Shown here: positions 1 through 64,000 of the stretch, one piece after another | How the letters are laid out: each line of letters opens with the position of its first letter | Position numbering within the stretch: position 1 is the first letter of the stretch | Assembly (NCBI GenBank): GCA_963730605.1 | Contig: CAVSSM010000002.1 | Coordinates: forward strand, 64,001 to 128,000 | DNA: 64,000 nt | Reading direction: 5' to 3' | From: an uncultured Chlamydiae bacterium | Lineage (GTDB): Bacteria; Chlamydiota; Chlamydiia; Chlamydiales; SM23-39 | Notes under the pieces: model-generated | What the model was told of the DNA's origin: nothing | What the model saw: only the letters and a program-made list of their open reading frames with translations | The model's database searches: none | Translations under genes and position numbers: made by a program

Positions 1-42
1 TCCCGATGCCGCCAAGCCCAATGAAATGATACATATTTTCCG

Positions 43-1125
43 TCATAAAATAATCCTCCGAATGATGTCGGCCAAGTGGGTTCGTTGCTCATCTTCCGCG
101 TTCGCTTTTCGCAAACGCATTTTTCTCTCTTCCAACTCCTCGATCAGAGTAGATAGTTCATGAGCGATCCTTTCCGCATCGGCCTCTTTTTGATCGATCA
201 GCCGAGCTCCTCCTAAGGCATCCCTCAAGTACTCCCCATTTTTCCTTTGGTGATTTTCGGCTGCGTGAGGATAAGGGATCAAAAGAGCCGGAAGCTCGAA
301 TTGGATCAGCTCGGCGATCGTTCCTGCTCCGCTGCGACAAAGGGCCGCATCGGCTGCGGCATATGCATGCGCCATCTCCTTTTCAAACGGCTTTACGCAT
401 GCAATAATTCCAAGCTTTTCATAGGCCAACCTGACACTTTCCGCCTCGGCTGGGCCGGCCAAGTGCAGCGCCTGGCATGTTTTCCCCAAAGACGATGCAT
501 CTTCGGGGGCCCCTCTGGGGGCCCTGTTTTGCTCGAGCCTTGCAATCGCCTTCGGTGCCGTCTCATTGAGAAACGCGGCTCCTTGAGAGCCTCCAAAAAC
601 CAAAATCACTTTTTTTTCGGGATCGAGCCCATAGAGCTTTTTGGCCTCTTTAGGCGCCAGCCGCTTTAATGCGCTCTTCCAGGGAAGCCAAGAGACAAGG
701 GTTCCTCCGTTATTTGGAAATTGAAAGGCGACCTCAGTAGCGAGCGGCCGGAAGAGGCGAATGACTTTGCCGATCTTACAATTCGCTTCGAAGAGGACGA
801 GCTTTTTTCGGAAAAATGCGGCGGCAAGAAGGACAGGGAATGTATGATAGCTGCCGAAACCGATGACCGCGTCCGGCATGAAATGGCGCATCAGTTGGCA
901 GGCCTGCCAAAACCCAATGCAGGTCCTTGAGAAAAATCCTTTTTTCAAAGGATGGGCGGTAATCTCAGCGAAAGGAATCTTTTCTTTTTCGAAGAAGGGG
1001 CTCGTCCCAAGCTTATGTCCGGCAAAGAGGATTTCGGCGTCGCCCTTCAACTGTTCTCTGAGCTGCTGGGCAGGAAACAAATGTCCGCCCGTCCCTCCTG
1101 CTGCGATCAACACTTTTTTTTTCAC
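43..1125 (-). CDS. murG: MurG glycosyltransferase (GTG start inside the longer ORF 43..1995)
   Basis: IAAGGTGGHLFPA, FGGSQGA, RSGAGT and HQRKN motifs; overlaps ftsW stop; short extra peptide RAPRGAPEDASSLG from a hairpin repeat. Confidence 0.95.
   Translation of the reverse strand: MKKKVLIAAGGTGGHLFPAQQLREQLKGDAEILFAGHKLGTSPFFEKEKIPFAEITAHPLKKGFFSRTCIGFWQACQLMRHFMPDAVIGFGSYHTFPVLLAAAFFRKKLVLFEANCKIGKVIRLFRPLATEVAFQFPNNGGTLVSWLPWKSALKRLAPKEAKKLYGLDPEKKVILVFGGSQGAAFLNETAPKAIARLEQNRAPRGAPEDASSLGKTCQALHLAGPAEAESVRLAYEKLGIIACVKPFEKEMAHAYAAADAALCRSGAGTIAELIQFELPALLIPYPHAAENHQRKNGEYLRDALGGARLIDQKEADAERIAHELSTLIEELEERKMRLRKANAEDEQRTHLADIIRRIIL
480..513 (-). repeat. 34-bp coding mini-hairpin repeat, copy in murG
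   Basis: Reverse complement ggggcccccgaagatgcatcgtctttggggaaaa matches 16871-16904 at 31/34 positions. Confidence 0.85.
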
Positions 1126-2219
1126 GTTTTTTCCAATATCTTTGGTTTGCGCGCGATATCTAGCAAGATGAAAAGAGCGGCGATGTTGACGATGAGTGAT
1201 GTGCCGCCTGCCGAAAAGAACGGAAGCGTCATCCCTTTGCTGGGAAGAAGGCCGGACACGACGCCTAAATTCAAAAATGCTTGGATTGAAATCAGAAATG
1301 TGAGGACGCTTGCGAGGAGAAACCCTCCTGGATCGCGCGCCCGGATCGCGACCAAGAATCCGGCAAAGGAAAAGATCATATAAAGCCCGATGATGCCCAA
1401 AATCCCCACAAAACCGGTTTCTTCCGCGTAGATGGCTGCGATATAATCGTTGCGAGCCTCGGGCAAGTAATTGAGCTTTTGGAGGCTCTCGCCAATGCCT
1501 CTGCCAAAAAGACCTCCCGAGCCGGCGGCGATTTTCGCTTGATGGGGCTGATGCCCTTTCCCTTTCAAATCGAGTTCGGGATGAAGATAGATTTGGATCC
1601 GGCCTTTGACATGAGGCATATGGTAAGCTGCAGCTCCCCCGGCCATCGTGAGCAAGGAAAGCGGCAAGGCCCAATAGATCCATTTCACCCGAGTGAGCCA
1701 AAACAAGACCGGCAGAGTGGAGAGAATGATCGCGGCCGTCCCATTGTCCGGTTGAAGAAGGATGAGGACGAGAGGGAAAACCAAGAGCCCAACGATTTTC
1801 AAGAAGGGGATCAGCAGGATCTCCTTTTGCTGGCAAACCCAGTGGATATAAACGGCCGGTGCCAAGATTTTGATGCATTCGGAGGGCTGGAACGTAAATC
1901 CCCAAAGCCCGATCCAACGCCTCGCCCCATTTACGGTTTGCCCGATCCCAGGAATGAAGAGCAGGATGAGCAGCGCGGTGCCCAGGATAAAACACAAGGC
2001 GCTGTACTGCAGCAACGACTCATAACCCCACCGAACCATCGCAGCTCCTATGAGAATTCCGACAATCCCGTAAAGCGATTGCTTCAAAAGGATTGCATGG
2101 GTATTGATATCAAGCGACCGGTCGATAATCTGAGCCGATGTGGTATTGAAAATCATGAGAAGGCCAAAGGAAAAGAGGATCGCGACGGGCAATGTTAAAA
2201 AAAGGGAAGATTTTGTCAC
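1122..2219 (-). CDS. ftsW: SEDS family peptidoglycan polymerase FtsW
   Basis: NGARRWI, FQPSE, QPDNGT, LPEARNDYI, KGMTLPFFSAGGTS; dcw cluster position. Confidence 0.95.
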   Translation of the reverse strand: MTKSSLFLTLPVAILFSFGLLMIFNTTSAQIIDRSLDINTHAILLKQSLYGIVGILIGAAMVRWGYESLLQYSALCFILGTALLILLFIPGIGQTVNGARRWIGLWGFTFQPSECIKILAPAVYIHWVCQQKEILLIPFLKIVGLLVFPLVLILLQPDNGTAAIILSTLPVLFWLTRVKWIYWALPLSLLTMAGGAAAYHMPHVKGRIQIYLHPELDLKGKGHQPHQAKIAAGSGGLFGRGIGESLQKLNYLPEARNDYIAAIYAEETGFVGILGIIGLYMIFSFAGFLVAIRARDPGGFLLASVLTFLISIQAFLNLGVVSGLLPSKGMTLPFFSAGGTSLIVNIAALFILLDIARKPKILEKT

Positions 2220-2923
2220 TTGATTCTCAGCCGATCTCCCGGTTTCAGCTTGCGGGCCGTCTTTTCATTGAGCCCATTCAATTTGAGAAGCTCATCTACT
2301 TTCATATGATGCTTCATTGCGACCGACCAGGGATTATCTCCTACTTTCATCGTGTAATATTCGGCCGTCTCTAGGCCTAAGGAAATAGCGCTTTTCGGTT
2401 TGGAAATTTCGATCCTTTTCCCCGCCGGAATTTTCAGCCGCTGGCCTATCTTAAGAAAGCTTGTGGGAAGTTGGTTCAATTGGATAATTTCATCCACGCT
2501 CGTCCGGTATTGCTTGGCGAGCTTCTCGAGGCTATCTCCCTTTTGCACTTCAATCTCTGATGCCGTAAGAGGCGTTTGCTTCGCTGGATTTGCAAGAGGG
2601 GCCGGCGCTGGAGGGGGAGCCGAAACGAGAGAAGAAGCCGACGCCGTCTCTACAGGAGGAGAAGATAGTGATGCCGGCGGCAAGGAAAAGGCTACAGGCT
2701 GGCTTGGAGTTGTTGCGAGCGAGTTATCAAGAGCAAGAGGAGCTGGCGGAATCTCCACGGTTTCTTGAAAAAGAGGTTTGGGATCGTTGCGAGAGGCCGC
2801 TTCCTGCCCCATCTCGCTTTCCTGAACAGGAACTTCCCGCATCGTCATCGCGGCGATGAAAAGCACTGTCAAAATGCCCGCGTTGATCATCACGGCTGCC
2901 ACTATGGTCTTTTTCCGATCCAT
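2216..2923 (-). CDS. LysM domain protein (chlamydial NlpD-like), N-terminal TM, two LysM repeats
   Basis: VQKGDSLEKLAK...LKIGQRLKIP and MKVGDNPWSVA...LKPGDRLRI; lies between murD and ftsW. Confidence 0.9.
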   Translation of the reverse strand: MDRKKTIVAAVMINAGILTVLFIAAMTMREVPVQESEMGQEAASRNDPKPLFQETVEIPPAPLALDNSLATTPSQPVAFSLPPASLSSPPVETASASSLVSAPPPAPAPLANPAKQTPLTASEIEVQKGDSLEKLAKQYRTSVDEIIQLNQLPTSFLKIGQRLKIPAGKRIEISKPKSAISLGLETAEYYTMKVGDNPWSVAMKHHMKVDELLKLNGLNEKTARKLKPGDRLRIK

Positions 2924-4189
2924 CTATCCCCCTCTTACAATCTTCTTGAACCTCTCGCCGCGCTCTTCGAAATTCGCAAACTGGTCGTAGCTCGAGCAAC
3001 CGGGAGAAAAAAGAACCGTATCTCCCCGCACTGCAGTGAGTCTCACGGCCGCCACAGCTTCTTCCAGAGTGGAAACTCGCAAAAGTTGGAAGTCTTTCCC
3101 AAGCTCCCGTTTCATCTTTTCCGCCGCCTCGCCGAAGACCACGATCCTCCTCACCTTTCCCTGAAAATATTTGATCCAGGGTGCGTAGGTAGATCCTTTG
3201 TCGACTCCTCCCGCGATCAAAATAACCGGCCCCGGAAAAAGGGCCATCCCGTGGATGACCGCCTCGACATTCGACGCTTTGCTGTCGTTATAATAAGCAA
3301 TGCCGTCAATTTCAGCCACCCATTCGATGCGATGGGGCGACTTCCGAAATGTTTTCAATGCCGAATCGATGAACTTTTCCGGCACCTTGCAAAAATAACA
3401 TAGAGCTCGGGCAGCCGCGCTATTGATCTTTTCGGGCGCTCCCCGCCTCACTCCATCCGTTCCGCCGCCAACGTCCAATCCGGCATCGAAAATAACATCG
3501 ATATTTCGTGCACCGTAATCCTTTTGGACTTGGCGCGATAGAAAGAGTTTTCCGCCCGGCTTCAGGCAGCGGCCGATTCGTAATTTGGCCTCTGCGTACT
3601 CTTCCATCGAAGCATGGCGGTTCAGATGGTTCGGCGTGATATTCAAAATCGCAGCCGCATCGAACCAAGGTTTTATGGAGAGCGTTTCCAATTGGAATGA
3701 GCTCAATTCGACAACTAAGATTTCATCCTTGTCCGGAGAAAGGGCGTAGCCACTCAAAGCGGCGCCGACATTGCCGACAGCCGCCGCCTTGATGCCAAAC
3801 GCATTTAAAATGTGCGCAGTCAAAAGGACCGTCGTCGTCTTCCCATTCGTGCCCGTCACTCCCAGGACACACCGATTCGGCAAATAGTGGAGCGCAAGCT
3901 CGATCTCTCCCAAAAGTTCGATTCCAGAGATTTTCGCTTTTTGGATAAGAGTATGGGAGGGGACAATCCCAGGAGAGATGACAACGAGTGAAAAGGGGGA
4001 AAGAGAAATTTCAGCCGCGTCGCTGATAACTCGCACGCCCCGCTGAATGAGTTCCTGGGAGTGAGGATCATTTTTTAGAGCATCGAAGCGGCGGTCTGCG
4101 GCAGTGACCGAAAACCCTTTGGAGAGCAATAGTTCCGCTGATGCTTTCCCGCTTACTCCTAAGCCGATGATCAAAGCAACGTTCCTCAT
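2924..4189 (-). CDS. murD: UDP-MurNAc-L-Ala:D-Glu ligase
   Basis: IGLGVSG, GVTGTNGKTTT, ELSSFQLE, NDSKASN, SPGCSSYDQF. Confidence 0.95.
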   Translation of the reverse strand: MRNVALIIGLGVSGKASAELLLSKGFSVTAADRRFDALKNDPHSQELIQRGVRVISDAAEISLSPFSLVVISPGIVPSHTLIQKAKISGIELLGEIELALHYLPNRCVLGVTGTNGKTTTVLLTAHILNAFGIKAAAVGNVGAALSGYALSPDKDEILVVELSSFQLETLSIKPWFDAAAILNITPNHLNRHASMEEYAEAKLRIGRCLKPGGKLFLSRQVQKDYGARNIDVIFDAGLDVGGGTDGVRRGAPEKINSAAARALCYFCKVPEKFIDSALKTFRKSPHRIEWVAEIDGIAYYNDSKASNVEAVIHGMALFPGPVILIAGGVDKGSTYAPWIKYFQGKVRRIVVFGEAAEKMKRELGKDFQLLRVSTLEEAVAAVRLTAVRGDTVLFSPGCSSYDQFANFEERGERFKKIVRGG

Positions 4190-4410
4190 GACGAGGAGTA
4201 TAGACACACGAGTTTGTTAAGCACAATGGCCTCCGTGTTTTTGTCTATATTTTAGAGCCTCAGCGCCGGCCCCTCTTTTTGAACTATTCGGAACTTCCGA
4301 ATAGTTGCCGTTCAACTTTATATTGAATGTTTGAACATGATCATTTTTTAATTTAATTTGATTTAAAAATTTACAAGATTTAAAATCGTTGTTTTTACTA
4401 TGAGGAAAAC

Positions 4411-5025
4411 ATGAGAAAGATCATCATTACTACCCTGATGGCAGCGAGCGCAGCTTTTGCAGAGCCATCGATTGACCAGGCAGAGGTAGCTCCGACAGAC
4501 ATTGCTCCGGTCTTCGTGAATGCAGCGCTGCCCTCGGCATTGTCATCCAACCCTTCTGTCCCAGAGACCGCTGTTTCCAAACAAGGATTTTTCTATGTTC
4601 GATTTGCGGCAGCTGAAAGCGATTTTATCCATGCAAGCCCTGTCGTTCCTGGCCTGGGGATTGGCTATCGGCGGCTGGCGGGCAATGGAGCTGCCGACAT
4701 TTCCATAAGTGGGCTTGGCAGGGCTGAGCGCAAGAGCGGGAATGTTTATTGGGCTGTGCCAAAGGCGTCTTATTTCCGTTATCTCAACCCTGAAGCGAAG
4801 GGAAGCCTTTATCTAGGCGGAGGGGTTGCGTGGGGAGGAATCGAATCCAAAAATCAGAAGTTTATTGGAATTGTTCCGAGCGCAACGGCCGGGTACGAAT
4901 TCGCTCGCAAGAGTACAGTCCTGGGGTTTTCAGAGCTTAATATTAGCCAGCCGGCCCTCTCTGTCTATCGCAAGGGATCGTTTCCAGGTCCTATTGCGGA
5001 AGCCATAGTGGGTATTGGATTCTAA
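4411..5025 (+). CDS. Exported protein, probable small outer-membrane beta-barrel
   Basis: Signal peptide MRKIIITTLMAASAAFA; Gly/aromatic alternating strands; C-terminal Phe (IVGIGF); RBS gagg. Confidence 0.6.
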   Translation: MRKIIITTLMAASAAFAEPSIDQAEVAPTDIAPVFVNAALPSALSSNPSVPETAVSKQGFFYVRFAAAESDFIHASPVVPGLGIGYRRLAGNGAADISISGLGRAERKSGNVYWAVPKASYFRYLNPEAKGSLYLGGGVAWGGIESKNQKFIGIVPSATAGYEFARKSTVLGFSELNISQPALSVYRKGSFPGPIAEAIVGIGF

Positions 5026-5112
5026 AAGGAGCCAACTGGGATGTCGCCAAATCTGGAAGGTCGGCAAGTTTGCCTACAGCCAATTAGCCGAGCTTTCTAA
5101 AATGGGCTTCAT

Positions 5113-5139
5113 CTCGACTTTGTACAAAGTCGAGGTCTA
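5113..5139. mobile_element. Collapsed MITE (fused terminal repeats of the 44960 family)
   Basis: Perfect 22-bp palindrome ctcgactttgtacaaagtcgag equals the two ends of 44960-45124 joined. Confidence 0.8.
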
Positions 5140-6441
5140 TCGTACCAAGGAAAAATCGCGGAGCAGTTGGGCAAATAATCGCGGAACCTTTGCCATCACA
5201 TCGGGTGGTTCCACGTAGGCGATCCGGAGCTGCGTTTTGCCCAGTTCGGGGAGAGAGTAAAAACCCGCCATCGGCGCTAACAAGAGAGTCGTTTTGACCC
5301 CATTGATTGACACCTGCCCTTTTTGCGCGCAGTACATAACAAAATCATTCGCATCGAAATCGACGCCGAAAATATTCCGCAGATCGACCACCGAATACAG
5401 AGCGGCATCCGGATTCGATACGATCAATTCCGGCACTTCCTTCTTCAGGCCCGCCGTCACCGCATGCGACATCTGCCAATAATAGTCCCGCTGCTGTTGA
5501 AACCAGGCTAGGAGCTGCTCTTTGCTCTCAAGGAGAAGGGCGCCGAAAATGTATTGACCGATCGCATTGGCGCACAAGTTGGCCGTATTTTCAGCCACAG
5601 CCCGCTGATGAAATTCGAGATTGTCCGTCACCAGGGCGCCTATCCTCAGGCCGCAGGCGTTCCAAACTTTCGAGGCCGATTCGATGCTGATCCGCCTCCC
5701 TGTAATCCCGGGAGCCTCTTTTTCCGTAACGCCCCAGATGCTGCTTGTCCGCCCGGGCGTAAAAAATACTTCCCGGTAGGCCTCGTCGCTGACCACCCAG
5801 AGATTGTGTTTTACGCAGAGCCTGCCTAATTCGTTGAGCGTCTCTTGCGGAAAAAACTGTCCTGTAGGATTATCGTATGGAATTACTAGCAGCGCGCCCG
5901 GCTTCGCCTCTCGAATGACTTTTTCGATCGCCGCTAGTTTAGGCAAGGTGAATTTCCCATTTTCTTCCAAGAAGCGCTCTATGACAACGATTGAGCGCCC
6001 GGTCCGTTCTGCTATGGAGAAATAGTTGGGATAGGTCGGATCGAAGACCAATAACGGCCGCTCTTTAGACCCGGCCGGCCCGCAAAGTCCGACAATCGCC
6101 AATTCCATCGCATGGCTTCCCCCGTCAGTCATCTGGCTGTATAAGCCCTGCGTAGAAAAACCGCTGCACTGGATCAAATGCAAAACCGCTAAATTGGTCT
6201 CTACTTGTCCGACCGATGATGAATATTTCACGACACCATGCCGAAAAGGGCTTTCAGGATCATCCAGGGCAAACATGCGTTTGGCCATGGCTGGATGCAT
6301 AGGCAAAGAAACATTCCCGATCGCCACATTCACGGCAACCGCGCGATCGGTCCGTTTCAAGAACTCGATTTGCGTCAAACGGATCGGCGAAGGAACCCGC
6401 GTCTGAAAATATGGCGATAGCAAGGGTTTCATCATTTCCAT
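5137..6441 (-). CDS. PLP-dependent class I/II aminotransferase
   Basis: DPTYPNY, DNPTG, SDEAY, SASKVWNACGLRIG; start uncertain. Confidence 0.9.
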   Translation of the reverse strand: MEMMKPLLSPYFQTRVPSPIRLTQIEFLKRTDRAVAVNVAIGNVSLPMHPAMAKRMFALDDPESPFRHGVVKYSSSVGQVETNLAVLHLIQCSGFSTQGLYSQMTDGGSHAMELAIVGLCGPAGSKERPLLVFDPTYPNYFSIAERTGRSIVVIERFLEENGKFTLPKLAAIEKVIREAKPGALLVIPYDNPTGQFFPQETLNELGRLCVKHNLWVVSDEAYREVFFTPGRTSSIWGVTEKEAPGITGRRISIESASKVWNACGLRIGALVTDNLEFHQRAVAENTANLCANAIGQYIFGALLLESKEQLLAWFQQQRDYYWQMSHAVTAGLKKEVPELIVSNPDAALYSVVDLRNIFGVDFDANDFVMYCAQKGQVSINGVKTTLLLAPMAGFYSLPELGKTQLRIAYVEPPDVMAKVPRLFAQLLRDFSLVR

Positions 6442-6587
6442 TGAGTCACGAGACACCTTTAGAGGGTAGCACCTTCTTACCACGCTATCACAGTACTGGG
6501 CCAAAATTCAATGAAAAAACTGGCGTAATCTATTTTGTTTTTCAAGATCCAGAGCAATAGCAAGCCTACTTGTCCGCGCTCCTTTTC

Positions 6588-7823
6588 TCACTGGAACTTG
6601 AGGGAAGCCACCGCAATGATGGCAAAAAGAAGGCCGACGATCCAGAAGCGGATCACTACTTTTGTCTCTGGCCATCCTTTATACTCAAAATGGTGGTGGA
6701 GCGGCGCAATGAGAAAAATCCGCTTTTTATTTCGATAGCGGTAGCTGAGCACCTGCAGGATCACCGACAGCGCTTCCGCCACGAAGATGGCCCCTGCGAT
6801 CCCTAAGATGACCTCGCGCCTAAGCAAAACGGCCGAAACCCCGAGAATCCCGCCGAGCGCCAAAGAGCCAGTATCTCCCATGAATACTTGCGCTGGATAG
6901 CCGTTATACCATAAAAAGCCAAGGGCTGCTCCTGCAAGCGCGAAAAGATAAACCGCGATCTCCCCGCTCCCTTCGATGTATAAGATATTCAAATAGCGCG
7001 CGAGGTCAATATGGTTCGAGAGAAAGGCAAAGAGGGCAAGGACCAGCGATACCATCACGAGACAGCCAGCCGCAAGCCCATCGAGCCCATCCGTTAGGTT
7101 GACGGCATTCGACGCCCCCGTGATCACAAAGACGATGATGAAAAACGAAAAAATTTTTAACCAGCCATCGAAAATCCAGACGGGATCTTTCCAAAAAGGG
7201 AGATAGAACTGTTCGATATACTCGCTGGTATCCAGCGTCACCGTGAGGGCTTGAGATTTTTTTTGGGATATTTGGGGCGATGCGGCGATTTGCTCTTTGG
7301 CAGAAGGGGGACGGAAAAATTTCTGGCCCGCGATACCTTGCGTGAATCCGGGACAGAGGAGATAGAGCGCAATGAGAGCGGAAAAGAGCGTTTGGAAAAG
7401 GAACTTCTTTCTTGCCTTCAGCCCTTTGGTGTTTTTATAACAAAGTTTCAGGTAATCATCCCTCGCCCCGAGCGCTCCCAAGCAAAGAGTCGTCAAAAAA
7501 AGGATTAGCGTGAAAGCGCTTTTCAAATCCATCCATAAGATCAAAGAAAGGCCCATCGAAGAGAGGATCAAAATCCCTCCCATCGTAGGAGTGTCTTTCT
7601 TTTTCCCGTGGAGTTCGGCGAGCAGGGGGCACTCCTCAAGGCCGCGGATCGATTGTCCTATTTTGAGTTCATAAAGTTTCTTGATGAACCTAGGGCCCAA
7701 AAGGATCGTAAATAAAAGGGACGTTACGGCAGCCAGAATCATCCGCGTCGAAAAATAGATGAACGCGGCGGGGAGTTTGAGGTGGAAAGCATCGCGGAGC
7801 CACTCGGAAAATAACAGCAGCAT
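6588..7823 (-). CDS. mraY: Phospho-N-acetylmuramoyl-pentapeptide transferase
   Basis: KDTPTMGG, NAVNLTDGLDGL, FMGDTGS, APLHHHFE. Confidence 0.97.
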   Translation of the reverse strand: MLLLFSEWLRDAFHLKLPAAFIYFSTRMILAAVTSLLFTILLGPRFIKKLYELKIGQSIRGLEECPLLAELHGKKKDTPTMGGILILSSMGLSLILWMDLKSAFTLILFLTTLCLGALGARDDYLKLCYKNTKGLKARKKFLFQTLFSALIALYLLCPGFTQGIAGQKFFRPPSAKEQIAASPQISQKKSQALTVTLDTSEYIEQFYLPFWKDPVWIFDGWLKIFSFFIIVFVITGASNAVNLTDGLDGLAAGCLVMVSLVLALFAFLSNHIDLARYLNILYIEGSGEIAVYLFALAGAALGFLWYNGYPAQVFMGDTGSLALGGILGVSAVLLRREVILGIAGAIFVAEALSVILQVLSYRYRNKKRIFLIAPLHHHFEYKGWPETKVVIRFWIVGLLFAIIAVASLKFQ

Positions 7824-7837
7824 ACTGTTCCTATGGA

Positions 7838-9172
7838 TTAAAGATGCTGGAAAATGGTTTCCATGTTCATACACCGGGAACCTTTGACCAAAACGATATC
7901 GCCTGGGCTCATCAACTCTTGCAACCTTCCGGCAAGGCCCCTTAGGTCCGTAAAGAATTCAGCCGGTTTTTTTCCCTCTTGGAAACTCTCGAAAAGAGGA
8001 AGAGCCTCAACTCCTAGCACCAGGACCAAGTCGAAATATTCGCGCGCAAGCCGCCCGATCTCTCTATGGGCGCTTTCAGAAAACTTCCCGAGCGGCGACA
8101 TCGTTCCCAAGACCCCGATCCTTTTAGCCCCGTCAAGCGGGGCTTGTAGGCTCATGAATGCGGCCTTCATCGATTCGGGGTTCGCATTGTAAGCGTCGTT
8201 GATGAAAGAGACGCCCTCTTTTTCAAAGCGCTGCAGCCGCATGTCGGGCACCTTTAAGAGTGGAAGGCGCGCATTGATCTCATCCCACTCCAACTTCATC
8301 TGCCTCGCTGCGCTGACAGCAGCCAAGAAATTGTGAAGAAGATGGGACTCGCTAAATGGCAGATCGAACTGGAAAGCCCGCACTCCCCTTTCATCAAGGA
8401 CGTACCGCTTTTCCAAGGGAGAAAGAAAATAATCGGCACTCCTGTCGTCGAGAGAAAATACGACCTTCTCTCCGGGTAGCTCTCTAAAACAAGGATATTC
8501 GGAAAGTTTTTGGTAAAAGACGGCGGAGCGGAGCTTTGGACTCGAATAGATCTCCGCTTTCCCTGCGGCGATCTCATCGAGACCCCCTGGAAAAAAGGCA
8601 GCGTGGGCTAGGGCCACCTTCGTTACCACAGCTACCTCAGGTTCAGCGATTTGGAGAAGCCTCTTGATATCTCCCGGCTCGCTCATTCCCATCTCGAGGA
8701 CAAAAACCTCTTCGCCCCCTTCCCGGTTTAAGATCGAAAGAGGAAGAGTCAGTTTGGTGTTGTAGTTTCCCGGCGTTTTTCCCACCTTGTACTTTGCTTT
8801 TAGGATTTCGGCGGTAAACTCCTTCGTCGTCGTTTTCCCTACCGACCCGGTGATCCCGACGACGCGGGCTCGGCTCTCCTCCAGATCTTTTCGGGCAAGG
8901 AGAGCAAGAGACGCAAGCACGTCAGCGACTCGGAGAAGAGGGAGTCCGAAATCGGGCCCAAGATAGCTTTCCTCTACGACCGCGCCTATTGCCCCTCTCG
9001 CCTTAGCGTCTCCTAGGAAAAGGTGGCCGTCGGTTTTTTCCCCCTTCAAAGCAAAAAATAGCTCCCCGGGAGCAATTTTGCGACTATCTACCTGGTAACC
9101 AGCGATTTGGGCATTTTCTTCGCTTTCAAACCTTAAGTCCCTGGCAATCTGAGATAAGGGTACATTCCGCAT
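7838..9172 (-). CDS. murF: UDP-MurNAc-tripeptide:D-Ala-D-Ala ligase
   Basis: DSRKI, GITGSVGKTTTKE, LEMGMS, INDAYNANPES, LVKGSR. Confidence 0.95.
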   Translation of the reverse strand: MRNVPLSQIARDLRFESEENAQIAGYQVDSRKIAPGELFFALKGEKTDGHLFLGDAKARGAIGAVVEESYLGPDFGLPLLRVADVLASLALLARKDLEESRARVVGITGSVGKTTTKEFTAEILKAKYKVGKTPGNYNTKLTLPLSILNREGGEEVFVLEMGMSEPGDIKRLLQIAEPEVAVVTKVALAHAAFFPGGLDEIAAGKAEIYSSPKLRSAVFYQKLSEYPCFRELPGEKVVFSLDDRSADYFLSPLEKRYVLDERGVRAFQFDLPFSESHLLHNFLAAVSAARQMKLEWDEINARLPLLKVPDMRLQRFEKEGVSFINDAYNANPESMKAAFMSLQAPLDGAKRIGVLGTMSPLGKFSESAHREIGRLAREYFDLVLVLGVEALPLFESFQEGKKPAEFFTDLRGLAGRLQELMSPGDIVLVKGSRCMNMETIFQHL

Positions 9173-9343
9173 AGCTTCCCCATTTTTATCCCAAGGTATA
9201 GCTATTTTTCCAAATCTTGGCAAAGGAGAGAGCCTAACTGACTTATTGATAGAGATTTACAAAACAACATAAATAAACTAGAAATAAAACAATAAATTGA
9301 TAATTAAAAATAAATATGTTATAATTACTTAAAAGGAATTATT

Positions 9344-12300
9344 ATGGCAACAGATTTAGCTATTGTCTCCAAAACGGACGGAACCGGGTCTTCCCTTCCT
9401 ATAAATCCAGACTCCTCGAGCTCCGGGACAGTGCGCACTCAGCTAGCTGCGAGCGCTGCCTTAACGCCGCCTGTGAACCCCGTACCCACGCAAGAACAAG
9501 ACGAAAAAGCAAAGAGACAAGTTAATCAAGTTCCGAAGCCCCTAGTCGATGGCACAGAGATCCAGTCCACAACACCATCCCTTGATACAGAGTCGCTCTA
9601 TCAGGCTATAACAGCGATGATTCCCGACGAAGATGACGTTGAAGAAGTGTTCTTCGACCCTGACAGTCTTATGCAAGAATCAGAACATGCCCAAGATATC
9701 GTAGAAACCTTGACGCCATTTCTGAAAGAAAGCTGGGATGAGAAACATGGCGAGGGGTCTTGGGAATCAACGCTCCTGACCGCATACATGTCGGCGGAGG
9801 TGAATTATTCAGTGATGGAAGATGCAAGTATCTCAGCAAATAGCGAGGATCTCGCTTGGATCGCCGTCAGCAAATTAGCAGCACAGGCGGCAGGACTTTC
9901 GCCCGAATATTGCTGCCCCCAATTTCCTTGGGAAAATACAACTGAAGAGAGCATGCAGAACACGGAGCAACTTAACCGATGGCAAGAGCTTAAAACTTAC
10001 CTTTTGAGCGGTGCGGCTCTCGAAGAAGTTCAAAGCGTTAAGGATTCGGAAGAGGGATCGCAAACGCAACTTCAACCAGGTCTATCCTACCTTCAAAATG
10101 GCCTTTCTCTTCTTGCGACTGCTGCGACCTCTGATAAACTATGGCGATTTGTCTTCTGGGGCACAGTCATCTGCAGTCTTTCTTTCGTCGCAGCGGCAGC
10201 CACGCCATTGGTGGCAAACGCATGCATAAACGGAAGCGCCGCCAACGTTACTTCAACCGCATCGGCTATGGTACCTTATGTTGCCTCAGCCGGAAGCGCC
10301 CTAGCAGTCGATCTCGTAAACGCAGCTACCAATACTGTTGCAACCCTGGCCTCAACAGCATCGTGCGTAGTAACAGCGCCAACCATTGTAAATCTTTTAG
10401 CAGACGGAGTGGCGGCCGCACATAATTCCAATCCCCCTCCTCCCATACGCAGTCTGAGCGATGCGCCACAGACTATCGTCCAGAATACAGCGACAAACGC
10501 ATCATGGTTCGACATATTTAGCTATACGTCTGCCGTTTTATATTCCATGTCCAAATTCCGGAATGCCTTGATTGCAGCGTCTAAAGAAAATTACGGAAGG
10601 GCCGCGGGTAACCTAGCCCTAAGCGTCATTCCTCCTACAATCGCCTATTTTGGAAGCCCGACTGCATGGGTGTTAACGGCTACCGGATTGAGTGCCGCCG
10701 AAAGTCTGTTGCCCCTATTGCTCCCCCGCCCAGTAGATACCACCACGGTTCCTCCAGTAGATACCGCCTCGGCTCCTCCAGTAGATACCGCCTCGGCTCC
10801 TCCAGCAAAGTTCCAACTCTATGCGAGAGAAAACGTCGTCTGCAAAAAAGGGATATTCAATATCAAAGTCCCCGGGCCGGTTGGCCTCTCTCCTGAACAG
10901 AAGGAAGATTTAATCAAAGCGTTTATCTCAGAAGTGCTCGATCAAAACCCCGTTAAAACCATGGTTGGGGACAAAATCGAATTCCAATTCCCGGAATCCA
11001 AAAAATGGACTGTCCAAGTGACGCCACGAGATGGGCATTCGCATTCCGCGGGGCGGAAGCTCGAGGGCGAAAAGACCTATAGCGAATCGCCATCCCACAG
11101 AAACTCTATCAAAAAACTGGAAACGTTGCGTAAAGTCATGGTCGGCGGCGCTCATGCCTTCGCCGTTATGCAAGCCCTCCGCTCCATCACGATGGACAAA
11201 ATCCCCAATAACGCCCCAGCCGTCTCTCCCGTAATCTTTACCAACGCGCCTCCTGCGCTTTGTTCGCCGATGCAAGCGATGCTAGCGATCCCAGAGATTC
11301 AGACTGCAATGAAACAGAGCAATCATCCCGAGGTAAAGAAGATCGCGAACGCCTACACAGCAAAATTAGTGCCAGGCACTGCCAGCGATCCCCTAGATCT
11401 AGCGGCTCTCGAAGCGGAGCTAAACAAGATAATCTCCAACTCTAGACCACGGGACGACCAAGAATATAGGAATGCGCTTTTTAATTTGATGAAAAACCGT
11501 GGCGACGATTTGAGCAAGGTTCTCGTCCCGCAATTGGATATCCCATATCCAACGCTGACGCAAAACACTGTAGCTGCAAACTGGCTTCAGGCAAGAAACA
11601 CTCCCCTTTTTCCTAAGCTTAAGATCTCACCTAGCGACACCGAGGAGAATCTCCAAGCTTTAGTAGACGCGCAGCAGTCTCAAGGAAGCATGGAAAAACA
11701 ATTTCATTCGATCCCCAATTTCTTACAGATCAGTGTCGACAAAGTCGCAGTTGATGCCACAGGGACCACCACCACCAGAGCAGCTAAACTCAACAATGAA
11801 AAGTTAGAGTTAGAATTAGATTGGAAATATATCGAAGCGAATACACACCCACACCCTCTCCGGACTAATGCCAATAAACCTAAGTATTCCCTTCAGAATA
11901 TGATCTTGCATACGGCTCAGGGCAGTGACATCACATATCAAAGAACGGTCGAAAACGTGAACGGAGAGCTACAGATTTTCTACTGGAAATTCGATCCTGC
12001 CAACGGGATACAAGCCCATATTTGCATTGATATCGACGAGTTTAAGGAAGCTGCAAACAGTCCAGCCAAGAAAGACCTTTTCTTCTTGAAACAAGAGGAA
12101 GGGGCTGTGCGAAAGGAGGAAATCCTTGCGCAGCGATACGACTCCGACAGCAACCCAGATCTTGAGGAAAACAATAACGTCTTCTTTAAATATGACAACA
12201 ACACGGTCTATAACATGTCATTGCTTTCACTCGCTGCGATCGTACAGGCGGTACAGGAGAACAATTCTAAATACTTGCAATATTTTGTACATCAGGCGCT

Positions 12301-12661
12301 TCGAATAGCTCACAGTAGAGGAGACACGAAAATCACTCTACCTGTCCCTGTAGGCAAGGCAGCCGACGGGATGAATTGGCCGATCGGGATTATGTGGTTC
12401 GCCGCCCAAGAATTTATGAAGACCCTACCGGCTGGAAGTAACTTCACAGTCCACCTTGCGATCGATAAATCTAAGAAACAGGGAGAGCGAAGAGCCCACC
12501 TCGTCAAACAGATCGACATGGCTGAAACAATCTATCTACAACATCAGTGGCAAGGAGCCTCTCCGGAACCACCCGCCCGTGCCGAGACACGGTTCAGGAA
12601 TTTCACGAATGACTGGAAGGCTTACTCCATACTTACCCGCCGGCACGGCTTTCTCTATTGA
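9344..12661 (+). CDS. Large hypothetical protein, effector candidate (hydrophobic segments, USP-like and macro-like regions)
   Basis: 1105-aa ORF; AT-rich upstream with TATAAT and aagga RBS; Ser/Thr/Pro-rich N-terminus; domain calls are by-eye inference. Confidence 0.75.
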   Translation: MATDLAIVSKTDGTGSSLPINPDSSSSGTVRTQLAASAALTPPVNPVPTQEQDEKAKRQVNQVPKPLVDGTEIQSTTPSLDTESLYQAITAMIPDEDDVEEVFFDPDSLMQESEHAQDIVETLTPFLKESWDEKHGEGSWESTLLTAYMSAEVNYSVMEDASISANSEDLAWIAVSKLAAQAAGLSPEYCCPQFPWENTTEESMQNTEQLNRWQELKTYLLSGAALEEVQSVKDSEEGSQTQLQPGLSYLQNGLSLLATAATSDKLWRFVFWGTVICSLSFVAAAATPLVANACINGSAANVTSTASAMVPYVASAGSALAVDLVNAATNTVATLASTASCVVTAPTIVNLLADGVAAAHNSNPPPPIRSLSDAPQTIVQNTATNASWFDIFSYTSAVLYSMSKFRNALIAASKENYGRAAGNLALSVIPPTIAYFGSPTAWVLTATGLSAAESLLPLLLPRPVDTTTVPPVDTASAPPVDTASAPPAKFQLYARENVVCKKGIFNIKVPGPVGLSPEQKEDLIKAFISEVLDQNPVKTMVGDKIEFQFPESKKWTVQVTPRDGHSHSAGRKLEGEKTYSESPSHRNSIKKLETLRKVMVGGAHAFAVMQALRSITMDKIPNNAPAVSPVIFTNAPPALCSPMQAMLAIPEIQTAMKQSNHPEVKKIANAYTAKLVPGTASDPLDLAALEAELNKIISNSRPRDDQEYRNALFNLMKNRGDDLSKVLVPQLDIPYPTLTQNTVAANWLQARNTPLFPKLKISPSDTEENLQALVDAQQSQGSMEKQFHSIPNFLQISVDKVAVDATGTTTTRAAKLNNEKLELELDWKYIEANTHPHPLRTNANKPKYSLQNMILHTAQGSDITYQRTVENVNGELQIFYWKFDPANGIQAHICIDIDEFKEAANSPAKKDLFFLKQEEGAVRKEEILAQRYDSDSNPDLEENNNVFFKYDNNTVYNMSLLSLAAIVQAVQENNSKYLQYFVHQALRIAHSRGDTKITLPVPVGKAADGMNWPIGIMWFAAQEFMKTLPAGSNFTVHLAIDKSKKQGERRAHLVKQIDMAETIYLQHQWQGASPEPPARAETRFRNFTNDWKAYSILTRRHGFLY
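10730..10805 (+). repeat. 24-bp coding tandem repeat x3 (PVDTASAP)
   Basis: ccagtagataccgcctcggctcct twice exactly, plus one variant unit. Confidence 0.95.
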
Positions 12662-12695
12662 CCCCATTGAGCTATTCCCGCATAATGGGCGCGCC

Positions 12696-12869
12696 TATAC
12701 ACAAATGAATTCAAAGGTTAGGAATATACCCAGGAGGCGCCCTCAGTTTGCCCCAGGCGTAGCCGGCGCCGAAGCAGCTCAACTTGCATAAGTTGAGCGA
12801 TGGAGGCGGGAGCAAAATGAGTGGCTGTCCGACGCCGGTAGAACCCAACTTCTGAGTTCATTTGTGTAT
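12696..12869. mobile_element. MITE family A (TATACAC ends), short form
   Basis: Imperfect TIR atacacaaatgaa(t/c)tca; internal hairpin gctcaactt-gcat-aagttgagc; homologous to the reverse complement of 32831-33048. Confidence 0.85.
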
Positions 12870-12874
12870 GTTTC

Positions 12875-12945
12875 GGTGGCATAGCCAAGTGGTAAGGCAG
12901 GGGCCTGCAAAGCCCCCATCCTCGGTTCGAATCCGAGTGCCACCT
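12875..12945 (+). tRNA. tRNA-Cys(GCA)
   Basis: Cloverleaf GGTGGCA..TGCCACC, anticodon loop CTGCAAA, T-loop TTCGAAT; CCA not encoded. Confidence 0.97.
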
Positions 12946-12962
12946 TTACTTTTGTACAATTT

Positions 12963-13772
12963 TTGCTTTACATCATTGCAACTCCCATCGGGAACCTCGA
13001 AGACATTTCCCAAAGAGCCCTCAAGACCTTGAGAGAGTGCGACGCTATCCTCTGCGAAGACACAAGGAGGACCTCGATCCTATTGAACCGATATGGATTT
13101 TCGAAACCGCTCATCTCCTACCATAAGTTCAAAGAAGCCAAAGTCTTGGATAAAATCTTAGAGCGTTTGGAGTCAGGGGAAAAGCTAGCTTTGGTATCGG
13201 ATGCCGGCACCCCCTGCATCAACGACCCCGGAGCGCGGCTCACCAAGGCCTGCGTAGAGCGAAACCTCCCGTTCACAGCGATCCCGGGGCCCTGCAGTTT
13301 GATCGAGGCGCTCGTCTTGTCGGCCTTTCATGTGGAGCGGTTCCAATTCATCGGCTTTCTTCCTAAAAAGCCCGCAAAGGAACTCCGGTCCCTCCTTTTC
13401 TACCACGGCGCTACGGTCGCCTTCGAGAGCCCGGAGAGGCTCCTTGCCACTCTGGAAGCCCTCGGCAAGATCGCCCCAGAGCGGCGCCTCGCCGTGGCGC
13501 GGGAAATGACCAAGACCTTTGAAGAGTGCCGCCGTGGGACGGCCGCCGAGCTGCATGCCCACTATCGAGCCCGTCCCCCAAAAGGGGAAATCGTCCTTGT
13601 GATCGCCCCTAGAGAGTCGCATGAAGAGCCGCCTGATTTGCCGATGGATCTCGAAGCTTGCGTCGAACTGCTCCAAGAAGTCCACGGCCTCACGTTGAGA
13701 GAGGCCATCAAAGATGCGGCCCGCCTCCTTAAAATCCCAAAGAGCGCGGTCTATAAAAAAATGCACAGATGA
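12963..13772 (+). CDS. rsmI: 16S rRNA C1402 2'-O-methyltransferase
   Basis: LYIIATPIGNLEDIS, CEDTR, VSDAGTPCINDPG, FESPER, REMTKTFEE; TTG start. Confidence 0.95.
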   Translation: MLYIIATPIGNLEDISQRALKTLRECDAILCEDTRRTSILLNRYGFSKPLISYHKFKEAKVLDKILERLESGEKLALVSDAGTPCINDPGARLTKACVERNLPFTAIPGPCSLIEALVLSAFHVERFQFIGFLPKKPAKELRSLLFYHGATVAFESPERLLATLEALGKIAPERRLAVAREMTKTFEECRRGTAAELHAHYRARPPKGEIVLVIAPRESHEEPPDLPMDLEACVELLQEVHGLTLREAIKDAARLLKIPKSAVYKKMHR

Positions 13773-13812
13773 GTTATGATTGCCATCCAAGGTTTAAGCG
13801 GAGGTCAAGGAT

Positions 13813-15399
13813 ATGAGTGCAACACCCAAAGAAATCATCTTTGCAGAAGATGCTCTAAACGCCCTTTCTAGCGGCATCGGAGAGATCGCCGACGTCGTTG
13901 CGATCACTTTAGGGCCGAGAGGGCGCAATGTCGGACTGCAGGCGTCCTGGGGTTCTCCTACGATCACAAGCGATGGCAACAGCATCGCCAAAGACCTCGA
14001 ACTGAAGGATCCTTTCCGCAATATCGGCGCTTCGATGGTCAAAGAAACTGCCGCGAAGATCAAAGAAAAATCGGGCGATGGGACGACGACGGGGATCGTC
14101 CTTTTGCGCGCGCTGGTTCAAGCAGGCGTCAAGAATATCGCCGCAGGGGCAAACCCCACCGCGATCAAGCGGGGAATGGACAAGACTCTTGAAGCGCTTC
14201 TCAAAGAGATCGATGCGATGGCAACCCAGGTCAAAGGGAGCGAAGATACCCGCAACATCGCGACAGTATCTGCCTCTTCGATGAGCGAGATCGGCGATAA
14301 AATCGGCGAATGTTTTGACAAAGTGGGGAAAAATGGCGTCGTTGCGATCGAAGAAGGCAAGGGCACTGAAACAGCGATCGAGATCGTGGAAGGGATGCAA
14401 TTCGACAAAGGCTATGCAAGCCCCTATTTCTGCACGAACGGAGAGCGGATGATCGCTGAAATGACCGAGCCCAAAATCTTGATCACGGATAAAAAAATCA
14501 CCTCCGCTCAAGAAATCCTTCCGATCCTTCAGCACATCGCATCGACCGGGCAGGAGCTCCTCATCATTGCCGATGAGATCGAGGGCGACGCCCTATCCAC
14601 GCTCGTCGTCAATAAGCTGCGCGGCACGTTGAAAGTCGTGGGCGTAAAAGCCCCAGGGTTCGGCGACCGGCGAAAAGCCATGCTCGAAGACATCGCGGTC
14701 CTCACGGGCGGCCAGGTGGTAAGCGAAGAGAAAGGGATGCTTTTGAGCGAAGCGGAAGCCGATGTCCTCGGGAAAGCCGGCCAAATTGTCATCGGCAAAG
14801 AAAAGACGACGATCATCGACGGCAAAGGAACCGAAAAAGCTTTGAAGGGTCGCATTGCCCAAATCGATGCGGAGATCAAGGCCGCAACATCGAGCTATGA
14901 TAAAGAGAAGCTCGAAGAGCGCAAGGCCAAGCTGCAAGGCGGCGTCGCAGTGATCAAAGTGGGAGCTCCGACGGAGTCGGAAATGAAGAAAAAGAAACAA
15001 CTCTTCGAAGACAGCCTGAATGCGACTCGCGCAGCCCTCGAGGAGGGAATCGTCCCTGGCGGCGGTGTGGCCCTCCTTCGCGCCGCCCGCTCTCTCTCTC
15101 TTCCGAAGGTTGCCAAAGAAGAAGCTGTCGGAGCCTCGATCCTCCTAAAGGCTTGCGATGCGCCCTTCCGACAGATCGTCCTCAACACGGGGCTCGATCC
15201 TTCCGTATGGCTGCAGAAGGTGCTGGAAAAAGAAAAATCGTTCGGCTTTAACGCGATCACTGAAAGCATCGAAGATTTGCTGAAATGTGGAGTCATCGAT
15301 CCGGTCAAAGTGGTCAAAAACAGCTTGGCCCATGCCGTCTCGATGGCCGGGATCGTGCTCCTCTCCGAAGCCGTCATCGTTGAAGAGAAAAGCAAATAA
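13813..15399 (+). CDS. groEL: Chaperonin GroEL paralog (no adjacent groES, no GGM tail)
   Basis: TLGPRGRNV, GDGTTT, EGMQFDKGY, KAPGFGDRRK. Confidence 0.95.
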   Translation: MSATPKEIIFAEDALNALSSGIGEIADVVAITLGPRGRNVGLQASWGSPTITSDGNSIAKDLELKDPFRNIGASMVKETAAKIKEKSGDGTTTGIVLLRALVQAGVKNIAAGANPTAIKRGMDKTLEALLKEIDAMATQVKGSEDTRNIATVSASSMSEIGDKIGECFDKVGKNGVVAIEEGKGTETAIEIVEGMQFDKGYASPYFCTNGERMIAEMTEPKILITDKKITSAQEILPILQHIASTGQELLIIADEIEGDALSTLVVNKLRGTLKVVGVKAPGFGDRRKAMLEDIAVLTGGQVVSEEKGMLLSEAEADVLGKAGQIVIGKEKTTIIDGKGTEKALKGRIAQIDAEIKAATSSYDKEKLEERKAKLQGGVAVIKVGAPTESEMKKKKQLFEDSLNATRAALEEGIVPGGGVALLRAARSLSLPKVAKEEAVGASILLKACDAPFRQIVLNTGLDPSVWLQKVLEKEKSFGFNAITESIEDLLKCGVIDPVKVVKNSLAHAVSMAGIVLLSEAVIVEEKSK

Positions 15400-15411
15400 A
15401 CTTGACAACCT

Positions 15412-15450
15412 CCTCCGCTCTTCTTAATTTGCAGCGGAGGGGTATTTTTT
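15412..15450 (+). terminator. Probable rho-independent terminator of groEL
   Basis: cctccgct...agcggagg stem followed by a T tract. Confidence 0.6.
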
Positions 15451-17317
15451 GTTTCGATTGCTGCTCTTTGTCCCTTTCGCACTTGTATACTGCTCGCAGG
15501 GCAGTATAGCCTCGATGCTCTCCGACGCCGAGTCGATTGGGCAAAAATATGCCCGCGAAGTCGCAAAACGGCCCCCTCCCTCCCTTGCCCCTAAAGTCCA
15601 ACCCCTCCTCGCAGCAACATCCACTTGGCTCTCCCTTGACTTGAAGACTTTGACAGCTCAACCCGGGAAGACGGTGCTCGAAACCCTGGGAAATGAGACT
15701 TTTTGGCAAATCTTGCAAGATCTGGGGATCAATGGAGTTTGGCTGCAGAACCTAAAAGGAGGAACGCGCACCGGCTTTGAAATCGACCCGAAGTGGGGCT
15801 GGGGGTGGCCCGCAATCAAAGATGCGGCTCTATCGCGCGGGACAGTGCTCATCGGCGAATGTGTAGGAGCTGCGACAAGCCCTGGTCTCGATTTCGCACT
15901 CGCCTTGCAAAACGTAGGTCAATATGCGGAAATGTATCATTTGATCGAGATCGATAAAAAGGACTTTCACCTCCTTCCGAAAGTGCCTGTTGGGATGTGC
16001 TTTGCCAATGTGTCTTGGCTGCAACTGGAGAGCTTGTATAAAAAAGGATACGTCCCCGAGGCGGCCCGCTCTTATACCAAGGAAAGCTCCTGGAATGCGA
16101 CGCCCTCAATCCAGGGCTTGGACGGCTGCGTAAGGCGTTGGATCTATCTAAAAGAAAACCAAAACGATCCCGTCCTCGCTTGGCTCTCACCCTCCTTTGC
16201 CGCAGAGAAGATCGCCTCGGCCGATGCGCTGGATTCTATCTACCGGCTCGGCCAAAAAGTGTTAATGATCGATGAGAAAATACCCATTTTCGCCAAGGAG
16301 ACCGCGGCTCTTTGGATCCGGAAAATCGGCGGCTTTACGGTCGCCTCTACAAACGGCACGCTTGGCGATCTGAAAACCGCCCCCACCGATATGGTTGTCG
16401 ACACTCCGACCCAAGCCGCTCTTTTGCATGCGCTGATCGCTGAGGATGCGGAAGCCTTGCGGCTTATCTATAAGCTCTACAGCCAAGATGGGATCGCCCT
16501 CTCCCGGCTCGTGCATGCCTTGGAGCCTTTCGACCGCTTCCCTTGCGACTGGACCGAATTTCTCCTGAATCCGAAAAAGCAGTATCTCTACCGTGAAGAA
16601 AAGATCACCGGCGAGCTGCTCGTTGACCGACTCTTAAGAGAGGATGTTTATAAGCTCAATGGTTTTAGCCCAAATTCGTTCCCCTCGACATGGGCTCACG
16701 CCTGCGCCCTTGCATTTGGGGTTGCAGATCCCAAAGATTTCCAAAAAAAACAACACGAAATTCAAAAAGCCCACCTTCTTTTGGCATTCACCTATGCGAT
16801 GCAGCCCGGTGTTTTTTGTTTCAGCGGATCTGACCTTGTGGGCGCATTGCCAGAGGGAGCGAATCTCCTTGGGGCCCCCAAAGAAGCATCTTCTTTGGGG
16901 AAAAAGGCGCAAATCGATCTCTTCGGACCCAATCGAAACGCCCTCTATCCGAGCCTTCCCTGCCAGATGCAAAGTCCCAAAACATTCGCCTCTGAGCTGA
17001 AAAAAATCCTCGCTGTAAGAGCCTCCAGCAAGATCGCGGCGGGCGAGCTTCTCGAAGTTTGCCCTGTCGATCACTCTGGAACGCTGCTCCTCCTTCACCG
17101 TCTGCCGGAGAGCCGTTTTTTTCATCTTCTCGCGGTGAATTTCAGCCGCTCCCCGGTGCAGGAAAAAATCAAGCTTTCAGGGCTGGAAGATACTTGGGCC
17201 ATCGACCTCATGTCGGGCTTATCCGCTCCAAAGGGGTTCGAGTCCGGCGTCTTCTTTTTCGATCTGCCTCCGCTCACTGGCAAAGTTTTTCTCTTTCAGC
17301 CAAAATACTATGATTGA
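15449..17317 (+). CDS. Pseudomonas stutzeri-type trehalose synthase (TreS)-like GH13 protein, probably exported and degenerate
   Basis: VLETLGNETFWQ, GLDFALA, YHLIEI..DFHLLP, KESSWNAT..GLDGCVRRWIYL, WLSPSFAA, YAMQPGVF..SG.DLVGALP recalled as TreS blocks; N-terminal signal-like sequence. Confidence 0.65.
   Translation: MFRLLLFVPFALVYCSQGSIASMLSDAESIGQKYAREVAKRPPPSLAPKVQPLLAATSTWLSLDLKTLTAQPGKTVLETLGNETFWQILQDLGINGVWLQNLKGGTRTGFEIDPKWGWGWPAIKDAALSRGTVLIGECVGAATSPGLDFALALQNVGQYAEMYHLIEIDKKDFHLLPKVPVGMCFANVSWLQLESLYKKGYVPEAARSYTKESSWNATPSIQGLDGCVRRWIYLKENQNDPVLAWLSPSFAAEKIASADALDSIYRLGQKVLMIDEKIPIFAKETAALWIRKIGGFTVASTNGTLGDLKTAPTDMVVDTPTQAALLHALIAEDAEALRLIYKLYSQDGIALSRLVHALEPFDRFPCDWTEFLLNPKKQYLYREEKITGELLVDRLLREDVYKLNGFSPNSFPSTWAHACALAFGVADPKDFQKKQHEIQKAHLLLAFTYAMQPGVFCFSGSDLVGALPEGANLLGAPKEASSLGKKAQIDLFGPNRNALYPSLPCQMQSPKTFASELKKILAVRASSKIAAGELLEVCPVDHSGTLLLLHRLPESRFFHLLAVNFSRSPVQEKIKLSGLEDTWAIDLMSGLSAPKGFESGVFFFDLPPLTGKVFLFQPKYYD
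16871..16904 (+). repeat. 34-bp coding mini-hairpin repeat
   Basis: ccccaaagaag-cat-cttctttgggg 11-bp stem; encodes GAPKEASSLGK. Confidence 0.85.
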
Positions 17318-18210
17318 TGAAACTTGCCGTTGTATGCGCGTCGGGAATCGGCGATGCCCTCATTTTCCAATTGGTTACCCACGCCGCAACTCTCAGAGGT
17401 TGGGATGCGACGACATTCAGCAACTCTCTTGCCAGCTTCGGCAGATGGCTCCCTCCAGGCTCTCTTTATAGAGCGCAGCCCCCAGTTGAAAAAATCGAAG
17501 AGCATTTCGCCTCCTTCGATGCGATTTTTCTGCAACATGACAATAGCCCTAAGGCCTTTGCGATCAAAAAGCTTAAGATCCCCGTTTATTCTTTTTATGG
17601 AGCCCATCTTCCCTCAAAACACGGCCTCTTTGACAAAAAGCGAGACTATGTAGCGATGCGCAATCAGACGATGGTCGACAATGTCAGGACCGCTGCATGG
17701 CAATTCTTCAATATCTCGGCAGAAGGAAATGGATTTAGCCCCCCTTTTGGCCTGGTCCACAGGCGGGCGTCCCGCCGGATTGCCATCCACCCGACCGCCT
17801 CATCGCTTGATAAAATGTGGCCCAAGGAGAAGTTCTTGTGGGTGGCCGACCGATTGAAAAGGGACGGGTACGAGCCTGTTTTTACCGTGGAGAGAGAGCA
17901 GGGGACAAAGTGGGGCGGGCCCCTACTTCACAGCCTTGAAGATTTAGCGTCATTTATTTACGAATCGGGCGCCTTTCTCGGCAATGACTCTGGACCCGGA
18001 CACCTCGCCTCCCTTCTGAAAATCCCCCATCTCATCATCGCCGGAAATGGCCTCCAAATGCCCTTATGGAGAACGGGTTGGCATCCGGGAGCAAGTCTCA
18101 CTCCGCCAAAGTGGCTAATGAGGTTCAAGCCTTTGCGCAAACGCTGGGATTTTTTTATTTCAAAAAATAATGTTATTAAAAATTTTAAAAAGAACGCCTT
18201 GACGAATTAA
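17317..18210 (+). CDS. Glycosyltransferase family 9 (heptosyltransferase-like)
   Basis: GIGDAL, IHPTAS..KMW, FLGNDSGPGHLA. Confidence 0.85.
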   Translation: MKLAVVCASGIGDALIFQLVTHAATLRGWDATTFSNSLASFGRWLPPGSLYRAQPPVEKIEEHFASFDAIFLQHDNSPKAFAIKKLKIPVYSFYGAHLPSKHGLFDKKRDYVAMRNQTMVDNVRTAAWQFFNISAEGNGFSPPFGLVHRRASRRIAIHPTASSLDKMWPKEKFLWVADRLKRDGYEPVFTVEREQGTKWGGPLLHSLEDLASFIYESGAFLGNDSGPGHLASLLKIPHLIIAGNGLQMPLWRTGWHPGASLTPPKWLMRFKPLRKRWDFFISKNNVIKNFKKNALTN

Positions 18211-18259
18211 CTGCTATTAAATCTTGAATTTAGTAATATTAGAACAGGAGAGATGTGTT

Positions 18260-18550
18260 ATGAAAGACTTGCCCCATCACATGAAGAAACTGAACCGCCG
18301 GGTCATCCGTTCAAGCCTTAGGGAATCGGCAGAAGAAATGCCTGGACTGCCCCCTTTCCAGAAATCCGAGGAAGAGGAGAGGAAGATGGAAAAGCGGAAG
18401 ATGCGGAACTTGACTACCAGCCGCACGCCGATCCATGATACGCCCGATGAGAGGAATTGGAAAATGAAAGAGCGGGTTCCCATCTTTGACCGGAATAATG
18501 CCGTGCCCAAAAGAGCCCGGCCGACAAAGAAAAAAACTCCGAGAATCTAA
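18260..18550 (+). CDS. Small basic hypothetical protein
   Basis: RBS aggag; upstream ttgacg; in operon with downstream genes. Confidence 0.7.
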   Translation: MKDLPHHMKKLNRRVIRSSLRESAEEMPGLPPFQKSEEEERKMEKRKMRNLTTSRTPIHDTPDERNWKMKERVPIFDRNNAVPKRARPTKKKTPRI

Positions 18551-18554
18551 GGAA

Positions 18555-19427
18555 ATGAGAATCGCGCAAGTTTCAGATTTCCATTTTACCCACATCACCT
18601 GGAATCCGCTGCGTCTCTTTTCGAAACGGCTCTTCGGCAATCTCAATTGGCTCATTGCTAGACGCGCTATCTATGCGCACCAGCAGCTCGAGCCTCTGCC
18701 AAAGCTCTTTCGGGAGCTGAAGGTCGATTATGTCTTACTGGGCGGCGATTTTACGACAACTGCCCTTACCGAGGAATATGAAAGCGCCAAGAATTTCGTC
18801 TCGAAACTCTCCCAAGATTGGATCGCGATCCCGGGCAACCACGACCATTACACTTACAGGAGCCATCGTCAGAAACATTTCTACCGTTATTTTTCGAACA
18901 AGCGAGAAGAGATTTCTCATCCCGTCGATTTCTTTACTCTCAAAGACCACGGGGCCGAAGCCCAGAAGATCGGTCCCGGCTGGTGGGTTCTTGCCCTCGA
19001 TACGGCCCGGGCTACCAACCCTTATTCATCGCAAGGGCTTTTCTCTGAAAAACTCCAAGAGACTGCTGCTGAAATCCTCGCCCTTCTTCCTCCTTCCGAT
19101 TCTGTGATTTGCTTCAACCATTACCCTTTTTTCCCGCAAGACGAGGCGCGCCGCAACCTGGTTCGGGGATCTGCCTTGCAAGAACTCTTGCAAAAGTCTC
19201 CTCAAATCCGCCTGTATCTCAATGGCCATACCCACCGCCATGCGATCGCAGACCTTCAGCCTAACCATTTGCCAATCCTTCTCGACAGCGGCTGCTGCGT
19301 CCAGGGCTTTGAGGGAACCTGGAATTTAATTGACCTTTTACCCGATCATTGTTTTGTTACGGCATTCCGATGGAACAACCGGTGGGAACCGTTTCGAAAC
19401 GAGAAGATGGAATGGCGGAAGACATAG
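18555..19427 (+). CDS. Calcineurin-like metallophosphoesterase (Icc-like)
   Basis: SDFH, GGD, PGNHD, NHYP, GHTH. Confidence 0.9.
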   Translation: MRIAQVSDFHFTHITWNPLRLFSKRLFGNLNWLIARRAIYAHQQLEPLPKLFRELKVDYVLLGGDFTTTALTEEYESAKNFVSKLSQDWIAIPGNHDHYTYRSHRQKHFYRYFSNKREEISHPVDFFTLKDHGAEAQKIGPGWWVLALDTARATNPYSSQGLFSEKLQETAAEILALLPPSDSVICFNHYPFFPQDEARRNLVRGSALQELLQKSPQIRLYLNGHTHRHAIADLQPNHLPILLDSGCCVQGFEGTWNLIDLLPDHCFVTAFRWNNRWEPFRNEKMEWRKT

Positions 19428-19864
19428 ATCAACCCTGGTTTTCTCAAGGGTTGCGGTTCAAATGCACGGGATGCGGCAAATGCTGCACCGGATCGCCGGG
19501 CTACGTCTTTCTCTCGCCTGCCGATTTACACCGCCTGGCCAATCACTTCACACTCTCGTCTGAAGAGTTCGCCGCGAATTATACCTATAAGGTCGACGAT
19601 AAAATCTCACTCATCGACCGCCCTGGCACTTCAGAATGCATCTTTTTGAAAGAGAATCAATGCTCGGTTTACGAGGCCCGGCCGACCCAATGCCGCACGT
19701 ATCCTTGGTGGATCCATCACCTCCAAACACGCCAAGACTGGGAAGAGGCAGGAAAACGATGCGAAGGGATCGAACATCCGGACGCCCCCGTCGTCCCCTC
19801 TCTACACATCCAAGAGCAGTGCCTTACTTATCTCGACAATCTCCTCGAGCAAAATTTTTCGTAA
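19412..19864 (+). CDS. YkgJ family cysteine-cluster protein
   Basis: CTGCGKCC, CIFL...CSVYEARPTQCRTYPWW. Confidence 0.9.
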   Translation: MAEDIDQPWFSQGLRFKCTGCGKCCTGSPGYVFLSPADLHRLANHFTLSSEEFAANYTYKVDDKISLIDRPGTSECIFLKENQCSVYEARPTQCRTYPWWIHHLQTRQDWEEAGKRCEGIEHPDAPVVPSLHIQEQCLTYLDNLLEQNFS

Positions 19865-19893
19865 GATTTCCGGTTATTTGTTAGGATGGATCC

Positions 19894-21600
19894 ATGGCAG
19901 CAAAACTGGCTCCGGAAGTTCTTGTCAGAGTGAAAGCATGGATGGAAGGTCCATTCGATGATGAGACGAAAGCCGAGATCCGCCGGCTGATGGCCCAAGA
20001 TCCGCAAGAGCTGTCCAGCGCTTTTTTCAAAGACCTCTCGTTCGGCACTGGCGGCATGCGGGGGCTGATGGGGATCGGCACCAATCGGATGAACGTTTAT
20101 ACCGTCCGGACCGCAACGCAGGGCCTCGCTGATTACCTCAACATCCAGCCGCAACCTGAAAATGGCCACTTTGTTTTCATCGGCTACGATGTCAGGGAAA
20201 ATTCAAAAGTCTTTGCCGAAGAAGCGGCCTCCGTTTTGGCAGGAAACGAGATCCGCGTCTTCATTTCGAGAGAAATCTGCCCCACTCCCCTCGCCTCATT
20301 TGCCTGCCGCTTTTTGGAATGCAGCGCCGCGATCGTGATTACCGCTTCCCATAACCCTCCGCAATATAATGGCTACAAAGTCTATTGGAGCGATGGCGGC
20401 CAAGTCGTGCCTCCCCATGATAAAGGGATTATGGAAAAGGTGCATCAGGTCAAACAGATCCTGTCCGTTTCGATCGATTCGCCTCTCGTCCATTGGTCTG
20501 GCCGAGAAATCGATGACGCCTATTTCAAGGAACTGAAAAAACTCCAGTTATTCCCAAAGGGGCCCCATTCTTTGAAAATCGTCTATACGAACTTGCACGG
20601 GACCGGAATCCGGATCGTCCCAAAAGCGCTGGAAGAGTGGGGGTTCGAGACTCCCGAGCTCGTCGAGGCCCAAGCGGCGCCTGATGGAAAATTCACGAAC
20701 GCCCCGTCGCCAAATCCCGAAGAAGAAAAGGCGCTTGAACTGGGGACGCGCCAGTTACTACACTCTTCAGCCGACATCCTTCTTGCCACAGATCCCGATG
20801 CCGACCGGATAGGGGTCGTCGCGCGGGATGGCAACAAAGCCTACAGGCTGACTGGCAATCAGTTCGCCTGCCTTTGTCTGGCACACATCTGTGCCTCTTT
20901 AACCGAAAGAGGAGAATTCCCGGAAAACGCCGGCTTCATCAAAACCATCGTCACAACCGAACTCTTCAAAAAAATCGCCGAAGAGTTTGGCGGCGCTTGC
21001 ATCGATGTCTTGACCGGGTTCAAATATATCGCTGAGATGATCCGCCTTTGGGAAAATAGCTTCGGCGGGCTTCAATACATTTTCGGCGCAGAAGAATCGT
21101 ATGGCTGCCTCTTTGGCACTTTCGTCCGGGACAAGGATTCCATCTCCGCCTGCTGCCTCATTTCCGAGGTCGCATCGATGGCAAAAAAAAGGGGGCAAAC
21201 CCTTGTAGACGGGCTCTATGCGATCTATAAAAAATATGGGATCCATCGCGAATCGCTGACCAATCTGGCTTTCAAAGACACGCAAGATAGCCTCAAGAAA
21301 ATCGATAGCCTGATGCAAAAACTCCGTAAACGCCCTCCGTCCCAAATTGGAGGGGTGTCAGTCTCGTCCCTCGAAGATTTTTCCGACGGCTCCATGCCGC
21401 TTCCCAAATCGGACGTCCTCCGTTTTTGGCTCTCCGATGGATCAAAGCTCGTGATCCGCCCTTCGGGAACCGAGCCCAAGATTAAAATCTACGCAGAGGT
21501 CAAAGCGAAAGCGGGACATCAAATGGAATCTGACATCCAGCAATGCGATAAAAGGTTGAACCGTTTAGTCAAAGCCTTCCAGGCCGAATGCCTCGATTAG
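19894..21600 (+). CDS. Phosphoglucomutase/phosphomannomutase
   Basis: FGTGGMRG, TASHNP, DPDADR, AEESYG, RPSGTEPKIK. Confidence 0.95.
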   Translation: MAAKLAPEVLVRVKAWMEGPFDDETKAEIRRLMAQDPQELSSAFFKDLSFGTGGMRGLMGIGTNRMNVYTVRTATQGLADYLNIQPQPENGHFVFIGYDVRENSKVFAEEAASVLAGNEIRVFISREICPTPLASFACRFLECSAAIVITASHNPPQYNGYKVYWSDGGQVVPPHDKGIMEKVHQVKQILSVSIDSPLVHWSGREIDDAYFKELKKLQLFPKGPHSLKIVYTNLHGTGIRIVPKALEEWGFETPELVEAQAAPDGKFTNAPSPNPEEEKALELGTRQLLHSSADILLATDPDADRIGVVARDGNKAYRLTGNQFACLCLAHICASLTERGEFPENAGFIKTIVTTELFKKIAEEFGGACIDVLTGFKYIAEMIRLWENSFGGLQYIFGAEESYGCLFGTFVRDKDSISACCLISEVASMAKKRGQTLVDGLYAIYKKYGIHRESLTNLAFKDTQDSLKKIDSLMQKLRKRPPSQIGGVSVSSLEDFSDGSMPLPKSDVLRFWLSDGSKLVIRPSGTEPKIKIYAEVKAKAGHQMESDIQQCDKRLNRLVKAFQAECLD

Positions 21601-22352
21601 CCCTTGTGACAGGAGCGACCTCTGGGTTAGGCAAAGAGCTTTGTGAGATCTTGTCGGAACAAAAAATTCCCCTATTCCTTACAGGTCGCGATGTTAAGCT
21701 TCTTCAAGAGGCAGCTGACCGATACAATGCTGGCGCGATGCCTCTCGATTTACGCTCTTCCAGAGAGCCGCTCCTCCAGTGGATCCGCGATGAGGCGCCA
21801 GACCTTGTCATCAACAATGCCGGCTTTGCCCTGTACGGCCCCGTCATCATGCATACGACTCAATCCCAGATGGACATTTTAGAGGTAAACGGCGCCGCTG
21901 CCATTGAAATAACGATTGAAGCCGCCCGCTCGCTCTATCGCCAAAAAAAAGAGGGGGTAATTATGAATATTTCTTCCGCGGCAGGAGTTAATCCATTTCC
22001 TACTATGGCCATATATGCGGCGGCAAAAAGCCTCCTCACCTCTTTTTCCAAAAGTTTCGATACGGAAATGAAATCCTATGGCATCCGGATCCTCGCGGCG
22101 CTCCCCGGTCAAATTGCGACTCCTTTTGCAAAGCGAGCCTCAAACGGGCTTTTTACCCAACGCCCCTCTTGGATTACGCTGGAGCCGCGCCGAGCGGCTG
22201 AAAAAATTTGGAAGCAGATCCAGGCCAAGAAAGGGGAACAAGTCATTGATTTTCGCACGAGAGCTTTACTTGCCATCGCCAAGCTCATGCCCCGCGCCCT
22301 AATAGAAGCTCTCCTTGAAAAAAACATCTCGAATCGTTATACTCGTTTTTGA
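21588..22352 (+). CDS. SDR family oxidoreductase
   Basis: TGATSGLG, NNAG, YAAAK. Confidence 0.93.
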   Translation: MPRLALVTGATSGLGKELCEILSEQKIPLFLTGRDVKLLQEAADRYNAGAMPLDLRSSREPLLQWIRDEAPDLVINNAGFALYGPVIMHTTQSQMDILEVNGAAAIEITIEAARSLYRQKKEGVIMNISSAAGVNPFPTMAIYAAAKSLLTSFSKSFDTEMKSYGIRILAALPGQIATPFAKRASNGLFTQRPSWITLEPRRAAEKIWKQIQAKKGEQVIDFRTRALLAIAKLMPRALIEALLEKNISNRYTRF

Positions 22353-22441
22353 CTCATACCTGAAGGTTCTCTTTCGCGACCACTTCCCCCTCTCATCTTA
22401 TTGTTTTCCGTTGCGTTTCTCTCGAAAAGCCAGAAGAACTG

Positions 22442-22897
22442 GTGCACGAATGTCAAATTCTCTGCCAAAATGCCCGATACAAAAGACACACAAAAGTAGA
22501 AAAAGCTCCCTTTAAAGCCGATTGTCTCACATCAATTCATTACCTTTTCCGCAACAAGGTCGACATAATGATTGACTGGATCGGTAATATGCCCCGTTAC
22601 CTATCGCAGCAAAGAACTTGGAAGTGTCTTCAAATCCCCGTCCAAGAATTAAAATCCGGTGATCTTCTCTTCTTAAAACACAAAAAAAGCTCCCGGCTAA
22701 TCACCCATGTAGCAATGGTGCTAGGGCCTGATGAGATTTTCCATTGTTCGCAAGACAAAAATGGAGCGTTGATCGAGAAAATCAGCGAAGTCTTCTCCCG
22801 TTATGCCCAGCCGATCGATGTGAAGGCGATGCTCTCCTACGTCGATCCGCGGACGAGCCGCGAGGTTCAAGAAAACGAAATGAGCTCAATACTCTGA
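22442..22897 (+). CDS. NlpC/P60 (C40) family protein; start uncertain
   Basis: DCLTS (Cys), GDLLF, HVAM, FHCS. Confidence 0.7.
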   Translation: MHECQILCQNARYKRHTKVEKAPFKADCLTSIHYLFRNKVDIMIDWIGNMPRYLSQQRTWKCLQIPVQELKSGDLLFLKHKKSSRLITHVAMVLGPDEIFHCSQDKNGALIEKISEVFSRYAQPIDVKAMLSYVDPRTSREVQENEMSSIL

Positions 22898-22902
22898 AGC
22901 AG

Positions 22903-23418
22903 TCAAACCTTCACGGTGCTTTCAGCCAATTCTCTATTTGTTGCTTTCATCAGAGTTCCAGCTGAATATCGATGTGTTACAGCCAACCCGAAACCAGCCA
23001 CCAATCCTAAAGTTGCAATGTATGCTAAATGATCACTGAGCAGATTGCCTGTGGCCAATGCATGCATCTCTAGAACAGTTGAGAGCATTGAACAAGCCCC
23101 TGTTCCAAGCTTGATATTTCGAGCATTATCAGTATAATTCTTAATATTCGTATAGATTCGCTTTTGAACGCCCAAGTCAGATGTTTCGGATGCATTGTTT
23201 GCAACGGTGTTTTCTAATCGAGCAAGGCGAGATTGTAGGCGATCGCTTTTCAGCTGATCTGCACACGCATCTCCAAAAAATAATCCCACAGTTAACCATC
23301 CTAGCACCCTATATGCGAGACGAGGTAAATCCTTTTCGACAGGATCTGTGTCATAGCGAATAGCCCAAACTAAATCTTGTGTTTCTCTTGAAATTGAATT
23401 ATTTGTTTGTACAACCAT
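22903..23418 (-). CDS. Low-GC hypothetical membrane protein (Inc-like candidate)
   Basis: ATG with RBS; AT-rich relative to flanks; paired hydrophobic segments near the C-terminus. Confidence 0.6.
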   Translation of the reverse strand: MVVQTNNSISRETQDLVWAIRYDTDPVEKDLPRLAYRVLGWLTVGLFFGDACADQLKSDRLQSRLARLENTVANNASETSDLGVQKRIYTNIKNYTDNARNIKLGTGACSMLSTVLEMHALATGNLLSDHLAYIATLGLVAGFGLAVTHRYSAGTLMKATNRELAESTVKV

Positions 23419-23635
23419 ACTTTCCTATTATTTCGTTATAAAATCTTTAGGTATTATGAATGAATTTGGTTTTTTTTGCAAGAAAAAACGGACCCAAATT
23501 GCCATCCCGTTCGATCTCTGAGTCATCTCTCTGATCTAGACTCACTTACAAAAAAATCCCACCAAGCTTTAAAATTTTTCTGTAAGATTTTTTGGGCAGA
23601 GGGGCACGGGCAAGGAATTGTGGTATGCAAAATGT

Positions 23636-25741
23636 CTAATCCTTCTTCGGGTACTTGACTCGGACGTGATGGGTAATGAGGATCGTTTTGATGAGGACCT
23701 TTTTCACCCGGCTGAACTCCTCGAAGGTCAGTTGACATTCATCGAACTGCCCGTCTTCGGCCTTCTCTTCGATGAGGCGATCGATTGCTTCGGTGACTGT
23801 CTTTTCGCTAAATTCTTCCATCGAGCGCGATGCCGCCTCGATGCTGTCGCAAATCATGATGATCGCCGATTCTTTCGTGCGGGGCTTGGGGCCGGGATAG
23901 CGGAATAGCGACTCGTCGACCTCTTCTTTTTTTCCTCCCTTCAACTCCAGTTGCTTGCGGTAGAAGTAATAGACGAGGGTCGTTCCATGATGTTCGCGGA
24001 TGATGTCGATGAAAGGCTCCGGCACATGGTATTTCCGAGCTATCGCAACTCCGTCCGCCACGTGAGAAACGATCACTTGGGCCGATTCGAGCGGAGTGAG
24101 AAGCTGATGGATATTGACTGGCCCCTGCTGGTTTTCCGTATAGAACTGCGGATTATTCATCTTGCCGATATCGTGATAAAGAGTCGCCGCCCGGCAAAAG
24201 AGACCGTTGGCCCCGATGGCTGAAGCGCAAGTCTCGGCAAGGTTTCCCAGGACGAGCGAATGCTGGTATGTGCCCGGCACTTCCATCGCAAAACGGCTCA
24301 AAAGTTCGCTGCTCGGATCCATGTATTCCATAAGGGTCATATCAGTCAAAACCCCAAACAGCGACTCGAGGATCGGCAATAGTCCAACAACGAGGACGGC
24401 GGTCGTGAAGAGAAATGAGAAAGAGCCGATGACATCAATCGCAAACGAATAGCTGATCCAATGATTTTCGCTCAGGACATATGCATAGAGGACCAAGACG
24501 GAACTGAGCCACGATTTGGCGCATACGGAAAACACCTCCTTTCTCCTTCTGATGCTTCGGGAGGTGATGATCACGACGATCGATGTGACGAGGTTCAATA
24601 CGAGGAAGCGGCTGTGGTCGATGGCGAGACTTACCGACAAGATGATGGAAAGGAATGTCGCGGCAAAAAGGGCCGTCCTAGGAGAAAGAAGGATGCAGAT
24701 CAAAAGGGTTGCGAAAGGGGCGACGATGGGGTACCGGACTGCTTGAACCGCGCTCGATGTGCTCTTGATCAAAAGATACTCGGTCAATTTTGCGAAAAGA
24801 AGCGTCAAGAGGACGATACAGACAAAGAGGGAAATTTGCTGCAGCGATCGGATAAAAGTTGGCTGGCTGATGCGAAAATAGAGGGCGCTGATGACCACAA
24901 AAATCAAAGAGAGGAAGAGGCTGGAGATCATCGTCAAGGGATCCCAGAGGCGGCGGCTTTCAGAGATCGCCTGCTTCATCGCCTGCATCATCGTTATATG
25001 GCGGGATGTGATCCGATCGCCGGGATCAAGAATGCGCGCGCCCGAGTAGACTTTTGTCATCTTATCGGGGATGAGCCGGCTGGCAAGGTTCCGAATCGAG
25101 TGCTCGAGAGCCGAATCTTCGATCAGCTCCCAATGCTTGGAGCGGAAATAATTCGCCACATAGCGGATCGCTTCCGGATGAAAGGCATTCTCCCTTTCCA
25201 TCTGCAAAGAAAAGTGTTCCCAAAATTCTGGAGGGATGCCCAACTTTCCGTTTTCAAGGACGAGTTCATAATAGCTCGAATCGGTCGCTTTGAGCTCCTT
25301 GATCTTCTGAATCGTCCTAAGGTCTGTGAAACGGCACTCGAGCAGCACCGTTTCCATTTCGTCCGCAGTTTTGTACATCTCTTCGAATGTGCTGGCTGGC
25401 GCTTCAGTGCGCCAATTCTTGTTATGAATCAGCGAATCTTCAAGTTGATAGCGCACCTCCCTGATCTCTTTGTCGTCGATTTGATAGATTTTTCCGATAT
25501 CCTGCATCGCCTGTTGTTTCAGGATGATCGTCGTCTCATAATCAGGAAATTCGAAATCGACTTGCGCGATGACATAACGGCCGGCCAAGGCATTAAGCTC
25601 CAAGACCTCTAGCCTCACCTCGCGGAAATGGAGAAAAAAAGCCAAGCAGAGTGCGCAAATGGCGCCGACAATGATCCGCCAGCAGCGATTGTTCTTTGCC
25701 AGCCAGTCACGCCATCCCTCGCGAATGCGGTCTTCTCTCAT
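23636..25741 (-). CDS. 7TM-HD (HDIG) membrane phosphohydrolase, PgpH-like
   Basis: Multiple TM helices, then PGTYQHS, YHDIGK, FYTENQ, EHHGTT, FRYPGPKP, CDSIEAASRS. Confidence 0.92.
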   Translation of the reverse strand: MREDRIREGWRDWLAKNNRCWRIIVGAICALCLAFFLHFREVRLEVLELNALAGRYVIAQVDFEFPDYETTIILKQQAMQDIGKIYQIDDKEIREVRYQLEDSLIHNKNWRTEAPASTFEEMYKTADEMETVLLECRFTDLRTIQKIKELKATDSSYYELVLENGKLGIPPEFWEHFSLQMERENAFHPEAIRYVANYFRSKHWELIEDSALEHSIRNLASRLIPDKMTKVYSGARILDPGDRITSRHITMMQAMKQAISESRRLWDPLTMISSLFLSLIFVVISALYFRISQPTFIRSLQQISLFVCIVLLTLLFAKLTEYLLIKSTSSAVQAVRYPIVAPFATLLICILLSPRTALFAATFLSIILSVSLAIDHSRFLVLNLVTSIVVIITSRSIRRRKEVFSVCAKSWLSSVLVLYAYVLSENHWISYSFAIDVIGSFSFLFTTAVLVVGLLPILESLFGVLTDMTLMEYMDPSSELLSRFAMEVPGTYQHSLVLGNLAETCASAIGANGLFCRAATLYHDIGKMNNPQFYTENQQGPVNIHQLLTPLESAQVIVSHVADGVAIARKYHVPEPFIDIIREHHGTTLVYYFYRKQLELKGGKKEEVDESLFRYPGPKPRTKESAIIMICDSIEAASRSMEEFSEKTVTEAIDRLIEEKAEDGQFDECQLTFEEFSRVKKVLIKTILITHHVRVKYPKKD

Positions 25742-25794
25742 AAGGATCAGTTTATCAGAAGAGCTTATTACCAACCTTAAATTGCTAACCCCGA

Positions 25795-25824
25795 TTGCAC
25801 TCTTTCCCCGAATTTGTGTATAAT
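25795..25824 (+). promoter_or_regulatory. Sigma66/70-type promoter of dnaX
   Basis: ttgcac-18 nt-tataat. Confidence 0.55.
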
Positions 25825-25850
25825 GAGGACGTTTGAATTTAAGCGACTGA

Positions 25851-27567
25851 ATGACAAGCACTAAGTACCAAGTTCTCGCTAGGCGCTACCGGCCAAAAGC
25901 CTTTTCCGAAGTGGTCGGCCAGGAGCCGGTCGTTACGACCTTGAAAAACGCCCTTCGTTTTGATAAGGCAGCTCATGCCTACCTCTTCTGCGGATCGCGC
26001 GGCGTCGGCAAAACCACACTCGCCCGCCTCTTTGCTAAAGCCCTGAATTGCAACAGCTCAGCCGAGCGATTCGAGCCTTGCAACCAGTGCTCCTCATGCC
26101 TGGAGATCATCGCTGGCCAGTCGCTCGACGTCATCGAAATCGACGGCGCATCCAACCGCGGGATCGACGATATCCGCCAGATCAATGAGACGATCGGCTA
26201 CGCCCCGCGCGGGCAAATACAAAATCTACATCATCGACGAAGTGCACATGCTCACCAAGGAGGCGTTCAATGCCCTCCTCAAAACGCTGGAAGAGCCGCC
26301 GGAAAAGGCCAAATTTTTCTTCGCGACGACAGAACCCCATAAAGTCCTCCCCACCATCATAAGCCGCTGCCAACGCTTCGATCTCGGACGGATCCAACTT
26401 TCGCAAATCATAGGAAAACTCGAAGAGATCGCGGCCGACCTCGGGCGCGCGGCCGAACCTGAAGCGCTCCATTTGATCGCAGCTTTTTCCGACGGGTCTC
26501 TCCGCGATGCCGAATCGCTTTTTGATCAAATCCTTTGTTTTGCAGAAAATGCAGTGACAGCGGCCATTGTGAGGACCTCTTTGGGCTTGATTCCTCAGGA
26601 ACATTTCTTCGCTCTTGATCAAGCCTTCTCTGAAGCTAGGGCCGCATTTGCTTTCGAACTCGTCGAATTGCTCTTTGCCTCGGGAAAGGATCTACACCAC
26701 TTCTACGAGCAGCTCATGGAACACGTCCGCAATCTTGCGAGCGCCCGCCTAGTTGGGGAATCTGGGCTCTCCCTCCCTCCAGATCTAAAAGCGAAAACCC
26801 TCCAATCCGCCCGCCTCTATGCTCCTTCCCAATGCCTTTATCTGCTCGAATACCTCTTGCGTCAAGAGAACCACTTGCAGAAAAGCGCTTGCCAAAGGGT
26901 CGCCCTCGAGTCGATCCTCCTGCATTACATCCAAAGCAAGAACCGGATCCCCATAGAGGTCCTGGTCCGACGCCTGACGGAGATGGAAGAAACCCTCAAA
27001 TTGCGAGAACTATCTATACCGGGAGTGATTGAAAAAACGGGAATTGAGCACTGCGGACACTCAAAAACAGTCCGGGGGACTGTTTTTGAGCGAAGCAGCC
27101 CCCCAGAGCTTGAAATCGCAAAACCAGTTCCTGAACCAACGGTTAAGCTCTCACCCCTCCCGCCGCCCAAAATCGAAAGTCCGACTCCATTGCCTGAAAT
27201 CGCAAAACTGATTCCTCAACCAACGCTTAAGACCTCATCTCTCTTACCGCCTAACCTCGAGAATCCGACTTCTGAACCGGAGCCTCAACCGCGGCCTCTT
27301 TCCTTAAAGCCCACGCCATTCAATCCTTTTAAAAAAGCCGAAAAGGCGACAAAACCAGAAGCCGCGAAACCGGAGCCGACGCCCCCCCTAAAAAATGCTG
27401 CATCCCCTTCGGTGCAAGCGAAACCGGATCCTTACCCCAAAAATGGTGCATTTTTGGGGACCCTGGAGCGGGCGTTAGGGCCGATTTCTCTTGATAGCCA
27501 ATCCCGCTACGATACCCTAATGCGGTTCGCTACGGTAGAATTAGAAGGCACACTAAAATTAACGTAA
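25851..27567 (+). CDS. dnaX: DNA polymerase III gamma/tau, with one frameshift near 26205 (likely sequence error)
   Basis: [23 protein letters not shown] in the first frame; [23 protein letters not shown] in the second; extended Pro-rich C-terminus. Confidence 0.93.
27015..27098 (+). mobile_element. In-frame MITE remnant in dnaX (TATACCGGGAG end plus hairpin module)
   Basis: Same end sequence as the 47384 element; 14-bp perfect stem ctcaaaaacagtcc-ggg-ggactgtttttgag inside ctgcggacac..gaagcag. Confidence 0.75.
27112..27279 (+). repeat. Diverged 84-bp (28-aa) tandem duplication in the dnaX linker
   Basis: [25 protein letters not shown] versus [25 protein letters not shown]. Confidence 0.85.
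27432..27465 (-). repeat. Third mini-hairpin repeat, opposite orientation, in dnaX
   Basis: ccccaaaaatg-gtg-catttttgggg 11-bp stem followed by accc; resembles the 480 and 16871 copies. Confidence 0.65.
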
Positions 27568-27576
27568 GGAGCAAAT

Positions 27577-27858
27577 ATGGGTAGCGGTTTTTCGAAAATG
27601 AAAAAGCAGGCGAAGATGATGCAAGAGCAGATGAGCCAGATGAAAGATGCCTTGCAAAGCACTATAGTCGAAGGGAGCGCTGGGGCAGGCCTTGTGACGG
27701 TCATATTGAACGGCGAAAAAGAGCTGAAGAAAATTGCGATCAAACCCGAATGCGCCACCGATATCGAAGGTTTACAAGACCTGATCCTCGCCGCCTTTGA
27801 AGACGCGGCCCTCAAATTAGAAGAAAAAGAGCAAAACGACGGCCTATTCCGTAAGTAA
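27577..27858 (+). CDS. ybaB: YbaB/EbfC nucleoid-associated protein
   Basis: MKKQAKMMQ, VEGSAGAGLVTV, LQDLILAAF; follows dnaX. Confidence 0.93.
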   Translation: MGSGFSKMKKQAKMMQEQMSQMKDALQSTIVEGSAGAGLVTVILNGEKELKKIAIKPECATDIEGLQDLILAAFEDAALKLEEKEQNDGLFRK

Positions 27859-27925
27859 ATGCCGCCTCTCAGGCATTGGCTATAATTTTCACTGTTTTTT
27901 TGAGAATGAAGGCGATGGGGATATC

Positions 27926-28657
27926 ATGAGAAAACGATTTCTTAGGGTAGTGAATGTGATCGCGATGGTTGCTTCTGCTCATTGTACAGCAACGACAAAC
28001 GAGGCGTCAGTGGATCAAGAACAGGTATTGTTTGAAAAGAGCCCCATTGAGGGCCAAGTCGCTTCAGCTCTTTTGCGTCCCCAAGAACCAAAACCGCCTT
28101 ATTCTTACAATGAGGAAGCAGTTAAGTATTCTAATTCAAATGCAGGGATCTCTTTGGCCGCTACTTTGACGCTTCCTCGTTCAGAAGGGCCGCATCCTGC
28201 CGTGATATTGATCGCAGGATCGGGACGGTGCGACCGCGATGAAGAGATATTTGGACATAAACCATTTTTAGTTCTGGCTGACCATTTGACAAAACAAGGT
28301 CTTGCTGTATTGCGCTTCGATAAACGTGGTTGCGCCGAATCAACCGGAAATTATGATACAGCTACCAGCCGTGATTTTACTGACGATGTATTGACAGGCG
28401 TCGACTATTTGAAAACTCGAAAAGAGATCGATGCAAGACGGATAGGTCTGATTGGTCATAGCGAAGGAGGGATTATTGCCCCTATGGTAGCAACCCAATC
28501 CGAGGACGTAGCTTTCATTGTGTTAATGGCCGGAACAGGCGTGAATGGGGAAGAGATTCTTTATGCACAGGGCGCACTGGTTGCTCGGTCTATGGGAGCA
28601 AGTGTTGAAGTGATTGCTCATCAAGAGGATGCCCCTAAGCCTGAGCTGTCCACCTAA
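27926..28657 (+). pseudogene. Exported alpha/beta hydrolase, C-terminally truncated
   Basis: GSG..DRDE, RFDKRG, GHSEGG; ends soon after the nucleophile with no Asp/His half. Confidence 0.7.
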
Positions 28658-28702
28658 CTGACTCTATTTCGCAAGAAATTGGATATAAGAAACTTACGCA
28701 AT

Positions 28703-28731
28703 TTGACAAATAAAGATTAATCTGGTACAAT
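28703..28731 (+). promoter_or_regulatory. Near-consensus sigma66/70 promoter
   Basis: ttgaca-17 nt-tacaat, with an extended TG. Confidence 0.7.
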
Positions 28732-28759
28732 TCGATTAGAGTGTAAAAGGAGCGTCAAA

Positions 28760-28954
28760 ATGCATATTAGCTTAGCCCAAGCCCAAAAAGACCCATATTT
28801 TAACGATCTCGTATCTTCCATGAAGGAAAACTTAGGGGATATAGGCTCGACGATCAATCAGAACACGCAAGACCCGGAAAGCTCTGGCATGCCGGAAGAT
28901 AACGAATCTAGTGCTTCTTCTCCCCCTACCCCCTCGCTGCCCCCCATTGCTTAA
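28760..28954 (+). CDS. 64-aa Ser/Pro-rich hypothetical protein
   Basis: Strong promoter and aaggag RBS. Confidence 0.55.
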   Translation: MHISLAQAQKDPYFNDLVSSMKENLGDIGSTINQNTQDPESSGMPEDNESSASSPPTPSLPPIA

Positions 28955-28959
28955 TGGCG

Positions 28960-30735
28960 TTATCTCGCCGTTTCAGCGGCGAGATAGTGTTTGAGTTCTA
29001 TCGCCGACGCATACTCGAGCGCCCCTTCCGCAAGGCGGCACGCTTCGATGATGCGCCATTTCCGGATGGTATGCTTGACTAGCGGGATGTGGCGAACAGC
29101 GACAGAAAACTCCCGAATGCCGAGTCCAATCAAGATCGGAATCATCGCCGGGTCAGCCGCGCATTCGCCGCAAAGGACCACTGGCTTTCGGGCGCTGTTT
29201 GCAGAGATGACAATCATCCGGATCAGGCGGAGCACGCTCGGATGGGTGGAAAAATAGAGATCCGAGGTATTTGGGTTATTCCGGTCAGCGGCGAGGACAT
29301 ATTGGACAAGATCGTTTGTCCCGATAGAGAGAAAATCGGCTTCTTTGGCTAGCGCGTCGCACATGATGGCGCTCGAAGGAACCTCAATCATGCACCCTAA
29401 AGGAACCTCTTTGGCAGTCTTAATTCCCTTTTTATGCAAGTCTTCGCGTACCTGCTGCATGAGTTCTCTTATTTGCCGGATTTCCATAAGGTCTGAGACC
29501 ATAGGGATGAGGATGTGGATCTCACCGTAACGGCTAGCCCTGAGAAGCGCACGGATTTGCGTTTCAAGAAGTTCCGGGTGGCGCAAAAGAAAGCGGATCG
29601 CTCGGCATCCGAGTGCCGGATTCAATTCGTCGCCAACGTCTTGAAAATACTTAGAGTCCCTTTCTTCTGGGAAAAGGTCCGGCTTTTTATCTCCCCCGAT
29701 ATCGAAAATGCGGACGACAAGAGGGCGCCCGCGCAACTTGCGGGCCATGCTCTTATAGATCTCAAACTGCTCCTCTTCGCCGGGAAACTTTCTTTTGGAA
29801 AGAAAAAGATATTCGGAGCGGAAGAGGCCGATGCCTGCGGCGCCACACTTGTTGAGATCATCGATTTCCTTGGGATTTTCCAAATTCCCGAAGATGCGGA
29901 TCTCATATCCATCGATCGTCTCCCCTTTGAGCTTCGTGGCGCTCTTCAAGATTTTGTCTCTCTCTACATAGCTCCTCTTCACCTCGGAATATTTTTTCAA
30001 GGTTTGACGCGTGGGGTTGATGATCACCAGCCCTTGCGACCCATCGACGATGATCGCGGCCACTCCTACCCGTTTCAACATTTTAATGTCTACATTTGCG
30101 ACATAAGGGATCCCCTTCGCCCTCGCGATAATCGCGGCATGGGATGTGATTCCGCCCGTGGCGGTCACAAAAGCGCAAACGACAGACGATCTGGCTTCGA
30201 TCGTCTCCGAGGGGACAAGTTCATAGGCCAAGATCACGGAATTATGCGGCATTTCGGACATCCGGATCTTGCCGGCAGGGTGGAGATGGTTGAGGATGCG
30301 CCTTGAGACATCCACGATGTCTCGGACCCTTTCCTGAAAATAAATGTCCTGGAGAATGCTGAACCGCTGCTTATATTCTTCGATCAAATAGAAAAAGACC
30401 GTTTCGATCTTCTGCTGCTGGATCCGAATCTTTTCCTCGATGACGGAGGTGAGGAGAGGATCCTGCATCATTTCAAGATGGGTCTCGAGGATGGCGACGA
30501 TTTCAGGCGTGCCTTCTGCAAGGGAAATCTTCTGAAGCTTTTCGACGTCTTGGCGGCTTCTTTCCAAAGCGGAGCGGTAGCGGTCGATCTCTTCGTCGAT
30601 CTCCTTCTTAGAGATCTGGCTTTCCGCGATCTCTTCATCGAAGCCGGAAAAGAAGACGGGAGACCCGATGCCGATCCCTTTGCTGATCGGAAGCCCTCGA
30701 AAGACAACCTCCTCTTTTCCGAGTTCAGAGTTCAT
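28960..30735 (-). CDS. ptsI: PTS enzyme I
   Basis: GGITSHAAIIAR, GIGLFRSE, DIGGDK, MIEVP, SIGTNDL, CGE. Confidence 0.97.
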   Translation of the reverse strand: MNSELGKEEVVFRGLPISKGIGIGSPVFFSGFDEEIAESQISKKEIDEEIDRYRSALERSRQDVEKLQKISLAEGTPEIVAILETHLEMMQDPLLTSVIEEKIRIQQQKIETVFFYLIEEYKQRFSILQDIYFQERVRDIVDVSRRILNHLHPAGKIRMSEMPHNSVILAYELVPSETIEARSSVVCAFVTATGGITSHAAIIARAKGIPYVANVDIKMLKRVGVAAIIVDGSQGLVIINPTRQTLKKYSEVKRSYVERDKILKSATKLKGETIDGYEIRIFGNLENPKEIDDLNKCGAAGIGLFRSEYLFLSKRKFPGEEEQFEIYKSMARKLRGRPLVVRIFDIGGDKKPDLFPEERDSKYFQDVGDELNPALGCRAIRFLLRHPELLETQIRALLRASRYGEIHILIPMVSDLMEIRQIRELMQQVREDLHKKGIKTAKEVPLGCMIEVPSSAIMCDALAKEADFLSIGTNDLVQYVLAADRNNPNTSDLYFSTHPSVLRLIRMIVISANSARKPVVLCGECAADPAMIPILIGLGIREFSVAVRHIPLVKHTIRKWRIIEACRLAEGALEYASAIELKHYLAAETAR

Positions 30736-31004
30736 TACTTTTCCCCAAACTCCTCTTCGAACACCTCGATCAGGCGGAGCATAGCTAATTCCGCATCATC
30801 CCCTTCGACCGTAATCGTGATCTGCGCATTTTTCTTTGCCGCGAGCATCAAAATGCTCATGATGCTTCGGGCATTGATCGTCTCGTCTTTATAAGTGAAA
30901 GATACGGAAGATTTGAGCGGTTGAAGAAGTTTGACGATCGTTGCTGCCGGACGGGTATGGAGCCCGAGCGTATTTTTTACTTTAACTTTTTGAACTAAGA
31001 TCAT
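30735..31004 (-). CDS. ptsH: HPr phosphocarrier
   Basis: GLHTRPA (His15), ARSIMSIL (Ser46). Confidence 0.95.
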   Translation of the reverse strand: MILVQKVKVKNTLGLHTRPAATIVKLLQPLKSSVSFTYKDETINARSIMSILMLAAKKNAQITITVEGDDAELAMLRLIEVFEEEFGEK

Positions 31005-31948
31005 GGTAGCACTCTTTTCTTTTGCCTGCGGGAAATCGCTTCTAGCCACTTGGCATTAAATTCCTTAGCAGAATTGTAGCCCATATCTTTTAAGCGGTGA
31101 TTAAGAGCGATCGTCTCCAGAAGAAGCACTACATCACGGCCCGGCTTGACTGGCAAGAGGTGGAAAGGGACGCTGGATCCGAGGATATCGATGAATTTTT
31201 CATCGAGCCCCACGCGGTCGTAAAAATGTTGGTCGTCCCATTCCTCCAGCTTAACCACTATGTCGATCCGCTTATCGTGGCGGACACAAACGGCTCCATA
31301 GAGATGGGCGACATTGATGATCCCTATCCCGCGGATTTCCATGAGGTGGCGAGTCAATTCGGGGCCCGATCCGATCAAATAAGAGCTTTCCATTTTTTTC
31401 ACTCGGACGACGTCGTCGGAAATCAGCCGGTGGCCTCCTTCGATCAGCCCTAACGCAGCTTCGCTCTTGCCGACAGAAGATTCCCCTTGAATGAGTACGC
31501 CGACACCGAATACTTCGACCAAGGTTCCATGAAGCGTGACGCTTGGGCAAAATTCCTCAAGAAGAAAAAAAGTGATCCGGCTTAAAAGATTCGTCGCAGT
31601 TGCGTTGGCTCGAAATAAGGGGATGCGGCCCTTCTCGCAAAGCGCGATCATTTCTTTCGGGGGCTTGAATCCCCGGGCCGTAATCACGGCGGGAGTCATA
31701 GGCATCAAAACACCCCGAAGGCGCGACTCCCGGGTCGGAGCATCGAGCTCTTTCAAGAACTCGATCTCCTGCTTGCCGAACACCAAGATCCTCGAAGAAA
31801 CAAACCCCTTTAAATAGCCGGTGAGGCTCAAGCCGGGGCGATGCACTTCGGCTCGATTGATCCGTCGGCCAAGACCTGAAAAGCCTGCGAGAAGCTCAAG
31901 TCTAAGCTGCTTACCGTGCTGCTCATAAAAGTGCTGTACTAAATACAT
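31001..31948 (-). CDS. hprK: HPr(Ser) kinase/phosphorylase
   Basis: RPGLSL, HGTLVEVFGVGVLI.GESSVGKSE, LISDD, MEIRGIGII. Confidence 0.96.
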   Translation of the reverse strand: MYLVQHFYEQHGKQLRLELLAGFSGLGRRINRAEVHRPGLSLTGYLKGFVSSRILVFGKQEIEFLKELDAPTRESRLRGVLMPMTPAVITARGFKPPKEMIALCEKGRIPLFRANATATNLLSRITFFLLEEFCPSVTLHGTLVEVFGVGVLIQGESSVGKSEAALGLIEGGHRLISDDVVRVKKMESSYLIGSGPELTRHLMEIRGIGIINVAHLYGAVCVRHDKRIDIVVKLEEWDDQHFYDRVGLDEKFIDILGSSVPFHLLPVKPGRDVVLLLETIALNHRLKDMGYNSAKEFNAKWLEAISRRQKKRVLP

Positions 31949-31961
31949 GAACTCTCTCTAA

Positions 31962-32750
31962 TCATGGAGCGATCTCCATCCCCTCCAAATAGGAAGCCAA
32001 CCATTCTAAAAAGCTGGAAAAGCCGCCGCCCTCAGCTGAAGGCCTCTCTCGGTTCGCGTCAGATACTGTATAATCAATTCCTGAAAAATATACATTACCC
32101 ATTTCATTTTCAGGGTACCAATCGGCATAAAAACATTGAAATGAACTCAACCCCGAAGCTTCGAAAAAAGGAACGAGGGAACCGGGATCGATGGCCCTTT
32201 CTCCCGACCTTACGATTCTGGGCGCTTTTAAAAGCAGCTCCACAACTTTGCGGCGCGCAGCCGGAATGTCTTCGATTTTCAAAAGATTGAGCTCGGAGAG
32301 TTTGCCAAACCCATTGTGGATCTTGGTAAAAGCGACCCAATCGCTTGGGAATGCAAAATCAAGCTCGCTCTTCAATTCCTCCACTTGGGCCTCTGTCGCT
32401 GGAGGGAGGCCTCGAAAAAAGCAGCTATTGTCCATGAAGCTGTAGACTAATTGAGGAATCCACGATTCCTTGTTTTTGACCAGGAGGACGCCTACGTCGT
32501 CAAGAGCGCTAAAAAACTCGGAAATAGCCACATAGGCTTTTGGATTGAACGGAAGCCTCTTCAGCCAATAGGAACAGGAAAATTCGACTCTATCTTCGGA
32601 CGGAATGCGGCTCAGCTCGAACCATCCACGAGGCAAATTTGGAGCAAGCTGCTCGATGTCGCTCCAATTTTTCTTCGGCCCTTCGCTCAACGCCAAGACC
32701 TCTTCAAAGTTTGCATCATCATAAAAATATCGTCGCACCAGAGCATTCAT
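31962..32750 (-). CDS. Conserved chlamydial protein, SMI1/KNR4-like
   Basis: PATEAQVEELKSELDFAFPSDW..F...HNG and FSSFLEWL motifs. Confidence 0.7.
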   Translation of the reverse strand: MNALVRRYFYDDANFEEVLALSEGPKKNWSDIEQLAPNLPRGWFELSRIPSEDRVEFSCSYWLKRLPFNPKAYVAISEFFSALDDVGVLLVKNKESWIPQLVYSFMDNSCFFRGLPPATEAQVEELKSELDFAFPSDWVAFTKIHNGFGKLSELNLLKIEDIPAARRKVVELLLKAPRIVRSGERAIDPGSLVPFFEASGLSSFQCFYADWYPENEMGNVYFSGIDYTVSDANRERPSAEGGGFSSFLEWLASYLEGMEIAP

Positions 32751-32830
32751 TCAATTTAAATGAAAATATCCACAAAGTCTCAAAAACGAGAATAGTTAAA
32801 TATTCCTTTCCTCCCAAGAGATTTCTGCTA

Positions 32831-33048
32831 TATACACCAATAACTTCAAAAGTTGGTTTCTGCCTTCGTCGGACAGCCACAATCTTTGAGCCCGCCTGCT
32901 TCCCTAGCAAAAGAGCGAACCCCCGCTCTTTTGCAAGTGTCCGCAGCACTCAACTTTTTCAAGTTGAGCTGCTTCGGCGCCGAAAACCTGGCTCAAATTC
33001 TGGGCACCTCCTTAGCATATTCCCAACTTTTAAAGTCATTTGTGTATA
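32831..33048. mobile_element. MITE family A, long form with an extra hairpin module
   Basis: TA-TACAC...GTGTA-TA ends; imperfect TIR of about 26 bp; colinear with 12696-12869 in reverse orientation. Confidence 0.88.
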
Positions 33049-33059
33049 ATGAAAAGAAA

Positions 33060-34337
33060 ATGGCGAATGCTAAGGTTTTGATTCTCGGCGGAGGATTTGC
33101 AGGGCTGAATGCTGCTAAAGCATTGGGCAATTCGAAATTCGACGTTTGGCTGCTCGATAAGACAAACCACCACCTTTTCCAACCACTGCTTTATCAAGTC
33201 GCCAGCGCCGCCCTTTCCCCGGGCGACATTGCAGTTCCGATCCGACAGATTCTCAGCCCCTACGAGAACGTGACCGTTCTGATGGGGGAAATTGACACCA
33301 TTGACAAAGAACGAAAGGTTGTCGTCTTGAAAAACGGCGACCTGATCGCCTATGAATATTTGGTCGTCGCGTTAGGCGCCCGCCACTCCTACTTTGGAAA
33401 TGACAAATGGGAAGAGTTCGCGCCTGGCCTGAAAACCCTGAACGACGCTCTCGCGATTCGGGAAAGGATCCTGGTCTCATTTGAAAAAGCGGAAAGGTGC
33501 GACAGCATTTCGGAAGCGAAGAGGTATCTGAATTTCGTCATCATCGGCGGCGGGCCGACCGGAGTCGAAATGGCGGGAGCCATTGCTGAGATAGCTTATG
33601 AGACTGTGTTAAAAGATTTCCGCAGGATCGATACCACCAAGACACGGATCTACCTCGTCGAGGGCTCTCCCCAAATCCTTCCTGCCTACCCTGAAAGACT
33701 CTCGGGCAAAGCCAGGGGCTATTTGGAACATTTCGGGGTCACAGTCATCACCGGACAGCGGGTGACCGAGGTGACTCACGAAGGAGTCCACGTCGACGGC
33801 ACCGTGATCCCGGCTGAAAACATCCTTTGGGCGGCCGGCAACCAAGCATCGCCGGTTCTCAAAACGCTGGCAAGCCCGCTTGACAGGCAAGGACGGGTCA
33901 ATGTCGAGGCTGATCTTTCGCTTCCAGGCCATCCCGAGATCTTCGTCGTCGGCGACGCAGCTTGCGCTCTCGATAAGACTGGAAAACCGTTGCCCGCCCT
34001 TGCGTCGGTCGCAGTGCAGCAAGGGCGCTATGTGGCGAAAATCCTTCGCAAACAGTTTCCAAAAAATCAGCGCCCACCCTTTTCCTACCTCGATAAGGGG
34101 ACTATGGCAACCATTGGCAAAACAAAAGCCATCGGGATGTTCGGCCAAGTCCAGTTCAGCGGATTTTTTGCTTGGCTTGCATGGTGCTTTGTCCATATTA
34201 TGTACCTGATCGGCTTCCGCAACCGGATCGTCGTTCTGGTACAATGGCTCTTTGCCTATTTTTCCCCAAAAAGAGGCGCAAGGCTGATCTACCGCATTTC
34301 CGAATCGTACGAAGAATTTCCGCATATACACAAGTGA
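33060..34337 (+). CDS. ndh: Type II NADH dehydrogenase
   Basis: GGGFAG, FQPLLYQVA, IGGGPTGVEMAG, WAAG, YLDKGTMATIG. Confidence 0.93.
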   Translation: MANAKVLILGGGFAGLNAAKALGNSKFDVWLLDKTNHHLFQPLLYQVASAALSPGDIAVPIRQILSPYENVTVLMGEIDTIDKERKVVVLKNGDLIAYEYLVVALGARHSYFGNDKWEEFAPGLKTLNDALAIRERILVSFEKAERCDSISEAKRYLNFVIIGGGPTGVEMAGAIAEIAYETVLKDFRRIDTTKTRIYLVEGSPQILPAYPERLSGKARGYLEHFGVTVITGQRVTEVTHEGVHVDGTVIPAENILWAAGNQASPVLKTLASPLDRQGRVNVEADLSLPGHPEIFVVGDAACALDKTGKPLPALASVAVQQGRYVAKILRKQFPKNQRPPFSYLDKGTMATIGKTKAIGMFGQVQFSGFFAWLAWCFVHIMYLIGFRNRIVVLVQWLFAYFSPKRGARLIYRISESYEEFPHIHK

Positions 34338-35797
34338 TCCCCGCATATTCACAAGAACATCGATTTTTTTGGCGGCAGCACCCTGCGCTTCTTTTTTCTC
34401 TGACTCTCCTTATCGCCGCAGCCGCAAGCCTTTTTTGGGTAAACCCCTGCAATTGGATCTTCCCGCTTCTCTGGAGCAGCTACCTGATTTTCCTCAAAAA
34501 ATGGCCCATTCTCCTCGTTTTGGCCGCTTGCCTAGCCTATTGCCATTTTCTTCATATAAAATCGCCGCCGTCAGGAAAGTCGGAAGCGTATTTCTCGATC
34601 AAGACTCTACAGCCTCATCAATCCCCTTTTTCAAAAGGCTTTGTTTACAAAGGGACTCTCACAACGAAAGAAGGCTCGGTCCCTTGCGATATTTACACTC
34701 ATGGGCAAAACCCTCCTAAGAGTGCAGCTTGCGATTATTTCGTAGAGGGTAAACTGGATGTTAGGGGCCCTTTTAGCTACGCATTCAAACCTAAAGAATG
34801 GACTGCTGTTGAAAAGAGTTGGAGTCTTGCAGAGTGGCGTTATTCTGCAAAAAAGGCCTATCGAGACTTTTTGGCTGAAAAGTGTAGAGGCTACCCGAGA
34901 GCCGCTCAGTTCCTAGCGGCACTGACCACCGGAGATGTCGACGACAGAGTTCTCAAATACGAATTCGGGCGATTAGGGCTGCAGCATCTTCTGGCCATCT
35001 CCGGATTTCATTTCGGGATCCTGATCGCTTTCGCATCTTTTGTCCTATCGCTGCTGCTTCCCCGTTTTTGGAAACTCCTCTTGCTCCTTTTTAGCCTGAC
35101 TGCCTATTATTTCCTCGTGGGGCCATTTCCTGCCGTGCAAAGAAGCTGGCTGACCGCGATGGCTTACCTTGCCGGGAAACTCATCAACCGGCAAACGAGC
35201 GGCCTGAATCTCCTCGGCCTTGCCTTAGGTGTAGAGATCTGCCTGAACCCCCTTATCGCCTCCAATCTCGGTTTTCAATTCAGTTTTGCAAGCTGCGGCG
35301 GCATCCTCCTCTTCCATCCTTTCTTCGAAAGGAAGCTCCGCACCATCTTGCCGAAACGGTCAAAAATTGAGATTGAGGCCTTGCCATTTTTCGCAAAACA
35401 CCTTTATCTGCTCTCAGGGCTGCTTCGCCAAACGATTGCTCTCGACCTTGCCGTGAATGCGATCCTCCTCCCTCTTCTTCTATATCATTTTCACGTCTTT
35501 CCCCTGCTCAGCCTGCTCTACAATCTCTTTTTTCCCTTCCTCCTCGGGGCCGCCCTCTGCATTCTTCTCCTTGCGCTCACTTTCCATCTCTTGATTCCCA
35601 CTCTCGCCGCTCTTCTCTTTACTGCGGCCTCTTGGTTCACGGAGCAGCTTCTCGATATTGCCGCCTACCCGCCAGCAGCCCTCGATTATCCGATCCTCGT
35701 CGCCAATCTCCCGGCATGGGCGATTCCCTTTTTTCTTTTTGGTCTTTTGGCAATATCTATGAGATTGACAACGCGAATTTCGGATAACAAAGGCTGA
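34334..35797 (+). CDS. comEC: ComEC/Rec2 competence membrane protein
   Basis: GLQHLLAISGFH, PAVQRS, NLGFQFSF; last 8 codons and stop derive from a MITE. Confidence 0.88.
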   Translation: MIPAYSQEHRFFWRQHPALLFSLTLLIAAAASLFWVNPCNWIFPLLWSSYLIFLKKWPILLVLAACLAYCHFLHIKSPPSGKSEAYFSIKTLQPHQSPFSKGFVYKGTLTTKEGSVPCDIYTHGQNPPKSAACDYFVEGKLDVRGPFSYAFKPKEWTAVEKSWSLAEWRYSAKKAYRDFLAEKCRGYPRAAQFLAALTTGDVDDRVLKYEFGRLGLQHLLAISGFHFGILIAFASFVLSLLLPRFWKLLLLLFSLTAYYFLVGPFPAVQRSWLTAMAYLAGKLINRQTSGLNLLGLALGVEICLNPLIASNLGFQFSFASCGGILLFHPFFERKLRTILPKRSKIEIEALPFFAKHLYLLSGLLRQTIALDLAVNAILLPLLLYHFHVFPLLSLLYNLFFPFLLGAALCILLLALTFHLLIPTLAALLFTAASWFTEQLLDIAAYPPAALDYPILVANLPAWAIPFFLFGLLAISMRLTTRISDNKG

Positions 35798-35958
35798 GAT
35801 GCAAAGGGATCGCTCTCTCAGATTTTAAGCGGCTGCGCGAAGCCCATAGCGGAACGCCCCTACGGGCGAGCGCGGCCTTTGGCGCGTTTTGCGCCGCTCC
35901 AAATCTGCCAGCGAGGATTTGCAGATCAGCTCTACTTTGTTATCCGAAACTCGCGTTA
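35769..35958. mobile_element. MITE family D (ACGCG ends), long rod-like palindrome
   Basis: aacgcgaatttcggataacaaag / ctttgttatccgaaactcgcgtt (22/23); nested arms gctgagatgcaaa/tttgcagatcagc and cagattt/aaatctg. Confidence 0.88.
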
Positions 35959-37587
35959 CTAACGGAGAAAACGCTGCTGGATATTGAGTCCCAAGCCGAG
36001 AACTTGTAATACACCGCCGAACAAAATAGGTGTGTACCTCGTAATCCTCCATCCACGGTCGTTTGCGATAAGATGGGACAAAACGGGGATTCTGCTGGCG
36101 AGCAGTTTAACGCTTGGCACTCGCCGGATGAGATCTGCCAGACCTACCAAGACCCAACTATCCATGCTCGTCATCCCCTCTAACATTTTACCGGTGGATG
36201 CCGGCATTTTCTCTTCAAGCCAACTGTAAGACCGCGCTGTCGTTTCCATCGCCTCCGCTAAGAGTGGCATTTGCGTTTTCAGCGGTTCGGTCAAATTGCA
36301 TAACCTAACGATGTTGTACACATGGCTAGAAAGCGCCAAATAGAGAAGAGGCGCAGCTTCATTTAAAGCGTGTCCCGATAAATAGATGTAGCTCAAATAG
36401 CCTACGTCCTGAAGATATCCGCTCAAGGTCTTGTCATCTCCTGGAGCAATCACCGAAGTTCCATTGCTGAAAGTGAGATTGGATCGATTCCCATTTCCTT
36501 CCCAGGCGCCGATGAAGAAGGGGGTAAACTGAAGAACTCTCCACCCCATCGGATGTGCGCGAAAGACCCCTTGGATGACGGGGACCTTGCGAATCAGCTC
36601 CATCAGACCTACCACGGCCCACCGGTCGATGCTCGTCATGCTCTCTAACATGCGGGTTGTGGAAATCGGCATCATGAATTCCATCCTGCCGTATTCCCGA
36701 ACTGCACTCTCAAGATAGTCGACGGCTTCTGGCGTATGATTTTTCAAAGCGTCAGAGTGGCCAGAGAGCCTCACGATATGATATCCGCGATGGAGCCCCG
36801 CCAAAAACAGAAGCGGCATGGCTGAATTGATCCCATAGCGCGCGAGGAGCAGTCCGCCCAAAAGGACCGAGTCGAGAACATGGCCGGAAATTTGGTGGAC
36901 AGTCTTATCTGCCTCCGTCATGATTCTCTTGTCTAGAACCCCTTTCGACTCCGCTTGAGAATGGGATGCTTTCGGCCTGATGAGCGCGGTCGCAGGGTGA
37001 TCTGCAATCAGGAGTAGAGGCGGGGCCTCGCAAAAACCCGAATATTCGTTGCGAAAAGGAGAAATTTCCTCGAAAAGATGGGGGATTCCTCTGTTTTTTG
37101 GAGTCTCTTTTTGTGAGACATCGGGTGCAGGGACATTTCTGTTATTTTGTGGAGGGGGATTGGGATGAGATTGTTGTAGACTCGTGAAGGTAGCAGGCCA
37201 GAGTTGTGCAAAGCAAAATGCTGTGGCACCTGCAAGGGCAGCCCCCCCGGCGATTTGCATCCAAGTCACACTTCGGCGCGCCTTCTTAGCATCTTGAGGC
37301 AAAGAAGAGCCGACCGACATTTTGCGCGTTACGGCTTCGACTCGCTTTGATAAATCTTGAAGCGTAGCATCAAGAACGCGGTGGATTCCCTGCAACTGCA
37401 AAGGGATGCCTCCACAGCTTGTTCGCTTTTTGACAGCCTGCTGAAGAGCCGAAAGAGTTTTCAATTGCTGTGGAAAATCGGGTTCCGCCTTCCCCTCCTC
37501 TGCCAAGGAGACGTTCTTTTCGAGCGCGCGGGCCTGAGCCATTAGAGACAAGCAACCTTCTTTCGAATTTAAATTTATCATCATCAT
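35959..37587 (-). CDS. Hypothetical protein with a TM segment and an internally duplicated ~135-aa domain
   Basis: 542-aa ORF; AT-rich upstream; two copies of PLL.LA..Y.IVRL..MP.ST..MLE.MTS.D.W..VGL..LIR.VP..GWR...TP. Confidence 0.75.
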   Translation of the reverse strand: MMMINLNSKEGCLSLMAQARALEKNVSLAEEGKAEPDFPQQLKTLSALQQAVKKRTSCGGIPLQLQGIHRVLDATLQDLSKRVEAVTRKMSVGSSLPQDAKKARRSVTWMQIAGGAALAGATAFCFAQLWPATFTSLQQSHPNPPPQNNRNVPAPDVSQKETPKNRGIPHLFEEISPFRNEYSGFCEAPPLLLIADHPATALIRPKASHSQAESKGVLDKRIMTEADKTVHQISGHVLDSVLLGGLLLARYGINSAMPLLFLAGLHRGYHIVRLSGHSDALKNHTPEAVDYLESAVREYGRMEFMMPISTTRMLESMTSIDRWAVVGLMELIRKVPVIQGVFRAHPMGWRVLQFTPFFIGAWEGNGNRSNLTFSNGTSVIAPGDDKTLSGYLQDVGYLSYIYLSGHALNEAAPLLYLALSSHVYNIVRLCNLTEPLKTQMPLLAEAMETTARSYSWLEEKMPASTGKMLEGMTSMDSWVLVGLADLIRRVPSVKLLASRIPVLSHLIANDRGWRITRYTPILFGGVLQVLGLGLNIQQRFLR

Positions 37588-37716
37588 CTCCGGAGTCGAC
37601 TACGATTATAGCATTTTTACACAAGTAATTCAATTATGAATAAAAGAATAAAATAATAAAAAATAATTTCAAATAAAACTAGAAAATGTGTAAAATTTTG
37701 ATTCGTGTTCTGACTC

Positions 37717-37757
37717 ACCAAAAATCGACAGAACCTCACTTTGCAGACACCCTCTCA
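37717..37757. mobile_element. Right-end fragment of MITE family F
   Basis: aaaaatcgacagaacctcactttgcagacaccctc-tca matches 45367-45401. Confidence 0.8.
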
Positions 37758-37812
37758 ACGAAAGTTTGACGAATAGGGCTGTTTTGTCTTAGAATCTCAA
37801 TCCTTTATCTAT

Positions 37813-37887
37813 GGCGATCGTAGCTCAGTTGGTTAGAGCGTTGGATTGTGGATCCAAATGTCGCGGGTTCAAATCCCGTCGATCGCC
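37813..37887 (+). tRNA. tRNA-His(GTG)
   Basis: Encoded G-1, stem GCGATCG/CGATCGC, anticodon loop TTGTGGA, T-loop TTCAAAT; promoter ttgacg-18-tagaat upstream. Confidence 0.97.
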
Positions 37888-38149
37888 CATCCTTCCTATA
37901 AGGCTTGAGATAGCGATGCGACGGCTTCTTGGAATTCTTTGGACTCCAGATTTGCGATAGTCGCAATTGCGGCGATGGCTTTCATCGGTTCTACAATGAC
38001 TCCCCCTCAAACCCCAACGCCGAACCCAAACCCGAACCAGGGGCCGATCCCCTCGCCACTTGACCCTTCGACCCGTCAGATCACAGTGGACCCAAAATCA
38101 ACCCCGGATCTAAACATTTCAAATTGGACATCTTTATGAACCTAGGAGA

Positions 38150-38314
38150 TATACCGCGCCCGCTCATCTTGAGTGAATTTTGTTGAGCATCTTTTTTGCT
38201 CCAGCGCATTGCTCGATCTCGTTAACATTGTGCAAGTTGGACTCGATCTCCGCAATGCTACTGGAGCCAAAAATCTGCTGTCAAAATTCACACAACCTAA
38301 GCGGGCGCGGTATA
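38150..38314. mobile_element. MITE family B (TA-TACCG ends), 161 bp plus TA duplication
   Basis: tataccgcgcccgct/agcgggcgcggtata; near-identical inverted copy at 44540-44704. Confidence 0.93.
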
Positions 38315-38968
38315 ACTTGCAAAATCTAGATGAAATTCCTGACGATGATCGCAAATGCTATGCAGCCTACGAGTCCTGCAGTTCAGGTGGTCTCTGTGGG
38401 GGAGGGGGGATATGGGTGTATAGAAAGAAAATTAAACAATATGTACAAAGTCGAGAAAACACGAAAGCCAACCTTTCCAAATTCGGAGGAAGGCGCGAGG
38501 AGAAAATCGACTGTGATGACGCGGTCACGCACCATACTCGCATAAAAAAAGGCCACGGGCCGGAACTCATGGCGTTCGCATAGGGTCACTATGCGGGATT
38601 AACGAAACTCATTCTACAATGCTATAAGAATTATTGACAAGAGCCTTATTTTTGCCGGCGACCGGACTAAGGAATTCCCGCCGGCTCGGAACAGGTTCCT
38701 GGGTTCGAGTCCTAAAATAGATGAAAATCTTCACCAAAACCCCTATTACCCATTACCCGCTCTTCAAAAACTTGGAGCCCCCCTTCCACAAACTCCCTCT
38801 ATACACAAACAACTGGAAAAGTGGTATATTCCTGACTTTCCTATTTTTTAGGTGCGCTGCCTACAAAATTGCGAAATGCCACAACACCAACTCGGGAATC
38901 CCTATGCAAACAGGCTTTATGCTAAGACCTTATTTACCTGACATTGACTTTGAACGATATTAATCCGC

Positions 38969-40006
38969 ATGACCCTCTTCCAATCCATCATCCTAGGGAT
39001 CGTTCAAGGGCTCACCGAATTTTTTCCGGTCAGCTCTTCCGCCCATTTGGGGCTGGCCAAATGGCTTTTGGGGCTGCAGGATGGCGGGCATCTCCTCTAC
39101 TTCGATCTTGTTTGCCATAGTGGAACGCTCCTCGCGCTGATCCTCTTTTTGCGCAGAGACATCGCCGCAACGTTTAAGAACCCTAAAGAGCTTTTCCTTA
39201 TGGCTCTTGCCCTATGCCCTCTTGTCCCTGCTTATTTTCTCATGGAGCCTCTTCGGATCGCGGCCTCCGATCCCGCCTATCTGGGGTTTTTCTTGATGTT
39301 CACTGCACTCCTTCTTTTTTTCGCCTCCATAAAAAAAAGCGAAAATCGACACAAAGTTCGCACCAGTTCATTGCCTAAAGTGGCCTCTTTCACAATTTTC
39401 ACACAGGATTCGGGCGAGCGAGGCAAAGCCGGATTGAAGCGCAGCGTTCCACATGACGAAGCCATAGCCGAAGGCGCTATGGCTGAGGAAGAGGATCGAT
39501 CTGGCTGCGGAATCGAGAAAAAGGTTCGAGGAACCTTTTTCTCGCGGAGCAGATTCGCGAAGCGAATCGGCCCGAAGGGAGCCGCAGCCGGCCGAAACCC
39601 TGTGAAAATTGTGAAAGAGGCCACTAAAGTCAAAGATGTGCTATGTATAGGGTTTATGCAAACGCTGGCCCTTCTTCCCGGAATCTCGCGCAGCGGGTCG
39701 ACGATCGCGACGGGGCGCCTTTTAGGCTGGGATTGGATCGCCGCAGCGCGCTTTTCCTTTCTCCTTGCTACGCCTGCGATCCTAGGGGGGCTGGCTCTAG
39801 AGACCCTGAAACTCCTCCGCGAGCCATCTGCTCACGTCACAGAAGTCTCGGCCTCTTGCTATGCAGCCGGCTTCATCGCATCTTTTGCCATGGGGGTGAC
39901 CTGTGTCCGTTTTATGTTCAAAATCTATGAACTTGGGATCGTGCGCCCGTTTGCGTGGTATTGCCTTGCCGCCGGCCTCTTAGCCTTATGGACGTTCCAT
40001 GCTTAA
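38969..40006 (+). CDS. uppP: Undecaprenyl-diphosphatase with an 83-aa in-frame insertion
   Basis: GIVQGLTEFFPVSSSAH, LPGISRSGSTI, ARFSFLL; 262 aa after removing the insert. Confidence 0.95.
   Translation: MTLFQSIILGIVQGLTEFFPVSSSAHLGLAKWLLGLQDGGHLLYFDLVCHSGTLLALILFLRRDIAATFKNPKELFLMALALCPLVPAYFLMEPLRIAASDPAYLGFFLMFTALLLFFASIKKSENRHKVRTSSLPKVASFTIFTQDSGERGKAGLKRSVPHDEAIAEGAMAEEEDRSGCGIEKKVRGTFFSRSRFAKRIGPKGAAAGRNPVKIVKEATKVKDVLCIGFMQTLALLPGISRSGSTIATGRLLGWDWIAAARFSFLLATPAILGGLALETLKLLREPSAHVTEVSASCYAAGFIASFAMGVTCVRFMFKIYELGIVRPFAWYCLAAGLLALWTFHA
39376..39628. mobile_element. MITE family E inside uppP (245 bp plus 4-bp TAAA direct repeat)
   Basis: Perfect 24-bp TIR gtggcctctttcacaattttcaca at 39380-39403 and 39601-39624; TAAA on both sides. 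Confidence 0.95.
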
Positions 40007-42398
40007 ACTAAAGAAAAAGGGTAAAAAAGTTCCCCTAAATTCCGATGCCCAGGGACTCATCTATCTCGCAGCCGGCTTCTTGAGTCTTCTCTCCCTTTAT
40101 AGTTTCACCTATCTGGATCCGGGGAAAAATTGGCTGGGGCATGTCGGCTACATCGCTGCTTTGGGTGCCGTTACCCTTTTCGGGCTCGGCTCCTATTTGA
40201 TCCCCTGCTACCTCACCTGGCTTGGGATCTGCTATTTGAGCAGGCAAAAATTGAGCCATCTCTTGTACGACCATCTCTACTTCTTCATCCTCTTGGGTTC
40301 GGCTTGCTCGCTTTTAACCGCCGCAGCCGATCGCTTTCCTGAATCGGCGGCTTCCTGGGAAGAAAAAGTCGTCTCTGAAACTGTGACGATTGCCGCTCCT
40401 TATCCCCACACGCTCATCCGTCGCAATCTCGGCGGCGTCCCGTTTTATTTTCTGTATGCCGATCTGCCGGGCGTAAATTTACAGCGGATCTTAAGTCCCA
40501 TGGGGTGCTTCCTGATTTTTTCTTGCCTTGGGATCGTCTCCTTCTTTCTTCTGACTCGGTTAAGTTTTGGAAAGGGCGCTTTACGGACCTGGAAAGCAGG
40601 ATGCAATGCCGCTCTTCTCTTAAAAGAGCTCATCCGGGTTTTTTGGAATCTCGCAGCAAAAAAAGAGCCCGTAACTTCCCCCCTCTCCAAAAAAACAGGG
40701 TATTCGGGGCTGCCCATGAGCGGCTTGAAAATCAATTTGTCAGAGGAAAAAAAGGCCCAAAAATCAGAAGACCCGAAAAAAATGATTGCCAAGATCTTGA
40801 AACCGGCGCCTATTCCATCTCCCGAAGTGAAAGAGGCTCAAGGCACACTTCCTCAGCTGCCGAAAAAAGACCCCATACCGGTGCCGTCAAAGAGTTTGAT
40901 CGTCCACGCCGACAGCTCTTTCAAACTCCCCACTCCAAACCTCCTTTCCAATCCGGTGAGCAAGATCGATCCGCCCACTTTGAAAAAAGACCTCACGCGT
41001 CAAGCCGCGGTCCTCGAAGAGACGCTAAAGAGTTTTGGGATCGAGACAAAAGTGGGAGAAATCAACAGCGGCCCGACGATCACCTCGTTCGAAGTGCACC
41101 CTTCTATCGGAGTGAAGGTTCAAAAGATCAAAACGCTCGAAAATGATATCGCGCTCAACATGCAGGCCAAATCGATCCGGATCGTCGCCCCGATTCCGGG
41201 CAAAGCCGCTGTCGGCATCGAAGTGCCGGCCATCCATCCCCAAGAGGTGAATTTCAAGGAGATGCTCATCCACTATCAGCAAAAGTCGAAGCGGCTGCAC
41301 ATCCCCATCCTCCTTGGCAAAGCGGTCAACGGCGATTGGGTCTTCTCCGACCTCACCCGTATGCCCCACCTGCTCATCGCCGGGGCGACAGGTTCAGGAA
41401 AATCGGTCTGCATCAATACGATCGTCATCTCGATCCTGATGAACGCGCGTCCAGAAGAAGTAAAGCTTCTCATGGTCGACCCGAAGAAAGTGGAGCTGAC
41501 CCAGTATTCGGAGCTCCCCCACATGATCGCCCCTGTCATCACCGAACCGCATGGCGCTTACGCGGCCTTGCAGTGGCTCGTCAAGGAAATGCAGGTCCGG
41601 TATGAAATTTTAAAACAGCTCGGCCTTCGCAACATCGGGGCTTTCAACAGCCGAAAAGTCGATAAAGATCTTGAAGCTTCTTTGAACATCCCGATCCCGC
41701 CCCAGATGCCTTTCATCATCGCGATCGTTGATGAGTTTGCCGATTTGATGATGGTCTCTAGTGCCGATATCGAAACGCCGATCGCACGGATCGCCCAGAT
41801 GGCCCGCGCTGTCGGCATCCACCTCATCCTTGCCACCCAAAGGCCGTCCCGCGAAGTGATTACCGGCATCATTAAGGCGAACATCCCAACGCGCATTTCC
41901 TTCAAGGTCGCAAGCCGCGTCAACTCGCAGATCATCCTCGACGACATCGGGGCCGAGAGCCTCCTCGGCAATGGAGACCTCTTGTTCCTTCCGCCCGGCT
42001 CTTCGCAGCTCATGCGCGCTCAAGGAGCTTATTTGAGCGATGAAGATATCAGCCAGGTCATCAAATTCCTCTCTTCGCAAGGCCCCCCTCAATATCTCCT
42101 CCCCTCGTTCGACTCATTCCGCTCGTTTGACGTCGGTGCGGATGACGACGACGACAAGCCAAAAGGGAAGGACCCTCTTTATGACCAAGCATTGACTATT
42201 GTCTTAGGCTCGAAGAGCGCATCGACGACCTTCCTGCAGAGAAAATTGAAGATCGGTTATGCCCGGGCTGCCTCGCTGATGGACGAGCTCGAAGAGAATG
42301 GGATTATCGGGCCTCAAGAGGGGGCGCGCCCAAGACGGGTGATCGCCTCCTCGCAGGCTTCTTTTGCAGAGGAAGAAGAAGATGTCGAAATTCCTTAA
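39999..42398 (+). CDS. ftsK: DNA translocase FtsK
   Basis: 4TM N-terminus, PHLLIAGATGSGKS, VDEFADLM, LATQRPS, gamma domain LQRKLKIGYARAA. Confidence 0.97.
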   Translation: MLKLKKKGKKVPLNSDAQGLIYLAAGFLSLLSLYSFTYLDPGKNWLGHVGYIAALGAVTLFGLGSYLIPCYLTWLGICYLSRQKLSHLLYDHLYFFILLGSACSLLTAAADRFPESAASWEEKVVSETVTIAAPYPHTLIRRNLGGVPFYFLYADLPGVNLQRILSPMGCFLIFSCLGIVSFFLLTRLSFGKGALRTWKAGCNAALLLKELIRVFWNLAAKKEPVTSPLSKKTGYSGLPMSGLKINLSEEKKAQKSEDPKKMIAKILKPAPIPSPEVKEAQGTLPQLPKKDPIPVPSKSLIVHADSSFKLPTPNLLSNPVSKIDPPTLKKDLTRQAAVLEETLKSFGIETKVGEINSGPTITSFEVHPSIGVKVQKIKTLENDIALNMQAKSIRIVAPIPGKAAVGIEVPAIHPQEVNFKEMLIHYQQKSKRLHIPILLGKAVNGDWVFSDLTRMPHLLIAGATGSGKSVCINTIVISILMNARPEEVKLLMVDPKKVELTQYSELPHMIAPVITEPHGAYAALQWLVKEMQVRYEILKQLGLRNIGAFNSRKVDKDLEASLNIPIPPQMPFIIAIVDEFADLMMVSSADIETPIARIAQMARAVGIHLILATQRPSREVITGIIKANIPTRISFKVASRVNSQIILDDIGAESLLGNGDLLFLPPGSSQLMRAQGAYLSDEDISQVIKFLSSQGPPQYLLPSFDSFRSFDVGADDDDDKPKGKDPLYDQALTIVLGSKSASTTFLQRKLKIGYARAASLMDELEENGIIGPQEGARPRRVIASSQASFAEEEEDVEIP

Positions 42399-43239
42399 AT
42401 TCTGGGGAACGCGGGGATCCTGCCCGGTCAGCGGTCCTGAGTACGCGAAATTCGGAGGGAACACCTCTTGCGTTGAAATCCGCTATGGCGAGGCGCATCT
42501 CATCATCGATGCCGGCACCGGCATCCGCCCTTTGGGGGTGGAGATGCTAAATACGCTTAAGCCTTTTCACCTGATTTTAAGCCATACCCACTGGGATCAT
42601 GTAATCGGGTTTCCGTTTTTCGAGCCCCTATATTCGCCCGACTCGGAAATCACGATCTGGTCACCCTCGAAAAGCGAGAAAGGCTGCAGTCAGATCTTTG
42701 ACGACCTCATGAGCGAGAAATTTTTCCCGATCCAGCTCTCTGAACTCCGAGCGAAACTCCATTTTTATTGCATCGATGAGAAAACACCGATCCGCATTGG
42801 GCCTTTGACGATCCATAGCCACCGCGCCCATCACCCTTCCACGACATACTGCCTTAAGATTACAACTCCCCATCAGACGATCGGATATGCATCCGATAAC
42901 GAGATGTTCAAGGACTATCATGGGGATCTCATGCATGCGCCGGCAGATGACGGCTTAGTTCCCTTTTTCACCGGGTGCGACCTCCTCATCCACGAGGCGC
43001 AATATTTCCTCGAAGAGTATCTGCAAAAAGTGGGCTGGGGCCATTCTTCGGTCTCGAATGCGGCAGCGCTTGTCCAAAAGGCGCGCATCAAACGGTGGCT
43101 CGTCACCCACCATGATCCCAAGCACACTGACGATGAACTCCAAACGCTTGCCGCCTTGTCGCAGCGTCTCCTGACGGAAAATAAACTCCCCTGCCGCTCA
43201 GAATGGATCGGCGACGGGCATATCGTTTTTCTTGATTGA
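42382..43239 (+). CDS. MBL-fold metallohydrolase
   Basis: WGTRGS, GGNTSC, DAGTG, SHTHWDH, GHS, THHDP. Confidence 0.92.
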   Translation: MSKFLKFWGTRGSCPVSGPEYAKFGGNTSCVEIRYGEAHLIIDAGTGIRPLGVEMLNTLKPFHLILSHTHWDHVIGFPFFEPLYSPDSEITIWSPSKSEKGCSQIFDDLMSEKFFPIQLSELRAKLHFYCIDEKTPIRIGPLTIHSHRAHHPSTTYCLKITTPHQTIGYASDNEMFKDYHGDLMHAPADDGLVPFFTGCDLLIHEAQYFLEEYLQKVGWGHSSVSNAAALVQKARIKRWLVTHHDPKHTDDELQTLAALSQRLLTENKLPCRSEWIGDGHIVFLD

Positions 43240-43243
43240 GAAA

Positions 43244-44017
43244 TTAAAAAACGATCGGCTTCGAATTTTGCTCTTGATAGGCAATCGATAGGTCGACGGA
43301 TTTATTTTGAGATGCGAGAAATTCCTGTACGATTTTCAGAGCCAATTCAGGATGGTTGCATTCGCTGGAAAGGTGGGCTAAATGGACGTGCTTCAAATCC
43401 GGATGAAACACCGACGCTAAAAGAGAGGCGCAAGTTTCATTTGAAAGATGGCCTTGTCTCCCAAGAACCCTTTGCTTATAGATCGCAGGGCGGTGGCTCG
43501 CATGGACCATTGATGGTTGATGGTTCGCTTCCAAGTAGAGATAATCGCAACACTCGAGCTGCTTCTTGACAAGAGAGGTCGCGCAGCCCAAGTCGGTGCA
43601 AAACCCCAGCTTTAAGGAATTCGTCCGGATCGTAAACGCGACGGGATCGAGCGTATCATGAGGAATGGTGAATGGATGGATTTCGAGATCCTCGAATTCA
43701 AAAGGCTCTCCAGTCGTAAAAATTTTAAAACGGGGCCGAATTTTCAATGCAGCGCAAATCCCTTTTGCAGTTTCAGCATTCGAAAAAACGGGGATCTTGA
43801 GTTTTTCAGCGAGCGCGCCGAGTCCTTGGATGTGATCCGTATGTTCGTGTGTGATCAAAATGGCGGCGATTGTGTTGAGATCGATGTCGATGGCAGAGAG
43901 CCGTTTCTTTAGGCTAGCGCCGCTGATCCCCGCATCGATCAAGATCCGCGTCCGTTCCGTACCGAGAAAAATCGCATTTCCTTTTGATCCCGATGCAAGA
44001 GGACAAAATCCTTTCAT
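43244..44017 (-). CDS. MBL-fold hydrolase, YycJ/WalJ-like
   Basis: LASGSKGN, THEHTDH, PHD, TDLG, LEANH, GHLSN, AHLS. Confidence 0.92.
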   Translation of the reverse strand: MKGFCPLASGSKGNAIFLGTERTRILIDAGISGASLKKRLSAIDIDLNTIAAILITHEHTDHIQGLGALAEKLKIPVFSNAETAKGICAALKIRPRFKIFTTGEPFEFEDLEIHPFTIPHDTLDPVAFTIRTNSLKLGFCTDLGCATSLVKKQLECCDYLYLEANHQPSMVHASHRPAIYKQRVLGRQGHLSNETCASLLASVFHPDLKHVHLAHLSSECNHPELALKIVQEFLASQNKSVDLSIAYQEQNSKPIVF

Positions 44018-44226
44018 GCCGCGTTAGTCTATACTAATTTACTTTTATATTGTCTCCTGAGTTTGTGGACACCCTCTTAGGGAACCAAGGTGTGCGGCCG
44101 CCCTCTTATTGCACCGCCTATTTTTAACGAGGTAGCCCTGATTGCCTGTAAACTTAGGTAACCGGCCAACAACAGCGTTCGGCAGAGCATATAACCGACA
44201 ATCAGGCCTAGCGGGACCGGCGATAT

Positions 44227-44397
44227 TAACCTGAGTTTTGGGTTCATTTGTCTATGAGATTCAAGGATATTTCGAGCATATTTTTGCGCTTTGGAGAACC
44301 GAGAGCAATATCGGGACGAGCATCTTGCCGAGGCGAAAAGTCAAAAAGATGCCGAAAGAAATTGAAGCTCAGGCAAATGAACCCAAAACTCAGGTTA
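44227..44397. mobile_element. MITE family C (TA-ACCTGAG ends)
   Basis: Perfect 24-bp inverted repeat taacctgagttttgggttcatttg including TA; partial copy at 62759-62852. Confidence 0.93.
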
Positions 44398-44959
44398 TTA
44401 GTGTACTGATAGCACCGATGTTATCAGCAAGCGAATCGTTCAAATATGCGGCGCCAAGTGTTGCGATTCCGTAGCTTCGAACTAGAGAGTATTGAGTTGC
44501 CATTGCATGGCTTTTATCCATAGGATGGATCCGTCGAGCTATACTGCGCCTGCTTAGGTTGTGTGAATTTTGACAGCAGATTTTTGGCTCCAGTAGCATT
44601 GCGGAGATCGAGTCCAACTTGCACAATGTTAACGAGATCGAGCAATGCGCTGGAGCAAAAAAGATGCTCAACAAAATTCACTCAAGATGAGCGGGCGCAG
44701 TATAGTTGCCTTGGAGTAAAAGCACGGCCAACTGGCCATGAATACCCCATGGCGTTTAAGGCGCCATCAACAAAACTAACGCAGTTAAAAAAAACCGGAG
44801 AATACTGCATTTTTTCATCCAAACACTGTGACATAATTTTGAAGATATAATTTTTGACAGATTCCATTTGTTGCTTATTCGCCAAGAAATCGACAGTCAA
44901 TTCATTAGTAAATTTCGATTGATGGGCATTTATTGAATCATCGATCACATTGCAGCTAA
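44398..44959 (-). pseudogene. Low-GC gene fragment split by MITE B and bounded by MITEs C and E
   Basis: Removing 163 bp joins ...TPRQL to ARRIHPMDK... in one frame. Confidence 0.75.
44540..44704. mobile_element. MITE family B, second copy
   Basis: TA-TACTG...CAGTA-TA; reverse complement of 38150-38314 with about 3 differences. Confidence 0.93.
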
Positions 44960-45124
44960 CTCGACTTTGTACAATTTTTGGCAAGCAGATCCAGAGGAAG
45001 CGCTCTGCAATTTTTTTCTTTTTTTGCGAAATTCATAGCCGAAGGCGCTATTTATGAGCAAAAAAAGGAAAAAAGGGCCAGCGATTCTCTCGGAGATGCC
45101 GTCACAAAATTGTACAAAGTCGAG
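44960..45124. mobile_element. MITE with CTCGACTTTGTAC ends (family E related)
   Basis: 19-bp TIR ctcgactttgtacaatttt; apical motif catagccgaaggcgctat identical to 39463-39480. Confidence 0.9.
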
Positions 45125-45224
45125 GTGTCAACAAAACATTTTTTACGAGCATTTTACACTCGAAAAATTTGTTTAACAAAAATTTTCACTTTGAAAAATT
45201 AACCTGTTCATTTAAAGAATGGAA

Positions 45225-45404
45225 TTAGAGGGTGTCTACAAAGTGAGGGAACGCCCGAGTTTTTGGATTATTTTGGCCGCTTTTCGACTTCAAAGCTTGG
45301 GGAGCCATATACTGTTGTCGATATTGCCCCCCAAGTCTTGAATCGAAAATCGGCTCAAAAGAACCGAAAAATCGACAGAACCTCACATTGTAGACACCCT
45401 CTTA
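45225..45404. mobile_element. MITE family F (GAGGGTGTC ends, TTA duplication; IS5/IS1031-like)
   Basis: TTA-gagggtgtctacaaagtgagg ... cctcacattgtagacaccctc-TTA; fragments at 37717, ~44060, 54572 and 55282. Confidence 0.92.
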
Positions 45405-45429
45405 AGAGCGCACTTAAGGAAAAACGGTT

Positions 45430-45792
45430 ATGGCATCCGAAGAAATTTTGATGGAGATCGATGAGACGTTGGATCGTTTGATCCAGAATGCTGAAGCGAT
45501 CGCCGGCGTCGAAATTGCAGAACTCTCCGTCATCGAGCTCGAGGCGTTTCAGAAGACGCAAGAGAGCCTCATCCAGCATTTGCTCTACACAGATGAGCGG
45601 CTGGAATCGCAGAGACAAGGTCTTTCCAAGGTAGACAAACGATCGGCGAGTTATAAACTCATAGAAAAACGGGCCAAGTTTGAAAAACTAAAATCAACCT
45701 ATCATAAAAATATCTCAGATACGATAGAAAAAAAGCTGCCGATCCTGTCAAAACGTCGGCGCAAGCGCTTCTTGGTAAACTTCAGAACTTAG
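45430..45792 (+). CDS. Hypothetical coiled-coil protein
   Basis: RBS aagga; 120-aa ORF. Confidence 0.7.
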   Translation: MASEEILMEIDETLDRLIQNAEAIAGVEIAELSVIELEAFQKTQESLIQHLLYTDERLESQRQGLSKVDKRSASYKLIEKRAKFEKLKSTYHKNISDTIEKKLPILSKRRRKRFLVNFRT

Positions 45793-48007
45793 CAAGCGAC
45801 CGGAGAGCCTCTTCCAAGTCTTTGACTTTCGGCAGGACTTCTTCTTCCAGATCTTTGCAATAGGGAACGGGACAATCTTTTCCGGCGATGCGGCGCACGG
45901 GAGCGTCGAGGAAGAAAAACGCCTCTTCCGCCACGCGGGCGGCAAGCTCAGCGCCGAATCCGCAGTTGCGGGGCGCTTCATGGACAACGAGGAACTTGCC
46001 CGTTTTCTTGATGGAAGTTAAGACGGAACCAAAATCGAGCGGCACGAGGGTGCGAAGGTCGATCACTTCCACCGAGATCCCCTCTTTGGAAAGAGTGTCT
46101 GCCGCCTCGATCGCCATCAGGATCCCCATGCCCCAGGCGGCGACCGTGACATCGGCGCCGCTTTTCAGAATGGCAGCCTGGCCGAAAGGAAGAAGATCAT
46201 CGGGTCCAGGCTCGGGACGCGCGCAAAAGAGGCGCTGGCGGTAAAGGGCCTTATGTTCGAGGAAAATCACCGGATTTGGATCGCGGATCGCCGTCTTCAA
46301 AAGACGCTTCGCATCAGCCGCGTTGCTGGGGATCGCCACTTTCAGTCCCGGACAATGGGAGAGAAACGCTTCGGTGCTCTGGGAATGGTAAGGTCCGCCC
46401 TGGATGTAGCCGCCATAAGGCATCCGGATCACGACCGGGCAATTCCATACCCCATTGGAGCGGTAATACATGCTCGAGAGTTCATTGAAGAGCTGGTTCA
46501 TCCCTGTCCAGGCATAGTCGGCAAATTGGATCTCCGCAACAGGCTTATGAAAGCCGTCGAATGAAAGCCCGGTCGCAAGAGCGACGATCGTCGATTCGGC
46601 AAGCGGAGTGTTGAAACACCTATTTTCAGTAAAACGGTCGGTCAATGTGCGGGTGATGCCGAATACGCCCCCTTTGCCTCTTGCGACATCTTGGCCAAAG
46701 ACAACGACCCCCGGGTCTCGCTCCATTTCTTCGACGAGAGCGTGATTGAGCGCATCCATCAAGACTATGGCTTCCTTATCGGTAGGCTCGGCGGCTCCCT
46801 CGGAAGGTTGTAGAGCCGGCTCGTAAGGCTTGAACACTTTATCCGCAGCTGAGGCGCGGGAGGGAAAGGGAAGCCGATCTGCGGCTTGAGATGCCTCTTC
46901 TACGCGAACGAAATGGCGGCGGCGCAAAGCTTCTAGCTCTTCTTCAGTAAGATAGTTTTGGTCGAGAAGCCACTTTTCGAAACGGGGGATGGGATCGCGA
47001 AGCTTGTCGGAAGAGCGGAACGTTTCACACTGGTATTTTTTCGGGTCGTCGCTGCTGCTGTGAGGGCTGAGGCGGGGCACTTTTGCAATCACAAGACTCG
47101 GTCCCCCGCCTTGGCGGGCCCGAGCTACCGCCTTTTGGAGCGCATCAGCCGTTTCGATATAGTCGCAGCCGTCGATCTCAAAAACAGAGAGCCCATCGTA
47201 TCCGCGGGCCATTTTGGCGATCGTTCCTCCTGCCGTCTGTTCAGCGACCGGCACCGAAATTGCCCAGCCGTTGTCTTGGATCACAATGACAAGCGGCAAC
47301 TTGTGAAGGCAGGCGAAATTGAGCGTCTCGTGAAAATCGCCCTGAGAGGTCGCACCATCCCCTGCTGATACGTAAACCACTTCTATACCGCGTTCCGTCA
47401 GGTTTTGTGAATTTGGACTGGCTGCGCCTTTGCCTAATCGATTCTGTTTTTCGCCCTTCTCTTCTTGAGCATGTTGCTCAAAATGCGAATCGATTATGCT
47501 TTGGCTCGCAGAGTCCAAATTTACAAAACCTTCCTGCTCCCGGTATATTTTTTCACGCAAAACGGCCGATTTGGCAGTGCCCGCAGCTTGGAGGAACTGC
47601 GAACCTACGACGCTCGACTGACAAGGGATTCTCAAATCTGCTTGAGAAAAATGCTCCGGCATCATCCGCCCGCCCGAATGATTCTCGATATCGCGGGCTA
47701 AAAATGCAGCGAGAATATCGACAGGAGAACATCCAAGGCCGATGGCGAAAGCCCTGTCGCGGTAATAGGGAAATCCCCAGTCTACGCCTGGAGTTAAGGA
47801 AAGTGCTGAAACCGCCCCGATCAGCTCATGGCCGGAGACGGAGAGCTGAAAGGTCGCGCCCTTGTTCTGCCGAACAAGCTTTGCCATCTTGTCGTCCATG
47901 AACCGGGTCAAATGGAGAACTTCAAGGACGCGGAGAACCCGCTCCCGCGAGGTTAGGCTCCCTTTAATTAAATCTTCCAGCAATATGTCGTTTCGGTATA
48001 CATTCAT
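45782..48007 (-). CDS. Fused alpha/beta E1 of (branched-chain) 2-oxoacid dehydrogenase with a 54-aa in-frame insertion
   Basis: GHE, PYYRD, GDGATSQG..DNGWAIS (ThDP motif), HSSSDD, NTPLAES, EIQFADY, GPYHSQ. Confidence 0.95.
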   Translation of the reverse strand: MNVYRNDILLEDLIKGSLTSRERVLRVLEVLHLTRFMDDKMAKLVRQNKGATFQLSVSGHELIGAVSALSLTPGVDWGFPYYRDRAFAIGLGCSPVDILAAFLARDIENHSGGRMMPEHFSQADLRIPCQSSVVGSQFLQAAGTAKSAVLREKIYREQEGFVNLDSASQSIIDSHFEQHAQEEKGEKQNRLGKGAASPNSQNLTERGIEVVYVSAGDGATSQGDFHETLNFACLHKLPLVIVIQDNGWAISVPVAEQTAGGTIAKMARGYDGLSVFEIDGCDYIETADALQKAVARARQGGGPSLVIAKVPRLSPHSSSDDPKKYQCETFRSSDKLRDPIPRFEKWLLDQNYLTEEELEALRRRHFVRVEEASQAADRLPFPSRASAADKVFKPYEPALQPSEGAAEPTDKEAIVLMDALNHALVEEMERDPGVVVFGQDVARGKGGVFGITRTLTDRFTENRCFNTPLAESTIVALATGLSFDGFHKPVAEIQFADYAWTGMNQLFNELSSMYYRSNGVWNCPVVIRMPYGGYIQGGPYHSQSTEAFLSHCPGLKVAIPSNAADAKRLLKTAIRDPNPVIFLEHKALYRQRLFCARPEPGPDDLLPFGQAAILKSGADVTVAAWGMGILMAIEAADTLSKEGISVEVIDLRTLVPLDFGSVLTSIKKTGKFLVVHEAPRNCGFGAELAARVAEEAFFFLDAPVRRIAGKDCPVPYCKDLEEEVLPKVKDLEEALRSLAKF
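47384..47547. mobile_element. MITE (TA-TACCG ends) inside the E1 gene, 160 bp plus TA
   Basis: Imperfect TIR tataccg..aggttttgt(g/a)aatttggact; inner arms aatcgattc/gaatcgatt and ttgagca/tgctcaa. Confidence 0.92.
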
Positions 48008-48051
48008 GCAGACATAATAAACGAAGAAGGACTAAAACTTTAGGTAAATTA

Positions 48052-49176
48052 TTATTTGTTCTTTTTTGTTTTAATTTGAGAAACCTTCTTAATGGCAAAC
48101 CGGCGCCTCCGTTGCGGCACAAACTCCTCAGCCTGTTCTTCTTTGCGCGGCCGGCCCCTTTTTTTCGGCAGGACAGCGCCGATCGCAGCTTCCATTTTGG
48201 GAGAGGCGGCTTCAGAAATTTCGACCGCTTCTTTGAATTTGGGTTTGAAAAAAGGTGTAAAGGGTTTTTTCACCTTGTCGACGCCAAAAAATTTTTCCGC
48301 GCCGGCGAGCCGGTTTGAAAGATGGCGGAGCGATTCGAGGCGCTGGGAGAGCGCCTCGAGCTTCTCGTCGACTTTCAGCCGCGGGCTGCCGCGGAGCGAT
48401 GCAAGAAGGCGTTCCTCGGTCTCGAACTTCGCAGAGAATGTGACGGAAGAGGCGGATGTAATGTCGGGAATATAGAGGAAAAGTCGGCAGGCGGTAGGCA
48501 CTTGGGTATAAATGTCGCCCGTCATCTGCGGCTCCAGCTCGATCTTCGCGACCTGCTTAGGGGGACGGCCCCGCTTTGGCCGCGGATTGAGAGCTTCGTT
48601 CGAATAATAGGTTCTCGCCTTTGCGGCCAAGGCCTCGCGAGCTGCCGCAATATCCTTGGCGACTTTTGGATCGAAGATCGACCGTTTGACTTTTTCTACC
48701 ACGTTTTTGGTGAGATCGAGATCTTCTTCAAAGACAAAATTGATATTGTGCTGACGAAGCCATTCGATGATCCGGATGCGGAACCGCTCCTGGTAGTAAA
48801 TCTGCCATTTCTCCAGCTCCGTGAGATGGTCGTAGATGAATTCAAGAAAATTTTCCCTCGAATCTTTAGCCCCGATCAAATCGAGCAGCTTTTCCTTCGT
48901 ATCGATATCGTAGACTTTTTCATGGACGAACCCCTCCATGAATTTCTTCGCTTCGTAAAAAGTCATTTTGGGGAGGAGGCAGTACCTCTCGGCATTGACC
49001 AGCAATTCCCTTTCCAAGACTTCCAATTCTTCGACCCCCTTATCGAGATCCGCGTAAACAAGAAACCCCTCGACCTTGTCGAGATAAAAGTCCCTCTCGT
49101 CGTCCGATTTCGCAAACGCGTCCATGAGGCGATGGTAGCGAAGGATCAAGGGATTTTTTGCGACTGGGTATTTCAT
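48052..49176 (-). CDS. UPF0158 family chlamydial protein with a basic C-terminal tail
   Basis: AFAKSDDERDFYLD, FLEFIYDH..ELEKWQ, ALNPRPKRGRPPKQ. Confidence 0.8.
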   Translation of the reverse strand: MKYPVAKNPLILRYHRLMDAFAKSDDERDFYLDKVEGFLVYADLDKGVEELEVLERELLVNAERYCLLPKMTFYEAKKFMEGFVHEKVYDIDTKEKLLDLIGAKDSRENFLEFIYDHLTELEKWQIYYQERFRIRIIEWLRQHNINFVFEEDLDLTKNVVEKVKRSIFDPKVAKDIAAAREALAAKARTYYSNEALNPRPKRGRPPKQVAKIELEPQMTGDIYTQVPTACRLFLYIPDITSASSVTFSAKFETEERLLASLRGSPRLKVDEKLEALSQRLESLRHLSNRLAGAEKFFGVDKVKKPFTPFFKPKFKEAVEISEAASPKMEAAIGAVLPKKRGRPRKEEQAEEFVPQRRRRFAIKKVSQIKTKKNK

Positions 49177-49277
49177 GATTATCCTTTCCGAGAAGATCAT
49201 AACAAAGGGCCTGTCGGAATTCCATCTGTTTTTTTTAGTTCCGATTTATTACACTATAGCGTTTTTGAGGTACAGCC

Positions 49278-50558
49278 ATGCTCGACATCAAAGAACTCCG
49301 GAAAGACCCAAAAGGTTTTGAAGCGAGGCTCAAAACCAAGGTTTCCGAGATAGATCTCCGCCCCATCTTAACCCTCGATGAAAAAATCCGGTCCTTGAAG
49401 ACCGAAGCGGAAGAGCTGAAATCGAAGCGAAACCACTCCTCCAAAGAAATCGGACTGCGCAAGCAAAAGGGAGAAGAGATCGCTCCCTTTCTCGCTGAAA
49501 TGACGGCCCTCGCAGAAGAGATCGCGGCCCGGGACCAGGAAGCGGCCAAGCTCGAGGAAAAAATTGATCAAATGCTATCCGTCCTGCCTAACTTGCCCAT
49601 GGACGATATTCCCGTATCTCCTTTCCCAAAAGATAACGTCTGCATCAAAATCGTCGGAGAGAGACCGGAATTTTCCTTCCCCTTTAAAAATCACGTTGAA
49701 CTGAACGAAAAGCTTCACTTGTTCGATTTCGCCAAAGCCGCGAAAATCTCCGGTTCGGGATGGCCTCTTTACAAAGGGCTCGGCGCACGGCTAGAGTGGG
49801 CTTTGATCAACTACATGTTGGACACCCACCGAGCCAACGGGTTTACGCAAGTGATGCCTCCGCTTCTTGTCCGCCCCGAAACGATGTACGGTGTAGGACA
49901 GCTTCCGAAATTCGAAACCCAGCTCTTCAAGATCAAAGACGAGGACTACCACCTGTATTTGATCCCGACCGCCGAAGCGTCGCTCAATGGCCTTCATATG
50001 GACGAGATCATCGATGAGGCGCATCTGCCTCTCATGTATACGGCCTATACCCCTTGTTTTAGGCGGGAAGCTGGAGCCGCCGGATCAAGCGAGCGAGGCC
50101 TCATCCGGACACACCAATTCAACAAGGTCGAGCTTTTTTGTTTGACCATCCCGGAAGATAGCCCCCGCGTTTATGACAAAATGCTCCAATCTGCGGAAGA
50201 GGTTTTGCAAGGGCTTGGTCTCCATTACCGCAATATGCTTTTGACTACGGGAGACATGTCGTTTGCCGCAGCCAAGACGATCGACATCGAGGTCTGGCTG
50301 CCGGGGCAAAACCGCTATTATGAAGTCTCCTCGGTCTCCAATTGCACCGACTTTCAGGCCCGCCGCGCCCAAATCCGCTTCCGGAGGAAAAATGAGAAAG
50401 CCCATTTCGTCCATACCCTCAACGGCTCCGGGCTCGCCACTTCCCGCCTCATGGTCGCCCTTCTTGAAAATAACCAACAGCCCGACGGGTCTATCCTTGT
50501 GCCAAAAATCCTGCACAAGTATTTAGAAGAAGAGATCGTAGCTATACAACCGAGATAA
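49278..50558 (+). CDS. serS: Serine--tRNA ligase
   Basis: LIPTAE, CFRREAG, RTHQFNKVE, EVSSVSNC, TLNGSGLA. Confidence 0.98.
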   Translation: MLDIKELRKDPKGFEARLKTKVSEIDLRPILTLDEKIRSLKTEAEELKSKRNHSSKEIGLRKQKGEEIAPFLAEMTALAEEIAARDQEAAKLEEKIDQMLSVLPNLPMDDIPVSPFPKDNVCIKIVGERPEFSFPFKNHVELNEKLHLFDFAKAAKISGSGWPLYKGLGARLEWALINYMLDTHRANGFTQVMPPLLVRPETMYGVGQLPKFETQLFKIKDEDYHLYLIPTAEASLNGLHMDEIIDEAHLPLMYTAYTPCFRREAGAAGSSERGLIRTHQFNKVELFCLTIPEDSPRVYDKMLQSAEEVLQGLGLHYRNMLLTTGDMSFAAAKTIDIEVWLPGQNRYYEVSSVSNCTDFQARRAQIRFRRKNEKAHFVHTLNGSGLATSRLMVALLENNQQPDGSILVPKILHKYLEEEIVAIQPR

Positions 50559-50562
50559 ACTT

Positions 50563-51837
50563 TTGGAAAAATTCGTCCGATTTCTCAACCGCTCTCCGAC
50601 GGTTTTCCATGCCGCAAAAGAAGTTTCGAACGCTCTTGCCGAAGCCGATTTTGCCCCTTTAAGCGAAAAAGAGCGCTGGAAGTTCGAGCCGGGGCTTGGG
50701 TATTTTCTCATGCGGGGAGACGCCCTCGTCGCCGCGTTCCGGATGCCGATGCAGCCCCCAACTTCCGCCATCCTCCTCGCCAGCCATCTCGACAGCCCTT
50801 CTCTAAAGATCAAGCCGCATCCCGAAGAGGTTCACCGCTCCATCGGCATGTTCTTAACCGAACCCTACGGCTCTCCCATCCTCCATTCGTGGCTTGACCG
50901 CGACCTTTACCTAGCCGGGCGGATTTCTGTCCTGGACGTTCAAGGCGCTCTCAAATCCCATCTCGTCAAGCTCGACGATTATCCGGTCATCATTCCCCAG
51001 CTTGCTCTCCATCTCGACCGGCAGATGAGCGAAAAGGGGATCCTCGTCAATAAGCAGGACCATCTCAAGCCCATTTTTTCTCTTCAAGCAAAGGAAAAAC
51101 AACTGGAAACCCGGCTTAAAAAACACCATCCATTCAAAACCCTCCTCACTTTCGATTTATTCCTCGTTCCTAATGAGCCCAGCTCTTTTCTTGGGTTCGA
51201 TTCGGAATTCATCGCCTCGCACAAACTCGACAACCTCACATCCGCCTTTGCGGCGCTGCACGCCCTAACCCATAGCGGCCCAAGAAGCGATGTCTTGCAG
51301 GCCGCATTCTTTTGGGACCATGAAGAGATCGGCTCGAAAACTTCCCTGGGCGCCGATTCTTGCTTCGCGGATGAAATTTTGGAGCGGATCTGCCACTTTT
51401 TCAAAATGGACCGGGAAGATTTTTTCCGTCTGAAAAGCCGCTCGATCTGTTTGTCCGGCGACCTGGCGCACGGATTCCATCCGAGCTACGCCGACAAATA
51501 CGATGTCCAAAACGCCCCCCTCCTTGGCCATGGCCCCGTTTTAAAATTCAACGCCAATCAAAAATATGCGACGAGCTCCCTGACAGGGGCCAGAGTCGCA
51601 GAGCTTGCGGAAAAACAAAAAATCCCTCTTCAAAAATTCGCCTCCCGCTCCGACATCCCCTCTGGCAGCACGGTCGGCTCGATCATGGCCTCCCAGCTCG
51701 GGATCCCGACGGTAGACATCGGAATCGCCGGATGGGCGATGCATTCGATCCGAGAGACGGTCGCCGCCAAAGATATCGAGTCTCTTTGCTCCCTTTTCCA
51801 AGCCGCTCTCGAAGAGCCATTGATAGGTTCAACCTGA
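50563..51837 (+). CDS. M18 family aminopeptidase
   Basis: SHLDSP, WLDRDL, LDNL, DHEEIGS, DLAHG.HP, AMHSIRE. Confidence 0.93.
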   Translation: MEKFVRFLNRSPTVFHAAKEVSNALAEADFAPLSEKERWKFEPGLGYFLMRGDALVAAFRMPMQPPTSAILLASHLDSPSLKIKPHPEEVHRSIGMFLTEPYGSPILHSWLDRDLYLAGRISVLDVQGALKSHLVKLDDYPVIIPQLALHLDRQMSEKGILVNKQDHLKPIFSLQAKEKQLETRLKKHHPFKTLLTFDLFLVPNEPSSFLGFDSEFIASHKLDNLTSAFAALHALTHSGPRSDVLQAAFFWDHEEIGSKTSLGADSCFADEILERICHFFKMDREDFFRLKSRSICLSGDLAHGFHPSYADKYDVQNAPLLGHGPVLKFNANQKYATSSLTGARVAELAEKQKIPLQKFASRSDIPSGSTVGSIMASQLGIPTVDIGIAGWAMHSIRETVAAKDIESLCSLFQAALEEPLIGST

Positions 51838-52596
51838 TGGACACGAAGGAAATGCCTCTCCATTTTAAGGGCAAGGAAGCGATCGAGCACGTCATCGACG
51901 CTCGGATCAAGGGTCGTGCCGCCTCTGCGGAAATCCATGGCGCGGAACTTCCCGGCCACTATAGCGCCGCTGCCGACGCAGCCAAAGAGACATCGTTCAT
52001 TCTTCTTGTCCTTTGGGCGCTTTTCAGCGAGCTTGGTTTTTCGCCGGCGAAACTTCACTGGATGTCTCTTTGCCTCATCATCGGCTGGCTTTTTTGGAAA
52101 GTAGGGCGAAGCGCGATTCTCGGATATTCGAGGTTAGAGCGGCTCCACCGGCTGATCGAAGAAGAGAGATGGGAGATCGAACATCACCGCCCCCAAGAAA
52201 GGGAGGAATTAAAAGCTCTTTATGCTGTGAAAGGATTTTCCGGAAAACTACTTGATGAATCGGTGGACATCTTGATGGCCGACGACAATCGGCTTTTGCA
52301 AGTGATGCTTGAAGAAGAGCTCGGCCTAATCCTTAGAATCCTATGAACATCCCCTGAAGCAAGCCCTTGGGGCGTTTTTCGGGGTGCTCCTCGCGAGCGC
52401 TGTCATGTCTTGCGGTTTCTTTTTTCTTCCCTGGTGGGGCGCTGCCTTAACCGCAGGCGTTGTGATCGCATTTTCAGCAGGAATGGTCGCCCACCTGGAA
52501 CGGAACCAGCCTCTTCCCGCCATCATCTGGAACGTCGCCAATGCCGCTCTAGCATCCGGCGTCGCTTATTTCGCAGCACAATTCCTCATCCGATGA
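51837..52596 (+). CDS. VIT1/CCC1-like membrane protein, +1 frameshift near 52329 (likely error)
   Basis: EERWEIEHH..QEREEL..LY..KGF, MLEEELGL; deleting one A gives LGLSLESYEHPLKQA. Confidence 0.8.
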
Positions 52597-54557
52597 AAAC
52601 CCCTTACTTATTTGACGAATTTTTCGCTTCCGGCAAGGAGGAAAGCATCAGCCCTTTTCTCACTCCACAATCGCGTATCTTGGGCAAAAACCTCTCAATA
52701 AAAAGCGCAAGCTTTGCTGGATTCCTTCTCGCGGCGGCCTTTGGCGTTTCTTTCCATTTTCCACCGCTTTCCCATCTTTTTCTTTCTTTCGTCTATTTTC
52801 TTGTCGGCGTCCCGGCCCTGATCGCCGCCATCTCCGATATAAAAAATCTCGAAATCAACATCGATGTCTTGATGACGCTGGCCGCGTTCGTCGCCGTTTT
52901 TATCGATAGCGGCCTTGAAGGGGGGCTTCTTCTTGTCCTCTTCGAGCTCTCCCATGGCATGGAAGAGGCCGTGTCAAAAAAAGCGAGAAGCGCTCTTCAT
53001 AATCTCAACCACCTGGCCCCAAAATTTGCGATTTTAATCGACACCCAAGGCAACCTCTACGAAAAATCGGTCCGGGAAATCGGGATCGGAGACAAGGTGC
53101 TCGTCAAAAATGGAGAGGTCGTTCCGCTCGATGGCATCGTCGTCGACGGCCATTCCTCGGTCAATCTCGTTCACTTGACCGGAGAGAGCCTCCCGGTCCC
53201 CAAAGAGCCGGGAGATTCCGTCCCTGCAGGCGCGCGCAATCTCGAAGCGGCGCTCACCATCGAAGTCACCCGCACAAGCTCCGATTCTACCCTTTCCAGG
53301 ATCATCCATCTGATTACGCAGGCGCATGAAGCCAAACCACGACTGCAAAGATGGCTCGACCGGTTCGGCAAGCGGTATGCCACAGCCGTCATCGGGCTAA
53401 CCTTCCTATTCGCCCTCTTACTCCCTTTTGTGTTCGCCACCCCAATTTTGGGCCATGAAGGATCGATCTATCGCGCTCTTGCCTTCCTCATCGCAGCCTC
53501 TCCCTGCGCCCTCATCATCGCCACTCCTACCGCCTATTTGAGCGCGATCAGCGCCTGCGCTAAAAGAGGGATCTTGCTTAAAGGCGGCATCACCCTCGAT
53601 GCCCTAGCGAGCTGCTCCAGCGTCGCGTTCGACAAGACGGGAACCTTGACTACAGGACAGCTCGTCTTAACAAAAATAGAAGAGGTCGGAAGCGCCCAAA
53701 TCGATGCCGACACTGCCATCAGCATCGCCTTCGGACTAGAAAGGCAAGTCGTCCATCCGATCGCGGGCGCGATTTGCAACTTGGCCGCCTCGAAGAAAAT
53801 TCCGCCCGCCGACATCGCCTCCTTCAAAGCGATCCCAGGCTCAGGGTTACAAGGGCGGTTCGGCGAAAAACCGGTCTTCATCGGCCTGCCGGGAAGGATC
53901 GCATCGGAGATCCCTCCGGAAAAAGCGGCCATCTTGCGAGAGCTCCTTGAGACATTGGGCGGCGGTGTCCTCGCGGCGCTTTCTGTTGGCGAAGATGTTT
54001 TCCTCTTCCAGTTTTCCGATGAAGTAAGAATTAGCGCTGCACCGCTACTCGAACAGATCAAAACGGTCAATGGTCTAAAAACCATCATGCTGACCGGCGA
54101 CAATCGGCAAAGCGCCGAAAACGTTGGGAAATTCCTTCAAGTGGACGAGATCCACGCCGACCTTCGCCCAGAGGACAAGCTCGCAGCAGTCGCCGCATTT
54201 TCTGCGGCAGGCCTTGCCATGGTCGGCGACGGGATCAACGACGCGCCGGCTCTTGCCCGAGCCACAGTCGGCATTTCGATGGGAAAAATCGGCAGCAGGG
54301 CCGCGGTCGACGCCTCAGATGTCGTCCTCCTCAACGACGATCTCCATCTCCTAAGTTGGCTTTTCACCAAGTCAAGGCAAACGCAGCGGATCGTCAAGCA
54401 AAACTTAAGCCTTGCGCTCTCTGTCATCGTCCTTGCCACAATACCCGCGCTTCTCGGCCTCGTCCCTCTTTGGGCCGCCGTCATCCTCCACGAAGGGGGA
54501 ACCGTCCTCGTAGGATTGAACAGCTTGCGTCTGCTTGCCAACCCGTCCAAAAGTTAA
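52593..54557 (+). CDS. P1B heavy-metal ATPase (CadA/ZntA-like)
   Basis: LTGES, SPCAL, DKTGT, HP, TGDN, GDGINDAP, HEGGT. Confidence 0.95.
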   Translation: MKTPYLFDEFFASGKEESISPFLTPQSRILGKNLSIKSASFAGFLLAAAFGVSFHFPPLSHLFLSFVYFLVGVPALIAAISDIKNLEINIDVLMTLAAFVAVFIDSGLEGGLLLVLFELSHGMEEAVSKKARSALHNLNHLAPKFAILIDTQGNLYEKSVREIGIGDKVLVKNGEVVPLDGIVVDGHSSVNLVHLTGESLPVPKEPGDSVPAGARNLEAALTIEVTRTSSDSTLSRIIHLITQAHEAKPRLQRWLDRFGKRYATAVIGLTFLFALLLPFVFATPILGHEGSIYRALAFLIAASPCALIIATPTAYLSAISACAKRGILLKGGITLDALASCSSVAFDKTGTLTTGQLVLTKIEEVGSAQIDADTAISIAFGLERQVVHPIAGAICNLAASKKIPPADIASFKAIPGSGLQGRFGEKPVFIGLPGRIASEIPPEKAAILRELLETLGGGVLAALSVGEDVFLFQFSDEVRISAAPLLEQIKTVNGLKTIMLTGDNRQSAENVGKFLQVDEIHADLRPEDKLAAVAAFSAAGLAMVGDGINDAPALARATVGISMGKIGSRAAVDASDVVLLNDDLHLLSWLFTKSRQTQRIVKQNLSLALSVIVLATIPALLGLVPLWAAVILHEGGTVLVGLNSLRLLANPSKS

Positions 54558-54571
54558 GAAACTCTCTCGCT

Positions 54572-54616
54572 AGAACCGAAAAATCGACAGAACCTCACAT
54601 TGTAGATACCCTCTCA
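54572..54616. mobile_element. Right-end fragment of MITE family F
   Basis: agaaccgaaaaatcgacagaacctcacattgtagataccctc matches 45360-45401 with one mismatch. Confidence 0.88.
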
Positions 54617-54769
54617 GGAATAAATCAAAAAACTGACATAAATTAATCACTAACAGGAAAATTAAAAAATAAAATTAAAATGCAATCAAATTAATTTTGT
54701 TACTTTAAATTAAATACGAAAACAAACTAAAATAAAAGAGTCATAAATATAAATTAAAGGAGTTTTTTC

Positions 54770-55225
54770 ATGAACGCAATAAATTTACAACAATCGACTA
54801 AAATAGGCCAAACTACTAATTGTCCAGTTTGCCCAATTAAACCTGTACAACCTGCTGCTCAGAAAGATGCTTGGGAACATATTCCAAATCACGCTCAGTA
54901 CAAAGGTTCAGACTTCAGCACAGCAGTGAGAGTCGAGAGAGGGATCACGGTCAAAAAAGCGAAAGAAATCGCCGACAACGATCCAGAAATCGATTATTTC
55001 TTCTATGTGAAGGGGGTTACAATGGTGTTGGAAGTTCCCAAAGAAGGGTCTTTCGATAAAGAAGGCGTTCCGCTCGTTCAGCATGGAAGCTTCATCTACG
55101 ATAGCGGCAAACCTGGCCATGGCGCGATGCGCGTATTTCATCACGGAGACGTGGTCTTTTTCAAGAAAGGCGGAGAGTGGCTCGGAACCGCGCCAGGACT
55201 CGCAGATGTCTATCGCAAGAGATAA
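54770..55225 (+). CDS. Hypothetical protein
   Basis: aaggag RBS, AT-rich upstream, own terminator. Confidence 0.75.
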   Translation: MNAINLQQSTKIGQTTNCPVCPIKPVQPAAQKDAWEHIPNHAQYKGSDFSTAVRVERGITVKKAKEIADNDPEIDYFFYVKGVTMVLEVPKEGSFDKEGVPLVQHGSFIYDSGKPGHGAMRVFHHGDVVFFKKGGEWLGTAPGLADVYRKR

Positions 55226-55237
55226 TCTTCTCTCTAC

Positions 55238-55267
55238 AAAGGCCCTTTATCTTGGAGGGCCTTTTTT
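55238..55267 (+). terminator. Rho-independent terminator
   Basis: aaaggccct...agggcc followed by tttttt. Confidence 0.7.
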
Positions 55268-55281
55268 AAGCGGGTGGCTAT

Positions 55282-55345
55282 GAGGGTGTCTACAAAGTGA
55301 GGGAACGCCCGAGTTTTTGGATTATTTTGGCCGCTTTTCGACTTC
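55282..55345. mobile_element. Left-end fragment of MITE family F
   Basis: 64 bp identical to 45228-45291. Confidence 0.92.
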
Positions 55346-55540
55346 TGCAAGTCCGAGTAGACAAAGAAAAAAGAGAAGGGTACGTGGTCTATGGCGGCAC
55401 CGAAGATCAAAAACGGCAGACAAGCCATGTGATCAGCTGGAAAAGCCTCTCAAAAATTGAAAATTAACGCCAGTACTTACTTCATACACATAACTTCATC
55501 CCCTTGACAAGTTGATGCCGGAAATGCAAAACGTGCATAT

Positions 55541-58500
55541 ATGGAGCAGCCCAAATATCCTCCGCTCTCCTCCGAGGATTTGAAGAAGGCGATCGCTGCG
55601 GAATCGGGCGAATTCGAGCGCGCTTATCGTTGGCTCGAAGAGCACATGCCGATAAGCTTTATGGATGAGGTCGACCCGAAGATGCGGATTCTCATCGCCC
55701 GCAATCTTTTGAGTTTTCACCTCCAAGACCGCTTTACCCACATCCACCTAAAACAGATGGCCATCTCCTGCTGTATGGACGGTCCTGCCGCCGACTTAAA
55801 AATCCTAAAGAGTTATTCCCAGTTTGCTATCCGGTACTACCGGGCATTCGTTTCGAAGGAGCCGCCGCCCGGAGAGAAAAAAGGGAATCTCCGTATCGCC
55901 TTGGTCTATTTCCGCGACCCCGACCGCAATGAGAAATTATCGCCGGCAGCGAAGGCGAAGTTATTGGAATTTACGAAAGAAAAAAAAAGCGATCTCAAAA
56001 CGGATGAGTTCGAGACGCTTCTCCATGGTTTGACGCCCCGCTTCCTCCGCTCCATGACCGAAGAGCGCTTGAAGATGGTCCTCGAGATGTTCTTCCGGGC
56101 CAAGGAGCGCGACCAATGCCAATACGAAGTGCGCCGCAATATCGATTGGGAAAGCAAAGAGGCGCCCTCGCTCCAGATGGTGCTCGCTTGGCGGAGCGTC
56201 CCGAAGGCGGGATTTCTCTATCGGCTCGCGAAAATCATCCACGCCCACCAGCTTGCCCTCCAAAAAGTCGTTGCGACCTATGTCGACCCGTATAGCACCG
56301 AAAATGTTTTGATTTTGTCGCTCGGGCTGCACGGTTTGCATGGGAAAGCGGCCTGGGAAGAGGCCGATATCGATGATTTCCTGAGGGAACTCGCCCTGAC
56401 GAAATTCTTCGAGATCGACGATCCGGTCGGCACCGCGTTCGTTCAGACGAAGCTTTTGACCGGCAACGAGGGCCATCTTGTCCGCAATTTCATCAGCTTT
56501 GTCCATCAAGTCCTCGTCTATGCGGATCCAAATCTCTATTCCCTCGAACATATCATCGACGGTTTTTGCCGCCATCCCGAGCTGACCGTCAGGCTTTGCA
56601 AGGCGTTCGAATCCAAGTTCGACCCAGAAAAGAAAAATGAGGCCCGCTTCCAAAATGAAAGAAAGGAGGTAGCGGATCTCATCGAAAAGCTCGACACCGG
56701 ACAGGCAGTCAACGACCTCAGGCGCAAGAACATCTTGCGGCAAGGGGTCGAATTCATCAACTGCATCCTCAAAACGAACTTCTACAGGCACAACAAGACG
56801 AGTTTCAGTTTCCGCCTCGATCCCATCTATCTCGACCGCGTCCCTTTTGATCGGAAAGAAAAATTTCCAGAGCTTCCCTTCGGGATCTTTTTTATCCGAG
56901 GCATGCATTTCATCGGTTTCAATATCCGCTTCAAAGACCTGGCGAGAGGTGGCGTAAGAACGATCCTTCCAGAGAGGCGCGAGCAATTCGTCCAAGACAG
57001 AAACAACGTCTTTTCCGAAGCTTATAGTCTCTCCTATACCCAGCAAAAGAAAAACAAAGACATTCCGGAAGGCGGGGCGAAAACGGCGATTCTTTTGAAA
57101 CCTATGGACGTCTTTTCAATCGAAGAGAAGGTTTTTCGCAAGGAGATGGAAGACGACGGGATCGACCCAAAAATCATCGAAGAAAAAATCCTCGCCCACA
57201 GGCAGGGCCAAAGGCAAGCCTATATCAATAGCTCGCAGCGCTGCTTCATCGACAGCTTCATGACTCTCATCAACTGCGAAGAAGATGGAACGCTTCGCTC
57301 CAAATCGGTCGTCGATTATTGGAAGAGGCCCGAATACATTTATCTTGGCCCCGACGAAAATATTTCCAACGAGATGATCGTCTGGATCGCCGACTTCGCG
57401 GTCCATTGCAACTACAAGCCGGGGCGCTCTTTTATGAGCAGCAAGCCAGGAGCCGGCATCAACCATAAGCAATATGGCGTCACCTCGTACGGGGTCAACG
57501 TCTTTCTGGAAGAGACCCTCAAATTTCTAGGGATCGACCCAAAAAAAAATGCTTTTACCATCAAGATTTCTGGAGGCCCAGATGGAGATGTCGCGGGAAA
57601 CGAAATTCTCAACCTCTATAAGTTCTATCCTGATACGGCCACGCTGATCGCTTTGACCGATGTCTCCGGGACAATCTATGATCCGATCGGCCTCGATTTG
57701 AAAGAGATGGCGGAGCTTTGCCATAAATCGCTCCCGATCCGCCACTTCCCCCCTGAAAAGCTCTCCGAGGGGGGATTTCTCCTCGACCTTAGGACAAAAC
57801 GGGAAGAGAGCGCCTATGCCCAAGCCACTCTCCTTTGGCGAAAAAAGGGAGGGACGCTCGTCGAAGAATGGCTCTCCGGCAGCGAAATGAACTTCCTCTA
57901 TCGCAACAATATCCACGCGATCGTCGCCGATATTTTTGTGCCAGGCGGTGGGAGGCCGAGGACCTTAAACGAGGCGAATTTCCGCACCTATTTGGATCCA
58001 CAAGGCAACCCTACATCGAAAGCGATCGTGGAAGGGGCGAACCTCTACCTCACTCCAGGAGCGCGCCACGCTCTCGAGAAATTAGGATGCGTCGTCCTCA
58101 AAGACAGCTCTTGCAATAAAGGAGGCGTCATCACCTCTTCTTTCGAGGTGCTGGCAGGCCTTTGCATGTCGGAGGCCGACTTTTTGAAGGAGAAAAACGA
58201 ATACGTGAAAGAGATCCTGGAAGTGATCCGGAAAGCCGCTTTGAATGAAGCAAGGATCCTCCTTACCACCTATAAAAACACGAATGGGTCTCTCAGCGAT
58301 ATCTCAGATAAAATCTCGGAGCGGATCAACTACTATAAGTATCAACTCCTCGAATACCTCGAGCCTCTGGAATTATCCCAAGACAAAAATGATTTTTTGA
58401 TCCGGTGCCTCATCCACTACTGCACCCCCCTTTTACGGGAACGCCACCTCGAAGGGATCCTCTCCCTGCCAGATATCCATAAAAAGGCGATCATCGCCTG

Positions 58501-58606
58501 CTACATCGCCTCCCGGCTCGTCTATAGCCGCGGCCTCGACTGGAGCCCTGCCATCGCAGACATCCTGCCCACCCTGGGGGATGATCCGAGCTTGTTTCTT
58601 GAATAG
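55541..58606 (+). CDS. Large NAD-specific glutamate dehydrogenase
   Basis: RFKDLARGGVR, KNKDIPEGGAK, LGPDEN, GINHKQYGVTS, GGPDGDVAGN, VEGANL, NKGGVITSSFE. Confidence 0.92.
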   Translation: MEQPKYPPLSSEDLKKAIAAESGEFERAYRWLEEHMPISFMDEVDPKMRILIARNLLSFHLQDRFTHIHLKQMAISCCMDGPAADLKILKSYSQFAIRYYRAFVSKEPPPGEKKGNLRIALVYFRDPDRNEKLSPAAKAKLLEFTKEKKSDLKTDEFETLLHGLTPRFLRSMTEERLKMVLEMFFRAKERDQCQYEVRRNIDWESKEAPSLQMVLAWRSVPKAGFLYRLAKIIHAHQLALQKVVATYVDPYSTENVLILSLGLHGLHGKAAWEEADIDDFLRELALTKFFEIDDPVGTAFVQTKLLTGNEGHLVRNFISFVHQVLVYADPNLYSLEHIIDGFCRHPELTVRLCKAFESKFDPEKKNEARFQNERKEVADLIEKLDTGQAVNDLRRKNILRQGVEFINCILKTNFYRHNKTSFSFRLDPIYLDRVPFDRKEKFPELPFGIFFIRGMHFIGFNIRFKDLARGGVRTILPERREQFVQDRNNVFSEAYSLSYTQQKKNKDIPEGGAKTAILLKPMDVFSIEEKVFRKEMEDDGIDPKIIEEKILAHRQGQRQAYINSSQRCFIDSFMTLINCEEDGTLRSKSVVDYWKRPEYIYLGPDENISNEMIVWIADFAVHCNYKPGRSFMSSKPGAGINHKQYGVTSYGVNVFLEETLKFLGIDPKKNAFTIKISGGPDGDVAGNEILNLYKFYPDTATLIALTDVSGTIYDPIGLDLKEMAELCHKSLPIRHFPPEKLSEGGFLLDLRTKREESAYAQATLLWRKKGGTLVEEWLSGSEMNFLYRNNIHAIVADIFVPGGGRPRTLNEANFRTYLDPQGNPTSKAIVEGANLYLTPGARHALEKLGCVVLKDSSCNKGGVITSSFEVLAGLCMSEADFLKEKNEYVKEILEVIRKAALNEARILLTTYKNTNGSLSDISDKISERINYYKYQLLEYLEPLELSQDKNDFLIRCLIHYCTPLLRERHLEGILSLPDIHKKAIIACYIASRLVYSRGLDWSPAIADILPTLGDDPSLFLE

Positions 58607-58643
58607 CATAAGTCATTAAAATAAAATAACTTACATAAAAAAA

Positions 58644-58670
58644 CCAGCAATCGACGAATGCGATTGCTAA
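58644..58670 (+). promoter_or_regulatory. Variant CIRCE operator overlapping the -35 of the hrcA promoter
   Basis: ccAGCAaTC-N9-GAtTGCTAA versus TTAGCACTC-N9-GAGTGCTAA; tgg-tataat at 58685-58693. Confidence 0.8.
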
Positions 58671-58717
58671 AAAAGAAAGCGATCTGGTATAATACAAAAA
58701 TAACCGTGACAAAGCCA

Positions 58718-59838
58718 ATGTACAAAGCCATCCTCTCAAAAAAGCTCCCAAAAAACGACCGGGAGCAAGCCGTCCTGCTCGGCCTGATCGAGCTCTATCT
58801 GAAAATGGGCAAGCCCATCGGATCGAGCACGCTGCAAGATAGCGGGTTCGAATCGCTTAGTTCCGCGACCATCCGCAACTACTTCAGCAAGATGGAAGAA
58901 TCGGGATATCTCAAGCAGCAACATACCTCCGGCGGGCGCATCCCCACTGAGAAGGCGTTCAGGCTTTATGCGGATATCTATAAAGCTCAAGGCCATGTAG
59001 AAGAAGGCCAAGAAGAGATGCTATCCGTTGCCCTCAAAAGGGAAGACCGCGAAGTGGCCACCCTGATCAACCGGGCGGCCGATCTTTTGAGCGAGATGAC
59101 GAAATGCGCGGTGTTCGTATCGACCCCTCGGTTCGACCAGGACTTTGTCCAAGATATCCGGCTCATCAAACTCGACGACTCGAAACTCTTGGCTGTCGTC
59201 ATCACCGATTTCGGCCTGATCCGCACGGAGTCCATCTATCTAGACTATCCTATTGGCGCCTCTTTCTTGGAGTCTGCCGAAGAATACTTCCTTTGGCGGA
59301 TGAGCAAGAGAGAAAAACCCCTTTTTCGCGATGAAGCCGAGGCGAAACTCGCCCAGAGGATTTACAACGAAGTCATGGTCCGCCATGTCGTCGGCACTGC
59401 GAACTTCTCCCACGAAGAAATCTTGCGAACCGGCCTCTCGAAACTCCTTAGCTATCCTGAATTCAATGATGCGGCGGCCCTGGCAAGCAGCCTCTCCCTC
59501 TTAGAGGACGAGCCCCAGATGCGGAGCCTTCTTCGGGAATGTTGTAAGAAAAACGAACTTGTATATTGGATCGGCGATGATCTTTGCCCATCCATCCCTC
59601 CCGGATCCGAATGCGCGGTCCTTGCAATCCCCTACCGGATCAACCAGACCATCGCCGGAGCGATCGCGCTTCTTGGCCCAACGAGAATCCCCTATCGGAA
59701 CCTGATCGGGCTAAGCCGGCTTTTTAGCGATATATTAAGCCGCGCGCTAACGGAGAGCATCTACAAATATAAAATTACCTTCCGCCAGCCTAAAGCTGCG
59801 GGCGAAATAGAGAAAACTTCAATCTTACTGGAAAAAAA

Positions 59839-59842
<4 letters not shown>
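58718..59842 (+). CDS. hrcA: Heat-inducible transcription repressor
   Basis: PIGS..L, SSATIRN, QQHTSGGRIPT, GPTRIPY. Confidence 0.95.
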
Positions 59843-62309
<2,467 letters not shown>

Positions 62310-62339
62310 CCCAAACGGCTTTTTAGGCTAGAAGATGCG

Positions 62340-62368
62340 AACCCACGGTGGAAACACCGGGGTTTTTT
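62340..62368 (+). terminator. Terminator of the hrcA-grpE-dnaK operon
   Basis: aacccacggtg-gaaa-caccggggtt plus T tract. Confidence 0.75.
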
Positions 62369-62479
62369 CATGTTCAATAAATCGTAAGTATCTAATAATC
62401 AATAATAATTGCAAAATGGCATCGCTTATGCCAAATGGACGAAGAAACGGCAACTAAGGGTGCATTTTGCTTTACCATC

Positions 62480-63180
62480 GATTCTTCGAGGCGCCGGCCG
62501 CCACTTTTTATTTGGCCCATGAGGCACGGGAAAACCGACTTGGCTTAAGGGGAAATATAACAAGGCTCTTTGGCTGGATCTTTTAAATCCGCGCGAGGAG
62601 AGGCTCTACTCCATGAATCCCGAGCTTCTTCGGGAGCGCCTTGAAGCCGTTCCCAATCAGGAAACGGTCGTCATCGATGAGGTGCAGAAAGTCCCAAAAA
62701 TCTTGGATGTCGTCCACGGACTTATCGAAGAGAAAAAGAAAGTGCAGTTCATTTTAACAACCTGAGTTTTGGGTTCATTTGTCTATGAGATTCAAGGATA
62801 TTTCGAGCATATTTTTGCGCTTTGGAGCCGAGAGCAATATCGGGACGAGCATGCGAGCTGGATGGCCTTTGGTTTGGGATTCCTCTTTTCAAAAGACCCA
62901 AGTGGAACTCCACTTCTGGAGGACAAGGGCCGGGGTTGAGGTTGATTTCATCCTCTATGGATCCAACACTTTTTATGCGATCGAAGTAAAAAACGGCAAA
63001 GCGATCACACCTCATGACCTTAGCGGCCTCAAGGAATTCCAGAAAGACTATCCCGAGGCCACCCTCATCTTGATCTATCGAGGCAAAGAGAAAATCAAAC
63101 GCGATGGAATTCTTTGTCTTCCAGCCGAAGAATTCTTCTTGCAGATGAATCTCCTGTCTACTAACCCGCTACGCAAATAG
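62480..63180 (+). pseudogene. AAA_14/DUF4143 ATPase pseudogene
   Basis: FLFGP*GTGKPT (TGA in Walker A), VIDEVQKVP, then a MITE fragment and deletion, then FWRTRAGVEVDF..AIEVK; start approximate. Confidence 0.85.
62759..62852. mobile_element. Left part of MITE family C
   Basis: Nearly identical to 44228-44323. Confidence 0.92.
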
Positions 63181-63311
63181 GAGACAATTTATGCAGGTAA
63201 ACGGAGATTGTTCAGATCAAGGCGCCCGATGCAGGCAACCCCGAAGTGGGTTGTCGAAGCAGGGCAACAACGCAGAGATGGACAATCTACGTCCTGAAGA
63301 AATGTCTCATA
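63178..63311. mobile_element. MITE-like rod palindrome (family G)
   Basis: tag-gagaca..cagg / cctg..tgtctc-ata; agattgt/acaatct; gccc/gggc; caacc/ggttg. Confidence 0.7.
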
Positions 63312-63324
63312 TTTGCACAGCGGG

Positions 63325-63999
63325 TTAATAACTCCTTGCCTTCATAAGAATCTCCAGCACGGCCTCTTGAGCATCGGGGTCGTTTTCGAAACCGATCAAC
63401 AGAGGGCCTTTATGAGAAAAAAGCGAGGCCGAGTAGGGCGTGCCGAAAAGGCAAAGAATGCTGCCGGACATCGATCGGATAAGGTCGATGCAATCAGGGG
63501 AAAATCCATAGTTTTCATCCCTTGGCCCGAACTTATGAATCCCGATCACGATGGCGTCGAATCCTTCCAAGTCTTTCAGGACTTTGCGCCGCTCGGCCGC
63601 ATCGAGGCCGGGAGATACGGAAAATGTCCGGTTAAATCTTTGAAAGGAACCATCGGGGTCGCCGCCGATGGCCAAATAGGCCGTATTTTCAGGTAGATGC
63701 GGCAGCTCGCCCTGCAAAGAAATAGCTTCTCGATAGAGTTCCTTTTTGAGACGGATCGCCTCTTCCGAATGGAGGGCTTCAAAAAGCCCCTCCTCACTTA
63801 AGATAGAGGGCAGATGGAGGCCGAGCCGCTCTTTTGCCCTTAGGACCCTAGCTACACTCGCATCGAGTTGTTCGATCGACAGCGCGCCTTCCTCGAATCC
63901 TCTCTTTAGGGCATTCCAAGCTCTCGGGATATCCTCCCTTAAGATCTTGTCGATCCGGGGGGGGAAATCGGCGCCATAAAGGAGAAGATCGCATCCTGC
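63325..63999 (-). CDS. GH3 glycoside hydrolase (NagZ-like), C-terminal part; runs off the window
   Basis: Open frame to the edge: AGCDLLL..LDASVARVLRAKERLG..FGTPY..AQEAV. Confidence 0.75.
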   Translation of the reverse strand, partial: AGCDLLLYGADFPPRIDKILREDIPRAWNALKRGFEEGALSIEQLDASVARVLRAKERLGLHLPSILSEEGLFEALHSEEAIRLKKELYREAISLQGELPHLPENTAYLAIGGDPDGSFQRFNRTFSVSPGLDAAERRKVLKDLEGFDAIVIGIHKFGPRDENYGFSPDCIDLIRSMSGSILCLFGTPYSASLFSHKGPLLIGFENDPDAQEAVLEILMKARSY

Positions 64000-64000
64000 T

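Follow-up and report, generated by a model that had tools for sequence, protein, structure and literature searches.

Palindromic elements in the window

The window analysed here is a stretch of 64,000 nucleotides (positions 64,001–128,000 of contig CAVSSM010000002.1, assembly GCA_963730605.1, an uncultured Chlamydiae bacterium), and its coordinates are counted from its first base. A scan for terminal inverted repeats (TIRs) gave 11 elements in the window, compared with 0–1 per shuffle in ten codon-block shuffles, and all 11 fold into rods (z = −8 to −15) of the type seen in Rickettsia palindromic elements (RPEs). Complete elements (MITEs, or miniature inverted-repeat transposable elements), fragments and mini-hairpins are distributed as follows.

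480..525 (gene on −): mini-hairpin unit (~48 bp), in frame in murG, adding 16 residues; absent from G009 MurG
12696..12870: F-type MITE with TATACAC ends and a TA target whose right copy is changed; lies between genes, 5 nt before tRNA-Cys
16871..16912: mini-hairpin, in frame in a TreS-like gene (15449–17317, +), adding 14 residues relative to G003; no target duplication
27015..27107 (+): H8-type (IS630-ended) MITE fragment, its left 93 bp; in frame in dnaX, 31 residues
27435..27463: degenerate mini-hairpin, in frame in dnaX; spanned by a short-read contig with 0 differences
32831..33048: F-type MITE, TA target; intergenic, immediately upstream of an NADH dehydrogenase II gene
35771..35956: M-type MITE, ACGCGA ends; overlaps the comEC stop codon
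37717..37757: C-type MITE fragment, right end; upstream of tRNA-His
38150..38314: G-type MITE, 161 bp + TA = 163; the Pro-rich gene that holds it is broken
38799..38822: F-type TIR remnant, family D10
39376..39628: Q-type MITE of 245 bp with a TAAA duplication (net 249 = 83 codons); uppP/bacA (38969–40006, +) carries it in frame
44056..44079: C-like TIR remnant, family D6
44224..44400: A-type MITE with TATTA duplicated and ACCTGAG ends, which match those of an IS982-type element
44540..44704: G-type MITE, 161 bp + TA; inverted, 98% like the copy at 38150
44960..45124: B-type MITE, CTCGAC ends; the family's 5-bp duplication not kept; adjoins a gene remnant
45225..45404: C-type MITE, GAGGGTG ends, TTA duplicated, net 177; intergenic
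47384..47547: E-type MITE, 160 bp + TA = 162 = 54 codons; the 2-oxoacid dehydrogenase E1 gene (45782–48007, −) carries it in frame
54572..54619: C-type MITE fragment, right end
55279..55345: C-type MITE fragment, left end
62754..62852: A-type MITE fragment, left part; before a truncated DUF4143 gene
63159..63330: N-type MITE with ACCCG ends, flanked by TACTA/TAATA, net 167; it separates convergent reading frames, both of which end inside it

This agrees in most respects with an earlier note on the same DNA, which had listed about 11 complete elements, about 8 fragments (found at 27015, 37717, 38799, 44056, 54572, 55279 and 62754) and 3 mini-hairpins (480, 16871 and 27435). Ten of its element starts lie within a few bases of ours, and the last element is real but starts at 63164 rather than 63178; the 11 elements show eight TIR types, where about seven had been proposed. 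The net lengths given for uppP (249 bp) and the E1 gene (162 bp) are correct, and the 163-bp copy at 38150 does lie in a broken gene, a Pro-rich one whose relative is intact. The TA duplication described there is present at five of the 11 elements (12696, with one changed base, 32831, 38150, 44540 and 47384); the flanks are TTA at 45225, TAAA at 39376, TATTA at 44224 and TACTA/TAATA at 63159, and the elements at ~35770 and 44960 have no matching duplication. Scanning the 32831 element for promoters and terminators gave nothing, and a plasmid search with four window elements as queries gave no match.

Element families and resident transposases

In the genome, whose assembly is 83% complete, long copies number about 286 and mini-hairpins stand alone at 41 loci; together they make up 2.7% of its DNA, with more than 15 end types. 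The target duplication varies by family (TA; 2, 3, 4 or 5 bp), and it is exact in 132 of 178 curated elements and confirmed by empty sites. These short TIR elements without transposase, with target duplications and many dispersed copies at filled and empty sites, are several unrelated MITE families and not one system; the single IS630-type system proposed earlier is not supported. Family 37 of the first clustering proved to be leucine-rich-repeat genes, and 21 of 361 intervals were removed. The families differ in age, the nearest H8 copy being ~96% identical (older) as against 99–100% for A–D copies. Of 102 other genomes in the host's family, 38 contain the F-type family, to which the 32831 element belongs. 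When the 286 long intervals were compared with G003, a relative at 87% DNA identity, both flanks were found for 51 sites, of which 46 are empty and 5 occupied.

No transposase had been reported, which is correct for the window (46 window proteins scanned) and incorrect for the genome, where there are 29 matches to DDE_3, 24 to DDE_Tnp_1, 3 to DDE_Tnp_1_3 and 5 to DUF4096; DDE_Tnp_4 was not found with the query used. The statement is limited to the window because several families share their ends with IS630-, IS982- or IS5-type elements elsewhere in the genome. An IS982-type element (C9:129508–130644) has A-family ends and a 5-bp duplication, and its transposase contains a stop. A 915-bp IS5-type element in five copies has D2 ends and 2-bp duplications, a 14-copy IS630 element matches the H8 ends at 22 of 26 bases and the F ends at 21 of 26, and a 1243-bp element carries P ends. 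Thus A, D2, H8/F and P share ends with autonomous insertion sequences (IS); the evidence for C/L/O and M is weak, and B, K and Q have no clear partner in the genome, a candidate for B/K showing the matching duplication in 0 of 5 copies. The interval C9:206805–208334 was rejected as an IS with D-family ends, its left end being a D MITE beside a transposase gene. At least three transposase families are involved, probably five or six, and, judging from the shared ends, it is likely the genome's own IS transposases that copy the MITEs in trans. The pairing of family and resident IS makes the mobilisation mechanism directly assayable.

The mini-hairpin is 36–48 bp long. It would be an internal MITE module that can also spread on its own, leaving no target duplication. 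Larger MITEs contain 92 of 159 cores, and 21 of the 41 stand-alone loci are in frame. An exact-pattern search of other genomes, which favours young copies, gave 63 scoreable loci, 40 of them in larger elements and 6 in long open frames. For a Y1 transposase there is one weak partial match (E 3e-5, 53 of 121 positions).

Insertions within and at the edges of genes

Most elements are intergenic. Only 11 of the 286 long copies (~4%) are internal in intact genes, or ~8% when N-terminal cases are included. In-frame inserts lie in UppP, the 2-oxoacid dehydrogenase E1, RecD2, DnaX and MurG, all with relatives that do not have them; the essential-looking genes with inserts are dnaX, murG, E1 and E2. 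As in RPEs, unrelated conserved proteins receive one recurrent peptide in frame. The insert site of UppP is covered in 28 of 29 relatives, and the insert is absent from all 28; in G003, 12 bp of the right TIR persist at the uppP site as an in-frame scar, and the E1 site is empty. In a structural model of UppP the core has pLDDT >90 and a fold that matches BacA, with residues 133–208 below 50. The insert is predicted to be a disordered loop, its low pLDDT being due in part to its having no aligned sequences. The DnaX insert is kept in five cluster members on different contigs. The E1-type peptide occurs inside unrelated proteins in 41 of 400 Chlamydiota genomes from six families (G117, which is unscored, is left out of this count), and the H8 peptide was found in relatives in only 2 of 250 genomes, weakly.

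Six insert peptides had no match in Pfam, and NCBIfam, which holds RPE models, gave 0 matches at E ≤ 10 for these six and eight alignment members. At the level of peptide profiles, the inserts show no homology to described RPE families. The extra 70 residues of MraY are not a repeat, since they are unique sequence also present in G003. A first list of broken genes comprised 23 long and 4 mini calls, most of which were shadow frames or upstream sequence of G003; those with homologue evidence among the rows listed are 38150, C1:89905 and C1:397990.

Are the elements built to remodel proteins, as had been suggested? The likeness to RPEs is real, and some palindromes sit in frame in conserved genes whose relatives do not have them, but remodelling as a function is not borne out. 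Frame is not preserved in the big young families, where 33 copies out of 132 have a net length of 3n, and a design for multiples of three is rejected. Design for open frames is weak at best, since open frames are mostly at chance (P 0.03–0.58 in 15 elements). Inserts in intact genes add 3n because the genes are intact, and therefore are no evidence of design. H8 is the most gene-prone family, its copies being in frame in 8 of 14 cases, as against 27.5% expected if random insertion were fully tolerated (p = 0.02); pN/pS over seven in-frame H8 copies is 1.11, with no purifying selection seen. The 3n and pN/pS pattern fits a survival filter and not protein design, and the added peptides would be floppy and likely neutral.

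Gene boundaries are also affected. Stop codons are hit in 8 of 31, 4 of 22 and 5 of 19 copies, compared with 2–4% expected. In the IS5-type D family, 8 of 13 AT-target copies lie on start codons, with the ATG rebuilt, and 8 of 11 ATG targets open a gene against a null of 8.8%; one of the eight is an internal codon of a broken gene, and three share the same start Met with relatives. The G003 orthologue of C3:11717 retains only the TIR end and the ATG. The D-family end would supply its own putative ribosome-binding site. No start-codon bias exists in the TA families (0 of 37). The D-family bias exceeds what a passive filter gives and needs targeting or retention. Such a family could give a selfish element a simple route to becoming required.

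Origin of the inserts and comparison with known repeats

The elements are probably several unrelated non-coding MITE families, likely moved in trans by resident IS, whose surviving copies were likely spared by selection. Family-specific ends and duplications, ends common with full-length IS in several families and empty sites in a close relative are all observed. Insertion would be blind to genes, and the survivors would be intergenic copies, those rebuilding a stop or a start codon, and in-frame copies. Survival in frame would need a net length of 3n and one stop-free frame; at a start codon, the duplication would rebuild ATG and the D-family end would give a new ribosome-binding site. A copy in frame would lengthen its protein by a disordered loop of 30–105 residues, diverge neutrally and be worn down to a short scar by in-frame deletions. 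With only a third of deletions tolerated inside genes, such copies would persist longer than those between genes, which would make older families look gene-prone. The same survival filter is described for Neisseria Correia elements in the account of PMC2229807. Filled, empty and scar states at orthologous sites form a natural series for the gain and erosion of loops of 30–100 residues. For the H8 excess over the neutral ceiling, faster intergenic decay is offered as an explanation only. That excess, the D-family start-codon bias, the partnerless B, K and Q, the stop in the A partner and the kept DnaX insert are points against the selection-spared MITE reading.

A broader proposal, which we consider rather improbable, is that an order-wide Chlamydiales MITE set rewrites genes at all three sensitive points. 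An IS5-type family might target start codons and give a ribosome-binding site that is hard to shed, others might rebuild stops, and IS630-type families might add recurrent peptide domains, some of them fixed and functional (DnaX), with movers still resident, unlike anything shown for Rickettsia RPEs.

It seems unlikely that the inserts or ends were domesticated, recruited as functional loops or required ribosome-binding sites under positive or purifying selection. The in-frame H8 copies above the neutral ceiling, the ATGs rebuilt by D-type ends with their three shared start Met, the TIR end and ATG alone retained in G003, the DnaX insert common to five cluster members and a mini-hairpin at C6:5383 present in both G000 and G003 would suit such recruitment; against it stand the pN/pS of 1.11, the 46 of 51 testable sites empty at 87% DNA identity, the trimming of inserts, as in the uppP scar, and the ATG case within a broken gene. 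Silent elements, which would be spliced out, bypassed by ribosomes or excised in part of the DNA population and leave the genes unchanged, are very improbable. Each element does fold into a long rod joining both flanks, and essential-looking genes hold inserts. Yet Rfam matched only two tRNAs in the window, with no intron (group I/II included), ribozyme or other known element; copies in intact genes are in frame and stop-free, which splicing would not require; copies that are not 3n break genes (38150; C1:89905); and no contig joint cleanly skipped the uppP or E1 insert in four runs, although contigs drop rare variants. An artefact of long-read or metagenomic assembly is scarcely credible: the assembly has flaws (a frameshift in dnaX, at a site outside short-read contig coverage, and long inverted duplications at a contig end), but one junction of the uppP insert and one of the E1 insert are crossed by short-read contigs without a difference, a second assembly has the E1 protein with its insert (740 of 741 identical, 53-kb contig; contigs and second assembly may share a sample), and related inserts occur in other proteins of other genomes.

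The MITEs of this genome, likely mobilised in trans, are of the RPE/Correia/ERIC kind, with peptide production predicted from the reading frames, and are the first for Chlamydiota in the literature searched; the earlier note likewise knew of no chlamydial description. RPEs are described as palindromic repeats of 100–300 bp in an obligate intracellular host, in frame in unrelated conserved proteins, with one recurrent peptide per family as here (PMC2229807; PMC10969869). The account in PMC2229807 lists their duplication as unknown and mobilisation by a transposase as unproven, whereas the present families have clear specific duplications and matching IS elements in the genome. Nearly half of RPE copies are in frame, compared with 4–8% here, although that level is attained by H8, with 8 of 14, and by the mini-hairpin, with 21 of 41. 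Translation of an insert is shown for Rickettsia Gmk; here it is predicted from sequence.

Correia/NEMIS, ERIC and RUP are MITEs with a TA target, a resident IS630 has the same ends as RUP, and Correia elements have an optional 50-bp internal module, only the stop-free form being fused into genes (PMC2229807, as summarised there). The TATAC-ended families here behave alike, with an optional 45-bp module. Compared by description, the present set differs in that TA families share one genome with families whose targets are 2, 3, 4 or 5 bp, and inserts reach 105 codons. Coxiella QMITE1 and QMITE2, at ~50–80 copies per family, occupy ~1% of an intracellular genome, and like the present elements they overlap gene 3′ ends and receive IS insertions, according to PMC5896051; here the share is 2.7%, the end types number more than 15, annotated housekeeping proteins carry inserts in mid-chain, and the insert peptides did not match DUF1658. 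GTAG/CGTC REPs, in the account of PMC3733652, are single or grouped hairpins of 20–40 bp that add 10–30 residues in genes, with intragenic cases in Opitutus terrae and, as RPE-4 and RPE-6, in R. conorii. The mini-hairpin resembles them in size and in adding residues within genes, but none of the 67 stand-alone copies listed has a terminal GTAG or CGTC tag, and more than half of its cores lie in larger MITEs.

Protein-inserting palindromic repeats now reach a new phylum, in at least six of its families, and in genomes of environmental chlamydiae such inserts will confound gene calling as well as markers based on indels.

Elements of the window and the genome

The assembly of the genome under study (G000) is a 2.22-Mb set of 12 contigs, 83% complete, whose UPF0158 and CT351-family genes mark it as chlamydial; the window is C2:64001-128000. 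Rod-like palindromic MITEs had been described in the window from its sequence alone, and a scan for terminal inverted repeats (TIRs) gives 11 elements, against 0-1 in 10 shuffles. Each of them takes a rod-like fold (z -8 to -15), and the fragments and three mini-hairpins (36-48 bp modules, inside larger MITEs or stand-alone) were confirmed at the positions described earlier, as were the element coordinates except for the last, which lies at 63164 instead. An Rfam scan of the window returned two tRNAs and nothing else.

With the same settings the whole genome yields 250 elements; with fragments, and without one false family, there are 340 intervals (286 of them ≥100 bp), amounting to 61 kb or 2.7% of the genome. 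The 'family' removed consisted of leucine-rich-repeat genes. Two inverted duplications of 34.8 kb and 6.6 kb (C1:703152-737986; C10:1-20199), likely assembly artefacts, cause a few elements to be counted twice. Families were lettered by their ends, and the labels are our own. Curated ends could be assigned to 178 of the 250 elements, and in 132 of these the target duplication is exact, with one fixed length per family.

Target duplications by MITE family
5 bp: families A, B and K
3 bp, TNA: families C and L
2 bp, mostly AT: families D and D2
TA: families E-J
4 bp: family Q

In the window at 44018-45405, a gene remnant is surrounded by four MITEs, each from a different family, in a span of 1.2 kb; the nearest relative (G003) lacks about 1240 bp there. 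Two other elements (12696-12945 and 37717-37888) stand immediately upstream of tRNA-Cys and tRNA-His.

The genome abounds in transposases, and the search proposed in the earlier note for IS630 and IS5 types with matching TIRs was successful for both. The 915-bp IS5-type element (PF13340), present in 5 copies, shares its ends with D2 and is flanked by 2-bp duplications, and the 1121-bp IS630 element (PF13358, 14 copies of equal score) is a near-match, its ends agreeing with H8 at 22 and with F at 21 of 26 bases. An IS982-type element (PF13612) with one stop in its gene has A-family ends and a 5-bp duplication, P-family ends were found on a 1243-bp element, and ends similar to those of C, L and O belong to a 1363-bp element whose duplication is TTA. 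For the last candidate elements we presume the names ISAs1, ISAzo13 and IS1634. In the B/K partner candidate, a matching duplication was not seen. Because MITEs and IS elements share their ends, we infer that the former would be mobilised in trans by these transposases. The same was inferred from shared ends for RUP and IS630-Spn1 (PMC2229807). Whole IS elements also lie within B-type and G-type MITEs (C1:446919-448335, C3:22954-24135, C1:551573-553107), so MITEs act as IS targets.

Recency, spread and known systems

The comparison with G003 covers 861 kb of ~1.7 Mb at 87% DNA identity, and that with G009, another chlamydial genome, 1.33 of ~1.7 Mb. The empty orthologous sites sought on the advice of the earlier note do exist: 51 of the 286 long intervals have both flanks adjacent in G003, and 46 of these sites are empty and 5 occupied. 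By this comparison of sequences, the elements are to be read as recent insertions. G003 carries its own copies elsewhere, one adding 57 codons in frame. The Q-type insert in uppP is missing from 28 of 28 relatives covering the site (29 aligned); the G003 site is not empty but retains an in-frame scar, 12 bp from the right TIR, which would fit a deletion that ran from one 4-bp repeat to another at the base of the hairpin. The G003 site of the E-type insert in the 2-oxoacid dehydrogenase E1 gene is cleanly empty. One junction of each insert is spanned by short-read contigs with 0 differences, and the E1 protein including its insert recurs in a second assembly, both sources possibly deriving from the same sample as the G000 assembly.

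Of 102 other genomes in the family, 38 have the F-type element. When 400 genomes of the phylum were searched with a profile of the E1-type peptide, 41 from 6 families gave matches, mainly from the family of G000 (13/68) and from a second one, f7 (22/90). In the chlamydial genome G445, 16 of 85 candidates were scored, and 9 of these 16 are in reading frames at least 280 aa long. A protein search with this insert gave 17 carriers. Homologous sequence flanks it on both sides in 6 of the 16 besides E1, including DUF455, FtsX-like, MenD-like and DnaX proteins; other carriers hold it in a methyltransferase-HAD linker or at the RecQ N-terminus. The DnaX insert occurs in 5 cluster members, one source-labelled Rhabdochlamydiaceae. 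Reach outside Chlamydiota was judged from one exact pattern; among the matches listed are records titled Chlamydiae, Chlamydiales and Parachlamydiales, and some titled only 'uncultured bacterium' or 'Verrucomicrobia'. We conclude that the element set is real and widespread in Chlamydiales.

A DnaB-like protein of G009 (L153, C14) contains a 492-residue insert that begins with Cys, ends in His-Asn and is absent from G000; it may be an intein. A 1947-bp repeat in three copies (C1:286485-288431) has a 445-aa frame, a putative group II intron reverse transcriptase.

The elements are like RPE (Rickettsia palindromic elements), Correia and ERIC in their way of working; the likeness to RPE suggested earlier extends this far and not to sequence, by which, in searches of insert peptides against NCBIfam and Pfam models, they are no members of the RPE families. 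This comparison draws on parts of PMC2229807, PMC10969869, PMC3733652, PMC5896051, PMC9723776 and PMC4853749. The portion of PMC9723776 used reports IS expansion in Rhabdochlamydia and contains neither 'MITE' nor 'palindrom', and 'chlamyd' occurs nowhere in that of PMC10969869. Within a literature search that had most subscription journals and ISfinder outside its scope, no paper was found that treats MITEs or palindromic inserts of Chlamydiota, nor one on a MITE that targets start codons. MITEs in Chlamydiales are apparently undescribed so far, though their kind is already known; the partner transposases resident in the genome and the start-codon family add interest.

Copies inside genes

Eleven long copies lie within intact reading frames; for 10 of them there is either homologous sequence to the left and right or an empty site at the DNA level. 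Their hosts include UppP, E1, an E2 subunit and RecD2, as well as CT351/LptD-like, Wzc-like and LTA-synthase-like proteins. About 11 more begin 1-9 codons past a Met with the frame open through the element, several of which may reflect internal restart instead. Four fragments are in frame, one of them in dnaX, and at least three genes are broken by long copies. From this census, roughly 9 in 10 long copies are therefore non-coding or sit at the margin of a coding sequence.

The data speak for a filter and against design: the net length is 3n in 33 of 132 copies, families A, B and D, large and young, consist almost wholly of non-3n copies, and stop-free frames occur at about shuffle frequency (15 elements, P 0.03-0.58). 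Seven in-frame H8 copies differ at 36 of 1413 replacement and 10 of 435 silent sites (pN/pS 1.11); pN/pS is 0.70 in five others. The UppP model has a core of pLDDT >90 that matches BacA (TM 0.84 on target) and pLDDT <50 at residues 133-208, which is weak evidence because the insert has no aligned sequences. One result speaks against a pure filter: H8 has 8 of its 14 loci in frame, whereas insertion at random TA sites would give at most 27.5% (p 0.02). This family is older than A-D, and slower erosion within genes might explain the excess. Our verdict is that the MITEs are filtered by selection, some being tolerated in frame.

Some gene-level observations are added here. Open-frame MITEs stand 2-5 codons past the Met of predicted signal peptides at C2:284503, C2:407532 and C1:635793, where the signal would shift 85-90 residues inward. 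In the window, dnaX is split by a one-base frameshift near 26205 (25851-26342 / 26047-27567), which may be genuine or stem from the assembly, and has an 84-bp tandem duplication adjoining its H8 fragment (27103-27270). A 1105-aa Pro-rich gene contains a 24-bp triple repeat (10730-10805), and MraY (6588-7874) has ~70 residues more than family models, a unique sequence common to G003.

Gene edges and mini-hairpins

In the TNA and 5-bp families, the duplicated target touches or overlaps a stop codon in 8/31, 4/22 and 5/19 copies, against 2-4% at matching non-coding sites. At start codons the D and D2 families behave likewise. Exact duplications occur in 21 of their copies; the duplicated sequence is AT in 13, and 11 of those targets lie in ATG. 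In eight copies the ATG that is rebuilt is the start of a scored gene (p 5e-7 against 8.8% of non-coding ATGs, a null somewhat low because pseudogenes are included); three of these are the start Met also in a relative and one is a codon in the interior of a broken gene. The TIR places a purine run 6-10 bases ahead of the ATG, which may be used as a ribosome-binding site. At one orthologous site G003 retains the D-type TIR end and ATG alone. The TA families have no start bias (0/37).

The 25-bp core of the mini-hairpin occurs 159 times in the genome, against 0 in a shuffle: 92 of these are part of long elements, and the other 67 are stand-alone copies spread over 42 loci, of which 41 were used, one being a duplicate from a contig-end repeat. 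No target duplication was found at stand-alone copies, which often substitute for a few target bases. An in-frame position is supported by homologues at 14 of the 41 loci and by coding score alone at 7 more, which makes 21; one further call was discarded as spurious. The core is present in 9 of 68 genomes of its own family and in 0 of 332 others. Stand-alone copies also line up in tandem with a 36-bp unit, up to 10 units per array. In the arrays at C5:65883-66231 and C7:8767-9077, which have 10 and 9 units, the unit repeats about every 36 bp and unique spacers are absent, and at C4:67301-67439 two mini-hairpins bracket an apparent tRNA gene.

Follow-up and report, generated by a model that had tools for sequence, protein, structure and literature searches.

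An in-frame hairpin element and its allelic series in the uppP gene of an uncultured chlamydial bacterium

What becomes of a mobile element that comes to lie, in frame, within a conserved membrane enzyme, and how long can it persist there? This question is raised by the cell-wall recycling gene uppP (bacA) in the window analysed here, a stretch of 64,000 nucleotides from an uncultured Chlamydiae bacterium (G000:C2:64001-128000; the G000 genome comprises 2.2 Mb in 12 contigs and is 83% complete). An earlier note on this DNA had described a 249-nt block in uppP, and its basic description is borne out by our analysis. The block consists of 83 sense codons without a stop in the frame of the gene, and its removal yields the claimed UppP of 262 aa. 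It represents a non-autonomous element with terminal inverted repeats (TIRs) that lies in a hydrophilic loop ahead of the PGISRSG motif, and all three inner hairpins named in the note are present. The features of the locus are as follows.

38969..40006, + strand: uppP/bacA, 345 aa with the insert (Pfam, ORF list, residue matches, fold match)
39374..39381, + strand: left copy of the 8-bp target duplication, the original target, encoding Pro-Lys-Val as in the empty alleles
39382..39622, + strand: 241-bp non-autonomous hairpin element with GGCC ends, from comparison of copies; together with one duplication copy it makes up the 83 codons
39382..39403, + strand: left 22-bp arm
39460..39484, + strand: inner hairpin of the 169-bp short form, co-varying among copies
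39506..39577, + strand: extra module of 72 nt (24 codons), missing from the short form
39554..39556, + strand: TTC codon, which is TGA in the same frame in 14 of 14 other module copies
39601..39622, + strand: right 22-bp arm
39623..39630, + strand: right duplication copy; it departs from the target at its first base, which pairs with the final base of the left copy
39999..42398, + strand: ftsK, start codon overlapping the end of uppP (ORF list, Pfam)

The element and its setting

The 345-aa reading frame is a BacA/UppP according to Pfam PF02673 (E 1e-56, 192.6 bits against a cut-off of 33.4), with a match in two stretches. The NCBIfam equivalog cut-offs are missed (best model 150.5 vs. 284; TIGR00753 135.3 vs. 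217.5), and these scores refer to the insert-bearing form, in which the match is split by the insert. A protein search with UppP residues 95-260 retrieved 63 proteins, named as Chlamydiales. Upstream of the gene, tRNA-His is located at a distance of 1.08 kb, compared with about 20-90 nt in seven of the 11 relatives checked; the gap (37814-38968) harbors an orphan ORF of 136 aa together with a tRNA-like remnant (near 38650-38715) and is possibly a small island.

The boundaries of the element follow from a comparison of its copies. The partition proposed earlier, a 245-bp element with 24-bp TIRs and a 4-bp TAAA duplication, is ruled out by the duplication length elsewhere: 8 bp fits best in nine of ten two-ended copies, with ties assigned to the longer length, and is perfect in the eleventh. 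Because this length fits the other copies best, the element is delimited to 241 bp with 22-bp arms, and judged by these copies the outer three pairs of the supposed TIRs are part of the target duplication. The two duplication copies at uppP are alike at seven of eight positions, and a perfect self-complement of 25 nt extends across the insert ends. The fold predicted for the block is a single long stem that includes the inner hairpins (-137.6 kcal/mol, z = -11.2; none of 200 shuffles as good). Short, transposase-free and equipped with terminal inverted repeats, a target duplication, empty sites and dispersed copies, it shows the hallmarks of a MITE. The encoded peptide is hydrophilic (GRAVY -0.61) and contains no hydrophobic 19-residue window.

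The note had also asked whether reads contain the insert. This was substantiated for the left junction, which is crossed by two contigs with no mismatches; the right junction and the TTC codon lie in none of the listed contigs. No empty-site joint was seen among the listed contigs of the four runs (contigs only), which are possibly not independent of the assembly.

Allelic series and age of the insertion

At the insertion site, the UppP proteins of related bacteria can be arranged in a series. P0005 and P0006 represent the empty state (261/262 aa), P0004 carries four additional residues, P0003 carries 30, P0001 and P0064 carry 59, and the window carries 83. The 59 residues correspond to the short form of the element, and in P0003 the arms are kept and the middle is lost. 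The loop of P0004 is the same as that of a sister species (G003; dS to G000 0.31), whose DNA retains a 12-nt scar composed of a left duplication remnant, the last five nt of the element and the right duplication. Protein databases show open alleles only (189-604 aa), and the observation that all lengths are whole codons is thus partly a matter of ascertainment.

After removal of the loop, the four filled alleles group together (87/87) and the insert-free core is only 93.3-94.5% identical to that of the window, which indicates that the insertion is older than the filled alleles. The clean empty alleles show 90-92% core identity. In the UppP tree, for which 14 of 17 rows were used and three were dropped by the motif cut, the scar allele branches weakly with an empty allele (80/88). 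The grouping of all five derived alleles in a single clade is merely not rejected by the AU test (p-AU 0.054), and a precise loss or recombination therefore has to be assumed. The insertion may also predate G003, in which case the empty alleles would have lost it precisely.

The earlier note had concluded from the perfect TIRs that the event is young, the arms being too recent to have decayed. Perfect arms and the existence of clean empty alleles at 90-92% core identity would be in accordance with such a scenario, but the insertion is common to alleles that differ by 5-7% in protein and have three lengths, the arm-encoded residues vary among the filled alleles, and the scar of the sister species as well as the co-variation of the arms between copies (see below) speak against it. 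Moreover, the arm sequence is single-copy in G000 and a mover was not found in the genomes searched. We consider a young insertion largely refuted and accord it very little probability. The derivation of the arms from the target site, an idea arising from the shared right-arm end in G003, was discarded as well: the same arms are found in copies within other genes, and the clean empty alleles lack them.

Under the preferred reading of an old insertion, a 169-bp short form would have landed between the N- and C-terminal repeats of the enzyme and added 59 codons, a step documented by the +59 alleles and the duplication, with a DDE enzyme presumably acting in trans. It would then have been remodelled in place by whole codons: an internal deletion to +30, a near-complete deletion to the +4 scar and, in the lineage of the window, the acquisition of the 72 nt of the extra module, for which gene conversion from a related, differently ended element is the probable route. 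We observe the lengths and infer the order and the mechanism.

In two further proteins, P0007 and P0008, this UppP loop is occupied by unrelated inserts (50 and 54 residues), and that of P0007 resembles another element type of G000. The distribution of these inserts suggests that the linker between the repeats represents a permissive landing loop. Conservation of the insert and of the natural loop does not differ significantly (6-7 of 58 vs. four of 15 differences, p ~0.2). Unrelated long inserts or extensions of the repeat linker were noticed in several other chlamydial lineages (P0007, P0008, L006, L008).

Element family, extra module and perfect arms

Of 103 family genomes, 36 contain element-like DNA. 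In five genomes we detected 11 distinct copies with both ends, located at unrelated sites, just one of them in G000; the others are mostly 157-169 bp long, and in one, of 240 bp, the right half is different. Removal of the 72 nt of the module from the window copy gives the 169-bp form. G000 contains about 130-140 loci with related interiors and several end types, and the arms described here occur only once among them. A metagenome scan yielded three loci that are identical to copies of genome G017 and were excluded from the independent count.

The search for the mover covered the arms and three families of insertion sequences. In G000 the arm sequence is single-copy at up to four mismatches, apart from one unpaired weak match. 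The arm pattern revealed no long two-ended element with these arms in the five genomes, no mover in 401 genomes of the order and no match in viral contigs; a genome contig collection yielded 23 loci without a mover, two-ended solely in chlamydial MAGs. An 8-bp duplication and GG ends resemble the habits of ISL3, IS1595 and IS256, which are present in 13, three and 18 of the 103 family genomes, respectively. Copies of ISL3 and IS256 that were examined have 8-9-bp duplications, and every readable end at the 51 loci examined for the three families is unrelated to the arms of the element. The sole ISL3 match in G000 (L114, G000:C2:11800-14400) has other ends and interrupts a Crp-like gene; this foreign-looking stretch may reflect contamination or recent transfer. 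At L143:2232-2470, just after an lpxD gene, a right end of the GGCC type abuts a different element that is nested there in opposite orientation.

In sequence, the extra module matches the interiors of two differently ended G000 elements at 92-96%. Read in the frame of uppP, it contains TGA in all eight other G000 copies and in all six pattern-matched copies from other genomes, and TTC in uppP alone. The replacement of TGA by TTC is a two-base change that makes a 7-bp hairpin at 39552-39568 perfect. A likely explanation would be a single template switch perfecting this small hairpin, after which only the open version would have persisted.

It is alternatively conceivable that the organism truly has TGA in the module and a UppP cut at 195 aa, and that TTC stems from an error in the assembly or coexists with TGA. 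One protein, P0002, is identical to UppP residues 1-195 and ends exactly before the TTC codon, which none of the listed contigs covers. P0002 could derive from a TGA allele, from a contig end or from a chimera, the latter two because a 53-nt exact repeat shared with the C4 copy stops at precisely this codon, and a short-read contig is expected to break or cross over there. The same assembly reads TGA in the eight other copies, and the half of UppP after the codon shows no decay, both of which argue against this alternative; we regard it as quite improbable and retain the reading of a genuine TTC codon.

For the perfection of the arms, the family as a whole suggests an explanation other than youth. 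Eleven of the 25 terminal pairs show two-sided changes across ten copies, and the covariation score was reached by none of 500 shuffles, a test that overstates significance as the copies are kin; slid controls gave a far lower score. In all 11 copies, the right duplication begins with a base that pairs with the final base of the left duplication, and this base equals its twin in only seven of them. Of eight mismatches between the duplications at positions 1-3, seven add to the stem (p = 0.003 relative to a chance of one in three; one copy, whose boundary is shifted, was excluded), and G-U wobbles are common in the arms of the other copies. At uppP the right duplication codes for Thr where the empty alleles and outgroups have Pro, and it is thus this copy that has changed in all derived alleles.

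Template switching is known to improve the match between the halves of an imperfect inverted repeat in a single event, to cause multi-base changes and to be able to maintain stems (PMC7202029, PMC8794818). Given that the arms co-vary between copies and that the stem has grown into the duplication, their perfection likely reflects repair or selection rather than youth. The same self-templated correction that is assumed for the TTC codon would probably keep the arms perfect and extend the stem into the target duplication, and selection on an RNA stem is a further possible cause. Arm perfection would then be an unsafe clock for dating MITEs.

Translation and tolerance of the insert

Of the 11 copies, five are joined to a host ORF and share a single frame; the hosts are UppP, RNase R, an acyltransferase and, where starts had to be inferred, LspA and a NUDIX protein. 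The remaining six lie between genes. The element peptide was found in the same frame in three further database proteins (P0045, a SpoU protein, P0050 and P0069). The earlier note had left undecided whether the insert is translated or removed from the RNA, and removal by splicing or ribosome bypass would restore the 262-aa enzyme. The very stable stem that joins both flanks and the frequent G-U wobbles in the arms of other copies would be compatible with such a process, but it has no need for an open frame, lengths in whole codons, one frame in many hosts or the loss of TGA, and more than half of the copies are intergenic. An Rfam scan of 38400-40200 detected no family at gathering score and no group I or II intron model; the sole hit, SSRC8_2 (18.9 bits vs. 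72), is unrelated. Removal from the RNA is hence a scenario to which we attach hardly any weight. Translation is favoured by the loss of TGA in uppP only, the one frame shared by the hosts, the absence of an intron model match and the similar in-frame inserts of other element types in G000 (see below).

Several observations on related inserts were made alongside. Copies at overlapping stop and start codons duplicate these and leave both genes whole (L078:1493-1672, L032:1916-2100), and the L032 insertion would provide the NUDIX protein with an N-terminal extension of 59 residues. The E1 dehydrogenase gene of the window (45782-48007, - strand) contains an in-frame hairpin element of 54 codons at about 47400-47560; it belongs to another, TA-ended type and is missing in five of five relatives, with G003 cleanly empty. 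A DnaX-like gene (26185-27567, + strand) carries an in-frame one-ended remnant of a TA-ended element of about 31 codons at approximately 27015-27107. Further in-frame hairpin inserts of about 66-106 codons are present in G000 genes for RecD2, a Mur ligase, a TLC transporter, a sulfatase, an E2 acyltransferase and unnamed proteins. The RecD2 insert is missing in all four relatives that have this stretch, and the Mur ligase insert in G003. The corresponding loci are:

L121:94-2790, - strand: further G000 insert
L118:120-1532, - strand: further G000 insert
L120, L122, L119, L117, L123, L115 and L116: further G000 inserts

The enzyme itself appears intact. E17, S23 and R241 of UppP match E21, S27 and R174, the three residues named as essential in E. 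coli BacA (PMC4641660). A comparison with the E. coli structures (PDB 5OON, 6CB2, 6FMT) shows the same fold; differences are a longer linker and the lack of counterparts of R189 and R261, which are missing family-wide, also in insert-free relatives. Foldseek retrieved only two strong hits for the AlphaFold model, both BacA (6fmt/5oon; E 4e-9, TM 0.84 on target). In this model 229 residues reach a pLDDT of at least 90, and residues 132-208 fall below 50, the insert having no alignment rows, a situation in which low pLDDT is expected. The linker between the repeats comprises 102 residues in the window compared with about 19 in the empty alleles. BlaM fusions place the corresponding E. coli loop (K140, E143, P144) in the cytoplasm (PMC4641660), and this loop joins the N- and C-terminal repeats (PMC5852022); the insert site is located away from the periplasm-facing pocket. 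The catalytic residues and the fold are thus predicted to be intact with the insert.

A translated insert could nevertheless weaken or kill the enzyme, the frame being kept mainly against polarity on the overlapping ftsK gene and a PAP2 phosphatase taking over. The overlap and the order uppP-ftsK in 24 of 25 relatives, the presence of one PAP2 gene in G000, the lack of a match to the UppP query in eight of the 41 genomes searched and the long branch of the window (0.056 vs. 0.005-0.03), with seven private changes including K93E and E40G at well-kept positions, would be consistent with this scenario. Against it stand the conserved catalytic residues, the restriction to two private changes in the C-terminal half and the pattern of changes outside the loop, where the G000 branch has 13 synonymous and 14 nonsynonymous changes with 24 changes unresolved (pN/pS 0.36, p = 0.008; G003 0.23). 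A Gmk protein bearing a Rickettsia palindromic element (RPE) retains activity, as summarised in PMC2229807, which likewise speaks against inactivation. A weakened enzyme is unlikely in our view. We consider it probable that the insert is real, old and in frame, and that it is most likely translated into a cytoplasmic loop of 83 residues, probably disordered, which the enzyme tolerates.

The closest analogy is provided by the RPEs, which are likewise short palindromic non-autonomous repeats of an intracellular bacterium that lie in frame in unrelated conserved proteins with a shared peptide frame (as summarised in PMC2229807 and PMC10969869). In-frame coding MITEs are thus already known from Rickettsia. 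The chlamydial element differs in its size (169/241 bp vs. 105-146 bp for RPEs) and its clear 8-bp duplication, for which the RPE entry reads "?" (PMC2229807). It also swaps interior modules with differently ended elements, resides in an integral membrane enzyme and shows a five-state allelic series. This series and the signs of self-correction are the new aspects of the current case. NCBIfam includes RPE models. At the peptide level the 83-aa insert matched no NCBIfam family (E up to 1), and the element functions like an RPE, a likeness that may be one of analogy.

The Neisseria Correia/NEMIS repeats likewise come in a short and a long version, distinguished by an internal module; the short one is open and located in ORFs, and the long one has stops (PMC2229807). 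Their duplication is TA, whereas here the long form remains in the gene because the stop of its module has been replaced. The case further resembles quasipalindrome template switching, in which one event perfects an inverted repeat, and here comparisons point to such events for arms, duplication and in-frame stop. A literature search, whose coverage mostly excluded subscription journals, found no such elements in Chlamydiae.

It is tempting to generalize, albeit tentatively and with some doubt, that chlamydial hairpin elements edit themselves within genes. Template switching in the stem would keep the arms perfect, let the stem grow into host DNA and be able to erase an imported stop, and an old insert could expand, contract and exchange modules inside a membrane enzyme that still works. 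The site records the life history of one insertion (empty, +59, +83, +30, +4) next to two independent inserts in the same loop. If this holds true, the UppP linker, in which at least three unrelated inserts have landed, would represent a natural series for the building of protein loops by selfish DNA. Whether such loops are neutral, harmful or raw material for protein parts is a question that could be tested on this series by one E. coli complementation assay.

Follow-up and report, generated by a model that had tools for sequence, protein, structure and literature searches.

A TA-flanked palindromic MITE lies in frame within the gene for a fused E1 alpha/beta subunit of a 2-oxoacid dehydrogenase in a chlamydial genome. 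First treated as a single oddity, it belongs to a subfamily with about 10 in-frame copies in that genome. We judge it likely that the insert is a tolerated in-frame passenger, copied into the gene as a non-autonomous, TA-targeting MITE. The window analyzed here is a stretch of 64,000 nucleotides (G000:C2:64001-128000) from the genome carrying the insert (G000; 2.2 Mb, 83% complete). Feature coordinates are collected in Table 1.

Structure of the Insert and Its Host Gene

The first-pass annotation had described a segment TA-TACCG...CGGTA-TA of 162 bp, or 54 codons, kept in frame. Reading the segment within the 741-aa open reading frame bore this out: it consists of TA, 160 nt, and TA (164 nt), which leaves a net 162 bp once one TA is removed. 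In silico removal of these 162 nt restores a protein of 687 aa with the junction originally quoted. The element is short, has terminal inverted repeats, and lacks a transposase, as bacterial MITEs do. Its RNA has a predicted folding energy of -68.5 kcal/mol (z = -10.5), and 0 of 200 shuffled sequences were equally stable. The peptide encoded by the insert is hydrophilic (GRAVY -1.23). Pfam gave no match over the 54-aa frame, and a search of the Atlas with this peptide returned no usable match, a result that says nothing about novelty or absence. Two Rfam matches fell far below the gathering score and were ignored. In the single RNA run, coverage stops short of the insert.

Pfam recognizes E1_dh, Transket_pyr, and Transketolase_C in the 741-aa host protein. 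The ThDP/Mg-binding motif, G216-D217-G218...N246, is intact, and across 30 homologues G216, G218, and N246 are invariant while D217 is nearly so. Together, the E1_dh domain, the transketolase-type beta domains, and the GDG...N motif point to an E1 component of the 2-oxoacid dehydrogenases. Database homologues carry the name 2-oxoisovalerate dehydrogenase E1, with names that suggest environmental chlamydiae, and the host protein scores below the NCBIfam cut-offs for PDH. Judged by homologue names and structural matches, its substrate specificity would be most like that of a branched-chain keto-acid dehydrogenase of the CT340/pdhA_B type. In the available part of the source, CT340 (pdhA_B) of Chlamydia trachomatis is described as the fused E1 of the chlamydial branched-chain keto-acid dehydrogenase (PMC4398506). 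The fused alpha/beta architecture is common to CT340 and the host gene, whereas the 54-residue insert sets the E1 described here apart. The host gene would be the CT340 orthologue, with a likely similar role in making branched-chain fatty-acid primers.

Table 1. Coordinates of the insert, its host gene, and related elements; positions without a contig prefix are those of the window.
Feature	Position	Strand	Remarks
Fused E1 alpha/beta 2-oxoacid dehydrogenase gene	45782..48007	-	741 aa with insert; assigned from Pfam, homologue names, and structure match
ThDP/Mg-binding motif, intact	47270..47362	-	7 residues past the insert
MITE including both TA copies	47384..47547	-	net 162 bp; encodes residues 155-208
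TA copy, gene-proximal end	47546..47547		positions 2-3 of codon Ile154
TA copy, gene-distal end	47384..47385		positions 2-3 of codon Ile208
Inverted-repeat arm	47480..47547		68 nt, 72% complementary to the other arm
Inverted-repeat arm (other)	47384..47451		68 nt, 72% complementary to its partner
T3 MITE, TATAC-ended	38150..38314		intergenic, net 163 bp
Second T3 copy	44540..44704		intergenic, 98% identical to the first
Unrelated palindromic insert in uppP	39371..39633	+	in frame; uppP at 38969-40006
Sister copy of the E1 insert	C2:162361-162524		
IS630-A copy	G000:C1:117042-118162		plus 13 further sites
ybeY insert (L054)	G000:C1:687410-687573		in frame
Same-site insert (L049)	G000:C1:495566-495801		counterpart L167 in G003:C63
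E2 linker element (L055)	G000:C2:393482-393687		68 codons, in frame
T10 elements	G000:C7:30663-30979, C11:81443-81663, C9:107226-107491, C4:3246-3562		73-105 codons, in frame
T9-type insert in a 647-aa ORF	G001:C25 (L029:403-2343)		in frame
Degenerate-ended copy in a cytidylyltransferase ORF	G000:C1:727325-727488		C-terminus and stop
Decayed duplicate of that segment	G000:C1:713608-713771		

Empty Sites and Age of the Insertion

Comparison with homologues, a check of the kind suggested by the first-pass annotation, revealed that the insert is absent from all 114 other scorable homologues as well as from the closest relatives. The spacing between QxLQA and GDG is 20 residues in 114 of 115 scorable database proteins and 74 residues in the insert-bearing E1 only (five of the 120 proteins did not fit the pattern and were left unscored). 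Among the 30 family loci read, 29 have the 20-residue spacing and one gave no pattern match. The site is empty in a cluster member that is 92% identical, as well as in the nearest genomes, G003 and G001, with a gap of 2 nt in G003. These three insert-free relatives have Met or Glu where the insert lineage has Ile. Compared with the empty site, the insert has TA at both ends, as in a target-site duplication; since G003 has TG at this point (a Met codon), the TA arose by one change in the insert lineage.

The site is empty in G003 (dS 0.31), so the insertion came after the split from that species, the nearest one. The newest bursts of the genome, with copies 98-100% identical, are younger than the insertion, which is of middling age. 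A brand-new insertion fits less well, as about four synonymous changes on 33 synonymous sites have already gathered. The age had first been read from eroded terminal repeats. The arms do carry 16 mismatches in their first 61 nt, but 13 of these are common to a sister copy and only three are private to the E1 insert. This sister, 95.7% identical, extends the C-terminus of another gene in the same frame. Since it has 13 of the 16 mismatches and the same frame, imperfect arms and an open frame are inherited family traits, seen also in other copies. Repeat erosion was consequently ruled out as a clock, and the original argument from eroded arms and an open frame to age and selection does not hold. 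More widely, 69 element sites had orthologous flanks in the G003 sequence examined, and these comprised 58 empty, 5 filled, and 6 other sites; the remaining 175 of 244 sites had no orthologous flanks there.

A possible shortened allele was found in the read data. A 151-nt contig from run X5 (depth 2.3) carries the element minus 141 nt at the E1 site, leaving 7 codons in frame, with a short side of 20 letters only, which is below the caution limit. The contig has four synonymous changes in E1, a base unique to the E1 copy near one end, and the ancestral base of the family near the other. A sister strain with such an allele would account for these features; a library artefact produced by skipping of the hairpin is the other possibility. 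A metagenome scan for other junction alleles gave two matches, both unrelated and due to chance, and did not recover the trimmed allele again. In the small-share runs X5, X7, and X20 the gene is covered just in pieces, from relatives.

The MITE Family in the Genome

A de novo scan of the genome yielded 282 palindrome candidates and about 20 families with at least three members. TATAC-ended elements number 107, of which 79 have TA on both sides. The E1 element is dispersed, with copies in unrelated flanks (the 95.7% sister, 11 full T9/T16 copies, and the 107 TATAC elements). T9/T16 denotes the E1 subfamily and its closest relative, and 10 of its 11 full copies lie in frame in genes. Eight of these ten were identified by a whole-ORF classifier, and the copies in the YbeY and O-antigen-ligase genes were added by hand; a classifier based on 40-codon flanks was dropped, as it missed known cases, E1 included. 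Five insertions are internal, namely in E1, YbeY, two conserved proteins that have no Pfam match, and a 785-aa frame which is presumably LptD. Three are N-terminal, in a Mur-ligase-domain, a SprT-like, and an O-antigen-ligase gene, where a downstream start is possible, and two are C-terminal, in a YbbR-like gene and a cytidylyltransferase. Members of the E1 subfamily occur in 2 of 6 congeners and in 4 of the 18 family genomes sampled.

The T9/T16 element has a length that is a multiple of three and no stop codon if the TA occupies codon positions 2-3. The T3 subfamily has 0 of 20 copies in genes, and none of them combines a 3n length with an open frame. Five genic copies can be read in either orientation, and all five use the one with the more hydrophilic peptide. 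Since roughly half of the TA sites lie in coding DNA (by a crude mask), 10 genic copies out of 11 are more than expected. This excess could be due to intergenic copies decaying faster, and half-elements are seen.

The Putative Mobilizer and the Target Duplication

The genome contains 29 matches to DDE_3 (IS630-type). Among them, the IS630-A group comprises 14 copies of 1121 bp that are 99.9-100% identical, a very recent burst. All 13 copies inspected have TA-TACC ends and are TA-flanked on both sides. IS630-A and the E1 element have only the TA flank and the terminal 8 nt in common, and agree at 10-14 of 30 nt; the left end of IS630-A is a far closer fit to subfamily T10, at 23 of 30 nt. Judging from these ends, IS630 elements terminating in TA-TACCGC are the likely mobilizer class of the E1 element. 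Two further IS630 groups are present in the genome.

Among the 216 ends of 108 TATAC elements, 29 deviate in the outer base of the flanking TA, compared with 3-7 for the next four bases. The variable outer base raised the question of blunt insertion instead of TA duplication. CA/CA or TG/TG flanks occur at 0 of the 107 listed TATAC elements. The empty sites of G003 give a mixed picture, the YbeY site favors later mutation, and the 13 young IS630 copies are TA/TA without exception.

Structural Placement

A full-length model of the host protein was of low quality (pLDDT 69; Foldseek rmsd about 15) and was replaced by a monomer model of the alpha domain built from 120 sequences (pLDDT 84). The best match of this model, for which Foldseek was also run, is the E1-alpha of Thermus thermophilus BCKDH (Z 37.3, rmsd 2.8 over 314 residues), and the insertion site corresponds to 1UM9 chain A, residues 162-166. 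In the model, a host helix is extended by about 29 insert residues, of which the first 20 or so have a pLDDT of about 76-78; a loop modeled at low confidence then leads back to the strand with GDG at its end. The surface loop anticipated by the first-pass annotation accordingly takes the form, in the monomer model, of a helix-to-strand turn with the E1-alpha fold kept. With solvent exposure judged from secondary structure and alignment, this turn would lie at the surface, in a position compatible with the fold. The element had been placed just before the ThDP motif. This is true of the sequence, where it ends 7 residues upstream of GDG, but the topology suggests that in the structure the length of a beta-strand separates the two, with the insert on the far edge of the sheet.

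Selection on the Insert and the Host Gene

The E1 gene is under ordinary purifying selection. Compared with G003 it has a dS of 0.31 and a dN of 0.043 (455 codons), which gives a dN/dS of 0.14. Among 431 orthologue pairs drawn from 1.0 Mb of the 1.7 Mb of G003, whose median is 0.155, this value ranks at the 40th percentile. The relaxed selection that would have spoken against a maintained insert is thus not visible. With G001 as outgroup, 26 synonymous and 17 non-synonymous changes fall on the branch of the insert-bearing E1 and 30 and 21 on that of G003, with 39 unpolarized; this branch test is blind to relaxation that began only recently.

Within the insert, polarization with four other copies assigned four synonymous and one non-synonymous change to the E1 copy and one non-synonymous change to the sister, leaving one unpolarized. 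The chance of such a synonymous bias is P 0.007-0.062, rising to 0.06-0.15 with one polarity misassigned. The bias is suggestive of read-through and of mild constraint on the insert. The initial proposal that the insert is kept under selection for translation thereby gains weak support, from four of five to six lineage changes being synonymous, even though the argument first given for it fails.

Origin and Maintenance of the Insert

The following sequence of events would account for a tolerated passenger. A MITE, probably mobilized by an IS630-family transposase acting in trans, would have been copied into a variable turn between helix and strand of the E1-alpha domain, where an Ile codon supplied the TA. 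As the element is 3n long and stop-free in the TA phase, the gene would be read through, with 54 hydrophilic residues added. Since the turn is at the start of the strand bearing GDG at its far end, the insert would project away from the active site. Selection would act to keep the frame open and probably the peptide hydrophilic, without preserving any function of that peptide. In-frame copies would persist, as only precise or in-frame deletions are harmless, while intergenic copies would decay. One pattern counts against this reading: the synonymous bias and, at another locus, an unusually conserved insert shared with G003 (L049 and L167) indicate more constraint than a pure passenger needs.

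Alternatively, the 54 residues may have gained a role, as a helical protrusion for docking or regulation, and may now be selected as a peptide. The modeled extension of the host helix by about 29 residues and the in-frame insert in the E2 subunit gene are compatible with such co-option, as are the synonymous lineage-specific changes. However, the counts are small, the E2 insert differs in subfamily and sequence, every relative examined lacks the E1 insert, a nearly identical peptide forms the C-terminus of an unrelated protein, and an allele trimmed to 7 codons possibly exists; we regard co-option as improbable. It is about as improbable that the insertion crippled E1 and that the gene is in a decay still invisible. 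Here, 54 residues near the cofactor strand, the IS/MITE bursts under way, and the existence of other 2-oxoacid dehydrogenase E1 paralogues would make a loss conceivable, yet the 741 codons contain no stop or frameshift, the conserved residues are intact, dN/dS is ordinary with no excess on the insert-bearing branch, and the gene is present in 90 of 102 family genomes. The roughly four synonymous changes in the insert also imply that there was time enough to decay. A broader version of co-option, to which we give a marginally better but still low chance, treats the subfamily as a coding-adapted parasite (3n long, open on both strands in the TA phase, and encoding a hydrophilic helix and linker) that reuses tolerant codons across species. 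The E1 peptide would then be selected as a helical protrusion, with E2 and its MITE-derived linker extension as the probable partner. If this were true, the birth of a protein domain from a MITE would have been caught within one genus, where empty, full, and trimmed alleles can be compared.

Two other readings are less probable still. The 687-aa enzyme could be made if the hairpin were skipped, by processing of the RNA or by ribosomes that bypass it from one Ile codon to the identical one created by the TA duplication. Bypassing mechanisms are known, the hairpin is very stable, and the codons at its ends are identical. But no stop codon forces a bypass, and read-through is favored by the filtering of subfamilies by frame, by the preferred orientation, and by the excess of synonymous changes, leaving skipping very unlikely. 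A repeat mis-joined into the gene during assembly is barely credible, although the genome is metagenome-assembled and repeat-rich: the TA duplication and the frame are exact, the E1 copy has private substitutions, and two 741-aa records exist. Moreover, one short-read contig spans the junction at 47384 with 0 differences, even if its run (X1) is possibly the source sample and so not independent. Read as observed, the insert is a real, in-frame element, and the tolerated passenger is the reading we retain.

Relation to Known Palindromic Elements

In the available portions of the literature, the RPEs of Rickettsia are described as palindromic elements inserted in frame (Ogata et al., 2000, 2002; Abergel et al., 2006; PMC10969869; PMC2229807; PMC3733652), and a guanylate kinase bearing an RPE is still active with altered affinity (PMC2229807). 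As far as these portions go, both systems consist of open-frame hairpin repeats of about 150 bp that have entered many housekeeping genes in frame, the genes being unrelated and the hosts intracellular bacteria. With 10 of 11 full copies in frame in unrelated genes, the T9/T16 subfamily appears to work like the protein-coding palindromes of the RPE type and like the open-frame Correia and ERIC MITEs. In contrast to the RPEs as described there, the present elements have a chlamydial host, a clear TA duplication, and a similar-ended IS630 in the same genome, and the insertions are mostly species-specific and recent; the comparison is one of description, not of sequence.

Other TA-flanked bacterial MITEs, according to the sections available, are RUP (the partner of IS630-Spn1), ERIC/IRU, and the Correia elements of 107/155 bp (PMC2229807). 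They resemble the present elements in having TA at both ends and a long stem-loop, and mobilization by IS630 has been proposed for RUP. In the Correia elements, as summarized there, an open-frame form is found in genes and a closed-frame form between them, which mirrors T9/T16 versus T3. They differ in sequence and host, and here most subfamily copies are inside genes. A literature search confined largely to papers free of subscription listed none on in-frame MITEs in chlamydiae; such elements may nevertheless have been published.

As a single case, the E1 insert repeats what the RPEs showed in Rickettsia. The added value lies in the natural controls within one genus. Orthologues are empty (dS 0.3), a sister copy is 96% identical, a closed-frame subfamily stays outside genes, a second species has independently acquired an element at the same codon of YbeY, and an allele trimmed in frame possibly exists. 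With such controls an old question becomes testable, namely whether inserts of this kind are neutral or supply the material from which new parts of proteins arise.

Further In-Frame Elements

Several other insertions were observed. The unrelated insert in uppP adds about 88 residues to the undecaprenyl-diphosphatase, whose relatives are shorter and continuous. At a Tyr codon of ybeY, G000 (L054) and G002 (L080) have different TATAC MITEs in frame, with empty sites in G003, G004, and G006; several further sites likewise hold a different element in G003. The inserts L049 and L167 occupy the same site in G000 and G003, with 162 of 164 aligned bases identical and flanks at about 90%, and differ in length by 72 bp, in frame. 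Constraint, gene conversion, and independent insertion are candidate explanations of their likeness.

The E2 element (L055) lies in the linker between the lipoyl and E3-binding domains and is absent in five of five relatives. It is TATAC-ended, of another subfamily and sequence than the E1 insert; by chlamydial gene order, this E2 would be the partner of the E1. The T10 elements lie in RecD2 and other long ORFs and share an internal module with 234-bp T9 copies. In G001, a T9-type insert is located directly before the UDP-sugar pyrophosphorylase domain. Finally, a degenerate-ended copy supplies the stop codon and C-terminal end of a cytidylyltransferase ORF, with a CTP synthase frame starting inside it, and a decayed duplicate of this segment lies on the same contig.
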